This document shows, in pieces, positions 1-64,000 of a stretch of DNA of 64,000 bases (positions within the stretch are counted from its first letter, which is position 1; each line of letters begins with the position of its first letter). A program made the position numbers and the translations under genes. The DNA is from Mobula hypostoma (lineage: Eukaryota). The notes below the pieces were generated by a model that saw only the letters and a list, made by a program, of their open reading frames with translations, searched no databases and was not told the origin of the DNA. The stretch is from positions 22,072,001 through 22,136,000 of the forward strand of contig NC_086108.1 in the NCBI RefSeq assembly GCF_963921235.1, in the 5' to 3' direction.

Positions 1-840
1 AGGCTGTTGCTATTATGGCAGCGGGATGGGTGAGCGCGGATGTACTGGAAATGGAGGAGATGCAGGTGAGGGCAGTGTCAATAGTAGAGGGAAGGAGCTC
101 CTCCCTTTAAAGAAGGAGGGCAACTGTGATGTTCTGGAATTGAAATCCGTGTCCTAGTAACAGTTGCAGTGGAGGCAAAGAAGCTGAGAAAAGGGAATTG
201 TATTTTTACAGGAGATGGGTGAAGCAAAGTATAATCAGATAACCGTGGGAATCAGTAGGTTTATGAAAGATGTTGGTTGACAGTTTGTCTTCAAAGATGG
301 AGACACAGAGAACATGAAAGGGGAGAGGGGTGTCAGAGATGGACCAAGTGAATTTAAGGGCAGGGTAGAAGTTAAAGGGAAAGTTGATAAAAATTGGTGA
401 GCTCTGCATGGGTGCATGAAGCAGCGTTAATGCAATTGTCAATGTAGCAGAAGAAGAGGGGAAGTATTAAGGGAAAACCTCGAACATAGACTGTTCTATG
501 TAGCCAACGAAGAGACAGGCATTGCTGGGGCCCAGACAAATGCTCTAGGCTATCCCTCGTTTGGAGAAAGTGAGAGGAGCTGAAGGAAGAATTGTTCGGG
601 GTGAAGTCCAGTTCTGACAAACGGAGAGGGATGGTGGTAGAGTGGGATTGCTTGGTTCTTTTGTCAAGAAAGAAGCAGAGAGCTTTGAGGCATTCTTGAT
701 GGGAGATAGAATAGAAAAGTTTTGAACATCCTTGGTGAAGATGAAGCCGATAGGGACAAGGAATTGAAAGTTACTGAGGAGATTGAGGGCATGAGAAGTC
801 TCACTGATGTAGTTGGGAACAAACTGAACCAAGGGGATAG
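1..840 (-). mobile_element. Degenerate Penelope-like element RT fragment
   Basis: ORFs 206-898 give NFYPALKFTWSISDT, HKPTDSHGYL and FLQT, matching the PLE RT at 39761-40858. Frameshifted. Confidence 0.85.
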
Positions 841-2139
841 TTTGGATCTTTGGGTTGTAGAAATTACGAATTAAATAAAAAATATTGGGAATATACATCT
901 GTTAAGTCAACATTTATGGAAATTTTGATTTAACATGCCAAGTTAGGTGCTTACAAAAAGCTGCAATTAGTTTGTCATCAAGAGATACAGCATGGAAACC
1001 AAGCATCAACCATCTATTTATATAGATCCTGCATTAATCCGGTTGTTTTTAATTCTAGAGATACCTTTACTTCCCAAAAATCTTTGCACATCTTACGATT
1101 AAAAGACAAATCAATGATCAGTTGCTTGAACTGCTGAAAATTTGCATCATTTTCTGATGTTATTTTGTGTCTGCACAAATTTGCCTACATATTTTCCACT
1201 AATGCAGTGGTTCCCTTTGATGTGGGGTGTTGAACCCATTACAGGTTATACTTGGTCTCTGCTTGGACTACTTGTAAATGCGTCGTAAATAAAAGAGTGC
1301 AAAGCTAGATTCAGGATGCTCAAGGTCAGTGGGAACATAAGTGGTAAACAAAACAGAGTTGACATTTCAAATTAGGCACTTGTAATCAGGACTGGAAAAG
1401 AAGACGATAAATGTTATTTTTCAACTGCAGTAAAGGTGGTGAGTGGTGAGAACAAAGGGAGCATCTGTGATAGACTGCAGACCAGTTTTTTAAAACGAGG
1501 CAGATGGAGATATAAAAGAAAAGTGAAAGAAATTGGACCAGAACATGAAGAGACAGAAATGATTTTGAACTTAGAATTAGGATCACCTTCAACTTCATGC
1601 CTATTTCTGGCGGGAAGTTTTCAACCCTGACTGGCAACACCTCTTTCTTGCAATAAGCAATGGCTGTCAAGAAATCATGCATTGCCTCCCAAGCAGTTCT
1701 GATCTCCTTCCTTGAGACACTTCTCTTTATTGACTCTAGCTTGGTGGTGCTGCAATTTCCAAGATCCTACCTTGACTCTGCTTCTTTGTTTTTAGTGTAT
1801 TGTATTCAGTGCTCACAATATCCTTTGGAGATTGGATAAACCAAATACACATTGTGTGTCCACTTTGCAGAACATCCATCTAATCTACAAGAGTTTCCCT
1901 GAGATTTCATCCTCTTGTTACTTCATCTCTCTGGTCCAGTTTCTCCCTGCTCTCTCTACTTCCAGTCTTCTACATTGCTCCAATATTGTCTACCAAAAGC
2001 TCAAATAAGTTGCACTTCATTTTTTGTCTGGATATGTTGAAGTTTCTGAATCTACATTGAATTTAACAATTTTGGGTAACATGCTCTTGATATGGCTGTA
2101 CCTTTAATGTTTCTTCCCATCGCGTCATCCAGTGGTCCA

Positions 2140-2420
2140 AAGATGTTGCTGACCTGAGTTACAGGGAAATATTGAATAGGTTACGATTTTATTCCTCGGA
2201 GCATAGAAGAATGAAGGGAAATTTTATAAGTGGTATACATACTTATGAATGGAATAGATAGGGTAAATGAAAACAGTTTTTTTCCCCCACTAGGAATGGG
2301 TGAGACTCAAACTAGAGGTCTTGGATTTAGGGTGAAAGATAAAATACTTAAGGGAAGCATGAGGAGGATCTTCTTCACTGAGAGGGTGGTAAGTGTTGTG
2401 GAACAAGCTGCCAGTGGAAG
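2140..2420 (+). mobile_element. CR1 LINE 3' fragment
   Basis: ORF 2230-2442 GETQTRGLGFRV...FFTERVV resembles the CR1 ORF2 C-terminus (SRTRGHSLRIRG...FFTQRVV). Confidence 0.7.
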
Positions 2421-3214
2421 TGAAGAAAATAGGTTAATTTAGGAAACAGGACCTTTCCATTTCTGCGAGATTATCTCAACGAGTAGCCTTCAATTTTGAT
2501 GTGAATTAAAATTTTGTGTGATGCTTATTGTAGCTCATGTTATTTTCTGAATTGGTATCGATTGTTTGGTGCTGTCAGCATAGATTCCAATCTGATGTTT
2601 TAGTGTAGTACTGAAAGATTGCTGTTCTTCTAGCATTGCCATACTTAGAATGTGATGTTAAAAATTGGTTTTCCATCTCAGCTGGATGTAAATAACGCTG
2701 CAATTGTGTTGGAATGCCAGGGAACGTGTTTCCTTTCACCAGAAAAATATTCTTCCCTCAACCAACATTAGATTACGTGATCATTGTCACATAGCTATTA
2801 CTGGGGTCTTCCTTTTTGCAAACAACTTTTTTCTTTAAGACAATCCACCCAGCTGCAAAAGTTGTTATAGAAGGGCTTCTTTTATTTTTGTTCTATCTTT
2901 AAATATTACTTATTCAGTTATGATGTCACAATGTCCACTTGAATGAGTGGTTGACATACACAGCTCCATTTCTCAATCTCAAACTATTTGCAGTTGCAGC
3001 ACATTTTGCAATATTATATTCTTGCCCATCAATAATGGAAGACTTATGAATTAATAAGCAGTCCCACTTTGGTCACAGGATGATAGCTGAGATAAGACAT
3101 GATATTTCTGTAAATCAATAGTTGGATAGATGGGATATGTATACTCTTGATAAATCTACAGTTGCTGGAATCTGGTGATGTCATTGAGAAAGGCTCTTTT
3201 GATTGTATTATATA

Positions 3215-4816
3215 CAGGTGTCCCCGCCTTTTCGAACATTCGCTTTATGACACCTCGCTGTTACGAAAGACCTACATTAGTTACCTGTTTTCGCTAACAG
3301 AAGGTGTTTTCAATATTACGAGAAAAGGCAGCGCACGCCCTGAGCAGCCAAGCACCTCCCCCGGAACTGCATTCTAGCCGGCATTCCTTAAACACGTGCC
3401 TGTGAGCATCTGTGCTTTATGTCGATTTATTTTGAGCATCCGTTAGCAAGGTGAGTTCTAAGGTATCGGAAAAAGCCTAAAAGAGCTCGTAAGGGTGTTA
3501 CACTTAGCGTAAAACTAGACATAATTAAGCGTTTCGATCATGGTGAACGGAGTAAGGACAAAGTGAGTTTGGCTTGTGGAAGCTGACGAAGATGATGTTG
3601 AAGAGGTTTTGGTATCCCATGACCAAGAACTGCTAGATGAAGAGCTGATGCAATTGGAAGAGGAAAGGATAACAATTGAAACCGAATGCAGTAGCGAAAT
3701 GAACGTGAAGCAACTGCATGAGATTTTTGCTGCAATGATAAAGTACGACTTTAATTTTGAAAGGGTACGTAGCTTTAGGGCATATTTGCAGGATGGTTTG
3801 AGTGCTTACAAAGAACTGTATGATAGAAAAATGCACGAGGCTAAACAGTCAAGCATACTGTCGATTTTCAAGCCTTCCACAGCAGACGACGAACCTCGAC
3901 CTTCGACATCGAGGCAGGCAGACATAGAAGATGACCTGCCTGCCCTGATGGAAACAGATGACGAAGAGATGACACCCCAGTTTCCCACCACCCCAATCTC
4001 CAGGCTGCAGAGCTGCCACGAAGAATGCAGTGGTGCAGCAGTAGCCGGAACGCACGCAGCACATCTTTAAGAAAAAAGCCTAAATAAGCAAGCTAATTAA
4101 TTAGGTGCCAGCTGGCAAGTAAATATTGGCCTAGATCAGAGGTGATGCAATGGGCAATCGCTCATGATATCCTGATCTGGGCCGACATTTATGTGCCTGG
4201 TTGCACCTAATTAATTAGCTTGTTTATTTCGGCTTTTTTCTTAACGAAGTGTTGGGTGCGTCCCGGCCACCGCTGCACCCCTGCGTGCTTCGGGGATCGG
4301 TATCGGTCCACGGCCTGGAGGTTGGGGACCACTGCACCACCCCAACCTCCTACGACTCAGCCTAACACACCATCATCAGTGTGCTCGGTGCTGTCTTCCG
4401 GATTCAAGTAAGTGATATCACACTGTACATACATTATTTCTACTTTATATAGGCTGTGTATTTTTGTGTGTTATTTGGTATGATTTGGCAGCTTCATAGC
4501 TTAAGGTTACTGGAGAGAGTGATCTTGCCGAGAGCACTTGCGTGAGATTTTCGCTACGGTGGACAGTGCAGCAATGATTGTAGAAAAGTATTTCTACCTT
4601 ATATAGGCTGTGTATTTAACATGTCATTCCTGCTTTTACTATATGTTACTGTTATTTTAGGTTTATGTGTTATTTGGCATGATTTGGTATAGGTCTGCGA
4701 ATGCTCACAAATCTTTCCCATATAAATAAATGGTAATTGCTTCTTCACTTTATGACATTCTGGCTTACAAACCGTTTCATAGGAACGCTCTACCTTCGGA
4801 TGGCGGGGGGAACCTG
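3215..4816 (+). mobile_element. Tigger/pogo-like DNA transposon, deleted derivative (copy 1)
   Basis: TA|caggtgtccccgcc ... ggcggggggaacctg|TA terminal inverted repeats (TIRs) with TA TSD. Acidic transposase C-terminal remnant (ORF 3576-4070). Internal palindrome. Confidence 0.85.
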
Positions 4817-4891
4817 TATATGTGTGTATATGTGTATATAGTGCCTATAAAAAGTATTTCCCCCTTGCAAATTTTCGTATTTTATTGTTTA

Positions 4892-6489
4892 CAGGTTTCC
4901 CCCACCATCCGAAGGTAGAGCGTTCCTATGAAACGGTTTGTAAGCCGAAATGTCGTAAAGCGAAGAAGCAATTATCATTTATTTATATGGGAAAATTTTG
5001 TTAGCGTTCGCAGACCCAAAAATAACCTACCAAATCATGCCAAGTAACACAAAAAACCTAAAATAACAGTAACATATAGTGAAAGCAGGAATGATAAGAT
5101 AAGTACACAGCCAATATAAAGCAGAAGTACTTCTCTACACCGACTGCCTGCACAGATCTCCGTAGCGAAAATCTCATGCAAGCGCTCTCGGCAGAAAATC
5201 TCACACAAGCGTTGTTGGCATAAACGCGCTCTCCAGTAACCTTTAAACTATGAAGCTGCCAAATCTACCAAATAACACGTAAAAACGCACAGCCTATATA
5301 AAGTAGAAATAATGTATGTACAGTATAGTATCACTTACCGGAATTGGGAAAACAGCGCCGAGCACACTGATGATGGTGTGTTAGACTGAGTCATCGCAGG
5401 CTGGGTGGTGCAGTGGCCCCCAACCTCCGGGCTGCTGACTGGGTACATTGCCGCGAAGAATGCAGCGGTAGCCGGGAGGCACACAGCACATCTTTAAGAT
5501 AAAAGCCGAAATAAACATGCTAATTAATTAGGTGCTGCCCGGCACGTAAATGTCGGCGCAGATCAGAGGCGATTACTGATTGCATCGCTTCTGATCTGGG
5601 CTGACAATTACGTGCTAGGCGGCACCTAATTAATTAGCATGTTTATTTCGGCTTTTATCTTAAAGATGTGCTGTGTGCCTCCCGGCTACCGCTGCGTTCT
5701 TCGCGAATTGGTACAGTATCTGTCCTGGGCCAGGGTGTTGGGACACGGGGGTGTCATCTCATCGTTGATCAGGGCAGGCAGCTCATCTTCTCCAATACTG
5801 CCCGCCTCGATGTCGAAGGTCAAGGTTCATCGTCTGCTGTGGCTGATGTGGAAGGCTTGCATGACTGCTGAGCCTCGTGCATTTTTCTATCATACAGTCG
5901 TTTGTAAGCACTCAAACCATCCTGCAAATATCCCCTAAACCTACGTACCCTTTCAAAATTAAAGTTGTACTTTATCATTGCAGCGAAAATCTCACGCAGT
6001 TGCTTCACTTTCTGCATTCAGTTGCATTTGGTTTCGATTATTATCCTTTCCTCTTCCAATTGCATCAGCTCTTCGTCTATCACTTCTTGGTCATGGGATG
6101 CCAAAACCTCTTCAACATCATCTTCGTCAACTTCCACAAGCCAAACTCACTTTGTCCTTGCTTTGTTCACCACGATCAAAATGCTTAATTATGTCTAGTT
6201 TTACGCTAAGTGTAACACCCTTACTCTTTCAGGCTTTTCCGACACCTTAGAACTCATCTTGCTAACGGCTGCTCAATGCAACGTTTTTAAGCAATGCCGT
6301 TCCAAATCCAGGGCAGAGCGGCTGCTCGGGGCGCATGCTGCCTTTTATCGCGCACTGATTTTTTATCGTGTGCTGCCTTTCTTCGTAACAGTGAAAACAC
6401 CTTCTGAAAGTGAAAACAGGGTACTAATGTAGGTCTTCCGTAACAGTGAGGTTTCGTAAAGCGAATGTTCGAAAAGCGGGGGACACCTG
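4892..6489 (-). mobile_element. Tigger/pogo-like DNA transposon (copy 2), inserted in the left TIR of a Tc1 element
   Basis: TA|caggtttcccccacc ... cgggggacacctg|TA. Reverse-complement homologue of 3215-4816; ORF 5820-6017 matches 3576-4070. Confidence 0.85.
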
Positions 6490-7920
6490 TACAACATTGT
6501 ATCACAGTGGTTTTAATTTGACTCTTTTGACACTGATCAACAGAAAAAGACTCTTTAGTGAAAACAGATCTCCACAAAGTGATCTAAATTAATTACAAGT
6601 ATAAAACACAAAATAATTGATCGCATAAGTATACACCTTCTTCAAGTCAGTATCTAGTAGATGCACCTTTGGCAGCAATTACAGTCTTGAGTCTGTGTGG
6701 ATAGGTCTCTAACAGCTTTGCACATCTGGACACTGCAATTTTTCCCATTCTTCTTTACAAAACTGCTCAAGCTCTGTCAAATTGCGTGGGGATCGTGAGT
6801 GAACAGCTCTTTTCAAGTACAACCACAAATTCTCAATGGGATTGAGGTCTGGACTCTGGTCTCCAGGACATTAAATTTGTTTTTTTTTTAAAAGCCATTC
6901 CTGTGTAGCTTTGACTTTATGCTTGGGGTCATTGTCTTGCTGGAAAACAAATCTTCTCCCAAGTTGCAGTTCTTTTGCAGACTGCATCAGGTTTTCCTCC
7001 AGGGTTTCCCTATATTTTACTGCATTTATTTTACCCCCTACCTTCACAAGCCTTCCAGTGCCTGCTGCAGTGAAGCATCCCCGCAGTATGATGCAGCCAC
7101 CACCATACTTCATGGTAAGGATGGTGTGTTTTTAATGACGTGCAGTGTTTGGCTTACACCAAACATAGCATTGAGTGATGGCCAAAAAGCTCAATTCTGG
7201 TTTCCTCAGACCGCAGAACCTTTTTCCAGCTGACTTCAGAGTTTCTCACTTACCTTCTGACAAACTCTGGCTCAGATTTCATGTGAGTTTTTTTTTCAAC
7301 AGTCTTTCTCTTTGCCATAAAGCTGTGACTGGTGAAGCACCTAAGCAACAGTTGCATGCACAGTCTCGCCCATCTCAGCCGTTGAAGCTTGTGACTCCTC
7401 GATAGGTCTCTTGGTGGTCTCCCTCACTAGTCTCCTTCTTGCATGGCTGCTCAGTTTTTGAGGACAGCCTGCTCTAGGCAGATTTACAGCTGTGCCATAT
7501 TCTTTTCATTTCTTGACAATTGAGTTAACTGTACGCCAAAGGATATCTGATGACTTGGAAATTTTCTTGTCTTCATCTCCTAACTTGTGCTTTTCAATAA
7601 CCTTTTCATGGAGTGGCTTGGAATGTTCTCTAGTCTTCATGGTGTAGCTTTTGCCAGGACACTGACTCACCAGCAGTTGGACCTTCCAGATACAGTTATA
7701 TTTTTACTTAAATCAATTGAAACATCTTGACTGCACACAGGTCTCCAAAAACAAATGTCTATTTAACTAATTATGAGACTTTTAAAACCAATTGGCTGTG
7801 CTAGTGATGATCTGATGTGTCATATTAAGGGGGGGGGGGTGAATACTTATGTAATTAATTATTTTGTGTTTTATGTTTGTGATTAATTTAGATCACTTTG
7901 TAGAGATCTGTTTCTCCTTT

Positions 7921-10657
7921 GACAATAGCCAATAGGTGCAGGAGTAGGCCATTTGTCACGTTGAGCCAGCACCACCATTCACTGTGAACATGGCTGATAT
8001 TCCACAATCAGTATCCAGTTCCTGCCTTATCCCCATAACCTTTGATTCCGCTATCTTTAAGAGCTCTATCCATCTCTATCTTGAAAGCATCCAGAGACTT
8101 GGCCTCCACAGCCTTCTGGGGTAGAGCATTCCATATATCCACCACTCTCTGGGTGAAAAAGTTTTTCCTCAACTCCATTCTAAATGGCCTACCCCTTATT
8201 CTTAAACTGTGGCCTCTGGTTCTGGACTCACCCATCAGCGGGAACATGTTTCCTGTCTCCAGTGTGTCCAATCCCTTAATAACCTAATATGTTTCAATAA
8301 GATCCCCTCTTAGCCTTCTAAATTCCAGAGTATACAAGCCCAGTCGCTCCAATCTTTCGACATATGACAGTCCCGCCATCCCGGGAATTAACCTTGTGAA
8401 CCTACGCTGCAGTCCCTCAATAGCAAGAATGTCTTTCCTCAAATTTGGAGACCAAAACTGCACACAGTACTCCAGGTGTGGTCTCACCAGGGCCCTGTAC
8501 AACTGCAGAAGGACCTCTTTGCTCTTATACTCAATTCCCCTTGTTATGAAGGCCAGCATGCCATTAGCTTTCTTCACTGCCTGCTGTACTTGCATGCTTG
8601 CTTTCAGTGACTGATGTACAAGAACACCTACATCTCGTTGTACTTCCCCTTTTCCTAACTTGACTCCATTTAGATAATAATCTGCCTTCCTGTTCTTACC
8701 ACCAAAGTGGATAACCGCACATTTATCCACATTAAACTGCATCTGCCCACTCAGCCAGCCTGTCTGGTGTTGGATAGGCTGTTGGGTCTGAAGGCTGATA
8801 AGTCCCCGGGACCTGATGGTCTGCATCCCAAAGTACTTAAGGAGGTGGCTTTAGAAATTGTGGATGCATTGGTAATCATTTTCCAATGTTCTATAGATTC
8901 AGGATCAGTTCCTGTGGATTGGAGGGTGGCTAATGTTGTCCCTCTCTTCAAGAAGGGAGGAAGAGAGAAAACAGGGAATTATAGACCGGTTAGCCTGACG
9001 TCAGTGGTGGGAAAGATGCTGGAGTCAATTATAAAATATGAAATTACGACACATCTGGATAGTAGTAACAGGATTGGTCCAAGTCAGCATGGATTTACGA
9101 AGGGGAAATCGTGCTTGACTAATATTTTGGAATTTTTTGAGGATGTAACTATGAAAATGGATAAGGGAGATCCAGTGGATGTAGTGTACCTGGACTTTCA
9201 GAAAGCCTTTGATAAAGTCCCACATAGGAGATTAGTGGGCAAAATTAGGGCACATGGTATTGGGGGGCAGAGTACTGACATGGATTGAAAATTGGCTGGC
9301 TGACAGAAAACAAAGAGTAGCGATTAATGGGTCCCTTTCAGAATGGCAGGCGGTGACCAGTGGGGTACCGCAGGGTTCAGTGCTGGGACTGCAGCTCTTT
9401 ACAATATATATTAATGATTTAGATGAGGGAATTAAAAGTAACATTAGCAAATTTGCTGATGACACAAAGCTGGGAGGCAGTGTGAAATGTGAGGAGGATG
9501 TTATGAGAATGCAGGGTGACTTGGACAAGCTGGGTAAGTGGGTGGATGCATGGCAGATGCAGTTTAATGTGGATAAATGTGAGGTTATCCAATTTGGTGG
9601 TAAAAACGGGAAGGCAGATTATTATCCAAATGGAATCAAGTTAGGAAAAGGGGAAGTACAACGAGATCTAGGTGTTCTTGTACATCAGTCACTGAAAGCA
9701 AGCATGCAAGTACAGCAGGCAGTGAAAAAAGCTAATGGTATGCTGGCCTTCATAACAAGGGGAATTGAGTATAAGAGCAAGGAGGTCCTTCTGCAGTTGT
9801 ACAGGGCCCTGGTAAGACCACACCTGGAGTACTGTGTGCAGCTTTGGTCTCCAAATTTGAGGAAGGACATTCTTGCTATTGAGGGAGTGCAGCGTAGGTT
9901 CACAAGGTTAATTCCCGGGATGGCGGGACTGTCATATGTCGAAAGATTGGAGCGACTGGGCTTGTATACTCTGGAATTTAGAAGGCTGAGAGGGGATCTT
10001 ATTGAAACATATAAGATTTTTAAGGGATTGGACACGCTGCAGGCAGGAAACATGTTCCCGCTGATGGGTGAGTCCAGAACCAGAGGCCACAGTTTAAGAA
10101 TAAGGGGTAGGCCATTTAGAATGGAGTTGAGGAAAAACTTTTTCACCCAGAGAGTGGTGGATATATGGAATGCTCTGCCCCAGAAGTCTGTGGAGGCCAA
10201 GTCTCTGGATGCTTTCAAGATAGAGATGGATAGAGCTCTTAAAGATAGCGGAATCAAAGGTTATGGGGAGAAGGCAGGAACTGGATACTGATAGTGGATG
10301 ATCAGCCATGATCACAGTGAATGGCGGTGCTGGCTCGAAGGGCCGAATGGCCTACTCCTGCACCTATTGTCTATTGTCTATTGTCTATTGTCCAAGTCAC
10401 CCTGCATTCTCATAACATCCTCCTCACATTTCACACTGCTATCCAGCTTTGTGTCATCGGCAAATTTGCTAATGTTACTTTTAATTCCCTCATCTATATC
10501 ATTAATATATATTGTAAACAGCTGCAGTCCCAGCACTGAACCCTGCAGTACCCCACTGGTCACCGCCTGCCATTCCAAAAGGGACCCGTTAATCACTACT
10601 CTTTGTTTTCTGTCAGCCAGCCAATTTTCAATCCATGTCAGTACTCTGCCCCCAATA
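7921..10657 (-). mobile_element. 5'-truncated CR1 LINE, split into 7921-8764 and 10389-10657 by a nested CR1
   Basis: Tail gacaatag at 7921. ORFs 8008-8271, 8284-8826 and 10378-10731 encode CR1 RT and C-terminus (PQGSVLG-like motif, KFADDTKL, LVRPHLEYCVQFWSP). Contiguous across the insertion when compared with 51341-51370. Confidence 0.9.
8765..10392 (+). mobile_element. 5'-truncated CR1 LINE nested antiparallel in a same-family CR1
   Basis: ORFs 8707-9288 and 9254-10291 give RT motifs NYRPVSLTS, QHGF, LDFQKAFDKVPH, GVPQGSVLG and FADD, with one frameshift near 9265. (CTATTGT)n tail at 10364-10391. Confidence 0.95.
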
Positions 10658-10732
10658 AAGAGCCTTTTTCTGTTGATCAGTGTCAGAAAAGCCAAATTAA
10701 ATCCACTGTGATTCAATGTTGTAGATAGCATG

Positions 10733-11170
10733 TGTGCTAAGACTTTTGCACAGTACTATATTTGTCAAAGTGGAGTGGAGAGCAAGTTTGTAAATCTGGT
10801 GGGAGGAAAGAATGTTGGGAATGGCGAGGGTGGCAGAGGCCACAGGAGGGGTGTGGGATAGGTAGCAGAAAAAGAGTACGAGGCTGGTGTAGGTGCAGAC
10901 ATACTCAGCCCTGAGACACCAGGCAAGGTCATTTGATTCCAAACTATTGGTTTATTGATCATTACAGAATGTCTCCCTTCTCCTTTCCCAACTATAATTC
11001 CCTTCTCCCTACCCCTCCCAATCTCAGTCCACAAAAGAGACCCATATCAGAATCAGGTTTATCATCACTCATTATTATCAGCAGTACATAAGACATAACT
11101 ACTACAGTACTGTACAAAAGTTTTAGGCATGCTAGTTATATAAATGTGCCCAGTCTTTTGCACAGTACTT
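10733..11170. mobile_element. Tc1/mariner-type terminal remnants and mini-MITE
   Basis: aagacttttgcacagtact at ~10739, cagtactgtacaaaagttttaggca at ~11105 and gtcttttgcacagtact at ~11153. The last two form an inverted pair. Confidence 0.4.
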
Positions 11171-12519
11171 ACACACACACTATCTCTCTCTTTTATTTAT
11201 ATATACATATATAATATCTGTGAAAGGGTGCAAATGTGCTCTCGTAAGTAATGAGTAGTAAAGTAGTGATGTAACTTAACAGTCTTGAATCAAGTGCAGT
11301 CCAATATTGTTTTGCCTTGTTTGCTAGAATGATCGAACATCCACTGACAGCACTTTAGGAGTAACACAATGATTTCAACGTAATAGTGAAATTAATTTAA
11401 ATTTGGTGTTTAAATTAATATACTTTACCTGTACCCCTATAAGTTTTCTGCTTCTGTAGTTTTTTACTTCTGTGTCCACTGAGTGCACAGAAGAGAAGGT
11501 CAAAGATAATGCAAAGTAATGGATGTGTAGAACAGTACTTGAAGCGCAGCACATCCGCAGGAAAAGGTTCAAGTAAATTGAAGTGCAATGTCTACAGTAT
11601 GTAAATATTTTTTCTCTCTTTGAACATTTTCATCTTTATGCCATTTCATTTTTCCCACTTTGTCTGTGTATGTTCCCAGCATTAACTTTTTGTCCTTTAT
11701 CTTATTACCTCATCTGAGACAAAGCAAGAAGATTGGATCATCAATCAGTTTGGGGCAGATTATTCATTTAATTGTGGCTCATTAAAAGGGTTGGAAGCAA
11801 GTCATAAATAAGATATTTTACACTATTTTCTCATTTATTTCTCTGCTATTCCACCTCTTGCAAGATTTGACTGATACTTGACCCATTTATCCTTCTCTGC
11901 TTCAATGCCATGAATCTGCTTTGCTTTCTGTTGCTGCCATCACGTTAGACTGAGGATTTGGATTTAATGCTTTTTCTGTGTATATCTTTGTACTGTATCA
12001 TAAAGTCTGTGCCTATTCTGCTGGGCTTTCAAATAAAAAGGAATTTCTCACGGAGAAATAATGGATGAAAACTCACTGTCATGTGTCTTTATTGTGTGTT
12101 TTTTTAAATAATAGATTAAATGAAGAGGGCAGTGTTGTATAGAAAGAGTCAATCTTCTAGGTAATATATGCTGAAATTACGAAAAGCATATTGTTAACTA
12201 CATTGTAAATAGCAATTCATTGGTGTCATCAATAGCAATGGGTATGTTCTCTTCAGCATTGAAAATAACTGGATGGGTAGCAGCCCTATCTCTGTTATTG
12301 AGTTCTGAGTGAATTAGGTTATCAATAGCATTGTGCTGTTAATTGTCCTTTTTGTCAAGGAAGATAGGTAGTTGTTTCTTTTAACCTTGTACATTGTCCT
12401 TTTATCATGTGAAGTGTTTTACTGTTATTAATGATCTGCCGTTTTGAGCACAATTGTTGATGGTCCACGGTTCTGCACCTCTCCCAAAATGTTCAAGTCG
12501 GAGAATAAGGTTCAACTGA

Positions 12520-12880
12520 ATGGAAACAAACACTTTTAGCCCACTGAATCCAAGCACCCATCTACATGAATTCCATTTTTGTTCTCCTCTCGTTTCTATC
12601 CACTAACCTACACAAATGGGATCAATTTGCGGTGGCAAATTGCATGTCTTTGGGATATGAGAGGAAACACATAATGTTCACTGGGAGAATGTGCAAACTC
12701 CACACAGTCAACACTGAAGATCAGTCATACGTAGGTTGCTAGAACTGTGAGGCAGCAGCTCTACCAGCTATGGCAATATGGGAGGAAACTCAGAACATTA
12801 CCGCCAGAATGTACAAATTCTATGCAGACAGCACTGGGGTTCACGATTGCAGGAACAGTGAAGCAACAATTGTGCCACTG
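12520..12880 (-). mobile_element. Degenerate tRNA-derived SINE(s)
   Basis: gggagaatgtgcaaactccacacag and gaggaaactcagaaca motifs are antisense to the SINE core at 15470-15730. Confidence 0.5.
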
Positions 12881-13299
12881 CACTTGTAACTTGCTGTTGA
12901 CTTTACCTACAAATAAATTAGCCAGCCATATCTATCTTAAACGTATAGCCTCAGTATGTTTTTTTCTGAACTGCAACTTGAAGTAAGTGACCAACAGATT
13001 TAATGCCCATGTCACTGGATGTTACAAAATCTGTTTTTTAACCTCTCCGGTTCAGATCCAGTGATAGACTTGAAAAAATTTTCTGCGCTGCTGAACCTGA
13101 AATGAAGTGAGTTCAGAACAGTAAGTGTAGTTCATAATGGAAAAACAGAAAAGTAAAGTAAAGCTACCTCGTTACTTAAGAAACACCCAAGGGCTTTGAG
13201 AACTAGTAAAGCACTGTCTTGAATTTGTCCAATTCTCAAAGCTGTAGGAATTCAATTATCTCTGAAATTCTCTACCACTCAAAGGATTTTTTAGAAGTT

Positions 13300-14010
13300 C
13301 TAAGTTCAAAATAAGTTTATTATCAAAGTTTATACATGTCACCATGTACAACCCAAGATTCATTTTCTTGTGGGCATACTCAATAAATTCATAATAAAAT
13401 ACTAACAGTAATAGAATCAATGAAAGACTGTACTAACTGGGCATTCAACCAGTATACAAAAGACACAGATCTGTGCAAATACAAAAAGAAAGAAATAATA
13501 ATAATAAATTAAATAAACAATAAATATTGAGAACATGAAATGAAAAGTCTGTGAAAGTGAGTTCATAGGTTGTGGGAACACTTCAATGGGGCATGAAGTT
13601 TATCCCCTTTGGTTCAGGAGCCTGATGGTTGAGGGGTAATAACTATTAGGCTCCTGGTGAACCTGGTGGTGTGAGTCCTGAGGCTCTTGTACCACCTTCC
13701 TGATGACAGTAGTGAGAAGAGGGCATGTCCTGGTTGGTGGGGGGTCCCTGATAATGGATGCTGCTTTCCCGTGACAACATTTCATGTAGATGTGCTCAAT
13801 GATGGGAAGTGCTTTACCCATGATGGACTGGGCCGAATCCAGTACTTTTTGTCGGATTTTCTGTTCAAGGGCATCAGTGTTTCCATACCAGGCTGTGATG
13901 CAGCCAGTTAATATACTGTCCACTATACATATACAGAAGTTTGTCCAAGCTTTAGATGTCATGCCAAACCTTTGTAAACTCCGAAAGAAATAGGGGTGCT
14001 GCTGTGCTTA
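13300..14010 (-). mobile_element. Rex1/Babar-like LINE 3' fragment
   Basis: ORF 13600-13962 (SILTGCITAWYGN...SYYPSTIRLLN) is typical of the Rex1/Babar RT C-terminus. Confidence 0.75.
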
Positions 14011-14949
14011 AATACTAAAAGTAAGTAAACAATTCAAACAATTTGAATTAAGATGAGCTGGAGCACATAGAAATGAAAATAATTTTTAAAACAACTGAAA
14101 TAGTTTTAGAAAACGATAATTGCCTTCCCCCATTGCTATTGTCTTCCTTTTGTCTAGCTACTATGTGGCATGGGTGGGGGGGAGGCCACATGGAGTTCTA
14201 ATGTGGTGCTGGATATAAATGATAATTTCCTAAGCATAAAACATGGTGAATTTTGGCTGGATTGAGCTCCTCCAGTGAAGTAGCAGGATAAACTAACAGG
14301 TTCAGCATTCCAAATATTCATGTAATTTCCGGACTTCTACATTTGAAAACCAATATGTTGAAATCTAGGTTTGTTTCCATTTAAATGGCTAAATGCAGGT
14401 GGCCCTAAAAATCTGGGCCAATATCCGTTCTGACAGTTCTTGCCTTCAGGAGTTCTTGAAAATGCATAAGCCTTTCTCCCCTGGGACTGCCTATTGTGAT
14501 TTGGAGGTATTAAGTATTATTACAGAAATAATTATTTTTAAACATTATTGGCAGCCCAGGAGTCTGAAAGTAATAGAGTTGAGTTTTGAGGCCCAACATT
14601 AATTGATGAGGGTCTGAAATTATGCCATCTCTGATAATAGGCCTTGTGGTTCCTGGAACTTGATGGAAGTTCTGTGACTGATGAGCTGGCTGTCATTGTC
14701 ACATCTTTAATTTTAGTTTTTTTCTTTTTGTTCAGGCCTTATTTTGTACGGAAGTTCCAAAAGTTGATGTGAAAAACCATAATGAATTGGAGCACATTTG
14801 TTGCCAAGCGGAGTGGCAGATAGAGCTTGTTTTAAAAACATGTTCTGTATTGGATTTATGTTTAAGGTTCATTAACTTTGATTTAGTCTGCTTTGATTCT
14901 TGGGAGAAGTCTTTGTCTTCTGTTTTATCAGAATTGGTTAGTTAAAGAT

Positions 14950-15440
14950 TAGCTTAAATACACAGACTTATATATAGATAAAACAATGCTAGGTACAGGA
15001 ATATCTGCATATAAGGTGATTCCGACCGGAAATGATGAAATAGTGGTGATGAGGAGTGTGGTGGAGTGGGTTAGTGGGTGGAGGTGTTGATCAGCCTGAC
15101 AGCTTGGGGGAAGTAACTTTTTGAGTCTGGTGGTCCAAGCATGGATGCTGCATAGCCTCTTCCATGATCGGAGTGGGACAAACACTTGATGAGCAGAGTG
15201 GGTGGGATCCTTCATGATATTGCTGGCCCTTTTCTGCTACCTTTCTGTATATATGTCTTTGATGGTGAGTAGGCTGGTGCACTGGGCAGTTTTAACTATC
15301 CGTTGTAGAGCCCTTCTGTCTGCCGCAGTGGAGTTTCCATATGGTGCCACCTGTTAAGATGCTCTCAGCTGTCCATTTGTAGGTCATGAGTATTGGCATG
15401 CATAGTCCAGCTCTCTTCAGCCACTTCAGAAAGCTGAAGT
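14950..15440 (-). mobile_element. Rex1/Babar-like LINE 3' fragment
   Basis: KDPTHSAHQVFVPLRS and AESILTGG motifs (ORFs 14949-15215, 15292-15495). Confidence 0.7.
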
Positions 15441-15469
15441 GTTGGAGACAAAGGAATCTCAGAAAACTA

Positions 15470-15730
15470 CAGCACTGTAGTGTGGTGGTTAGCACAACAC
15501 TCTATAGTACCAAACGATCCAGGTTCAATTCCCGCCGCTGCCTGTAAGGAGCTTGTATGTTCATCCCATGACCCTACAGGTTTCCTCTGGGTGCTCTGGT
15601 TTCCTTTCACAGTCCAAAGATGTACCGGCTAGTAGGTACATTGCAAATTGTCCCATATTTAGGCTAGGATTAAATCAGGCAGCACGGCTCAAAGGGCTGG
15701 AAGGGCCTATTCTGTGTTGTATCTCAACAA
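15470..15730 (+). mobile_element. tRNA-derived SINE (HE1/V-SINE-like)
   Basis: A-box-like tagtgtggtggttag, B-box ggttcaattcc (~15522), core gggtgctctggtttcct..cagtccaaaga, CR1-like tail gaagggcctattctgtgttgtat. Confidence 0.7.
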
Positions 15731-16062
15731 AAAAAGGGCCACGTTAAATGTTAATGTGGAAATACATTTCTGGCTATTTAAATTTAAATAGTCTTATGGG
15801 TTTCATATAAAACTCTTAACAATTTGAATGTAGGTTTTAAACAAAATATTCTTCTTGGCAGTGACACAAAAGTTCAATTTTTCCACCGTCTCTGCTAGGT
15901 TTGTAGATGAAATATGTGCTTTCTTTTGTTCTTTGAATATATTATGTGTCACCAATCTGAAAACAAAGGAGCTGCCACTTCATCAGATCTGTCTATTTGT
16001 ACAACACAGATAAAAGTTGCTGGTGAACACAGCTGGCCAGGCAGCACCTCTAGTAAGAGGTA

Positions 16063-16100
16063 CAGTCGACGTTTCGGGCCGAGACCCTTCGTCAGGACTA
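16063..16100 (-). ncRNA. Minimal type I hammerhead ribozyme motif in PLE 3' end
   Basis: Reverse complement: tagtc CTGACGA agggtctcggccc GAAAC GTC gactg. Stem I tagtc/gactg, stem II, catalytic core, GUC site. Confidence 0.8.
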
Positions 16101-17637
16101 ACTGAAAGAAGAGCTAGTAAGAGATTTGAAAGTGGGAGGGGGAGGGGGAGATCCGAAATGATAGGAGAAGACAGGAGAGGGAGGGATGGAGCCAAGAGCT
16201 GGACAGTTGATTGGCAAAAGGGATATGAGAGAATCATGGGACAGGAGGCCCAGGGAGAAAGAAAAGGGGGAGGGGGTGAAAAGTCCAGAAGATGGGCAAG
16301 GGGTATAGTGAGAAGGACAGAGGGAGAAAAAGGAGAGAGAAAAAGAATGTGCGTATATAAATAAATAAATAACGGATGGGGTACGAGGGGGTGGGTGGGG
16401 CATTAGCGGAAGTTTGAGAAGTCAGTGTTCATGCCATCAGGTTGGAGGCTACCCAGACGGAATATGTGTTGTTCTTCCAATCTGAGTGTGGCTTCATCTT
16501 TACAGTAGAGGAGGCCGTGGATAGACATATCAGAATGGGAATGGGACGTGGAATTAAAACGTGTGGCCACTGGGAGATCCTGCTTTCTCTGGCGGACAGA
16601 ACGTAGGTGTTCAGCGAAACAATCTCCCAGTCTGCGTTGGGTCTCGCCAGTATATAGAAGGCCGCATCGGGAACCGGATGCAATATATCACCCCAGCCCA
16701 CTCACAGGTGAAGTGTCACCTCACCTGGAAGGACTGTCTGGGGCCCTGAATGGTAGTGAGGGAGGAAGTGTAAGGGCATGTGTAGCACTTGTTCCGCTTC
16801 CAAGGATAAGTGCCAGGAGGGAGATAGGTGGGGAGGGATGGAGGGGACGAATGGACAAGGGAGTCGCGTAGGGAGCAATCCCTGTGGAAAGCAGAGAGGA
16901 GGGGAGGGAAAGATGTGCTTAGTGGTGGGATCCCTTTGGAGGTGGTGGAAGTTACAGAGAATTACATGTTGGACCTGGAGGCTGGTGGTGTGGTAGGTGA
17001 GCACCAGGGGAACCCTATTCCTAGTGGGGCGGCGGGAGGGTGGAGTGAGAGCAGATGTGCGTGAAATGGGGGAGATGCATTTGAGAGCAGAGTTGATGGT
17101 GGAGGAAGGGAAGCCCCTTTCTTTTTGCTTCGCTGAACACCTACGCTCTGTCCGCCAGAGAAAGCAGGATATCCCAGTAGCCACACATTTTAATTCCACG
17201 TCCCATTCCCATTCTGATATGTCTAGCCACGGCCTCCTCTACTGTAAAGATGAAGCTGCACTCAGGTTGGAGGAACAATACTTTATATTCCGTCTGGGTG
17301 GCCTTCAACCTGATGGCATGAACATTGACTTCTCAAACTTCCGCTAATGCCCCACCTCCCCCTCGTACCCTATCTGTTATTTATATACACACATTCTTTT
17401 TCTCTTTCTTCTTTTTCTCCCTCTGTCCCTCTCTCTATACCCCCTGCCCATCCTCTGGGCTTCCCCCCCTCCTTGTCTTTCTTCCTGGGCCTCCTGTCCC
17501 ATGATCCTCTCATATCCCTTTTGCCAATCAACTGTCCAGCTCTTGGCTCCATCCCTCCCCCTACTGTCTTCTCCTATCATTTTGGATCTCCCCCTCCCCC
17601 TCCCACTTTCAAATCTCTTACTAGCTCTTCCTTCAGT

Positions 17638-17675
17638 TAGTCCTGACGAAGGGTCTCGGCCCGAAACGTTGACTG
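17638..17675 (+). ncRNA. Minimal type I hammerhead ribozyme motif (GUU site)
   Basis: tagtc CTGACGA agggtctcggccc GAAAC GTT gactg. Confidence 0.75.
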
Positions 17676-18469
17676 TACCTCTTCCTAGAGATGCTGCCTG
17701 GCCTGCTGCGTTTACCAGCAACTTTTATGTTTGTTGCTTGAAATTCCAGCATCTGCAGATTTCCTGGTGTTTGCGTGTTTGTTTGTACAAGTTGTTTACG
17801 GTCTGACAGAGAATGCCTTAGCTTTCTAATGTCTGCAGAGTATTGCTCTCCCCTTGAGAAATGATGGAATTTCCGATGCAAGAGTACTTTGAATTTATGA
17901 TTAATTAGCATATGCTATATCTTCTTCTGGATCTCCCGGTTTCCATTGAGCTGGTCCTGCAATTTTCTGGAGGAGAAACAGAATTCCTTAACAGCTTATG
18001 GAAGAATTTCAGGGCAATCCAACTACAATGACATTTTTCATCTTCTGTTGTTTAGGAGTCATCAGATGGGTTGTGAGCAATGTACTAGAAACACTTTCTT
18101 TGTGGGAACCTTGAAACCTAAAACATTAATTTTCTGGAAGTATAGTTTCTGTTCCATCATTTTATTTCGGGCGAAGCTGATAGGGATATAGTGCATGAAG
18201 AATGGTTAGTCCAGTAATTAATGATAATTGTCATGATATGGCTATCACCTTCTTCACTGCTGTTTTAGTAGAGTGCCAAGATCGAGGACTTATCACAGAT
18301 AGTGACACAGTTAATGCCCACTTGAACAGCACTTTGAAGAACTTATTGTCCAAGAGTCTATCTTGGTGCAAGTGCCCTTGACCCTTAATCACTGCACATT
18401 TTTCAACACAGTCTAGCTGCCATTCCAGTCAGGCAAGGGGCTGGAAGGTCCATATATCAACTGAGAAAA

Positions 18470-18990
18470 CAAGAAAGCCTCCAAAGCAGGTAGTATCCCA
18501 GCTGAAGTTTTAAAGGTTGATGGAAAAGAACTTCATACATGCATTAATTGACATCTCCTGTACCACTGAAGAGGCATCTCAGCACGGACAAATTGGGCCA
18601 ACAGGCTGTATTACTCCATGACTCAGACATACATTGGGAGACTTCAGAAATGTCGTGACTATCTTCAGAAGGGAAGCAAAACAGTATTTAGCAATTACCA
18701 AGGGATTACTCTTTTGTCTGCCACCAGGAAGTTCATTGCAAGGGTCTTCTCCACTGCTTGCTTCCAGAAACTAAAAAGTTGCTCCCTGAATACAGTGTGG
18801 ATTCCATCCACTGCGAGCACAATCAATGCGATCTTCAACATATGACAACTCCAGGAAAACTGCAAGGAACAATATCAATCAATCTTGATTGGTTCTGATC
18901 ATATTAAGTTTTTGATTCTTTCAATCAAGAGGATTGACAGATAATCCTTTAGTTGCCCTCAGAAACTTGCAGCTTCTGCTTACTACATGA
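18470..18990 (+). mobile_element. Degenerate RTE-like LINE RT fragment
   Basis: NYQGITLLSATRKFIARV in ORF 18618-18845. Confidence 0.6.
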
Positions 18991-19004
18991 TGGCTTCCAA
19001 GCTC

Positions 19005-19770
19005 TGATTCGATTCAAGTCATGTCACGTCACGTCTTATTGTCATTTCAACCAGAACTGCTGGTACAGAACATAGTAAAAATGAGACAACATTTTCCAGG
19101 ACCATGGTGCTACATGAAACAATACAAAAACTACACTGAACTACGTAAGAAAAAACACAAAAACTACAGTAGACTACAGACCTATCCAGGACTGCATAAA
19201 GTGCACAAAACAGTGCAGGCACTACAATAAATAATAAATAAGACAGTAGGCACAGTAGAGGGTATAGTAGGTTGGTGTCAAGCAAGGCTCTGGGTATTGA
19301 GGAGTCTGATGGCGTAGGGGAAGAAACTGTTACATAGTCTGGTCGTGAGAGCCCGAATGCTTTGGTGCCTTTTTCCAGATGGCAGGAGGGAGAAGAGTTT
19401 ATATGAGGGGTGCGTGGGGTCCTTCATAATGTTGTTTGCTTTGCGGATGCAGTGTGTGGTGTAAATGTCTGTGATGGCAGGAAGAGAGACCCCGATGATC
19501 TTCTCAACTGACCTCACTATCCGCTGCAGGGTCTTGCGATCCGAGATGGTACAATTTCCGAACCAGGCCGTGATGCAGCTGCTCAGGATTCTCTCAATAC
19601 AACCTCTGTAGAATGTGGTGAGGATAGGGGGTGGGAGATGGACTTTTCTCAGCCTTTGCAGAAAGTAGAGACGCTGCTGGGAGCTTTGACTTTGCTATGG
19701 AGCTGGTGTTGAGGGACAAGGTGAGATTCTCCGCCAGGTGAACACCAAGAAATTTGGTGCTCTTAATGAT
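19005..19770 (-). mobile_element. Rex1/Babar-like LINE 3' part
   Basis: KFLGVHLAENLT and KDPTHPSYKLFSLLPSGKR...NSFFPYAIRLLN. Confidence 0.8.
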
Positions 19771-20039
19771 CCACTGGTCCACAAGATTCCCAATCCCAGT
19801 GCAGACTCTGGTCAAGTGAGGCAGTGTCATCATTCTAAATCTTATTTATTTCAAGCTTTCTTGATGCAATATTACTCTGATAAACTTGCTGCTGGTGGTG
19901 ATTGGGTCACTGTGAATGTACATACTGATCATCAGTAAGACCACGGCTATTCTTGTATTCCATGTTCACGTTACTCAACTAACATAAAATTCCCTCTATT
20001 TCCTTTGTATCTAAAAATCTACTTCTGACTTGCAGAGAT

Positions 20040-20650
20040 TTCGGAACTGAGTCTCCAATCTTCTTAGGTACACCGTTCCAATGATGTATCATGCTTTTGG
20101 TGAAGAAAATGCTGTTTGTGTGTGTTTCAAACGGCAAGTCACTTATTTTAGTGCAGTGTCCCTTAGTTTCAGATCCCCACTGGAGGGAAGTATCCTTCCT
20201 GTATCCATCATGTCAAGCCCTTAAGAGTTTTGTTTTTGGTATTGTCATTCTTTTAAAGTCTGGAGTATTTACCCCATTTTGCCTGATCTCTCCTCACAGG
20301 ACGCCATCAACCAGCTGATGAAATGTTTGCTGCACTGCCTCTATTGCAGGTGTATCCTTCCTGAGTGATCACATTGTTTCTTGTGCAGTCTCACCAAGCC
20401 CCTTTCAAATTGTCTTCGTACCCACATTATGATACTCTGAGTTTCTATATTTTGTATAAAAATGGATGACCTCACATTTTTCTATATTTAATTTGCTTTG
20501 GCCTCACTCATTTACCTTGTGCACCAATATCTCCTGAGACCTCTCTGCATTCTCTTCACAACACACACAGCTTTATATCGTCACCCCACATCAAATCATT
20601 GATGCAGATTCAGAACAACTGGGATCCAGCATCAACTCTATCAGAGCTCC
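20040..20650 (-). mobile_element. Old CR1 fragment
   Basis: Degenerate similarity to the minus-strand CR1 at 50501-51500 (gtctcaccaagccc, tggatgacctcacattt). Confidence 0.5.
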
Positions 20651-20689
20651 ACAAATCAGTCTCTTGACCCAGCTATTCCCACCTTGAAA

Positions 20690-21965
20690 ATGAGGTTCTG
20701 CAAATGCTGGAAGTCCAAAGAAACACATAACTGAAGGCTGGAGGAACTTGGTAGGTCAGGTAGCAACCATGAAAGTGAATAAACAGTTGATGTTTTGGGC
20801 CGGGACCATTTTTCTGGGATGGAACGGAAGGGGGAGGATGACATAATAAAAAGGTTGGTGGGGGGAAGCAGGATTAGCTAGACTGTGATATGTGAAGTCA
20901 GATGGAGGTGGGAAAGGTAGAGGTTTGAGAGGAAGGAATCTGATAGGAGAGAAGAGTTGATCTATGGAAAAAGGGAAGGAGGAGGAGTACTGGGGGGAGG
21001 TGAGGAGAATAGGTAAGAGGCTAGAGTTGGAGGGGGGGGGGCAAAATTACCAGAAGGAGAAATCGATGTTTATGCCATCAGGTTTAAGGCTACCAAGGCA
21101 GAAAATGAGATATTACTCCTCCACCTGAGAGTGGCCTCATCATGGCAAAAGAAAAGGCCATGGACTGATATGTTGGAACAGGAATGGGGATAGTAGTTAA
21201 GATGGTTAGACATGGGGAAATTCTACTTTTTGTCAATTGCTGGGATATATGCCAGGAGGTACAAATGAACAAGGGAATCACAGAGGGTGCAATCTTTGTG
21301 GAAAGTGGAGGAGTTGGGGGGGCGGTTGTTAAAGAGGAGTTTTGTGATAGGATCCAGTTGAAGATGGTGGAAGCTGCAGAGAATGATGTGTTGGATGCAG
21401 AGGCTGATGGGGTGCTAGATGAGGACAAAAGGCAGTAGGAAGATGGGGTGAGCATGAATGTCCGAGAAATGGAGGAGATGCGGGTGAGGGCAACATCAAT
21501 GATCGAAGAAAGGGGTCTTTGAAGAAGGACAACATCTCTGATGTCTTTGAAAGGAAAGTCTTATCCTGGAAATAGATGTGGCAGAGGTAAAAGAACTGAG
21601 AAAAGGGAATAGCATTTTTACAGGAGACAGGGTGGGAAGAGGTATAATCAAGATAACTGTGGGAAACATTAGGTGTATAAAAGATGTCCAGAAATAGAGG
21701 CAGAGAGATCGAGAAAGGGGAAGAGAGATGTCAGAAATGGACCGAGTGAATTTAAGGGTAAGGTGAAAGTTGAAGGCAAAGTTGATGAAATTTTTGAATT
21801 TAGCATGGGTGCATGAAGCAGCACCAATACAGTAGTCAATATAGCACAGGAAGAGTTAGGTAGCATTACCAAGGAAGGCTTGGAACATGGACTTTTCTAT
21901 GTAGCCAATGAAAAGGCAGGCATAGCTGGGGTCCATTCAGGTGCCTATGGCTACCCCTTGAGTTC
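20690..21965 (-). mobile_element. Degenerate Penelope-like element (RT, endonuclease, 3' end)
   Basis: Collinear with 39100-40700 (atgccatcaggtt..aggctacc, ggcatagctggg...ggctaccc). Decayed hammerhead region ~20783-20820. Confidence 0.8.
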
Positions 21966-24344
21966 CTATGCCTACCTTGTTGTTTGTCTATTAACCAATC
22001 ATCAATCTATGCCAGTACATTACCACAATCCATTGTGCTTTAAGTTTATTTTGTAACTGCACTGTGTAGGAATTTATTATGGGCTATCTGAAAGGCCAAA
22101 TACATGGTATCCACTGGGTTCCTTCTGTCTGTTCTGCTTGCTACAATTACAAAAGCAGGTTTGTCAAACATGATTTCCCTTTCGTAAATCCCTCCTGGCA
22201 CTAACCAGTCTGATTATTATTTTCAAAGTGTCCTTTTACCACCTCCTTAATAATAGATTCTAAAATATTCCCTAATTCTTGCATTGAGTGTATAGGGACC
22301 TGGTCAGTTTGCATGTGGCTACAATATTATCCACAGGTCTTGTCTCCCTACCTATAGAAATGTATACCTGCAGTAGAGGGAGCAAGCAAAGGTTCCCCAG
22401 ATTGATTCATGGAATATACGGTTTGTCATATGAGGATAGGATAAGTGGGCTAGAGGAGTCAGAGGTGATTTCATTGAAATGCACATAGCTCTTCAGGCTG
22501 CAAAAAAAAAGCAGATATATTTACCCTGCTTCACATTGGTGTTCAGAACGCAGAGAGTGCTGACTGTTAAAGTTCATTGCAACTTTTACTCTCATTTTCC
22601 TATATTACACTAATAGTCTTAAGTTCAGAGAGATCAGATTGCATAAAATCTTGAGTGATTTTTAATAAGACATATTATTTAGATTTGACAACTGCTTCAC
22701 TTCAGTTGGAAGAATTTATACTCCTATTACAAGGATGACGTGATTCTTTTATGAGCAAATTAGTTATTTTTGAAACAAGCTTTCTGGTTTTGTGATTAAT
22801 TAGCCTGCCTATATTCAAACAGAATTTTTGGAGCTCTCAGCAGGTATATGTGAACAAACCTGTTTTGCAGTGTATTGGAAAACACCTAAAATTATGCTTC
22901 GAAGATTCCTGTTGATGTTTCTGAGAAAGCCAGTGGCGTTAGGGATAAGGTACTACACTACTGTGTTTCAATTCTGAATTACCATTTTGTTTCTTGCTAT
23001 CATCCATTCCTGCTGGATGAAAGCAGTTGCAGGAGTCTCATATTGTTCTGTAGCTAGCTGTAACTGACATTGGGTTAATAAATCTAATTGGAATTAGAGA
23101 TTGAATGATCTCTAACTCTGGAAGCATTCAGTCTCTCCTGCATGTGATATGCTCAACAGATAAGCAGTTACTGCAAAAGATTGCAGATGGTGGAAATCCA
23201 CAAGAAAATACAGAATACTGGAAACACTTTTCCAGCAGCAGGACAAAAGCTATCGGTGGGCAGACAAACAAGAGTCAACTTTTCAGGCCATGAACTCTCC
23301 ATCAGAACTAAAGAAAGTTTTAAATTGCTTAAGTAGGTGGGCGGTGTAGGGTGTGTGAGATGGTATGGCAGAGGTGAGGGAAAGAACAGAGAGGTGAGAG
23401 ATGGAGAATGAGGTGGTTCAGGTGCTTTGACAGGCCAGGTGTAAGAATGACGTTTCCTTTGGCTGGCCTGATATGAATCAGGTTACAATCTCAAAATAAT
23501 GAATTGACCATTCATGACTGGGAAGAAATTTCCGCATCTGAAGCATGTTAAATTTTTAAAACTCTCAACCCAAGAGGGCTGTGCCACTCAGTACAGAGTC
23601 TCTTCAGGGCAGACGGATGGATAGGATTTTGGGAATGTGGAAAATTGGAGGATATACGATTTATACAACAGAGTGGTGCTGAAATGAAATGTTAACCATG
23701 ATGTCATTGAATGGTGGAACAGGTAGAAGAGGTCAAATGTTGACTCCTGCATCTGTTCCTTATGTTATGTAATAGAAGATGATGATTTGAAGTTAAATTT
23801 AAGATTTGTCTTATTTCTTCAGTTGGTTATACTTTACTGAAGTTCTGTGGGTTCAGAAGTGACTGAGGAGGGTGCCGTGTGCCATAGGAGGGACTAGGAA
23901 GTTTGTGGCAGGATTGGTGGTTGAGCAGTTTGGGAGGTAGTGTGCTGTGTCCCTCATACACTGGGCTGCTGCATGGAATAGTTATTTTGGTGCCATTCTG
24001 AATGGTTACTCTGTATTTTGAGCAGCTATGTGCCATTGATTCTCAGGTGTTGTTGGGGATGTTGCATTTTGAGAACATCCACAAATCCTCTTTTTTTCTG
24101 CCCACTGGTAATCTAACAAGGAGGGTGGATGGTGTTGAAGGTTATGCATACATATGGAAAGAGGGTTGTCAAATAGGCAGGAATCAGGAAATTGGGATAA
24201 GAGAGGTGTCCTTAGGTTCACAACCTGTAACCAGTGGAGCAACGTGTGGATTGATACTGGGAACACAGCTATTTACTATATATATTAGTGACTTGGAAGA
24301 AAGAGGCAAATGTATACTAACTATGTTTGCAGACAGATAAAAAT

Positions 24345-27300
24345 ATATCCTAACCTGGTTGGTCCTTCCAAAGTGCAACACCTCACACTTGTATGCATTG
24401 AATTCCATCTGCCAGTTTTCGGCTCATTTTTCCACCTGGTCCAGATATGCATAGTCTTTGACAGTGTTTTTCGCTGTCTACTACATCTCAGTCTTGGTGC
24501 CATCAGTAAATTTGCTGATCTAGTAAACCACATTATCATTCAGATTGTTGATGTAGACGACAAACAACAGAATCCACAATGATCCCTGCAGCACACCACT
24601 AGTCACAGGCCTCCAGTCAGAGAGACAACCATCTCCTACCACTCTCTAACTTTTCCAGTGAAGCCATTGTCTTATTCAGTTTACTCCATCATCTTTAATG
24701 CCAAACGACTGAACGTCCCATGTGAGGCCTTGTCAAAGGCTGTGCTAAAGACCATGTTAAGAAACATTCACTGCTTTTACCTTCATCCTTTCCTGGTAAC
24801 TTCCTCAAAAAACTCCATGAGGTTGGCTCAAAATGACCCACCATACAAAAGACCATGTTGACTATTGCTAATTAGTTGCTGTGTATCCAAATACTTACAG
24901 CGCGTAAATAAGAGAAAATCTGTAGATGCTGGAAATCCAAGCAATGCACACAAAATGCTGGAGGAACTCAGCAGGCCAGGCAGCATCTATGGAAAAGAGT
25001 ACAGTCGACATTTTGGGCTGAGACCTTTCAGTATATATCTTGTTCCTTAGAATGCCTATCAGTGACTTTCCCACTCCTGATGTCAGGCTCACCGGCCTAT
25101 AATTTCCTGGCTTATTCTTAAAGCCTTTCTTAAACAACAGAACAACATTAGCTGCCTGCCAATCTTCTGGCACCTCACATGTGGCTAAGGACATTTCAAA
25201 TATCTCTGCTGGGGCCCTTGCAGTTTCTGCACAAACCTCACACAGGGTCCAAAGGAACACCTTGTCAGGCCCTGGGGATTTATCCACCCTAGTTTTCCTC
25301 AAGACAGGAAAACACTTCCTCCTCTGTAATCTGTGCAGTCCATGACCTCACTGCTGTTTTGACTCACTTCTATAGACTGTGTCCATCTCCCAAGTAAATA
25401 CAGATGCAAAAAAAAATTCAATTTAAGATCTCCCCCAATTCTTTTTACTCCACTCTTGGTTATCCAGAGGACCAATTTTATCCCTTGCTATCCTTTTACT
25501 CTTAATATATCTCTAGAGCAACTTCATGCCTTTTTCCAGCTCTCCTGATTTACTGTTTAAGTTATCTTGCACTTATATTTCCTTAAATACCTCATTTGTT
25601 CCTTGCTGCCTATACCTGCTATTCACTTCCTCCTTCTTCTTAACCAGGGCCTCAATATCTCTCGAAAACCAAGGTTCCCTAAAAGTGTTATCCATGCCTT
25701 CGACAGGATCATACAAACAGTGTGCTCTCAAACTTTCACTTTTGAATACCTCCCAATTACCAAGCACACCTTTGCCAGAAAACAACTTATCCCAATCCAT
25801 ACTTGCCAGATACTATTGTCTGATACTATTAAAATTGGTCTTTCTGCAGTTCTCCAGAGGACCTGACCTATCTTTCTCCATAATTATCTTGAATTATCCT
25901 GTCTCATTCTCTAATCGGAGATTAGTATTTCACTCTCTCTTGTGGGAACCTCTACATACTGATAAGGAAACTTTCCTGAACACATTTGGTCTATCCCATC
26001 CAGCTGTTACACAGTATGGGAGTCCCAGTCAATAGGTGTAATGCTAAAATCACTTGCTATCACAACCTTGTTTCTTCTAAGCATCTGCAATCTCTCTACG
26101 AATTTGCTCCTCCAAATCCCTTGGACTGTTGTGGACTCTATAACATAATCCCATTAATATGGTCATCCCTTTCTTATTCCTCAATTCCACCCATATGGCC
26201 TCAGTTTACGAGCTTTCAGCCTGTCCCGTCTGAGCACTGCCATGACATTTTCCCTGACTAGTAATGCCACCTCTCCCTCTTTAATCCCTCCCACTTTACT
26301 GCATCTAATGTAATGAATCTCTGGAACCTTGAGCTGCAGTCCTGCCCCTCCTGCAACCAAGTGTCACTAATGGCTACAGTGTCATAATTCCACATGCTGA
26401 TCCATGGCCTAAGCTTATCCGCCTTTCCTACAATGCTTCTTGCATTGAAAGGGATGCAACTCAGAACATCGTTTACACCATGCTTAACCTTTTGATTCCT
26501 GTTTCTGTATGTGGGCTTAACAACATCTTTCTCCACAACAGCTACACTACTGCACTGGCTCACTGGCTCCCATCCCCTTGCAACTCTAGTTTAAACCGCC
26601 ATGCAGCACTAGCAAACCTTCCTGCAAGGATATTCTTCCCCCTCCAGTTCAGATGCAAACCATTCTGCCAGTACAGATCCCACCTATCCTGGAAGAGAGC
26701 CCAATGATCCAAAAATCTGAAGCCCTCTCTCTTCTGCATTATCTCCGTAACCACGTGTTAAACTGTATGATCTTCCTACCTCTGGCCTCACTAGCATGTG
26801 GCATGGTTAGCAATCTTGAGTCACAACCCTGGAGCTTCTGTCCTTTAACTTAGCACCTAAGTCCCTGAAATCACTTTGCAGGACCTTTTCGCCCTTCGTA
26901 CCCATGTCATTAGTCAACGTGTACCACAAACATTGCTGCTCACCCTGACATTAAGAATGCAGTGGGCGCCATCTGAGATGTCCGTGATGCTGACACCCGG
27001 GTGGCAACATATCATCCAGGAATTTCATTCTTGTCCGCAGAACCTCCTTTCTGTGCCCCTCACTTAAGGAATCCCATATCACCAGAGCTCACCTCTTCAA
27101 CCCCCTTCACTTCTGAGCCACAGATCTAGACTCAGTGCCTGAAATCCAACTGCTGTGACTTTACTCTGCTTGGTCATCCTCCCTAACTGTGGCAATCCTC
27201 CTGTTGATGAGGGGAACAGCCCTAGGGGTACTCTGCATTGGCTGTCTATCTCCTTACCCCTCTTGATGATCACCCAGTTACCAGGGTCCTGCACCTTGAG

Positions 27301-27700
27301 TGTAACTACATCCCTGTAAATCCTATCAATCAACCCCCTCAGCCTCCCAAATGATCTGGAGTTCATTCAGCTTCAGTTCCAATTCCTTAACAAGGTCTGA
27401 AAGAAGCTGCAGCTAGATGCACTTTTTGCAGGTGTTGTTATCAGGGGCACTGGAGGCCTCCTGCCTTATCACACTCCGCAAGAGGAGAATTCCACTGTCC
27501 TGCCAGGCATCCCCACTGCTCTAACTATGCAATAAGAAAGAAAGAAAAAAAAACACAAAAATATATAAAAATATATATATTAAAAATATACTTCTACCTC
27601 TATGAGCCAAAGTGTGAACTCCCCCTCTAACTCTGGCCTACTCATACAATGGCCACTCCGCTTAAACCTGACTTCTTTTTATTGGCCCTTGCCAGTTGCC
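24345..27700 (-). mobile_element. Older long CR1 LINE with ORF1 esterase, APE endonuclease and RT remnants
   Basis: ORF 26560-26754 GFRFLDHW...DLYWQNGLHLN (SGNH-esterase-type ORF1). 26258-26563 FNARSIVGKADKL...VAISDTWL (APE). 24895-25302 KSPGPD...PGNYRPVSLTS (RT). Confidence 0.85.
24902..25031 (-). mobile_element. Short PLE 3'-terminal fragment with hammerhead remnant, inserted in CR1
   Basis: aaaatgctggaggaactcagcaggccaggcagcatc...cagtcgacattttgggctgagacctttcag interrupts CR1 sequence. Confidence 0.75.
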
Positions 27701-27799
27701 TAATTATGCACACTCCAATGTCTTCTTGGGAATCATGGCACACAGAATGTATTGATTGTCCCACTTGTTTCTTTTGAAATCTCTGTTACTTTTTAAAAT

Positions 27800-28690
27800 A
27801 GAGTAATTGGTTTATTATTGTCAGGTGTATCGTGATACTGTGAAAAGCTTTCATTTGCATGCCATTGAGACAGATCATTCCATACACATGTCAGGGTAAT
27901 ACGAAAAACTTTTAAAAATGCAAAATATGGTGCTATAGTTACAGAAAATATGCAGGGCAGGTAAACAAGTGCAAGGTCCATGACCAAATAGATTGACAGA
28001 TTAAGGCATTTATATTTAACATAGAAGAAGGCTGTTCAAAAATTTTATAAACAGCAGGATAGAAGCTGAGCAATACACACAAAATGCTGGAGGAACTCAG
28101 CAGGCCAGGCAGCATCTATGGAAGAAAGTACAGTCGGCATTTTGAGCTGAAACCCTTGGCAGCTCTCCCAAAGCAGTGGGAAATGTAGACAGAGTCAATG
28201 AAATTGCTGTTTTGCATGAAGGACCGGGCTTATGTTTACAACTCTCTGCAATTTCTTGTCTTGGGCAAAGTAGTTGCCAAATCAAGTTGAGATAGATCAA
28301 GATGGGTTGCTTTCTGTTGTACATCTGTAAGCATTGGTAAGAATCGTCGATACCATATCGAATTTCCTTAAGTCCATGACTGGCTCTTTTGTTTGACTGA
28401 CATGGGTAGAAAGTTTGTTCTTTTGACACCACATCAGCGGGCTCTCTACCTCCTATCTGTACTCCATCTTGTCGTTGTTTGAGATACAGCTTCCTACAGT
28501 GGTATCTGCAAGCATGTAGATGGAATTAGAGTTGTATTTGGCCACGCAGTTGTGAGTGCATAACAAGTAGAGTAGGGGGCAAAGAATGCTGTCTTGTGGG
28601 GCACTAGGTTGATCGTGTTAAAGTTGTGGTTGTCCGTCCTTACCAACTGTGGTCTATTGGTCAGGAAGTCAAGGATACGTTTGCAGAGGG
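27800..28690 (-). mobile_element. Degenerate Rex1/Babar-like LINE containing a short PLE end at ~28071-28162
   Basis: Similar to the other Rex-like fragments; PLE tail cacacacaaaatgctggaggaactcagc embedded. Confidence 0.55.
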
Positions 28691-28976
28691 CAGTATTTAT
28701 TATGTTTGGGCTTTAATGCAAGTATTATTAATAATTTTTAATTGGAAATATCATGGAATTTTAATTCAGCAGACATAAATTTTTATCATTTGTGGTTTGA
28801 ATTTGAAAGGGTTGAATGGAGAATGTACTATGTTGAGAACAGAATCAGTATAGTTTGTTTTCATATTTTAACAACTATCCAGCAAGTACATTGCTAGCTT
28901 TATTTGTCTTTCATAGATCAACTTAAATGTGACTTACTTGAAATGCTAATTATTTTTTCTTCTCCCTTTGTTGCAG

Positions 28977-29095
28977 GGATTTTTCAGTAAAAGATTAAAG
29001 GGGTCTATCAAACGAACCAAGAGCCAGCCAAAACTTGACCGCAACACCAGCTTCCGTCAGATACTACCATCACTGAGGAACTCTGATAGTGACCG
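28977..29095 (+). CDS. RASAL2: Internal coding exon of a SynGAP/DAB2IP/RASAL2-family Ras GTPase-activating protein (start of PH region), most like RASAL2
   Basis: Polypyrimidine tract and ttgcag acceptor end at 28976. Translates [39 protein letters not shown](R). Donor CG|gtaaa at 29096 (phase 2). [17 protein letters not shown] and LPSLR are recalled as RASAL2-like. Not present in the ORF track. Confidence 0.9.
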
Positions 29096-29246
29096 GTAAA
29101 ACATTATCGTTTTACTCACCTGCATTTTAGAGTATTGAAGATGGCTAGTTGTAGAAAACTGTACATGTGTTTAAAACTCTGACTCCTTTTTCCTGTTGAT
29201 GTGAAATCCGTTTGAGGGCTAAACCTGCAGAGATTTTCTGTGTCTG

Positions 29247-29277
29247 TGAGAGAGAGAGCGAGAGAGAGCGAGAGAGG
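29247..29277 (+). repeat. (GA)n microsatellite
   Basis: gagagagagagcgagagagagcgagagagg. Confidence 0.8.
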
Positions 29278-29369
29278 ACATGCTTTTAGGTGGAGTGGGA
29301 TTATGTAAAGTCTGGCCTTTCAGTTGAGCAGAAGTCAGAAGCACAGGATAAAAGGAATGGAGACTGTTA

Positions 29370-29892
29370 TGTCAATCCATGGCCTCCTCTACTGTCAAGA
29401 CGAAGCCACACTCAGGCTGGAGGAACAACACCTTATATTTTGTCTGGGTAGCCTCCAACCTGATTGCATGAACATTGATTTCTCTAACTTCCATTAATGC
29501 CCCACCTCCCCTTCTTACCCCATCCCTTATTTTTATTCCCCCCTTTTTTTCTTCTCTCTCTGTCCCTCTCACAATCACTCCTTGCCTGCTCTCCATCTTC
29601 CCCTGGGCTGCCCTCCCCCATTCTTTCTCCCTAGGCCTCCTGTCCCATGATCCTCCCCTTCTCCAATTCTGTATCCCTTTTGCCAATCAACTTTCCAGCT
29701 CTTGGCTCCATCCCTCCCCCTCCTGTCTTCTCCTATCATTTTGGATCTCCCCCTCCCCCTCCCACTTTCAAATCTCTTACTTTCTCTTCTTTTAAGTTTG
29801 TCCTAACAAAGGGTCTCGGCCTGAAACGTCGACTGTACTTCTTCCTGTAGATGCTGCCTGGCCTGCTGCGTTCCACCAGCATTTTGAGTGTG
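29370..29892 (+). mobile_element. PLE 3' fragment with mutated hammerhead core
   Basis: GIY-YIG tail (ctcaggctggaggaacaacacctt...). Hammerhead core reads CTAACAA instead of CTGACGA at ~29803. Confidence 0.85.
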
Positions 29893-31104
29893 AGGCTGTT
29901 GATGATTCTTTTATGTTTGATTTAATGATACATCCTGACATGCTCTCATCTGATCCATATACAAAATTTTGTAGGGAATTCTTAATTGCTGTGCATTTAA
30001 AAATACAATTCTCTTAAAATACACAACTTGATCTCATCAAATTTGAACAGATGTTAAGCCAACAACAAGAAACTTGGTGAAGAATTTGGAATTTTATTGG
30101 CGAATAATGGAATGCAGAATACCAGGGCTTTTTCACTATATTCCACAGAAAAGGCACAGCTTTTTTTTAAGATTTGAGGTGATAAAGCATCTGCTAATCA
30201 TGAAGCAGCAGAAAAAAATAATTGATGCGTTTAACCAAGATAGTCGCTGAGGAAAATCTAACATGCAGAACAGCAGTATCAGTACATACACGTGATGAGC
30301 AAGTGTTAAGACAAAGCCTGAAGTGAGTCAAAAATGATGGCGATCCCAAGCAACCTCATTATAGATTCCAAAATCCGAAAAAAAATCTGAATATCTTCCA
30401 GCCCCAACCATTTCGGATAAGGGGAATTCAAACTGTACATGATGTGTTTTTATGTAATTGTGTCTGTGGATTATTTGAGGAACGGCAGTCATCTGTATTA
30501 CATTATTGTCTTGAATTATGTAAAAGCAGAAATATAATGGCTGTTAATGTGTATCTGTCTTCCCCTTTATCCTCTTATAGTTTATTGCTTCTTGTCTAAG
30601 TGCCTCCCTGTCTCTGAGAATGTTAATTAGTTCTTCAAATCATTAGCATGCCAAAGAATTAAGTGGAATTCAGGTGGAGGAGTACAGCATTTTCTGCAGT
30701 GTTTTTTTGAGAAAAAGAAATTGTGAAATTTCATTTCTTTATCACAACTTAGGAGCAAATTTCTAGAAGCACTAATAAAAATTTAGGTTTTGGGCTGTTC
30801 CCAGATTTCAACATTCAAACCATATTTGTTATCAAAATATGGTATATTAACATGTCCATCTTGAGATTAATTTTTTTGCAGGCATTTATAGGAAAAGTAA
30901 AGAAATACAATAGAATATTTGACAAGCCATACATAAACAACCAAGGTGCAAAAGAAGGCAAACAGCAACTTAAAAAAGTACTAAAACCTTAAGTTGTAAG
31001 AGTCCTTGAAAGTGAGTCTGTAAGTCACAGAATCAGTTCAGAGTTTTAGTGATTGCAGTTATCCACGCTGGTTCAGGAGCTTGATGGTTGTAGGGTAATA
31101 ACTA

Positions 31105-31400
31105 TGGTAGTGTGGTAGTGCGCAGCTACAGCAACACTATTACAGCTTGGAGAGTTCCAGAGTTTGGAATTCAATTCGGCACCGTCTGTAAGGAGTTTGT
31201 ATATTCTCCTCATGACCATGTGGTTTTCCTCCGTGCGCTCCAATTCCCTCCCACAGCCTGAAGAAGTACTGTTTAGAAGATCATTGTAAAATGTCCAGTG
31301 ATTATGCTACTGTTAAATTGGTGGGTTGCTGAGCTGTGCAGCTTGTTGGACTGGAAGGGCCTGTTCCATGCTGCATCTCTAAATAAAACAAAATAAAAAC
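31105..31400 (+). mobile_element. tRNA-derived SINE
   Basis: Homologous to 15470-15730 (ctgtaaggagtttgta, gaagggcctgttccatgctg, A-rich tail). Confidence 0.65.
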
Positions 31401-31475
31401 CTATTGGTGTAGAACCTAAGGTTTTTGTACCTCCTACCCAATGGAGTAGCAAGAAGAGAGCATGGCCTATTTGAT

Positions 31476-31701
31476 CAACATACATCAAAGTTGCTGGTGA
31501 ACGCAGCAGGCCAGGCAGCATCTATAGGAAGAAGCGCAGTCGACGTTTCAGGCCGAGACCCTTCATCAGGACTGACGAAGGGTCTCGGCCTGAAACGTCG
31601 ACTGCGCTTCTTCCTATAGATGCTGCCTGGCCTGCTGCGTTCACCAGCAACTTTGATGTATGTTGCTTGAATTTCCAGCATCTGCAGAATTCCTGTTGTT
31701 T
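31476..31701. mobile_element. 226-bp fold-back PLE made only of two inverted hammerhead-bearing ends
   Basis: 94-bp arms at 31476-31569 and 31572-31665 with one visible mismatch and a 2-nt loop. Exact 14-bp TSD ATGGCCTATTTGAT at 31462-31475 and 31702-31715. Confidence 0.92.
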
Positions 31702-33469
31702 ATGGCCTATTTGATGATGGATTCTTTTCTCTTGTGTCAGTGCTCATTATAAATGTACTTAGAGTGTTGCCTATGACACACTGGGCTCTCTCTGCCACTT
31801 TCTGTGGCCTTTTCTTTTCCTGAACATTGGTGTTTCCATACCAGGCCATGATGCAGCCAGTTAGGGTACTCTCCATGGTGCATCTATGGAAGTTTGTCAA
31901 AGTTTGTGGTGACATGGTGAAGCAACACAAACTTCTAAGAAAGCAGACGTGCTGTGATGATATTTATGTGCTGGTCTCAAGACAGATCCTCTGATATGTT
32001 ATTGGCAAGGAATTTAAAGCTACTGGCCCTCTCCACCTCTGATCCCCTAGTGGGTACTCACTCTCTCATGGACCTCCAGTTTCTTTCTCCTATAGTCAAT
32101 AATCAGCTCTTTGGTTTTGCTGTTATTGAGTGAGAGGTTGTTGTGGTACCACTCGATCAGATTTTCAAATTTCTTTGTTGATTTGCCACCACCTATGATT
32201 CAGCCAAAAACAGTGGTTCATCAGCAAATTTAAATGCGGCATTGGAGCTGTATTTAGTCGCACAATCATAGGCATGGTGAAAAAATAAGCTCACAGTCTT
32301 GTGGTGCACTTGGTTTGATGGTGATTGTGGAGCAGATGTTGCCAATCTGTACCAACAGGGTCTGCCAGTGGGGCAATCAGGGATCCAAGTGCACAGGTAG
32401 GAACCAAAGCCCAGGTCTTGGAGCTTAATGATGATTTTGAAGGGAATGATAGTGTTGAATGCTGAGTTGCAGTCATCCTGATATATGCATCTTCATTGTC
32501 TAGATGTTCCAGAGCTGAGTGAACAGCGAATGGAATGGCATTTGCTGTTGACCTGTTATGATGGGAAGCAAATTGGAATGAACCCAGTTCGCTCCTCCAG
32601 CAGGAGTTGATATGCTTCATGACCAACCTCTTGAAGCACGTCATCACTGTGGATGCAAGTGCTACTGGATGATAGTCAATGAGGCAGGTTACCACTTTCT
32701 TCTTGGGCAATGATTGAAGCCTGCTTGAAGCAGATGGGTACCTCAGACTGTTGAAGCAAGAGGTTGAAGATGTCTGTAAAAATACTCCAGCTGGTTGATT
32801 AGCACAGGAAAGCCAGATGCTTTCCATGGATTCAATCTCCTGAAGAATGTTCTCATGCCAGCCTCAGAGACTGAACTCACAAGATGGTCAGGAGCTATGG
32901 GGATTCTTAAGAATGCCTCCATGCTCTCTCAGTCAAGTGAGCATAAAAGGTGTTGAGCTCATTTGGGAATGAAACCTTGTTGTCATTTACATATGTTGCT
33001 TGGTTTTGCTTGTAGGAGGTGATGGGTTTCAAACTCTGACACAGTTGTTGGGTTGTTATTCAGTGACAAAAGAGTAGTTGAGAGAAAGGCTTTCCTTCAA
33101 AGTTATGTCAAAATTTGGATGACTGCAATTCACCGACACTGATGGAATTGAACTTTTTTATATTCTTTAAGGAATTAAAGCAGAGTTTTCATTGAAGAGA
33201 AAAACACAGTGATAGTGAGTAAATCTGAGTGAAGCTGATGACAATTCTATAAACCCTTTACAGTTTTCCAATTCTTGAAGTTCAAGCTTTCTGATATCAT
33301 GATTCACCAAAAATTTACATGTTATAAAAAAAACTACTATCAACAATTACATCTTATAAAATAACAGTTGAGAAATATGCAAGTGCACCTTTGATTTCTC
33401 CAGATTGTAGTACAAGATACAGAATTTGATGGAGTTTAGATGAAGTTATCAATAGGCTTCCACAGCAGA

Positions 33470-33970
33470 TAACAGCTGCTGGAGATACTTTTTGATGCAA
33501 CACACAATTTGTTGGAAGAATTTAGTGGGTTGAGCAGCATTTGTGGAAGGAAAGGAACTGATGATGTTCAACTTAAAAAGAAGGCTAATGGTGCGATAAG
33601 AGTCTGAGGTAATTGGTGGACTGGGGTGGGATGAAAGATGATGGGCATGTTGAGCCAGGGAAGGAAAAGGAGGGGAAATGATTTTGGAGGCAATGGCAGA
33701 TGGGGGCCAACAGAGAGAAAAAATGAGAAACCAATGGAGTGAGGTACAGGGAAGGGAAAGTAGAGATTGGAGACAGCTGCTGGAGAGAGATAAGCAAGAA
33801 AATAAGGGGCTACGAATGCTGGAACATGATGAATTAATAAGGTGATAGTGAGAACCATGGGCAGAGAGGTGACTGGTCAATGGGACAGGAACCAGATAGG
33901 GAGAGGTGGAAACCAGTGGTGAACTGTATATGGTGATTGGTTGGGACCAGGAAGGGGACAAAGATGGCAA
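33470..33970 (-). mobile_element. Old PLE-related purine-rich 3' remnant
   Basis: Head gcaacacacaatttgttggaagaatttagtgggttgagcagcat resembles PLE termini, followed by a purine-rich tract. Confidence 0.45.
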
Positions 33971-34279
33971 CGACTCCCATTATGCTCTACTTGAGATTTT
34001 ATGCAACTTTATAATAGCATGTCTAACGCTTTAACCTCGAGAACTTTATTTTTACAGTTCACTACTGTCATTTTAATTACGAGATGGTGAGGAGGCCTCT
34101 TCTCTGAGGCACCAACTGTTATTTGCAGTTTGTGCAGCTTCAACCAAAATAATAAAGAATCCAACGATCTTGACTTTTTTTCACTTTGATTTGTAACCAA
34201 TACAATAAACAAGCTGTCTGTTGCTAGGCACTACTCATTATTTCCTCCAGTATTTGCTAAGTCAACATGGCAAATTATA

Positions 34280-35490
34280 GCAACACACACAAAATGCTGG
34301 AGAAACTCAGCAGGCCAGGCAGCATTAGGAAAAGAGTAAACAGTTGATGTTTTGGGCTGAAACCCTTAATCAGGACTAGAGAAAAAAGAATGAGGTCAGA
34401 GTAAGAAGGTGAGGGAGAGGGGAGGGAGAAACACAAGGTGATAGGTGAAACTAGGAGAGGAGTGACGTGAAGAGCAGGAAGTTGATTGGTGAAAGAGATA
34501 AAGGGCTGGAGAAGGGGGAAATCTGATAGAAGAGGACAGAAGGCCATGGAAGAAAGGGGGAGGAGCACTAGAAGGAGGTGATAAGCAGGTAAGGGGATAA
34601 GATGAGAGGGAGGAATGGGGAATGGTGACAGTTACCAAAAGTTCGTGAAATTGCTGTTTATGCCATGAGGTTGGAGGCAACCCAGACGGAATATAAGCTG
34701 TTGCTCCAACAACCTGACTGTGGCCTCATCGCGGCAGTAGAGGAGGCCATGGACTGGCATATAGGAAAGGGAATGGGAAATAAAATTAAAGTGGGTGGCC
34801 ACCGGGAGATCCCTCTTTTTCTGGCGGACAGGGTGGTGGTCTTCCAATCTATGTCGGAGGCCACACTGGGAGCACTGGATATAGTAGATGACTTCAACAG
34901 ACTCACAGGTGAAGTGTCAGCTCACCTGGAAGGACTGTTTGGAGCCCTGAATGGTAGTGAGAGAGGAGGTGTAGGGGCAGGTGTGGCACTTGTTCCATTT
35001 GCAAGGATAAGTGCCATGAGGGAGATCAGTGGGGAGGAATGAATGGACAAGGGAGTTGTGTAGGGAGCGATCCTTGCGGTAAGTGAGGGAGGGGAGGGAA
35101 AGATGTGCTTGGAGATGGCAGATGCTTGGTGGTGGAATCCCGTTTGAGGTAGCGGAAGTGACGGAGAATTATGTGCTGGACATAGAGGCTGGTGGAGTAG
35201 TAGGTGAGGAGGAGAAAAGGAACCCTATCCCTGATGGGGTGACAGATGGATGGGGTGAGGCAGACATGCGCAAAATGGAAAAATGTGGGTGAGGGCAGCG
35301 CTGATGTTAGAGGGAAGGAAGCCCCTTTCTTTGAAAAAAGAGGGCATCTCCTTAATTCTGGAATAAAAGGCCTTATCATGAGAGCAGATGCAGTGGAGGA
35401 GAAGGAATTGAGTGAAGGGGTGGCATTTTTACAAGTAACAGGGTGGAGAGAGGTGTAGTCCAAGTAGTTGAAGAGTCGGTGGGTTGTAGC
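34280..35490 (-). mobile_element. Penelope-like element, 5'-truncated single arm
   Basis: ORFs 34632-34847 (PVATHFN...LEQQLIFRLGCLQPHGIN) and 35026-35547 (YLDYTSLHP). Decayed hammerhead at 34341-34378. Confidence 0.85.
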
Positions 35491-37077
35491 GTCTCTTTTC
35501 TTTTTGAATGTATAACTCTTTTGTTCTTGATGACAGATCTCCTTCACTTAGAGTCATGATTCATGTTTGGCTAGGTTAGCAAACTCAAAAGTAGGTTATT
35601 ATGGACAACTGGAGCACAAATTAAAAACCAGATTAAAAAAAAGTTTTGGTCTCTTGGTTTAGCAGCTGATCCATCTCATGAAAGAATTGTGGAAAATTTG
35701 TGATTCGACGCAAGAAGACTTTATAGTATAAGATGAGTCTGAATTAGACTGAGCAAGGAGACTGACTTCTTCTGTCAGCATGAAGGAGTTCTAACTATGT
35801 GATCAGTATGTTTTGTTAAACAAATTCTGGTCACATCTTTTACCAGCACTGAATACTTAATATGCAGCCAGTATTGACGAATGCAAGATCATATCAGCTT
35901 TCTTTTTGAGTGATGTTACATTCAAAATAAAAATATTTTCCTTGTTTCTGGAAAGTGTGGTTGTCTGTTTAGTTCATGTCATGATGTGTTTCTGGGTTCT
36001 GGTTGCTCAATTTTTTTGTTGCTATTTTGGGTAATTTTGAATTGAGGCAGGCTGCAGATAACAAACACTGAGCTGAATTGTATATGCCTTGACTCTTTTG
36101 ATTTTGTGTTTTATCTTCTGTGTTTTTCACCTGTTTATCTTTTGTTGGCATTTGGGCGATTTGTGCATACTTTGTGCATGTGGGGAGAGGGTGTTTGATG
36201 TTTTTCTTTGAAACGGTTCCATGGTTTTTCTTTGTTTTGTTGCTGTCTGTGGGGCAGATGAATCTCAGGGTTGTTTACCGCTTACGTACTTTGATAATAA
36301 ATGTACTTTGAATCTTTGAGTCTTTAATAAAAAGGACATTTCATTTATTTTACTTCATTTGACATTGCATCTCCATTTGCATGGAAGACACCCTCAGGAT
36401 TAAAAAAAGTCATGTGGTCAGATGTTGTTTGGTGTTGTTTGATGAAAAAGATAATCTGTATGAGCAGCAGCCATTCAAAGTACACTGCCTTCACTTATCA
36501 TACAGGAACCATAGTGAAGGTATGTTAGCACTGGGGTCTTCCTTTGAACAGTTTTACTCCTGAAGAAAACATTAGCTCCAATGGATGCCTTCATTAAATA
36601 GTCTTATCTATTATAAGCCATCTGCACAAAGCTTCTGGCTTTCTATCTCCAGTGAAGTTGTTTACTTTCATTGAGCTGCAGGCAAGTGACCTATTTCACA
36701 TTTTGTTCTTGATTCTTCCTAAATAAAATATAATTACAGATTGTTTTTGGAACAGCAGAGTATTAGAATGCCTGTTGTCTCATTCTGTGGCATGGTGACA
36801 GGAATGCTAGTATTTGTAATTGTTATTGTAATTGTTATTGAAGGTGCCTTATAATTATGATGTGTGAAATTACAATTAGTCTGGATAAAGTGATTGAGAA
36901 TTACAGTTTCCTATTAGCTTGAGAGATTACTAATGTGGAATTTAAACTTGGTGTGTTGAATGATTATAGTCAAATTTTAAGTAATTTTTTTAATCAGAGC
37001 ATAAGGGGAGTCTGAAATTCAATATTTAAGTGATGTGCAGAAGTTGAAAACTTCATGTTGAAAAAATGCTTCAATTA

Positions 37078-37952
37078 CAGGTTTCCCCCGCCATCCGAAG
37101 GTAGAGCGTTCCTGTGAAACGGTTCGTAAGCCGAGATGTTGTAAAGCAAAGAAGCAATTACCATTTATTTATATGGGAAAATTTTATGGGTGTTCGCAGA
37201 CCCAAAAATTACCTACCAAATAATGCCAAATAACACATAAAACCTAAAATAACAGTAACATATAGTAAAAGCAGGAATAATATTATAAATACACAGCCTA
37301 TATAAAGTAGAAATACTTTTCCACCATCATTGCCGGCACTGTTCACCGAAGTGAAAATCTCACGCAAACGCTCTCGGCAGAAAATCTCACACAAGTGCTG
37401 TTGGCAAAAACACTCTCTCCAGTAACCTTTAAGCTATGAAGCTGCCAAATCATACCAAATAACATGTAAAAATACACAGGCTATATAAAGTAGAAATAAT
37501 GTATGTACAGTGTAATATCACTTACCGGAATTGGTTCAGCGCAGAGCACACTGATGATGGTGTGTTAGACTGAGTCGTCACAGGCTGGGGTGGTGCAGTG
37601 GCCCCCACCCTCCAGGCCACCGACCGATACATTGCCGCGAAGCATGCAGGGGTCCAGCGGTAGCTGGAAGGCACACAGCACATCTTTAAGAAAAAAAGCC
37701 GAAATAAACATGCTAATTAATTAGGTGCCGCCCAGCACATAATTGTCGGCCCAGGTCAGTGCCGATTGCATCCCCTCCGATCTGGGCCGACATTTATTTG
37801 TCGGGTGGCACCTAATTATCGCCTTTTATCGCGTGCTGATTTTTTTCGTAACAGTGAAAACACCTTCTGTTAGCGAAAACAGGGTACTAATGTAGGTCTT
37901 TCATAACAGTGAGGTTTCGTAAAGTGAATGTTTGAAAAGTGGGGGACACCTG
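37078..37952 (-). mobile_element. Tigger/pogo-like element copy 3, internally deleted
   Basis: TA|caggtttcccccgcc ... gggggacacctg|TA. Collinear with 4892-6489, with a deletion at ~37818. Confidence 0.85.
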
Positions 37953-38149
37953 TATACACAACTGCTGAAACCTGCTAAACTTAGAAAGCTTAGTAGAAAT
38001 ACTGATCTGCCCAGATAACTTTTATCTCGGCAAGTGATCACATAGGGCTAAACGATCACATCCGATGTAGTTTTTTAAAAAACTATCATTCCATGCTATT
38101 GACATAAACTACAGAGATAGTTCTCTAGATCAGACTATAGATCATAATT

Positions 38150-38740
38150 GAATTCAGAATAAGATTGAGTTTTATTATTGCTGACATATGTCATGTTATT
38201 TGTTGTTTTGCAGCAGCAGTACATTGCAATACGTTAAAAAGTATTGTAAGTTATGGTAAGAAATATGAAAGATAAGTAGTGCAAAAAGAGAACAAAGTAG
38301 TGAGGTAGTGTTCATGTACTCAAGGACCATTCAAAAATCTGATGGTGGAGGGCAAAAAGCAGTTCCCGAAATGTTGAGTCTTGAAACATGGAATCATAGT
38401 GTTTTTAGGCTCTTGTACCTCCTCCCTCTTGGTAGTAATGAGGAAAGGGCATTTTCTGGGTAGAGAGGGGGCTTAATGATCGATGCTGCCTTTCAGAGGC
38501 ATTACCTTTGAAGAGGTCCTTGATGATGGGTAGGCTAGTATTCATATGGAACTGGCTGAGTTTGCAACCGTCTGCAGCTCCTTTCCAGTCCTTTGCAATG
38601 GTGCCTCTATGATGCAACCAGTCAGAATGCTCTCCAAGTGCATCTGGAGAAGTTTTTCAGAGTTTCCAGAGTTTTTGGTGACATAGCAAATTTCATCAAA
38701 CTTCTAATGAAATATGATTTAACTGCTTCATAATTGCATC
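38150..38740 (-). mobile_element. Rex1/Babar-like LINE 3' fragment
   Basis: Similar to 13300-14010 (aggctcttgtacctcct, gatgcaaccagtcagaatgctctcc). Confidence 0.65.
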
Positions 38741-39159
38741 AATATGTTATAATATATTGCAGTTGATATTATAAAGAAAGTTTGTGATGGCTGTTATTGC
38801 TCCAGTTAGGATTTCACAACAGGAAGTTTTGCAATGGTATAGCAGTACTGATCAGATATTTTGATATATATCAGTAGGCATTATGAATGGAAAGCAATTC
38901 TTTCATTGGTAATCAGAGAACGCAATCAGCATACAGTTAAATGTTTTGTTTAAAGGGGGTAAATTGAAGATAATGCAGTAGATAAGGTATAAACTATGTC
39001 ATTTCAAAGAGCACTTATGATAGGAAATACTTCTATGTGGAAAATAGCTAAAGGGAGTTTCTGCAAGTCATACTTCACTAAAACTATACCAAATAAAGGA
39101 ACACACATCAAAGTTGCTGGTGAGCGCAGCAGGCCAGGCAGCATCTCTAGGAAGAGGTA

Positions 39160-39197
39160 CAGTCGATGTTTCAGGCCGAGACCCTTCGTCAGGACTA
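39160..39197 (-). ncRNA. Minimal hammerhead ribozyme motif (AUC site variant)
   Basis: Reverse complement: tagtc CTGACGA agggtctcggcct GAAAC ATC gactg. Confidence 0.7.
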
Positions 39198-42100
39198 ACT
39201 GAAGGAAGAGCTAGTAAGAGATTTGAAAGTGGGAGGGGGAGATCCAAAATGATAGGAGAAGACAGGAGGGGGAGGGATGGAGCCAAGAGCTGGACAGGTG
39301 ATAGGCAAAAGGGATATGAGAGGATCATGGGACAGGAGGCCCAGGGAGAAGGAAAAGGGGGAGGGGGGGATTAAACGCAGAGGATGGGCAAGGGGTATAG
39401 TCAGAGGGACAGAGGGAGAAAAAGGAGAGAGAGAGAGAAAGAATGTGTGTGTATAAATAAATAACGGATGGGGTACGAGGGGGAGGTGGGGCATTAGCGG
39501 AAGTTTGAGAAGTCAATGTTCATGCCATCAGGTTGGAGGCTACCCAGACGGAATATAAGGTGTTGCTCCTCCAACCTGAGTGTGGCTTCATCTTTACAGT
39601 AGAGGAGGCCGTGGATAGACATGTCAGAATGGGAATGGGATGTGGAATTATAATGTGAGGCCACTGGGAGATCCTGCTTTCTCTGGCGGACAGAGCATAG
39701 GTGTTCAGCAAAACGATCTCCAAGTCTGCGTCGGCTCTAGCCAATATATAGAAGGCCACATCAGGAGCACCGGACGCAGTATATCACCCCAGCTGACTCA
39801 CAGGTGAAGTGTCGCCTCACCTGGTAGGACTGTCTGGGGCCCTGAATGGTGATAAGGGAGGAAGTGTAAGGGCATGTGTAGCACATGTTCCGCTTACAAG
39901 GATAAGTGCCAGGAGGGAGATCAGTGGGGAGGGATGGGGGGTGGAATGAATGGACAAGGGAGTCACGTAAGGAGCAATCCCTGTGGAAAGCAGAGAGAGA
40001 GGGGAGAGGGAAAGATGTGCTTAGTGGTGGGATCCCGTTGGAGGTGGCGGAAGTTACGGAGAATAATATGTTGGACCCGGAGGCTGGTGGGGTGGTAGGT
40101 GAGGACCAGGGGAACCCTATACCTAGTGGGGTGGCGGGAGGATGGAGTGAGAGCAGATGTGCGTGAAATGGGGGAGATGTGTTTGAGAACAGAGTTGATG
40201 GTGGAGGAAGGGAAGCCCGTTTCTTTAAGAAAGGAGGACATCTCCCTCGTCCTGGAATGAAAAGCCTCATCCTGAGAGCAGATGCGGCGGAGACGGAGGA
40301 ATTGCGAGAAGAGGATGGCATTTTTGCAAGAGACAAGGTGCGAAGAGGAATAGTCAGATAGCTGTGAGAGTCAGTAGGCTTATAGTAGACATCAGTGGAT
40401 AAGCTGTCTCCAGAGATAGAGACAGAAAGATCTAGAAAGGGGACAGAGGTGTCGGAAATGGACCAGATAAACTTGAGGGCAGGGTGAAAGTTGGAGGCAA
40501 AGTTAATGAAGTCAACGAGCTCAGCATGCGTGCAGGAAGCAGCGTCAATACAGTTGTCGATGTAGCGAAGGAAAAGTGGTGGACAGATACCAGAATAGGT
40601 TTGTAACATAGATTTTTCCACAAAGCCAACAAAAAGGCAGGCATAGCTAGGACCCATACGGGTGCCCATGGCTACACCTTTAGTTTGGAGGAAGTGGAAG
40701 GAGCCAAAGGAGAAATCATTAAGAGTAAGGACTAATTCCGCTAGACGGATCAGAGTGGTGGTAGAGGGGAACTGATTAGGTCTGGAATCCAAAAAGAAGC
40801 CGAGAGCTTTGAGACCTTCCTGATGGGGGATGGAAGTATATCGGGACTGAACATCCATGGTGAAAATAAAGCGGTGGGGGCCAGGGAACTTAAAATCATC
40901 GAAAAGTTTAAGAGCGTGAGAAGTGTCACGAACATAGGTAGGAAGGGATTGAACAAGGGGGGATAAAACCGTGTCGAGGTATGCAGAAACGAGTTCAGTG
41001 GGGACCTCCCTCCCTCCCCTTTCTAGATCTTTCTGTTTCTATCTCTGGAGGCAGCTTATCTACTGATGTCTACTATAAGCCTACTGACTCCCACAGCTAT
41101 CTGGACTATTCGCCTTCTCACCCTGTCTCTTCCAAAAATGCCATCCCCTTCTCACAATTCCTCCGTCTCTGCCGCATCTGCTCTCAGGATGAGGCTTTTC
41201 ATTCCAGGACGAGGGAGATGTCCTCCTTTTCTAAAGAAAGAGGCTTCCCTTCCTCCACCATCAACTCTGCTCTCAAACACATCCCCCCCATTTCACGCAC
41301 ATCTGCTCTCACTCCATCCTCCCGCCATCCCACTAGGAATAGGGTTCCCTTGGTCCTCACCTACCACCCCACCAGCCTCCGGATCCAACATATTATTCTC
41401 CGTAACTTCTGCCACCTCCAACGGGATCCCACCACTAAGCACATCTTTCCCTCCCCCCCCCCGCTTTCCGCAGGGATCGCTCCCTACGCGACTCCCTTGT
41501 CCATTCGTCCCCCCCATCCCTCCCCACTGATCTCCCTCCTGGCACTTATCCTTGTAAGCGGAACAAGTGCTACATATGCCCTTACACTTCCTCTCTTATC
41601 ACCATTCAGGGCCCCAGACAGTCCTTCCAGGTGAGGCGACACTTCACCTGTGAGTCAGCTGGGGTGATATACTGCGTCCGGTGCTCCTGATGTGGCCTTC
41701 TATATATTTGCTAGACCCGACGCAGACTGGGAGATCGTTTTGCTGAACACCTATGCTCTGTCCGCCAGAGAAAGCAGGATCTCCCAGTGGCCACATATTT
41801 TAATTCCACGTCCCATTCTGATATGTCTATCCACGGCCTCCTCTACTGTAAAGATGAAGCCACACTCAGGTTGGAGGAGCAACATCTTATATTCCGTCTG
41901 GGTAGCCTCCAAACTGATGGCATGAACATTGACTTCTCTAACTTCCGCTAATGCCCCACCTCCCCCTCGTACCCCATCCGTTATTTATTTATATACACAC
42001 ATTCTTTCTCTCTCTCTCTCCTTTTTCTCCCTCTGTCCCTCTGACTATACCCCTTGCCCATCCTCTGGGTTTAATCTCCCCTCCCCCTTTTCCTTCACCC

Positions 42101-42246
42101 TGGGCCTCCTGTCCCATGATCCTCTCATATCCCTTTTGCCAATCACCTGTCCAGCTCTTGGCTCCATCCCTCCCCCTCCTGTCTTCTCCTATCATTTTGG
42201 ATCTCCCCCTCCCACTTTCAAATCTCTTACTAGCTCTTCCTTCAGT

Positions 42247-42284
42247 TAGTCCTGACGAAGGGTCTCGGCCTGAAACGTCGACTG
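42247..42284 (+). ncRNA. Minimal type I hammerhead ribozyme motif, intact, sense to the host pre-mRNA
   Basis: tagtc CTGACGA agggtctcggcct GAAAC GTC gactg. Confidence 0.8.
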
Positions 42285-42448
42285 TACCTCTTCCTAAAGA
42301 TGCTGCCTGGCCTGCTGCATTCACCAGCTACTTTGATGTGTGTTGCTTGAATTTCCAGCATCTGCAGAATTCCTCGTGTTTGCCAAAATAACGGAACATT
42401 TGCTCTTGTATTATAAATCTGAAATGTGGTTAAAGCTATAGTATTGAC

Positions 42449-42990
42449 ACTCAGTGGACACTTTATTAGGTACAACTGTTTGTTAATGCAACTATCTAAT
42501 CAGCCAATCATGTGGCAGCAACTCAAAGCGTAAAAGCATGCAAACATAGTCAAGAGGTTAAATTGTTGTTCAGACCAAATATCAGAATGGGGAAGAAATG
42601 TGATCAAAGTGACTTTGACAGTGGAATGATTGTTGATGCCAGGCAGACTGGTTTGACTATCTCAGAAACTGCTGATCTCCTGGGATTTTCACACAGAACA
42701 CTCTATAGTTCACAGAGAATGGTGCAAAAAAAACCCTGAAAATATCAAGTGAGCAGCAGTTCTGCGGGCAAAAGTGAATTGCTAATGCCAGAGGTCAGAG
42801 GAAAATGGCTAGACTAGTTCAAGCTGACAGAAAGACGACAGTAACTCAATTAACCACCCATTTCAACAGTGGTGTGCATCTCTGATCGCACAACACATCA
42901 CATCTTGAAGTGGATGGACTGCAGCAGCAAAAGAACAGGAACATTCAGAAATACACTCAGTAGCTGCTTTACTTGGTACTTCCTGATATC
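42449..42990 (+). mobile_element. Tc1-like transposon remnant (N-terminal HTH)
   Basis: MGKKCDQSDFDSGMIVDARQTGLTISETADLLGFSHRT; cactcagtggacactttattaggtac end motif. Confidence 0.7.
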
Positions 42991-42994
42991 AGTG

Positions 42995-44350
42995 GTGTGG
43001 AAGTTACTGGAGGGGAATCTGAGAGTCAGGGTCCACCTGCATCTGGAAAGGTAATAATGGAGAAGTGATTAACATGGCTTTGTGCATGAGAACTCATCTC
43101 ACACATATTTGATTGAATTATTTGAAGATGTGACCAAGAGGAATGACAAGGGCAGGGTGGTAATGTTGTCTATATGGAGTTTAGCAAGACCTCTGACAAA
43201 CTACCAATCTGATAGGCTAGTTCAGAAGGTTAGAGCACATGGGATCCAAGGTGAGTTTGCAAATTGGACATAAAAATTGGCTTAATGGTAGGAGTCAGAA
43301 GTAGGTAATGAAACGTCAGGATTGAAGGCCTGTGACCAGCAGTATACCACTGGGATCAGTGCTAGTCCCCTCTTGTTTGTCATCTACTGTGCATCAATAA
43401 TTTGGAAGAGAGTACCATTGGCATGGTTAATAAAGTTGTGGATGATACCAAAACTTATAGTGAATAAATATTTAACGGTGATAGTGTACAGTGAAGAAGG
43501 CTATTTAAGATAATAACACAATCTAGAATAACTGAAAAAGTGGGCCAAGGAATGGCAGGTTGAACTTAATTCAGACATGCATTTTGATTTTGTTTAGTTA
43601 AATCATGGCAGGACTTGCACAGTAAATTTCAGGGCTGTGGAGTTACTGGAGGGAATCTCCAGTAACAGAGACTAAAGGGTAGTTCATAGTTTCTTGATGG
43701 AGGCATTTGGCACATTTGCCTTCATCAGTCTGGACTTTTGAGTAGAAGAGTTGGGACATTGGACTGCAGATGCTGGAACATTTTGTTACAACTGTACCAG
43801 TTGTTGATGAGTCCACATTTGGAATATTCTGTACATTTCTGGTCAGTGAATGATAGGAATAATGACATTAAAATGGAAAGGACAAAGAAAAGATTTCTTA
43901 AGGATGCTATTGGGATCGAACAGCTTGAGTATAAGGAGAGAATGGATAAGCTGGGGCTTGCTTCCCTCAAATGTAAGAGGCTGAGGGGAAACCTTGTAGA
44001 GGTATATATAACCATGAGGTGCATAGATAAGGTGAAAACTCACAGTATTTTTGGAGTCTAAAACTGGAGGGCATAGATTTAAGATGAGAGGGGAAAGAAT
44101 TAAAAGGATCCTGAGGCTCAAGGTTTTCCACACACAGGTTAGGTATATGGAATGAGCTGTTGTGTGAAAGTTGTATAGTCATATACAATTACAACTTTTA
44201 GAAGGTATTTAAGCTGGTATATGGATTGAAAAAGTTTGGAGGATAATGGCCAAAAACAGGCAATTGAAAGTAGCTCATGTAAGCAACTTGGTCTGCGTGG
44301 ACGAGTTGGAGCAAAGGACCTGTTTCCATGCTATAGAACTCTATGGCTCA
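42995..44350 (+). mobile_element. Degenerate CR1 LINE (RT to 3' tail)
   Basis: LIELFEDVT...KVRAHGIQG; LLQLYQLLMSPHLEYSVHFWS. Confidence 0.8.
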
Positions 44351-45412
44351 AAATTATCTTCAAATATTTTTAATAAGGTTGCTAAGTTTTGACCCTAGTT
44401 GTTTATAATGTTGTTAACTGTTAACCTTATTCTGTCACATCCAGATGAGGTAAAAGTGAAAGGTTACCTTCCTGGATGAGATTAGGGCAATATTTGGTCC
44501 TCAATGAGATGCTTTCAAGTTTCATTGTAGCGTGGGTTGTTACTAGCCATGCTATTACCAGATTTATTGAATTCAGTTTTCCAACTTACCTTGATGTGAT
44601 TTCAACTCTCAGCTTTATCCAGGTAACCATTACAATCACTGGACTGCTTTAATGGAATTTGAAATCTCATTTAAGTTCAATAGGATGGTAGCTATGAGAA
44701 AATTAGACTAGTCCAGAGCAATTGAAGCTGGCTGATGGAATAAAGCTAAACACAGCTTTTCATTGCCAAAGAGAGCTAGATACAGACATTAGCCTGCAAA
44801 AATATATTTTGTTGATATCTTTGATCAACATTGCCTATTTTAATCTCTAGATAAATAATGACAAAAATTTAATTGAATTTTGCTGTCAAAGCGCATAAAA
44901 TGGAATGGCCTTTGAGGGATCAAAAGGCATTTTAGAATAGAGTTACATTCTTTCTGGAAAGTAGAACAATAACTAGGCAAATTAAATGGCAAAAGGAAGA
45001 ATAATTCCATTTTACAAAATGCAGCAGTTGGCAAAATTGAACAAAAGCTTTTTTCTGCAATTAGTTTATATCCTGGGAGACCAGATCATTTCAGGTGCCC
45101 CTTACAGGCCTGAATTAAAATAAATGTTTTCTGGAGAGAGCACTTTAATGGACTTGAGCAAGTTTGTCTAATTAATTATTGTTTGTATTTCTGAATAGGT
45201 AGATGATGCCTTAGATGTCTATTAGATCAGATGGCTGGGAATAAAAACTGTATTTATGGTGTCATGCTGGGCGCTTTGCAGCAGTCAAGCATTGTCTATC
45301 AAGTCCATATTGTGTTATTCCTCTGAAAAGGAGTACAAAATAGTTCCTTGCAGAAAGTATATCCTCAGTAGTTGATTTGATACCTGCATTTTTGCGTGCA
45401 GTTTATAGCTTT

Positions 45413-46251
45413 TGTGACAAGAATACACATAGATTAAGATGTAGCTGGCCTGGGCTGGCACCAGTGGAATCAGCAGTTGGTCTGCCACCTGTCTTCAGGA
45501 GAGAGAGAGAGATAAGGAAAACAATGGAGCAGCATTTGGAGATGTTAATGAAGGAAGGAGAGCTGTCAAGATCGGCTCCCCCTTTGAACCCTGAACTGTT
45601 TGAAGTGATGGACAGGCGATACCCCAGCAGGGGGATAAAAAGGGACAGGTTCGTTAAGGCAGGACACACACGACACCCGAGGTAACAAGACCCTGGAAGC
45701 GGTGCGTCTCTCACAAGTCAGTGGAAAGTACCGGGCCATAAACGCACAGGGTGGAAAGGTACGATCGGCGGGAACCTGGTGTGTGTCCACCCTTGCCTGG
45801 GTGCCGGGTTCACCGCAGGGAAACGATCGTATCTGGAAACGGAGGGGTCACGGTCGGTGACCTCAGATGACATCACAAAGGACTCGCCCGAAAGCTGACT
45901 GCGAAGGTCTGTGTGTGGAAGCCGTTTTGAATATTCATTCGTTTTGCTCTCTCTCTCTCCTCCCCCCCCCCCCCCCACTGTCCATCGATTACTGCGAACT
46001 GAACTGAACTTTGCGTCACTTTGAAACTGGTCATTTACCCCTAGACAACGATAGAGCTTGATTGATCCTGTTATCTGAATTCTATATACATGTATGTTTA
46101 TCATTGCTGAACTGTTGCATTCATTATCCTTTTGATTAGAGTACTGTGTTGCTTGTTTCTTTAATAAAACTTTCTTAGTTCTAGTAATCCAGACTCCAAC
46201 TGAGTGATCCATTTCTGCTGGTTTGGCAACCCAGTTATGGGGTACGTAACA
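45413..46251 (+). mobile_element. Solo LTR (Gypsy-like, 4-bp TSD)
   Basis: TGTGAC...GTAACA termini. CTTT duplicated at 45409-45412 and 46252-46255. TATA-like ggataaaa at ~45633 and AATAAA at ~46163. CpG-richer than the flanks. Confidence 0.8.
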
Positions 46252-49200
46252 CTTTCAATGAGCATAGGTGAGACTGCCAATGAATCTGGAGGTTGAAACT
46301 GATAAAGTGCTGGGTCTTAGAACTGATGCTAAATGAGCCAAGTATCTATTTTTGTTCCAGTGGAACTTTGAGCTGTATTTACCATAAGGATCCCAAGTCT
46401 GATCCCTGACCTTTGCTGAATTCACCTTGATTGGACAGCAATGAATTCAGCAACCTCATAACTAACAAGAGGAAATTATGACAGCTTAATAAGGAAAAGT
46501 TCTGGTACCACTGATTAGTTATTGATGTTAGAAAATGTGTTTGTGAACGTGGATTAGCAGTTGAAACCTTTGGGATGCAAAGTGTAACCCAATCATGATT
46601 GTTATTTATCAATTCATGCTAGAAATTGGACAAATAGATTCAACTTAGTTCTTTTGACCTTGAGAGAAATATTCTGATCTTACTGCAACTACTCTTGTAT
46701 ATCTGGTGGGTCTTCACAAAAGGAGTGTTTCAGTACTAAACAAATTGTCCTCAGTTAAAACAATTGGAGTCATCATATTTGATCATCACCAGTTTTAATT
46801 TGCATTTGTTTATCTTGTAATTAAGCTGATTAATTCTGCATGAGGATCAGAGATAGAGCTTCCTTCAGATATTACTCATACCATCTGCTGTCAGTCAGGC
46901 TGCTACGTTCATTCTTTCTCAAATGTATGAGCATAGGGAAGGGTTGAAATATTTAGTATTTAAAGAAATTGATTTAATTGGGCAGTGAAAATGCTGCCAT
47001 AAGATATGATTTATCTGGCATCAAAGCTGAGAATTTTCTGTGTTGTGGACCCCAATATGAGCTGTTTTCCTTGCAACTTGTAAACTGCTTTAGCACAGCC
47101 ACAGCAAGGTGTCCTATGCTGATTTCTTGGTGCTCATTTGTTGTTTTTTTTGTTATAGTAAATATCTACAATTTCTCATCCTTGTCTCTGGTGTGTGGAT
47201 TTCTTTTTGAGCATATCACATCTACAGGATACAAAATAAATATCTTTGACTCCAAGAAGGTTTGCATGATAAAGTTTTCTTTACTATATAGTGATAAATG
47301 GCTCCTGGGGCTTCTGCAGGAAATATACATTTTATTAAAATAGGCCAGTGTTTCTGATTTAAACTTTAGATTGAGCATAATTCCATTCGTTCTGGTTATT
47401 CCCTGACTGTTCACTCAAGCAACTGCTTTGCTAATAGAACTTTTGAGGTTTTTAACATAATGTTCATCGTGATCTTTTTGCCATGTTTTACTGAAACCAA
47501 TCAAAAGCAGCACATTTTTTTCTCATGTTCCAGGTCACAGTCATGTAGGATAATTGTAGATCTTTTATACCACCCTGTGCAGGCCAGAGAACAGAACTGA
47601 ACCCACACTGGTTTTTATTCCATATTGTGGAATTTCCTGACCAACTTCTGTGTGAATTTAAAAAGCTTACATCCTGTTCAATGTTGTGTCACTCCAAAGG
47701 AACTCCTTCACAGAATGTTGATAGTCAACAATGCATATTAAGGTCTACCATATATACATGAGTAGTGGACCCATGTGTCAGTACAAAAGACAATTCTGCA
47801 GGTATTTCCAGTTGCCTTCAGCCAGAAACACCCTATAGATTATCCACCAAAAGAAGTGTCTCCTTCAAAGATCTAATTTGATTTCCTCCAATTTGACTCA
47901 ACATCATTCAGTGCATAGTTACATGACCTATCGTGAACAGATCTAAGTTAGTCAATTCACTACACAACTTTAAATTAATTCAAAGCTTGTATTTTATTGT
48001 CTTTACACAAATATGTTGATCCCAGCTAACAACTTATGTTATGGATCCTACTGTTCCCTGTGTGCCAATACTCACAGACCACTTCTCCAATTTATAACAC
48101 TGAAATAGGGGAACTCCCATTAGCCAAACAATTGATCCTTCTTCTCCCAGCCCCTGGCATTAGGGTCTTCCTTGCAATAGTTAGCCTCTGGAATTGCATC
48201 TGATGCCCCTCATTCTTATTTATTTTCCCTATCAGTTCAATATGCTGTGTTTCGATCTTATTGGCTCTGGCCTGCCTTAATAATGTGTGTCAGCTTTTCA
48301 TTAGTCCAAGACAGTGTCATTTTTTGCCCCTCTCACAAGTATCAACTTGTAATTGATATCTCTTTGTTCTGAATCAGAGCAGATCAGCCAGTTCTAGGCT
48401 CAAGTTACTCAGGTCAGACATAAACTACCCTATTGATAAATCTATTCATAAACCTGCAAGTTCCATCTTACCAAAACAAATCTCACAAGTAACTTTTTAT
48501 TTGGAAATAATCTTTAGTTCAGTAGGTTATCAAGAGCTTTACTGTATCCAATTTTAAGTGCTTTGATACAGCTGTTCTTGAGTATAACCAGTTCACAAAA
48601 TGGAGATTGCAGAGCAGTTTCATGGAATGGAGACCTCTATTCCTTCAACCACATGGCAAGAACAAAGACATCTGGTTTGCCTACCTCCACTATCTTTGAC
48701 TCTTTCCAGTTAGATGTTTCCTTCCGTATTTTACATGACTGTACCGTGGCTGAAGGCTTGTGTTTCAGAGCCAGCTACAACATGCAATTTTGTCCAGATA
48801 CAAACTGCCCACAAGAAGCAGAAAACTAACATTTTCCAGACCTTTCCCCTCAGTGCCTTTGCCTCACATACTTTTATCTCCTTTTATCTCTCAGCTGCTC
48901 ATCAACTCTCCTGCTACTCACACAAAACACAGGCAACTACATCTGTCAATTAATCTACCAGCACATCTTTAGAATGTGGGAGGAAATCTGAGCACTTGGA
49001 AAAATCCCTCACAAAATTCCACACTAACATGCTAATTCATACAGGAGCTGCTGGAGGTCAGGATCAAGCTATGCAGATGAATCCAATCATATCAATGACA
49101 GTCTTTTCTCAATCATCCGTAACAAGTGGAAGGCTATTTTGGTGTTATACACCAAGGCAGCTCGTGTTAAAATCAAGTTAATGAGAATTGAGGGAAAATT

Positions 49201-50500
49201 CTTTACAATAATTGGATTCATACCAAGAACCAAAGATTGTGGTTGTTGCAGGTCATTCAATGTGGCCACAGGATTTTTTCCTGCAGGAGTTCCTGAGTTC
49301 ATTGTCCTTTGTTCAGCTATCTCTGTTGGTTTGTCTGAAGTAGGGCACGTTCACATTTTGCAGTTCATTTCCAATACAGAGCAGTCCCTGTTTACATACA
49401 GTACGTCAAAGCTTCACCTGTCTGCTAATAAATATCAAATAATTTTGGTGTCAACAAAGTGCTGGGCAATAATCAACTTTGACAAGATCCTTTGAGCTTC
49501 ACTAGGGTTACTATCATTGTCTTCCTCGTCAACATGCTGTTGGTCATTGTTGACAGAAGCTTAAATATGCTTGCCACACAATTGCTACAATAATGATGAT
49601 ACAATTGGTAGTAAATGACTTGCCTCTGGATTCCCAAAGGCCAGTCCACTTATGTAATTGAACATTTTTTCATAAGTACAACTGCTTTATTACATCCAAG
49701 GCTCAACAAAAGTTAGGAGAGAGCAGTCTGCATGATTGGCTAATTATTTGAACATTCACTCCCATTACTGCTAGATTATTATGTCCACAGTGTGCACAAG
49801 TTACAAGCCATACTGCAGCAATTCACAAAGGTTCCTTTGACAACACTGCCCAAATCTGAAACCTATTTCAGTCTGAAGAACAGCAGATGTATAAAAACAC
49901 CACCACCTGTAACTCCTCCATATCAAACACATTTTGAAATGCAGATCCATTTAACATTGCTGGGTTTAAATCTTGTGTTATTTCATAAAATCATTCAATT
50001 CATCATTCTTGCTTAATGCCATTACCTACCTTTGCAAATATAATGTTGATGCTTTAAGGCATTATAATCAGATTTTTTTCCTGCTCAGAGACACAACTAT
50101 ATTAAATAGAGCAATAATGACTGCAGCTAAGTCTGCTACAATGCACATTACCATAATGAAAATTGGTTATAACAAGATTAGTGGTTTAGGAACATTATTT
50201 GCATTACACAGGTTGTATTAGTTATAGTGTGATCACATACAGGAAACATGTTTAAACCTGAGCTTTGTAGGCAACTGTAGCCTGTTCTTCTATGTCAAGA
50301 CTTTCAATGAGGTTTATGAGGTTTGTAAGAATGTAACCATTGTGTTAAAGCAGAAATACCTGTCTTTCACTTGCTCTGTGAATTTGCGAGTAGTCTGCCC
50401 TTAAAATTAATGTAGCTTCTTGAAACCTTATGCATTTGAAAAGGATTGAAATAGTTTGGCTGTTCTTCCTTCCATAAATTGCAGTTGGAAGGGTTTTAAG

Positions 50501-53500
50501 GACAATAGACAATAGGTGCAGGAATAGGCCATTCGGCCCCTCGAGCCTGCACTGCCATTCACTGTGATCATGGCTGATCATCCACAATCAGTATCCAGAG
50601 TTCCTGCCTTATCCCCATAACCTTTGATTCTGCTATCTTTAAGAGCTCTGTCCATCTCTTTCTTGAAAGCATCCAGAGACTTGGCCTCCACAGCCTTCTG
50701 GGGTAGAGCATTTCATATATCCACCACTCTCTGGGTGAAAAAGTTTTTCCTCAACTCCGTTCTAAATGGCCTAGCCCTAATTCTTAAGCTGTGGCCTCTG
50801 GTTCTGGACTCACCCATCAGTGGGAACATTCCTGCCTCCAGCGTGTCCAATCCCATAATAATCTTATATGTTTCATTAAGATCCCTCTCAGCCTTCTAAA
50901 TTCCAGAGTATACAAGCCCAGTCGCTCCAACCTTTCAACATATGACAGTCCCGCCATCCTTGGGATCAACGTTGTGAACCTACGCTGCACTCCCTCAATA
51001 GCAAGAATGTCTTTCCTCAAATTTGGAGACCAAATCTGCACACAGTACTCCAGGTGTGGTCTCACCAGGGCCCTGTACAGCTGCAGAAGGACCTCTTTGC
51101 TCTTATACTCAATTCCCCTTGTTATGAAGGCCAGCATACCATTAGCTTTCTTCACTGCCTGCTGTACTTGCATGCTTGCTTTCAATGACTGATGTACAAG
51201 AACACCTAGATCTCATTGTACTTCCCCTTTTCCTAACTTGACTCCATTTAGCTAATAATCTGCCTTCCCGTTCTTACCACCAAAGTGGATAACCGCACAC
51301 TTATCCATATTTATCTGCATCTGCCATGGATCTGCCCACTCACCCAGCCTGTCCAAGTCACCCTGCATTCTCATAACATCCTCCTCACATTTCACACTGC
51401 CACCCAGCTTTGTGTCATTGGCAAATTTGCTAATGTTACTTTTAATTCCCTCATCTAAATCATTAATATATTTTGTAAACAGCTGCAGTCCCAGCACTGA
51501 ACCCTGCGGTACCCCACTGGTCACCACCTGCCATTCCGAAAGGGACCCGTTAATCGCTACTCTTTGTTTTCTGTCAGCCAGCCAATTTTCAATCCATGTC
51601 AGTACTCTGCCCCCAATACCATGTGCCCTAATTTTGCCCACTAATCTCCTCTGTGAGACTTTATCAAAGGCTTTCTGAAAGTCCAGGTACACTACATCCA
51701 CTGGCTCTCCCTTGTCCATTTTCATAGTTACATCCTCAAAAAATTCCAGAAGATTAGTCAAGCACGATTTCCGCTTCGTAAATCCATGCTGACTCAGACC
51801 GATCCTGTTACTGCTATCCAGATGTGTCGTAAGTTCATCTTTTATAATTGACTCCAGCATCTTTCCCACCACCGATGTCAGGCTAACCAGTCTATAGTTC
51901 CCTGTTTTCTCTCTTCCTCCCTTCTTGAAAAGAGGGACAATGTTAGCCACCCTCCAATCCACAGGAACTGATCCTGAATCTATAGAACATTGGAAAATGA
52001 TTACCAATGCACCTACGATTTCTAAAGCCACCTCCTTAAGTACCCCGGGATGCAGACCATCAGGTCCCGGGGACTTATCAGCCTTCAGACCCAAAAGCCT
52101 ATCCAACACCACTTCCTGCCTAATATAAATTTCCTTTGGTTCATCCATTGCCCTAGTTCCTTTGGCCACTATTATATCTGGGATATTGTTTGTGTCTTCC
52201 CTAGTGAAGACAGATCCAAAGTACCTTTTCAACTCGTCTGCCATTTCCTTGTTCCCCATAATAAATTCACCTGTTTCTGTCTTCAAGGACCCAATTTTGG
52301 TCTTAACTATTTTTTTTTCTTTTCACATATCTAAAGAAGCTTTTACTATCCTCCTTTATATTCTTAGCTAGTTTACCTTTGTACCTCATTTTTTCTCCAC
52401 ATATTGCCCTTTTAGTTACCTTCTGTTGCTCTTTAAAAATTTCCCAATCCTCTGGCTTCCTACTCGTCTTTGCTATGTTATACTTCTTCTCTTTTATTTT
52501 TATACTGTCCATTACTTCCCTTGTCAGCCACGGCCTCCCCTTACTCCCCTTAGGATCTTTCTTCCTCTTTGGAATGAACTGATCCTGCACCTTCCGCATT
52601 ATTCCCAGAAACACTTGCCATTGCTGTTCCGCTGTCATCCCTGCTAGGGTATTGTTCCATTGAACTTTGGCCAGCTCCTCCCTCATAGCACCATAGTTCC
52701 CTTTGTTTAACTGTAATACTGACACCTCCGAGTTTCCCTTCTCCCTCTCAAATTGTAGATTAAAACTTATCATATTATGGTCACTACCCCCTAATGGCTC
52801 CTTTACCTCGAGGTCCCTGATCAAATCCGGTTCATTGCACAACACTAAATCTAGAATTGCGTTCTCTCTGGTAAGCTCCAGCACAAGCTGTTCTAAGAAT
52901 CCATCTTGGAGGGACTCCACAAACTCCCTTTCTTGGGGTCCAGTACCAACCTGATTCCTCCAGTCTACCTGCATGTTGAAATCTCCCATAACAACTGTAG
53001 CATTACCTTTGCGACATGCCAATTTTAACTCTTGATTCAACTTACACCCTACATCCAGACTACTGTTTGGGGGCCTGTAGATAACTCCCATTAGGGTCTT
53101 TCTACCCTTAGAATTTCTCAGTTCTATCCATACTGACTCTACGTCTCCTGATTCTATGTCCCCCCTCGCAAGGGACTGAATATCATTCTTCGCCAACAGA
53201 GCTACCCCACCCCCTCTGCCCATCAGTCTGTCCTTTTGATAGGACGTATACCCTTGAATATTCATTTCCCAGGCCCTGTCCACTTGAAGCCATGTCTCTG
53301 TTATTCCCACAACATCATACTTACCAATTTCCAACTGTGCCTCAAGCTCATCCACTTTATTTCTTATACTCCGTGCATTCATATATAATACTTTTAATTC
53401 ATTACTCCCCTCCCCTCCCATATCAATTCCTATTTCACTTGGCCACACTGTACGATCCCCTCTTGAGCTTTCTGCTCTGCTGATTCTGCTGTCTTTCTTA

Positions 53501-53600
53501 ACTTTTCTTATTCTCACTTTTCCTTTATCTCCATCCTTATATTTCCAGTTCGTCCCCTCCCCCCACTACTTAGTCTAAACACACCCATGTTGCAGAGACT
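50501..53600 (-). mobile_element. CR1 LINE with near-complete but disabled ORF2 (APE endonuclease + RT)
   Basis: ORFs 52303-53517 (NARSIRNK, VGITETWL, VIYRPP, MGDFN, SDHN), 51252-52286 (RT; FADD mutated to FAND) and 50817-51185. Tail gacaatagacaatag. Same family as 8765-10392. Confidence 0.95.
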
Positions 53601-53767
53601 GATTGTAGTCAGTAAATCATCATAAACACTCTGAACTGTAATGATATCCCAGCTCAAGCAGAAGTTCTAACTATCAAGGCCTAGTGTTCCAGTAGCTTGA
53701 AATGGATGTGCAGAATGGGTGTCGCGATGACCACTTTGATTGAGACGTCCAATCACTGAAATACCAC

Positions 53768-54296
53768 CAGACATCCCACCTCTCCCGGAAGTTCCGGGAG
53801 TCACCCGCATATTAATAGTGGCTCCCTGATGCTCGCAAATTATATACAATGTCCGGGAAACCAATTTTTTTGAGAGCGAGAGAGAGAGCGCGGGAGAGCG
53901 ACCACGGGGGGGGGGAGGGAGAGGGGAGAGGGAGTGTGTGCCATGGCAGAGTGTTCCAAAAAAAAAGAAAATATAAAACGTACGTCACCCTAGACTACAC
54001 TAAAGTGTACCCCTGCCTAATAGGGGTCAAAATTAATGACAGTGTTGCTCGCTGCACTGTTCGCAACAGTGATTTTTCTATTGCCCATGGTGGGTTAAGA
54101 CTGTAAAAGACATGCTGAGGTGAGTTTAACAGGTGTCATTCGTTCATTAGCATAACTAACGTTATTTAAACTAGCTGGCTAGCTGCTAAGGAGCTACTCT
54201 ATGCAGACATCCCACCTCTCCCGGAAGTTCCGGGAGTCTCCCGCAAATTGATGGTGCTACCTCCCTGAAATGAGTTTTTGCAGGGTGGGATGTTTG
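53768..54296. mobile_element. Non-autonomous DNA transposon with 6-bp TSD and an internally repeated end
   Basis: TIRs cagacatcccacc / ggtgggatgtttg. TACCAC at 53762-53767 and 54297-54302. Left end repeated at 54204-54244. Confidence 0.75.
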
Positions 54297-54365
54297 TACC
54301 ACTGATATGCTCAAGTCTTCGGGGATGACTGAATGGTAGCTAAAGGTATTTGCAAGTCAAGAACA

Positions 54366-55869
54366 CAGTGCCTTGTAAAAGTATTCAGCCTTCAACCCTT
54401 TGTTCACATAAATGAGTATTACAATTAAGGATTTTGAACAGTTTAACTGAGATATTTATTTGTGAATCACGTGGCCCTTTCTTCACATCAGAGCCCAAAA
54501 ACAAGAAAAATTGTAAAGCATGAAAAACAAAAAAAATTCAAAAACTGAAATGTCATCAGTTCAAGAAGATTCAACCCCACCCCCCCCCCCCACCCCACCC
54601 CGGGCTTGGTACTTAGTTCAACCACTTTTCACAGCTATTACAGCCAGTAGTCTTTTTTGATAGGTCTTAATTAACTTTGCACAACATGATGGAACAAGAT
54701 TTGCCCAATCAAGCTGTGCCAGTTGAGCTGGGGAGTGGCAGTGGACAATAATCTGAAGCTCTTGCCAGAGATAATCGACTGGGTTAAGGTCTGGACACTG
54801 ACTAGGCCACTCAAGGACATCAATTTTCTTCATTTGAAACCACTCTATGGTTGCTCTGGCACTATGCTTTGGGTCATTGTTCTGCTGAAAGACGAACTTC
54901 CTTCCCAGTTTAAGCTTTTTGGCAGAAGCTGGCATGCTATTATCAAGGATCTCTCTGTATATCTCTTTCCATCAATCCTGTTCAGATTTCCATTCCCTGC
55001 TGCTGAAAAGCAATCCCATAGCATGATGCTACCTCCACCATACTTTACAGTAGGGAAGGTGTTAACTGGCTGGTGCGTAGTATTAGATTTATGCCACACA
55101 TCCATTCAGTGTTGAGGCCAAAAAATTCAACTTTAGTCTCATCTGACCACAAAGCTTTCTTGCTCATCTTTACAGTCTCTTTTAAGTGATGTTTTTCAAA
55201 CCCTTACAGGCAAGAATGTGCTTTTTTGTTTTAGCCAGGGCTTCTTCTTTGCCACTATTTCATAAATACCCTTTTTGTACAAGGCCTTAGAAATTGTGAA
55301 ACCATGAAATTCATCTCCATTTGCAGCCACAGACATCACAGTACCCTTCCTTTCAAGTGTCATTCTTCTCTGGCGATTAAGTTTAGAGGGGTGGTCTGAC
55401 CTAGGTAGTGTAGCTGTAGTTTCATATTTTTTCTACTTTTTTCACAATGGTCTGCACTGAGCTCCAAAGGATGTTCATTGTCTTTGAGATGGACTTGTAC
55501 CCTTCCCCCTTATCTCTATTATCAATCCCTGACTTGTCTTGAGTGCTCTTTTTTCTTCATTTGATTTGGTCTGTTGAAAATCTACCATGCTATTGGACCT
55601 TTCAAAGAGAGGGGTACTTATTCTTATGAATTCATTGAAATTTTTTACATGAACACATTTGGTGAGTTGGTACGACAATACTATATATTGCACCTGAGGA
55701 AAGTTGACATAGTAATTACAAAGGGGATGTATACTTTTTCAGCCTCACATTTGACATGATGTTTTGTAGATTCACTCAAAATTCTCCTTCAATATATTTT
55801 AAATTTTAGAAAATGAGACAGTAAAATATGAAAGTAGTTGTTGGGGCTGAATACTTTTTCAAAGTTCTG
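54366..55869 (-). mobile_element. Tc1-family transposon, degenerate
   Basis: TIRs cagtgccttgtaaaagtattcagcc / ggctgaatactttttcaaagttctg. [24 protein letters not shown] and WPSQCPDLNP motifs. Confidence 0.88.
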
Positions 55870-55889
55870 TATAAACAAAATGATGGACA

Positions 55890-56380
55890 AACTAATGATG
55901 GATAGACAAAACAGATCAGGCAGCATCTATGGAGAGAGAATTGCTTTAATATTGCAGACCTGGGATGCTTCATCAGAAAGTAGCCTTTAAGGTTCAGAAT
56001 CAAAATTAAGTAACCCTTTTTCTCTGTCTCTATCAGTACCGGCCATTTCTTGCTATCATCATATTTGCATAGTTTTTCTTTAGTAGCGTCTGGTCTGCTG
56101 GGGGTGACCCAGAACCTTACCATTAGCAGCACGTTACATGGACAAAGAAGTTCAATCTGGTTTTAACTGCCATATTAAATCCTCTGGTCAGATCCTATTG
56201 GAGATGTTCCCTTTGTCCTCCCTACCCTTCCCCCATCTCTTCTACTAACTTGTTTTCTTTGTTCTGATGATGGATCCTGGATCTAAAACGTTAACCATTT
56301 CTTTTTCCATGGATGCTGACTGCCTGTTGAGTGTTTGTGGCATTTTCTGTCTTTATTTCAGACTTTCAGTATCTGCATAT
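55890..56380. mobile_element. Old PLE-end remnants in inverted orientation, with decayed hammerheads
   Basis: caggcagcatctatgg...cttcatcagaa (minus, 55918-55978) and gttCTGATGAtggatcctggatctAAAACGTTaac...gatgctgactgcctgttgag (plus, 56261-56330). Confidence 0.5.
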
Positions 56381-59300
56381 TAAAAAATTCTTAATGAAAA
56401 TATGATACATATATTCATACATACTGTGTTCACTTTCAATTTTGGATGCCTGTCTTCGTACAAAATTGCTGAATTTTAGTTTGCTAATGAATAACAGCAA
56501 GGAATTATCTTAAAATTGAAAATAGCTGTTGTGCAACGAATATTCTTCAAAACAAGGTTGCATGGAGTTTGCAATCTTTGGCATTTTTAAAATTAAATTG
56601 TCCAAGGCAATTTAATTAAACAAATGAGTCATTGTGAGGTTTTCATCCTTATTCAAAGGATCTGAGTTCTAGGACAAGCACAAACCAAGGCAAACACTTT
56701 GTTAAGTACCATGGGAGTGCTGCTGTTCAACGTGCAGAATGTAATTTTACATGATTTAGAGTATCATTGTGGCCCATGTAACATGAGAGTTTAACTGCAT
56801 GTGTCAGTTTTACCTCTTCATTTGAATGTAGATGCTAGGCAGTGAAGTGAGATTATATGTTACCTTAATTCTGTTGTAGCTCATCTGTTTCAAAGAATGT
56901 TTTTTTATGAATGTGCTCATTTCCTTTCCTTAACTGTTCATGTTTTCTTTCATAACCTTACTCTCTGTGAAAGACTTAATGGCACACAATCCTATATATC
57001 TTGTTTGGCATAATACAATTGTGCCTGCTAAATTTGAGATTTATTGATGAAAGGCATATTCCTTTCTGGGATTGCTTCATGCAGCCGTTATTCTGCCATC
57101 CTGTGTGGTTCTAATTAGCATTTATTTTGTTCAGTCGATATTTTACTTTTGCTTTCATCATTCAGTTTCCTGATTTGTTGCATTTAATTAAAACTGTGTG
57201 GCTACCTATGCAAGAAATTCATACTTGCTAAATGTCAGCTTTCATATTAATAGGGGGTAAACCAGTTTAAAATATTTTTAAAATCTTTTTTTTCTCTTGT
57301 TGTTTTAAGGATAAATTATGATGGTGTACATTTTATCCCTTGTTCCTGGCTTTGTACAATTAATAAGCTGTGTTCTGGCTAGTAGGTATCTTTTATTGTA
57401 CTTCTGACCATCCATCATTCTATATTTAATCCCTGTCACTACAGTTTAACTTGGCCTGAATCCAGATGAAAGCATCTGTATGAGAGCATTTTACGCAGTG
57501 GGCTGCTGCACTCGAGCTCATTGCTCAGCTGGAGTTTGCTCAGAGAGGCTGAAGATGTCATGTGATGGACAGTACATCTCGAGGTGAAATTACTATTGTT
57601 CATTTTGAGGGTCACATTGATTTCTTCTGCTGTGTTTGTTGTGCTATTAAGCGAGCGCTGCAGTAAAGAAGCAGGATTCAAGTGACTGTGGTGCTCATGG
57701 CCCCTGCTGGCTTCAGACACTAATCTTCTCATAGGTGCATTGCCATAACAACTGCCCCAGGTGGGTCAAAACAATATACGTCAGGCCCATGTTTTGCTGT
57801 TTCAGAGGCAGTGATGAATTGTTAGATTTGTTTAAGAATCACTAACAGCCCTTTGAACAGTGTGCTTCCTTGTGTTGAGCAGAGTACTGAAATATGCAAA
57901 GAACGAATCACTGCTTCTTGTGCCTGGAAGTGAAGAAAATCATTCGAATCCCATTGTATTCCAGGAAGAAATGAGAGTGCTTTGACCTAGACTAGCTGTG
58001 TGTTTGAAAGGAGAATTTGAAGACTGGCTGTTTTAATGCCTCTGATGGGTAGAACTTGGAAGAATCTTGCCTTCTTCTGCACAAGGATTGCCAACAAGTG
58101 AAGATAATTCACATATTCAGCCAAGTAATTTAACCAAGGGGGGGAAATGCCCCAGCCCTCGAGTGATCAGAACATGGTGGATACTTGGCTCTGCTCTTTC
58201 AGGAGAAAAACTAGTATGTTTCACGGCTTTGACTAAAATGATGAGGACTGCTTTTTTTTTGTCTTATGGGAGAAGGAGTAATAACTGGAGATGACCTGAT
58301 AACTGGCCTGTAATGGAATACTTCAATTGTTAAAATTGGAGTCTCTTCTGAAAAAGCTTTATTTTGAAACTTTTTTTCCCATGGAGTTTTAAAAGTGTGT
58401 AAGCCTGCAATGTGGAGATGACCAGGGTAGTTTGTTTTAACAGACATAATGTTTTCAGGAGCAAAACTATCATTGATGGAATTAACCTCTGAAGATTTGA
58501 AGGCCACTTGAGGTCTTGAAAATACTGGAGAACCATCATACTCAAGGTGTGTTTTGAAGATTGTTGTGAGAATTGGCTTTACCTTTGGTCTTGGGAGAAG
58601 GGGGAAGGTGAAGTCACTTTTTCCCATAACTGGTAGCACCATCATCATGATCTGGGGATGTTCTGTTAAGTGGCTTCGTTGCTGTCTAATGTAAGTATAA
58701 TATTATGTCAGTTTGTTTGAGCACTTTCCAGGCTTAACAACAGAATTTTGAAAAATACTATGTGTGCTTGATGCCATTGATGTTTTGACATGGAGATTAC
58801 ATTTTTGGATGCTTTCTTCTGCGCCCCAGTGTCTGGCCTGTGTGTTTCTTATTGCCTGCACGTGTGTGGCCCACTGACTTGTTATCATGTCTTCAGCTGT
58901 AGTGTGGCAACCTACCACAAAATGATGACTAGCATTAGTTAATCATTGCTATTGTTTCATTTTTCTTCAAACCTCCTTGCCCAGCTCCAGCTGATTACAA
59001 AAGCATGTTCTCCAGGCCTATAATGAAGAGTTGATGATACGAATTTGCAACTATAATTTCCACATGAAGAAAAGTGATTATAGGTGTTACTGCAGTTGCA
59101 AGCATTCATGCTATGTTGAAGTCTTTGTAAATTTACTCACTGACTCACACTAAGTTTCCTTTGCAAATGAGAATGTGTTATTGCTATAAAGGCAAATTAG
59201 AAGTGACTATTAGCTAAATTTATCTGTGCATAGGAACCCCAAGATATCAGAAGCTAGCCTAAATGTGGTGCATTGAAATGACACTTGGGTCAGCGCTTCT

Positions 59301-60224
59301 ATGATGAAGAATTCAATAGGGTCGGAGATTAACTGATTTCACTACATTTCTTAGAATAAAGATACAGAATAAGAATGTGTACGGTATGCCTTGCCTTGGG
59401 TCATATTTCTGAATCGGTCAACTTGTTCCACTGAAACAGTGGAACATTTTTCTGAGCAATTCTATGTGTTTAATGAAAATACTGTACAAGCTTATAAATG
59501 TACTTTTTCACTTTACGGATGCAGATTTGCTTTTTAAAGAAAACTGTGACTGGTATGGTTGTTTTGCCCCTGCATGCAGGTTTCTTGATGAATTATGGGA
59601 AGAGATAAAGTTATAGAATTCTTTCAAAGAATTTAAATTGCAAGCATAAAGGTTGTGAGACTGCACATGGAGATTTAACCCCCATCAATGTGAGAACATG
59701 AAAGAATTACCTTTTGCAGGCTGGTTTGTGGACTATAGTGAAAGGAGGGGGTTTGCTAGTGAGCAAGGAAGTCATCAAGTCACCCTTCCTACCCCTCCGC
59801 CTGCAGAGAGCATTAAGATATATCCATTATTGTGCATACATTGTTCTTCTGGGAGGACTTAGTGAGCTATTTTTTTTTATTCATGCTGTCTTTATTCTTA
59901 AGCTCTGAATGTTTTTCAAAATAAAAACGGTACAAAAGCAGAACAGCAGTATCCATTCCTACCTCTGAGTCAAATCTATTTTTGGAATCCATGGAAAACC
60001 ACAATTGTTCCAGACTTTAAATGGAGGATGCTTTAAATGTGCCTTCTTAAATCTAAGCTTGTTTGTTGTTCAGTGCTTTTTCACGTCCCCAAAGCGTTTG
60101 TTAATGTACTGGTTGAATTGAATTGTTTAATGGCTTTGCAGTATTTGACATTGCACACAAGCTGCGGTTTCATTTTTTGTTTTGCATATGTGCTGACTTG
60201 TCAGTTTCCCAACTAAACTGAAGC

Positions 60225-60445
60225 ATGGCCCTGGCACTCATGGAACCTTACTTTTTCAAGCTTTATACGTTTTTGAAGATCTGTACTCTGCATCTCTTTC
60301 ACTGGAGCAGCAATGTTAGGAGGGTTAGGGTAAACATCTATGTTTTTCCTGTTAATCAGAGAACAGACCTTGGAGCTGTACAGGGAACAAATTTCTATTT
60401 TCAAATTTATATTAAGGGTGTCCATATTACCTGCAGTGAATGCTG
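60225..60445 (+). CDS. Candidate alternative first coding exon of the RasGAP gene
   Basis: ATG in strong Kozak context (aagcATGG). 73 open codons end at a consensus donor CTG|GTAAGT (60446-60451) in phase 2, in frame with the 63765 exon (TG+G = Trp). Lies in a TE-poor region. Confidence 0.5.
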
Positions 60446-61826
60446 GTAAGTTCCTGGTCTTTGTCTTATTAGAAATTTCCAGGCAAGGTCCAGGCATTTC
60501 TCTCTTCATTTGGAAAAAAAATAGAGAGCAGATTTTTGCTCTTGCAGTTCCTTCAAAGTATCCAGCGCATTAGCATTGGTCTGATAGGCATGCATGGCAT
60601 GGTGCCTGCAGGCTTGTAAAGAGGAAGAACAAACTATAGAAGGTGATTTTTTAAATGTCTTTCTAATTACTAAAATATAAGCAAGTAATTTTAATTGTTC
60701 AAGGTTACTATGTTTTAAATATCTTCCGCATTACTTGCCTGAGGTTATAAACCATTGAGTAAGTTTTTCATGGGAGAATGTATTTTTCTATTTAGGAACT
60801 GAGAGAATAGTTATGACAGCTAATGACACACCCATCCCCTCAGTAAAATGCAAGTATATTCCTCTTCAAAAAAAAAATAGCAGATTGTGTGCTGTTGAGC
60901 CAAAATAGTTTGGAGCATCCTGAGGTTTAATCACTACTCTTGTGTGGATTTGAGTGATAAAAGAATGAATCCTGGTTTTTGCCAATGATGCCAGTCTAAA
61001 TTGAAATTACACTGTGTACATTTTCCAGCAAATATTGAACGTATTGGCTGTGATTTCCCTGCCCTGCCCTTAATGTGAATAACTACCTACATCTTTAGTC
61101 AAAGCTGACATACAAGTATTACCAGCGGAATGAGGCATTGTGGAGCTCCTGATATCACGTTTGGGTTGGTGCCACTTAAAAAAGGGAGAAAAAAATAAAT
61201 GGGAGCAAAGCAGTCTGTGATTCCATTTTGTAATTTTTTTTATTTGTCAGCCATTGCTATTAAGTACTTTATTTGGGGAACTAGTTAATATTTCAGTGAA
61301 CAGGTGATCAGCTGGTTAGTTGTGAAGAGGAGATCAGAGACGTTCATATCTTGATGGAGAATTAGCTTCATATTTTCCTTAACAACCATGTTTTCTGTTA
61401 ACTCTTGGCTGTGTGCAAATTTTTTGCAGAGAGAACTTCAAGGGTATAGTGGTGTCACTGTGAAAAGGCAGGTGCTTTAAGAAGGCAAATACTTTCTGAC
61501 TCCTAAAAGGATTTACTCTGCAAAGTAAATTAGAATATTGCATTCTAATCAAATTTGTTCAAAATGAAAATAAGCTGATGATTTTTTTCCCATTGTCATT
61601 TTGCTGTGTAATCTTGATGTGTGATATTGCATTGTCATTTTGCAATTTTTTTCAATACCTGAAGGTTTCAGCAATGATATGCTGATAAACTATGGACATT
61701 GGTCCAGTATAATCACTCATTTGCTGCAAGGTACCACTTTTTTTAGTTTCTATATAAAGAAAGATATATTTCTGTTGTGTGTTTTTTTTCTGTGAATTTA
61801 CCCCTTCCCACTATTATATTCATGTA

Positions 61827-63606
61827 CAGTGGATTTCAGTTAATTAGGCCAAATGGCCCGTTGAGTCTGACTGCCATTCATCATGGCTGATTTATTTTCC
61901 CTCACAATCCTATTCTCTTGTCTTCTCCCCATAACCTTAGATGCCCTGACTAACCAAGAATCTCCTTTAAATATACCCAATGACTTGGCCTCCACAGCGG
62001 TATGTGGCAATGAATTCTATAGATTCACCACAATCTGGCTAAAGAAATTCCTTCTCATCTCTGTTCTAAGTGGAGATCCCTCTTTTCTGAGGTTCTGTTC
62101 TCTGGTCCCAGACACTCACTATAGGAAGCATCCTCTCCACCTCCACTCAGTCTCGCCCTTTCATTATTCAACAGGTTTCAATAAGATCTCTCCTCATGCT
62201 TTTAAACTCTAGCAAGTACAGGTACAAAGCTGTCAAATGCTCCTCACTTGTTAACCTTTTCGTATCAAGAGCCATTGTTGTGAATCTCCTCTGGGCCCTC
62301 TCCAGTACCAGCATATTTTTTCTTTGAAAGGGTCCCAAGATTGCTCACAATGCTCCAAATGTGGTCTGACCAGTGCCTTATAAAGCCTCATATTGCATCT
62401 ATGTTTTTATTTTCTAATCCTCTCGAAATAAATGCGAACATTACATTTCATTTCCTTACTACTGACTTAACCTTACAAGTTAATCTTTAGAAAATTCTAC
62501 ACAGACTCCCAAGTCCCTATACACCTCTGATTTTTGAATTTCCTCCCTGTTTAGCCTTTATTCCTTCTACCAAAGTACATGACCATACACTTCTCTACAC
62601 TATATTCCATCTGCTCTTTCTTTGCCCATTCTCCCAATTTGTTTAAGACCTTCTACATATTCCGTGCTTCCTCAACATTACCTGCCCTTCCACCTGCCTT
62701 TGTATAGTCCACAAACTTGGCCACAAAGCCATCAATTCTGTCATCCAAATCATTGATATATAACATGAAAAGTGGTCCCAGTACCGACTTCTGTGGAACA
62801 CCACTTGTCACCAGCAGCAAACCAAAATAGGCCCCCTTTCAGGTCATTGTTTAATTGGGGCAGCCGCTTAATTAGAACAACCCTTAAAATATAAAAACTA
62901 ATTGAAAAAATAGCTGGGATTTCCTTCATTTATTTGGGACAATATGCTGCTTAATTGGGACAGCAGATTTGCTGAACAATTCCTAACTATCGTCAGTTGC
63001 CTGCACATGAGTGGCCATTAGATACTACACTGCGATTGGAGCAAATAGTTTGTAACTTCCATTAGTAGCGTGTGTTTGTGTTCAAAAAGCAGTGATTTTT
63101 GTCACTGATAGTTGGCAAAGAATAAGCAGTAAGACAATTCAGAACCGTTTAGCTCACTGCAGTTTCAAGCTTCATGCCTGAAAATGCTAGAAATGGCTGT
63201 GAGTGAAGTTAACAAGTTAGGAACTACCTAAGCTGGGAAGAATTTGAAGGTACCATCGATCATCTTGAATGTTAGAATAAAGTTGAAGATTTGGAAGATG
63301 CATTTGTCAGAAGCATTGTATGAAGGTAGTCCATTATCTGCTAAGTGTTTGCGCTGATTTTCTTCATTTACAGCCTATTCTCCTTTGATAACTAATACAC
63401 AGCTTTATAGTACAGTAGTAGTATTGGCAATGTTCTAATTTGTTCTGTATTACATTTAAATACATAATTTGTTGCTCAGTTAAATGTAGTTTGTCTTTTT
63501 TAATGCATTTTTAACTAATTCAATGTAACTTAGGCTAACTGGCGCAGCCACTTAATTGAACCAAAATGTGCTGGTCTGATGTGTCCTGGTTAACTGGAAT
63601 CCACTG
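61827..63606. mobile_element. Tigger/pogo-like element with TA TSD, containing a CR1 insertion
   Basis: TA|cagtggatttcagttaa ... ttaactggaatccactg|TA. Confidence 0.7.
61850..62840 (-). mobile_element. CR1 LINE 3' fragment
   Basis: Collinear with 50520-51530 (gacttggcctccacagc, gtggtctgaccag, ggaacaccacttgtcacc). Confidence 0.8.
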
Positions 63607-63764
63607 TATTATTTTCTAACAGACAAGTACAATCATTAATGGTTCTACTCTTCATTATCTCTTAAATCTCTTGTGTTTGTTTATAGAATAGGATTGGTAA
63701 AACTGAAGTTTTTATTTGTTCTATGTGATGCATTTTACCATGAATTATTTATTGTTCTTTGCAG

Positions 63765-63918
63765 GTCTCGTGCTTTACCAAAATTGAAAGAATCTCATTC
63801 GCATGAATCCCTGCTGAGCCCTAGCAGTGCAATCGAGACATTGGAATTAAGCATGGAGCAGGATGTCTTTATTAAACCTTTGCACAGTAGTATCCTGGGG
63901 CAAGACTTCTGCTTTGAG
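63765..63918 (+). CDS. RASAL2: Next coding exon of the same RasGAP gene (PH domain)
   Basis: Acceptor ttctttgcag|G. Reads (R)[51 protein letters not shown]. Donor GAG|gtacag at 63919. Phase-compatible with the exon ending 29095 (CG+G = Arg). Confidence 0.92.
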
Positions 63919-64000
63919 GTACAGTTTTATCATCTAACTAGGTTTTATCTGGGATCAGAAGTATGGTGCATTTTATAAGGCTACGAATGACTCAGAATTA

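Follow-up and report, generated by a model that had tools for sequence, protein, structure and literature searches.

How a retroelement comes to lie twice, head to head, within a single target site is the question raised by a 64,000-nucleotide stretch of the genome of Mobula hypostoma (GCF_963921235.1 NC_086108.1:22072001-22136000; hereafter the window, with positions counted from its first letter). The window holds three two-armed insertions, I1, I2 and I3, all of them dead, 5'-truncated Penelope-like copies.

Architecture of the insertions

All three insertions read target site duplication (TSD), antisense arm without a tail, sense arm with a tail, TSD, which is the order given in a preliminary description whose coordinates proved good to one base. 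I1 is enclosed by TSD copies at 15990-16004 (+) and 17776-17790 (+), which match at 13 of 15 positions, the last 3 nt of the left copy belonging also to the inner end of the element; its tail-less arm (16002-17124, -; 1123 nt) meets the tail-bearing arm (17125-17775, +; 651 nt, of which 17737-17775 form a 39-nt tail) at a blunt central junction. The TSD copies of I2 (31462-31475 and 31702-31715, both +) are identical at 14/14 positions and have zero overlap with the element; the 5' end of the tail-less arm (31476-31573, -; 98 nt) coincides with the first base of hammerhead helix I, while the tail-bearing arm (31572-31701, +; 130 nt, with a 36-nt tail at 31666-31701, +) begins at the CUGACGA core, so that the two overlap by 2 nt at the junction. 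The left TSD of I3 (39089-39103, +), whose last 4 nt are likewise part of the inner end of the element, matches the right one (42384-42398, +) at 13/15 positions, and its tail-less arm (39100-41003, -; 1904 nt) and tail-bearing arm (41004-42383, +; 1380 nt, with a 39-nt tail at 42345-42383) meet with no clear junction microhomology.

The TSD lengths of 14-15 bp claimed earlier are correct, and only one of the three pairs is perfect. The best ungapped score was reached by 0 of ~3000 random flank pairs for each insertion, and the gapped score by 3, 1 and 2 of ~5000 pairs for I1, I2 and I3, respectively. As had been proposed, the left arms stop at nearly the same internal point, namely at 42345, 42345 and 42344 in the numbering of the I3 right arm, and the last 39, 36 and 39 nt of the element (previously put at about 35-40 nt) are found on the sense arm only. 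An overlap between the TSD and the antisense arm had been reported for two cases, as acaa and aca; two cases were indeed found, their actual sequences being CAA (3 nt, I1) and AACA (4 nt, I3), with none in I2.

The 3' end of the element points outward at both flanks of every insertion. The central junction lies at a different position each time, with microhomology of 0, 2 and 0 nt (I1, I2, I3), and since the arms overlap in sequence while the junction differs, the insertions did not inherit their inversion from a shared donor. Around a centre of 2 nt, I2 forms a near-perfect palindrome; the junctions of I1 and I3 are not palindromic. The tail-less arm extends further 5' than its partner in 3/3 insertions, by 510, 4 and about 560 nt (the last being 1904 minus 1340 aligned nt), for which the chance p is 0.125 (n=3); a tail on exactly one arm in 3/3 likewise has a probability of at most 0.125 under free choice, so chance is possible.

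At each of the six nick sites suggested by the TSD ends, the next three bases are G or T, then any base, then T (GTT, GAT, GAT, GCT, TTT and TAT), a possible endonuclease preference noted post hoc in a small sample.

This form is not new: the architecture and both start sites were already published, and I1-I3 add a further example to an insertion type in the literature. The typical unit in the text of Arkhipova 2013 (PMC3846280) has a TSD with an inverted pLTR next to it, one inverted pLTR optionally carrying a tail of 31 bp, and the account in Craig 2021 (PMC8557442) generalises the inverted, 5'-truncated copy with a 30-40 bp one-sided tail. As described in these texts, Pen2a_Av of Adineta vaga (PMC3846280) and the unit of Craig 2021 (PMC8557442) share with the present insertions the head-to-head inverted, 5'-truncated copy, the 30-40 bp tail often at one end, the TSD around the whole and palindromic junctions. 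The TSDs of I1-I3 measure 14-15 bp, as against the 8-10 bp given for the rotifer Pen2a_Av (PMC3846280), and, unlike the canonical EN+ PLE unit depicted in both accounts (PMC3846280, PMC8557442), I1-I3 are without a complete ORF or a direct pLTR pair. Which arm bears the tail is not stated in the text of PMC3846280 or PMC8557442, figures aside.

Other structures occur in the same window. At 7921-10657, an apparent 827-nt fold-back of a CR1-type LINE resolves into one continuous antisense copy (7921-8764 and 10393-10660) split by a sense copy (8765-10392), the pair being enclosed in a single terminal repeat of a DNA-transposon-like element (6490-6637 inverted relative to 7838-7913 and 10653-10723). 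A young CR1-type LINE with long open frames of 356 and 420 aa, about 93-97% alike to these copies, is located at 51252-53565 (-). The large degenerate inverted-repeat structure at 3213-6491, which contains nested hairpins at 4016-4295 and 5452-5705, resembles nested Tigger/pogo-type DNA transposons.

Identity of the element and its hammerhead motif

The element of I1-I3 is placed by its sequence among the Penelope-like retroelements (PLEs) and, judged by its linker motif, appears to be of the Neptune/Nematis type, both clades taken together. The tail-less arm of I3 (41002-39515, -) encodes a broken reverse transcriptase (RT), a thumb, a CX4CxxC linker and a remnant of GIY-YIG type. Its RT gave a weak RVT_1 match (E 0.0055), below the cut-off, and 299 homologues at E<=1e-10, the best being a Mobula protein at 90%; over ~510 aligned positions, the protein of this arm is 43% identical to the intact RT+GIY-YIG proteins P0050 and P0036, the first of which carries Pfam GIY-YIG (E 1.9e-06). 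A C-terminal GIY-YIG endonuclease feature in the I3 left arm (VIYCVRCS*CGLLYIG ... EHL ... HYN) aligns to the C-terminus of P0036. Upstream of the GIY-YIG core, the linker reads CKRNMCYTC and CKRNKCYIC in the I3 arms, and a CX2-5CxxC linker is described in PMC8557442 as a mark of the Neptune or Nematis clades. Like EN+ Penelope-like elements, this family combines a PLE-related RT, a C-terminal GIY-YIG with a CCHH motif and a hammerhead motif in the terminal repeat, and its insertions show in 3/3 cases the inverted 5'-truncated copy, the one-sided tail of 30-40 bp and the TSD. All copies of the coding region in the window are interrupted by stops, and a full-length copy was not found within it; public contigs contain go-back joints to 42247-42248, which would be consistent with partial tandems (direct pseudo-LTR).

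A predicted minimal hammerhead motif, consisting of helix I, CUGACGA, helix II and GAAAC-GUC, occupies 42247-42284 (+), and further cores are located at 17643-17667 (+), 31572-31596 (+), 16071-16095 (-), 31545-31569 (-) and 39168-39192 (-), the core being present in 6/6 arms of I1-I3. Helices I and II can be drawn at -7.2 kcal/mol, which is not the minimum-energy fold, and Rfam at its gathering threshold returned 0 matches to the motif. As in the PLE minimal hammerheads described in the text of Cervera and De la Pena 2014 (PMC4209133), a helix III loop is absent, helix I is short and an unpaired base stands 5' of stem II; the predicted helix II has 4 bp here, as compared with 7-8 bp in Schistosoma, for which the same text reports hammerhead pairs on opposite strands, 100-700 bp apart. 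Pattern scans of metagenome and viral contigs for the hammerhead core found nothing, and the RT query in metagenome contigs yielded 237 pattern matches, 0 of them confirmed.

The 5' ends of short copies (31572-31573, 25029 and 28157) cluster within ~10 nt where the hammerhead has its 5' edge, and look as if the cDNA had run off an RNA start at this motif.

Start sites and source alleles

The raw-read runs X21 and X22 gave 0 aligned reads, so the public sequence evidence consists of assembled contigs, and their depth measures abundance poorly. Loose contig ends pile up at 42381-42383 in two runs (426 and 530; 321 and 430 records), in agreement with the tail ends of I1-I3 (equivalents of 42384, 42381 and 42383). 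The inner site does not occur among the 12 loose-end rows listed (of 1609); a single contig piece among those listed stops there, at 42346. Another pile, at 42248 (643 and 478 records), coincides with the I2 pivot but is confounded as a truncation hotspot, and was not counted as one because the divergence of older subfamilies sets in immediately upstream of it. An opposite-strand joint from the inner site to the tail end (42348/42381), carried by 5 contigs of one run and 2 of another, looks like a tail-less end joined directly to a tail end with no target DNA between them, as in tandem fold-back units or self-targeting.

Five solo copies in the window can be scored. Three end at the inner site (42342-42347), namely a short copy at 28069-28157 (-; 42347 equivalent), a copy at 29364-29892 (+; 42342 equivalent) and an older one at 34279-35470 (-; 42347, with a weak extension to 42357); two keep the tail, these being a short copy of an older subfamily at 24899-25029 (-), which ends at the tail end, and an old copy at 20672-21964 (-). 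Significant TSDs were found for none of the five: the copies at 24899-25029 and 28069-28157 yielded no TSD, and a possible 9-bp TSD of 29364-29892 was equalled by 129 of 2000 random pairs. Copies at 33490 (ambiguous end), 15-836 (3' end off the window) and 55894 (short match) were left out of the count. Since 3/5 solo copies end at the inner site, it is a general start point and not a product of inversion.

These start sites can be compared with those of the lizard protein PAc (Poseidon, Anolis carolinensis), which, according to the text of Frangieh 2024 (PMC11167929), cuts and extends both strands in vitro, starts reverse transcription at two RNA sites bounding the tail without target homology, and is predicted to be a dimer. 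The element described here resembles PAc in the two start sites bounding the tail and in the hammerhead upstream of them, but PAc starts in an AC-rich stem-loop, whereas the inner site here is UG-rich on the sense strand, and PAc belongs to the Poseidon clade rather than to the Neptune/Nematis type (PMC11167929). All three right arms show a stem-loop that surrounds the inner site, but it was not above shuffles (z -0.78 to 0.22 for the three end fragments). Microhomology as the rule by which the inner site is selected, as claimed earlier, is not supported, because I2 has 0 nt of overlap, solo copies end there (3/5) and PAc needs no homology. Overlaps of at least 3 nt occur at 4% of random targets, and their presence in 2/3 insertions gives a p of about 0.005 (post hoc); short pairing may thus tune the start, but is not required.

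Within an insertion, the arms are identical at 561/609 (92.1%), 93/94 (98.9%) and 1281/1340 (95.6%) positions in I1, I2 and I3, respectively, and identity between insertions is 86-92%. The expectation that arms are more alike than unrelated copies is borne out by the informative 2:2 columns, which pair arms by insertion in 14/14 cases, but not by the overall identity of I1, whose arms are no closer to each other than to those of I3 (91.5-91.7%). Public assembled contigs were aligned to 41750-42450, with 40 of 179 difference rows listed. Among these rows, 5/14 informative sites are common alleles, at 23-66% by depth in run X1; the remaining 9/14 are outside the aligned stretch or not among the rows listed. 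Both variants previously described as private to an insertion are present in its arms, but cacctg/caactg is a common allele in the public runs; the ccccct copy-number variant is not among the rows listed from public contigs. Contrary to what had been argued, shared variants do not prove one template: the 5 of 14 informative sites that are listed are common family alleles, which point to one source lineage but imply no single RNA molecule, and a pair of RNAs drawn from that lineage would suit them just as well.

The 5/5 listed rare alleles of the I3 right arm are absent from the I3 left arm, and together with the paired lineage alleles this means that the arms of each insertion come from one source lineage and have decayed separately since. 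Arm differences that match other copies (13/48 in I1; 8 non-CpG of 59 in I3) are almost all C/T, and two of the non-CpG differences of I3, at 41939 and 42068, are transversions. The family is very abundant, with about 200,000 contigs aligned per public run.

Formation of the inverted pairs

Priming from both target strands, followed by head-to-head joining, probably explains I1-I3 better than any other pathway considered. The preliminary description had proposed the same two-strand priming at the tail end and an inner site, with joining, and in these respects remains the best reading once its microhomology rule is removed. The endonuclease of the element would nick both target strands 14-15 bases apart; both free ends would then prime reverse transcription, which would begin at the tail end of the RNA for one of them and at the inner site, 36-39 nt upstream, for the other; finally, a head-to-head and mostly blunt joint would connect the two incomplete cDNAs, followed by fill-in synthesis. 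The TSDs, arm geometry, one-sided tail, lineage alleles and junction sequences are directly visible in the insertions: the 3' ends point outward on either side, which is what priming from each of the target strands demands, and one TSD encloses both arms in 3/3. By analogy with PAc in vitro, the element would cut and extend both strands from two start sites with no need of homology; that both primings belong to one event, and that the products are joined, we infer. Against this stand the number of insertions, only three, the one-sided tail that chance could produce in 3/3, the lack of the inner site among the 12 listed loose-end rows, the preference for antisense self-priming in Arkhipova 2013, the clade of PAc (Poseidon), which is another than that of this element, and the report in the text of Frangieh 2024 (PMC11167929) that PAc shows no start-site difference between strands. 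Inverted insertions and the joining step are not discussed in the main text of that paper (PMC11167929), and nothing further on mechanism was found in the text of a bioRxiv retrozyme paper (10.64898/2026.07.22.740005) or of PMC8969392.

A single RNA as template for both cDNAs is about as likely as two RNAs of one source. We tentatively put forward, as a possibility well short of probable, that an RT dimer copies one RNA twice, a leader starting from the inner site and a follower from the tail end. The follower could not overtake the leader on one RNA, so the tail-less arm would be the longer and the tail one-sided; if true, this would explain why one arm bears the tail and why that arm is never further 5', the tail length (36-39 nt) would equal the spacing of the two active sites, and a shared barrier would yield near-perfect palindromes like I2. 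The I3 transversions at 41939 and 42068 match alleles in other copies, which argues mildly against one RNA copied twice. This reading was not found stated in the texts consulted, figures aside.

Among the rival explanations, an unlikely one is that the 3' end of a single-strand cDNA folds back and copies itself, a short second priming adding the tail. It predicts that one arm is always a 5' subset of the other, which is true in 3/3, and accounts for the shared alleles as well as for the near-perfect palindrome of I2 with its 2-nt centre; however, junction microhomology is 0, 2 and 0 nt, the loops would measure ~500 nt in I1 and I3 but 2 nt in I2, and the longer arm is tail-less, so a second priming is needed for the tail anyway. 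Still more doubtful is the formation of a head-to-head palindrome before integration, through self-priming on an antisense template, which is the model favoured in the text of Arkhipova et al. 2013 (PMC3846280). That text reads palindromic junctions in this way, and I2 has one; moreover, the opposite-strand joint 42249/42337 is seen repeatedly, in 4 contigs of one run and 2 of another. Yet the junctions of I1 and I3 are non-palindromic, all three differ, the one-sided tail is left without a reason, and PAc, as reported in PMC11167929, uses a sense template for insertion in vitro. An origin in two independent insertions, adjacent or one within the other, with later gene conversion is very improbable: the abundance of the family (about 200,000 contigs per run), the CR1-type pair at 7921-10657, which mimics a fold-back by nesting, and I1 arms just 92% alike speak for it, but a single TSD surrounds both arms in 3/3, and the 5/5 listed I3 right-arm rare alleles absent from the left arm give no sign of conversion.

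A product of L1-type twin priming was rejected, since 609, 94 and 1340 aligned nt are common to both arms and poly(A) is absent. According to the text of Meyer et al. 2010 (PMC2837659), twin priming of L1 produces an inversion accompanied by an internal deletion, while dual priming, which involves two RNAs, has been proposed. The pathway preferred here would share with L1 twin or dual priming the use of both target strands as primers and the inverted pieces within one TSD; it differs from twin priming as there described (PMC2837659), with its internal deletion and poly(A), in the duplicated 3' sequence, the absence of poly(A) and the two fixed starts.

By themselves, the three copies contribute little more than a clean vertebrate example of this insertion type; a small addition is that the tail-less arm reaches further 5' in 3/3, which fits one RNA copied twice (n=3). 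The formation of inverted ends in PLEs is called unresolved in the text of Craig 2021 (PMC8557442), and the abundant family of Mobula hypostoma gives thousands of natural products in which the longer arm, the tail-bearing arm and the allele differences can be counted.

Follow-up and report, generated by a model that had tools for sequence, protein, structure and literature searches.

We begin by considering a 226-bp insert (31476-31701) that folds into a long hairpin, and the question that it raises is what kind of element leaves such a structure, and by which route. The initial annotation presented it as a MITE-looking unit of retro-derived origin. In our reading, which we consider very probable, the insert is a dead-on-arrival, extremely 5'-truncated copy of a very abundant endonuclease-positive Penelope/Poseidon-type retroelement, laid down in one event. 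Throughout, "the window" stands for the whole 64-kb stretch of DNA that was analysed, and the features discussed are collected in Table 1.

The 14-mer that makes up the TSD has two exact copies, one on each side of the insert, and none elsewhere within the 64-kb window; the rough chance expectation for such a 14-mer no more than 20 nt from both insert ends is about 3e-5. Between the two arms lies a spacer of 2 nt which, compared with the native sequence of the 39-kb copy described below, is itself native sequence and part of the inverted arm. The single mismatch between the arms (31565/31576) is a C>T change in a CpG and falls on position 7 of the ribozyme core, which is variable. The predicted RNA fold has an energy of -196.9 kcal/mol (z -27.5) with a loop of 4 nt, and 0 of 200 shuffles are equally stable. 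The insert is nevertheless asymmetric, since its 36-nt tail has no pairing partner: the outer end of the inverted arm is the family's inner end, 36 nt short of the end of the tail. This tail is absent from the initial annotation, which otherwise gave the anatomy correctly, including the size, the exact TSD, the near-perfect 94-bp arms with 2 nt between them, the lack of coding sequence and the description as a minimal form of the fold-back insertion.

Table 1. Positions in the window of the insert, its parts, the larger fold-backs of the same family and the neighbouring host exons
Feature	Positions	Strand	Description
Upstream host coding exon	28977-29095	+	PF25321 (PH_RASGAP) E 5e-16, profile positions 8-46; AG/GT boundaries
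Left TSD, 14 bp	31462-31475		Identical to 31702-31715; single copy in the empty sites of organisms B and C
Inverted (inner-start) arm, copied antisense from the element's 3' region	31476-31569	-	93/94 complementary to 31572-31665
Minimal type I hammerhead motif	31537-31574	-	5-bp stem I; cleavage predicted after 31542; helix III cannot fold; G10.1-U11.1
Second minimal core	31567-31604	+	CTGACGA at 31572; cleavage predicted after 31599; junction breaks the two stem-I pairs next to the core
Centre	31570-31574		Spacer 31570-31571 plus junction microhomology CT or CTG, 31572-31573/4
Sense arm, pLTR 3' region from hammerhead core to inner end	31572-31665	+	7-12/94 differences from the four arms of the 16-kb and 39-kb copies
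Unpaired 36-nt tail	31666-31701	+	Terminates at the family's outer end
Right TSD	31702-31715		Identical to 31462-31475; empty-site contigs
Next host coding exon	63765-63918	+	PF25321 E 5.5e-23, profile positions 49-98; AG/GT boundaries
Medium fold-back, same family (16-kb copy)	16002-17772	+	Inverted arm 16002-17124, sense part 17129-17772; 6-9-bp TSD candidate
Larger fold-back, same family (39-kb copy)	39096-42381	+	Inverted arm 39096-40449, sense part 40440-42381; broken RT, CCHH/GIY-YIG, pLTR

Parent family and neighbouring repeats

The insert is the 3' end of a Penelope/Poseidon-type retroelement, where the name Poseidon is placed by resemblance only. It agrees with the end of the 39-kb copy at 121 of 130 positions, and all sequence matches to it in the window belong to the RT/GIY-YIG family. 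With this parentage, and with a tail standing between the right arm and the TSD, the description as MITE-looking but retro-derived is well founded. The 39-kb copy contains, in this order, an RT, a Cys-rich stretch, a GIY-YIG-like domain and a repeat with the hammerhead motif. Its RT is broken (Pfam RVT_1 E 0.0056, below the cut-off; Atlas 0.97 to RVT_1/HTH_animal clusters) and the GIY-YIG-like domain, with E 0.025, is likewise below the curated Pfam cut-off; despite these sub-cut-off matches the order and the motifs, to judge from the sequence, are those of an endonuclease-positive Penelope-like element (PLE). An imperfect TSD-like repeat of about 15 bp accompanies this copy, and no exact TSD of at least 7 bp was found for it.

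All three fold-backs of the family in the window share a pattern of ends, with one arm ending at the equivalent of 31665-31668 and the other at that of 31701. The inverted arms of the 16-kb and 39-kb copies stop at the equivalents of 31665 and 31668, and these two copies and the 25-kb copy stop at the equivalent of 31701-31702. Lone copies terminate near the inner or the outer site as well; for four of them (25, 28, 29 and 34 kb) no TSD of at least 6 bp was found in the ranges tried. The arm lengths are about 98 and 130 nt in the insert, 1123 and 644 nt in the 16-kb copy, and 1354 and 1942 nt in the 39-kb copy, and the junctions differ. The two arms of the insert have variants in common that neither the 16-kb nor the 39-kb copy carries in its arms, which indicates that both arms come from one donor.

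The TSD candidates of the larger fold-backs (39080-39100 with 42382-42397, and 15996-16004 with 17782-17790) overlap the first bases of the inner arm by 3-4 nt, an overlap that the 226-bp insert does not have; in the larger copies it suggests microhomology at the inner priming site. Fragments that have diverged more, at least six in number, also belong to this Penelope family or to sister families (24906-25029, 28069-28157, 29364-29892, 34272-35470, 20696-21964 and 15-836), with two upstream types among them and decayed cores in several.

Two other groups of repeats in the window are also folded back. At 7921-10657 there is a CR1-like LINE fragment (RVT_1 E 9.5e-13) in which 7921-8747 is inverted relative to 9552-10378 (96%) and 9258-9528 relative to 10388-10657, so that inversion is not confined to the Penelope family; a longer related copy with an endonuclease frame lies at about 50600-53600. 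The second is a 2.8-kb element (3432-6276) with long inverted flanks, internal palindromes of about 250-280 bp (4016-4295 and 5452-5705, about 80% alike) and an acidic frame (3567-4070) that has no Pfam match and that we take to resemble the C-terminus of a pogo/Tigger transposase. This element is a better candidate than the insert for a true DNA-transposon fold-back or MITE, and a weak Rfam mir-2329 match arises from it.

Host intron and age of the insertion

The two exons on either side of the insert are in matching phase and encode consecutive parts of the Pfam PH_RASGAP domain, which places the insert about 2.4 kb into a 34.7-kb intron on the plus strand; the exon boundaries, the phase and the Pfam matches thus confirm that it sits in a host intron, as had been proposed. 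The host gene presumably resembles the SynGAP/DAB2IP/RASAL2 group. A PDB sequence search with the host exon gave one chance match only (E 0.86). On the host strand, neither AATAAA/ATTAAA nor GT(A/G)AG is present in the insert. Further along, an ATG-started plus-strand frame at 45524-45683 ends AG/GT in phase with the exon at 63765 and has no Pfam match; it is a candidate alternative first coding exon of the RasGAP gene.

The next question is when the insert arrived. Read contigs from four runs, with organisms A, B and C among their sources, were aligned to 30900-32300, and contigs were placed at 88% likeness, a level at which repeats may mislead. A contig of organism B covers 31360-31461 and continues directly with 31702-31838 (102 and 137 letters of flank), and one of organism C covers 31362-31461 and then 31702-31846 (100 and 145 letters). 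Both are empty sites with the 14-mer present once. An empty site with one TSD copy in two relatives points to a recent, lineage-specific insertion, and bears out the earlier remark that the insert looks young. Precise loss through the TSD is possible but less parsimonious, needing two losses, one in B and one in C. The unique flank pieces of organism B differ from the window at 8 of 561 letters (1.4%), and a single mismatch between the arms fits an insertion later than the split from B.

In organism A, whose run is possibly the window's own source, the unique flank contigs listed have 0 differences from the window. A contig across the left junction has 0 differences too, at a depth of 14.1 compared with 14-16 in the flanks; only 22 of its letters lie inside the insert, below the threshold of 31 letters, and no contig among those listed spans the entire insert. 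Beyond the TSD, the flanks at 31000-31460 and 31790-32300 are an old repeat (aligned depth up to 5e5 in some bins), so that the insertion is placed inside an older repeat-rich stretch.

Inside the insert the contigs describe the family. In run X1 the summed depth over the insert is 4.4-6.5 million, compared with 14-16 for single flank contigs; it shows a very large family and is not a copy number. A variant at 31606 makes up about 40% of the aligned depth in A, 9% in B and 3% in C, where these are again summed depths and not copy numbers, and this hints at a subfamily recently active in A. One presumed RNA run gave family-level contigs only, none of the listed pieces being tied to the locus.

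Thirteen of the 15 joints listed fall inside the insert, all of them at different junctions (1077 further joints lie beyond those listed), and among those listed 8 of the 13 insert joints have an overlap of 2-4 letters in at least one run; most of the joints listed carry the mark "between: not known". In each of the four runs, contigs depart from the reference as loose ends at 31573 and 31574; in three, such ends accumulate at 31701. The joints and loose ends at 31572-31574 are not counted as a hot spot, because the reference has no native sequence upstream of them and they are partly forced. Some joints recur, for example 31525-31616 (6, 3 and 2 contigs in three runs) and 31532-31621 (5 contigs). 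These two are apparently even smaller fold-backs of about 136-140 bp without the hammerhead cores; the joint at 31525-31616 is exactly symmetric about the centre, is listed for three organisms, and may be recurrent, ancestral or an assembly effect.

Proposed route of insertion, hammerhead motifs and competing explanations

Any account of the insert has to satisfy several features of its structure. The start of one arm coincides with the family's outer end, that of the other lies 36 nt further in, and the two join with an overlap of 2-3 nt. Alignment with the 39-kb copy shows native sequence in the inverted arm as far as 31573, and the sense arm already begins at 31572, so that they overlap by CT, or by CTG for a donor of the second upstream type found in the read contigs. 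Both arms overlap the same template region, each being antisense when read from its target strand. They extend 28-32 nt beyond the ribozyme cut site, so the template RNA was uncleaved.

Reading these features alongside the in vitro results on the anole protein (PMC11167929), we infer as most likely a route with two cDNAs. A GIY-YIG/RT protein would nick both target strands, 14 nt apart. The two 3'-OH ends would then prime reverse transcription on the uncleaved element RNA from two start sites 36 nt apart, the outer site serving one strand and the inner site the other. The cDNAs, about 130 and 98 nt long, would both stop where the hammerhead core begins on its 5' side. CT/AG would serve to join them: they might simply anneal, or the inner cDNA might first fold back on AG-GA-CT before it pairs with its partner. 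After fill-in, the palindrome, the one-sided tail and the TSD would remain, with the hammerhead motifs as passengers. Within the pre-mRNA of the host gene a 94-bp duplex is expected from the insert, presumably without any selected function.

Simpler routes were considered and set aside. A fold-back of the tail-primed cDNA alone would place the native GA spacer on the opposite strand, and a fold-back of the inner cDNA alone cannot supply the tail; since neither fits both the strand of the spacer and the tail, two primings are needed. Ribozyme cleavage as the cause of the turn was rejected as well, the turn lying 28-32 nt upstream of the cut site. What speaks against the two-cDNA route is that in the insert the ends of the two cDNAs are no more than about 4 nt apart, whereas in each of the larger copies the asymmetry is about 500 nt, and the near-symmetric centre needs a fold-back step, a hot spot or luck. 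PMC11167929 reports start sites that did not differ between the strands, which by itself gives no prediction of inner/outer pairs in three of three fold-backs. The joining of two cDNAs was not found spelled out in the accessible parts of the open-licence literature, where an absence is weak evidence. Provided that the TSD records the nicks, cutting took place at 5'-AT/G-3' on both strands (31462 and 31475/31716; n=1); the anole enzyme prefers ATT (PMC11167929).

The alternative that survives best, although we think it quite unlikely, is a self-propagating, non-autonomous palindromic unit (a "retro-MITE"), whose hairpin transcripts would be re-copied by the autonomous protein while the palindrome regenerates the centre. 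The unit does retain both family ends, and the other tiny junctions (31525-31616; 31532-31621) are seen in several contigs and runs, but recurrent junctions also originate independently at short inverted matches. The centre of the insert is found once in the window, the other fold-backs in the window and many joints in the read contigs have different junctions, and the template would be masked by a perfect 94-bp duplex. Moreover, the anole protein requires RNA to +172 of the ORF, past the +111-118 start site (PMC11167929, in the text available), which, carried across species, is probably sequence absent from solitary copies. The centre junction pattern has no match in metagenome contigs, where the family motif is absent too, so the blank is uninformative; scans of metagenome, viral and prokaryote collections for the family motif gave no exact match and are equally uninformative.

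Less probable still is a collapse after insertion, in which a longer fold-back would have lost its interior by cruciform- or hairpin-mediated deletion. Long inverted repeats are prone to deletion, and such an event would account for the near-symmetric centre; the 2-3-nt microhomology is also compatible with end-joining. However, deletion usually eliminates palindromes rather than tightening them, a young insert (1/94 mismatch; flanks 8/561 from organism B) leaves little time for it, and no intermediate allele is present among the contigs listed.

We turn our attention to the hammerhead motifs. The minus-strand motif reads CAGTC-CTGATGA...GAAAC-GTC-GACTG at 31574-31537 and had been called complete; the motif and a 5-bp stem I are indeed there, but helix III amounts only to the loopless palindrome ACGU. 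The four closest copies in the window have TAGTC in place of the CAGTC before this core, so the outer C of its "perfect" stem I was probably supplied by the junction. Of the stem I that the plus core was said to lack, the two core-proximal pairs are lost and the three outer pairs are kept. Minimal hammerheads (min-HHRs) have neither helix III nor loop 3, with a conserved G10.1-C11.1 (PMC4209133, available part). Both cores have CUGANGA, GAAA, UH and a palindromic 15.2-16.2 without loop 3, as min-HHRs do, but position 11.1 is U in both, which makes 10.1-11.1 a G-U and not the conserved G-C. Rfam hammerhead models gave no match at E up to 1.

The pair probabilities of stems I and II in the minus motif are 0.92-0.99 when it is folded alone and 0.000 in context, where forcing the hammerhead fold costs 59.5 kcal/mol. 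A chain stopped just after the core likewise gives 0.000, because the antisense arm is transcribed first in either direction. As the cores are on opposite strands, a single transcript never carries both, and there is no unsequestered same-strand pair that could form helix III as in an active (dimeric) hammerhead. Both ribozyme-like motifs are thus predicted to be locked up by the hairpin and inactive, and the label "double hammerhead" does not survive: these are minimal cores of the dimer type on opposite strands.

These results bear on the suggestion of a functional RNA element, namely an active (double) hammerhead or an miRNA/siRNA source acting on the host gene or the family, which we find hardly credible. 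In its favour, neither strand has lost a core nucleotide, stems I and II form when the minus motif is folded in isolation, and the insert is intronic with a 94-bp duplex that would match a huge family. But one RNA holds one core, and in the available part of PMC4209133 the min-HHR monomer shows no cleavage in vitro and a same-strand dimer low cleavage. In context the stems have no probability of pairing, the penalty and the G10.1-U11.1 pair count against activity, and the element is unconserved, being missing in two relatives. The miRNA-like hairpin of the initial annotation is not supported by Rfam, where the best match, to mir-3926, is one of shape only at 49 bits, below the cut-off of 82; cruciform or siRNA potential would plausibly be a side effect of the hairpin. 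Last, a class II MITE or an assembly or chimeric-read artefact has a negligible chance, although the insert is small with long inverted arms and a TSD and palindromes are a known artefact type: the inverted repeats are not flush with the TSD at both ends (a 36-nt tail separates one arm from a TSD that is 14 bp long), the matches in the window lead to no transposase-coding element but to one with RT and GIY-YIG, of which the insert is the 3' terminus, two relatives have empty sites that match the TSD exactly, and the left-junction contig has no differences at flank-like depth.

Meaning and comparison with known systems

On its own the insert matters little, being a young copy from an enormous family inside a long intron. 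It is a clean specimen, with an exact TSD, a documented empty site and arms from one donor, and it links the start sites seen in vitro (PMC11167929) with the inverted-plus-tail structure (PMC8557442), both as far as the available text of these papers goes. It also provides a clean presence/absence marker between related organisms, and a warning that such units are open to mis-annotation as MITEs or miRNA hairpins. A true amplifying palindrome would represent a retrotransposon route to MITE-like elements. We regard it as unlikely, but worth stating, that one of two bolder propositions holds: either (a) there is a self-regenerating "retro-MITE" subfamily with a fixed centre, or (b) stopping and joining occur preferentially at the 5' edge of the hammerhead core, combined with strict inner/outer pairing. 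Under (a), both orientations of the spacer are predicted among the daughters. Under (b), one dimeric protein would engage both start sites of a single uncleaved RNA, and the genome's many mini fold-backs would record, in a natural setting, how inverted repeats of PLEs arise.

In the open-licence literature, where an absence is again weak evidence, no paper was found on MITE-like Penelope hairpins in cartilaginous fishes, the group to which the source organism, judging by motif resemblance, probably belongs. For the formation of an inversion, the familiar case is L1 twin priming, in which both target strands prime cDNA on the RNA, the inversion is joined by microhomology and a TSD results; the two pieces there derive from neighbouring stretches with little overlap, and the site of the inner primer varies. 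In contrast, the arms of the insert copy the same stretch from two fixed sites, which yields a palindrome.

Metazoan non-LTR retrozymes are, like the insert, small, non-coding, hammerhead-bearing and of similar size, and they are suspected users of PLE machinery (PMC7229834, available part). They are head-to-tail tandems with canonical type I ribozymes on one strand and circular RNAs, whereas the insert has no such head-to-tail repeats: it is inverted, with minimal cores on opposite strands. With metazoan min-HHRs (PMC4209133, in the part available) the cores share the conserved core, an extra nucleotide between 9 and 10.1, a short helix I and the palindromic 15.2-16.2 without loop 3. The same text describes opposite-strand pairs of min-HHRs 100-700 bp apart in Schistosoma; unlike these, the cores of the insert abut, are buried in one duplex and have G10.1-U11.1.

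A closer likeness is found with the anole Poseidon (PAc) protein, which cleaves and extends both strands in vitro, with an RT that starts at two internal sites delimiting the tail and does not require ribozyme cleavage (PMC11167929, available part). Two tail-delimiting start sites, cutting and extension of both strands, an uncleaved RNA, an AT-rich target and ends about 90-120 nt downstream of hammerhead stem II are common to that system and the insert. The family and the host are different, and inverted products and cDNA joining are not described in the available part of that source.

The structural pattern itself is already in print, and the insert is a tidy but ordinary insertion of its kind. 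According to the text available of PMC8557442, an adjacent inverted, 5'-truncated copy and a one-sided tail of 30-40 bp are typical of endonuclease-positive PLEs, and their formation is called undefined there. The insert has each of these elements, namely the inverted 5'-truncated copy on the 5' side, strong 5' truncation, a 36-nt tail at one end, the pLTR hammerhead motif and a 3' end from a parent in which GIY-YIG comes after RT. It departs from the pattern only in scale, with parts of about 100-130 nt and no partial tandem, and because both parts are cut to this length the arms nearly meet and give the insert its MITE-like look.
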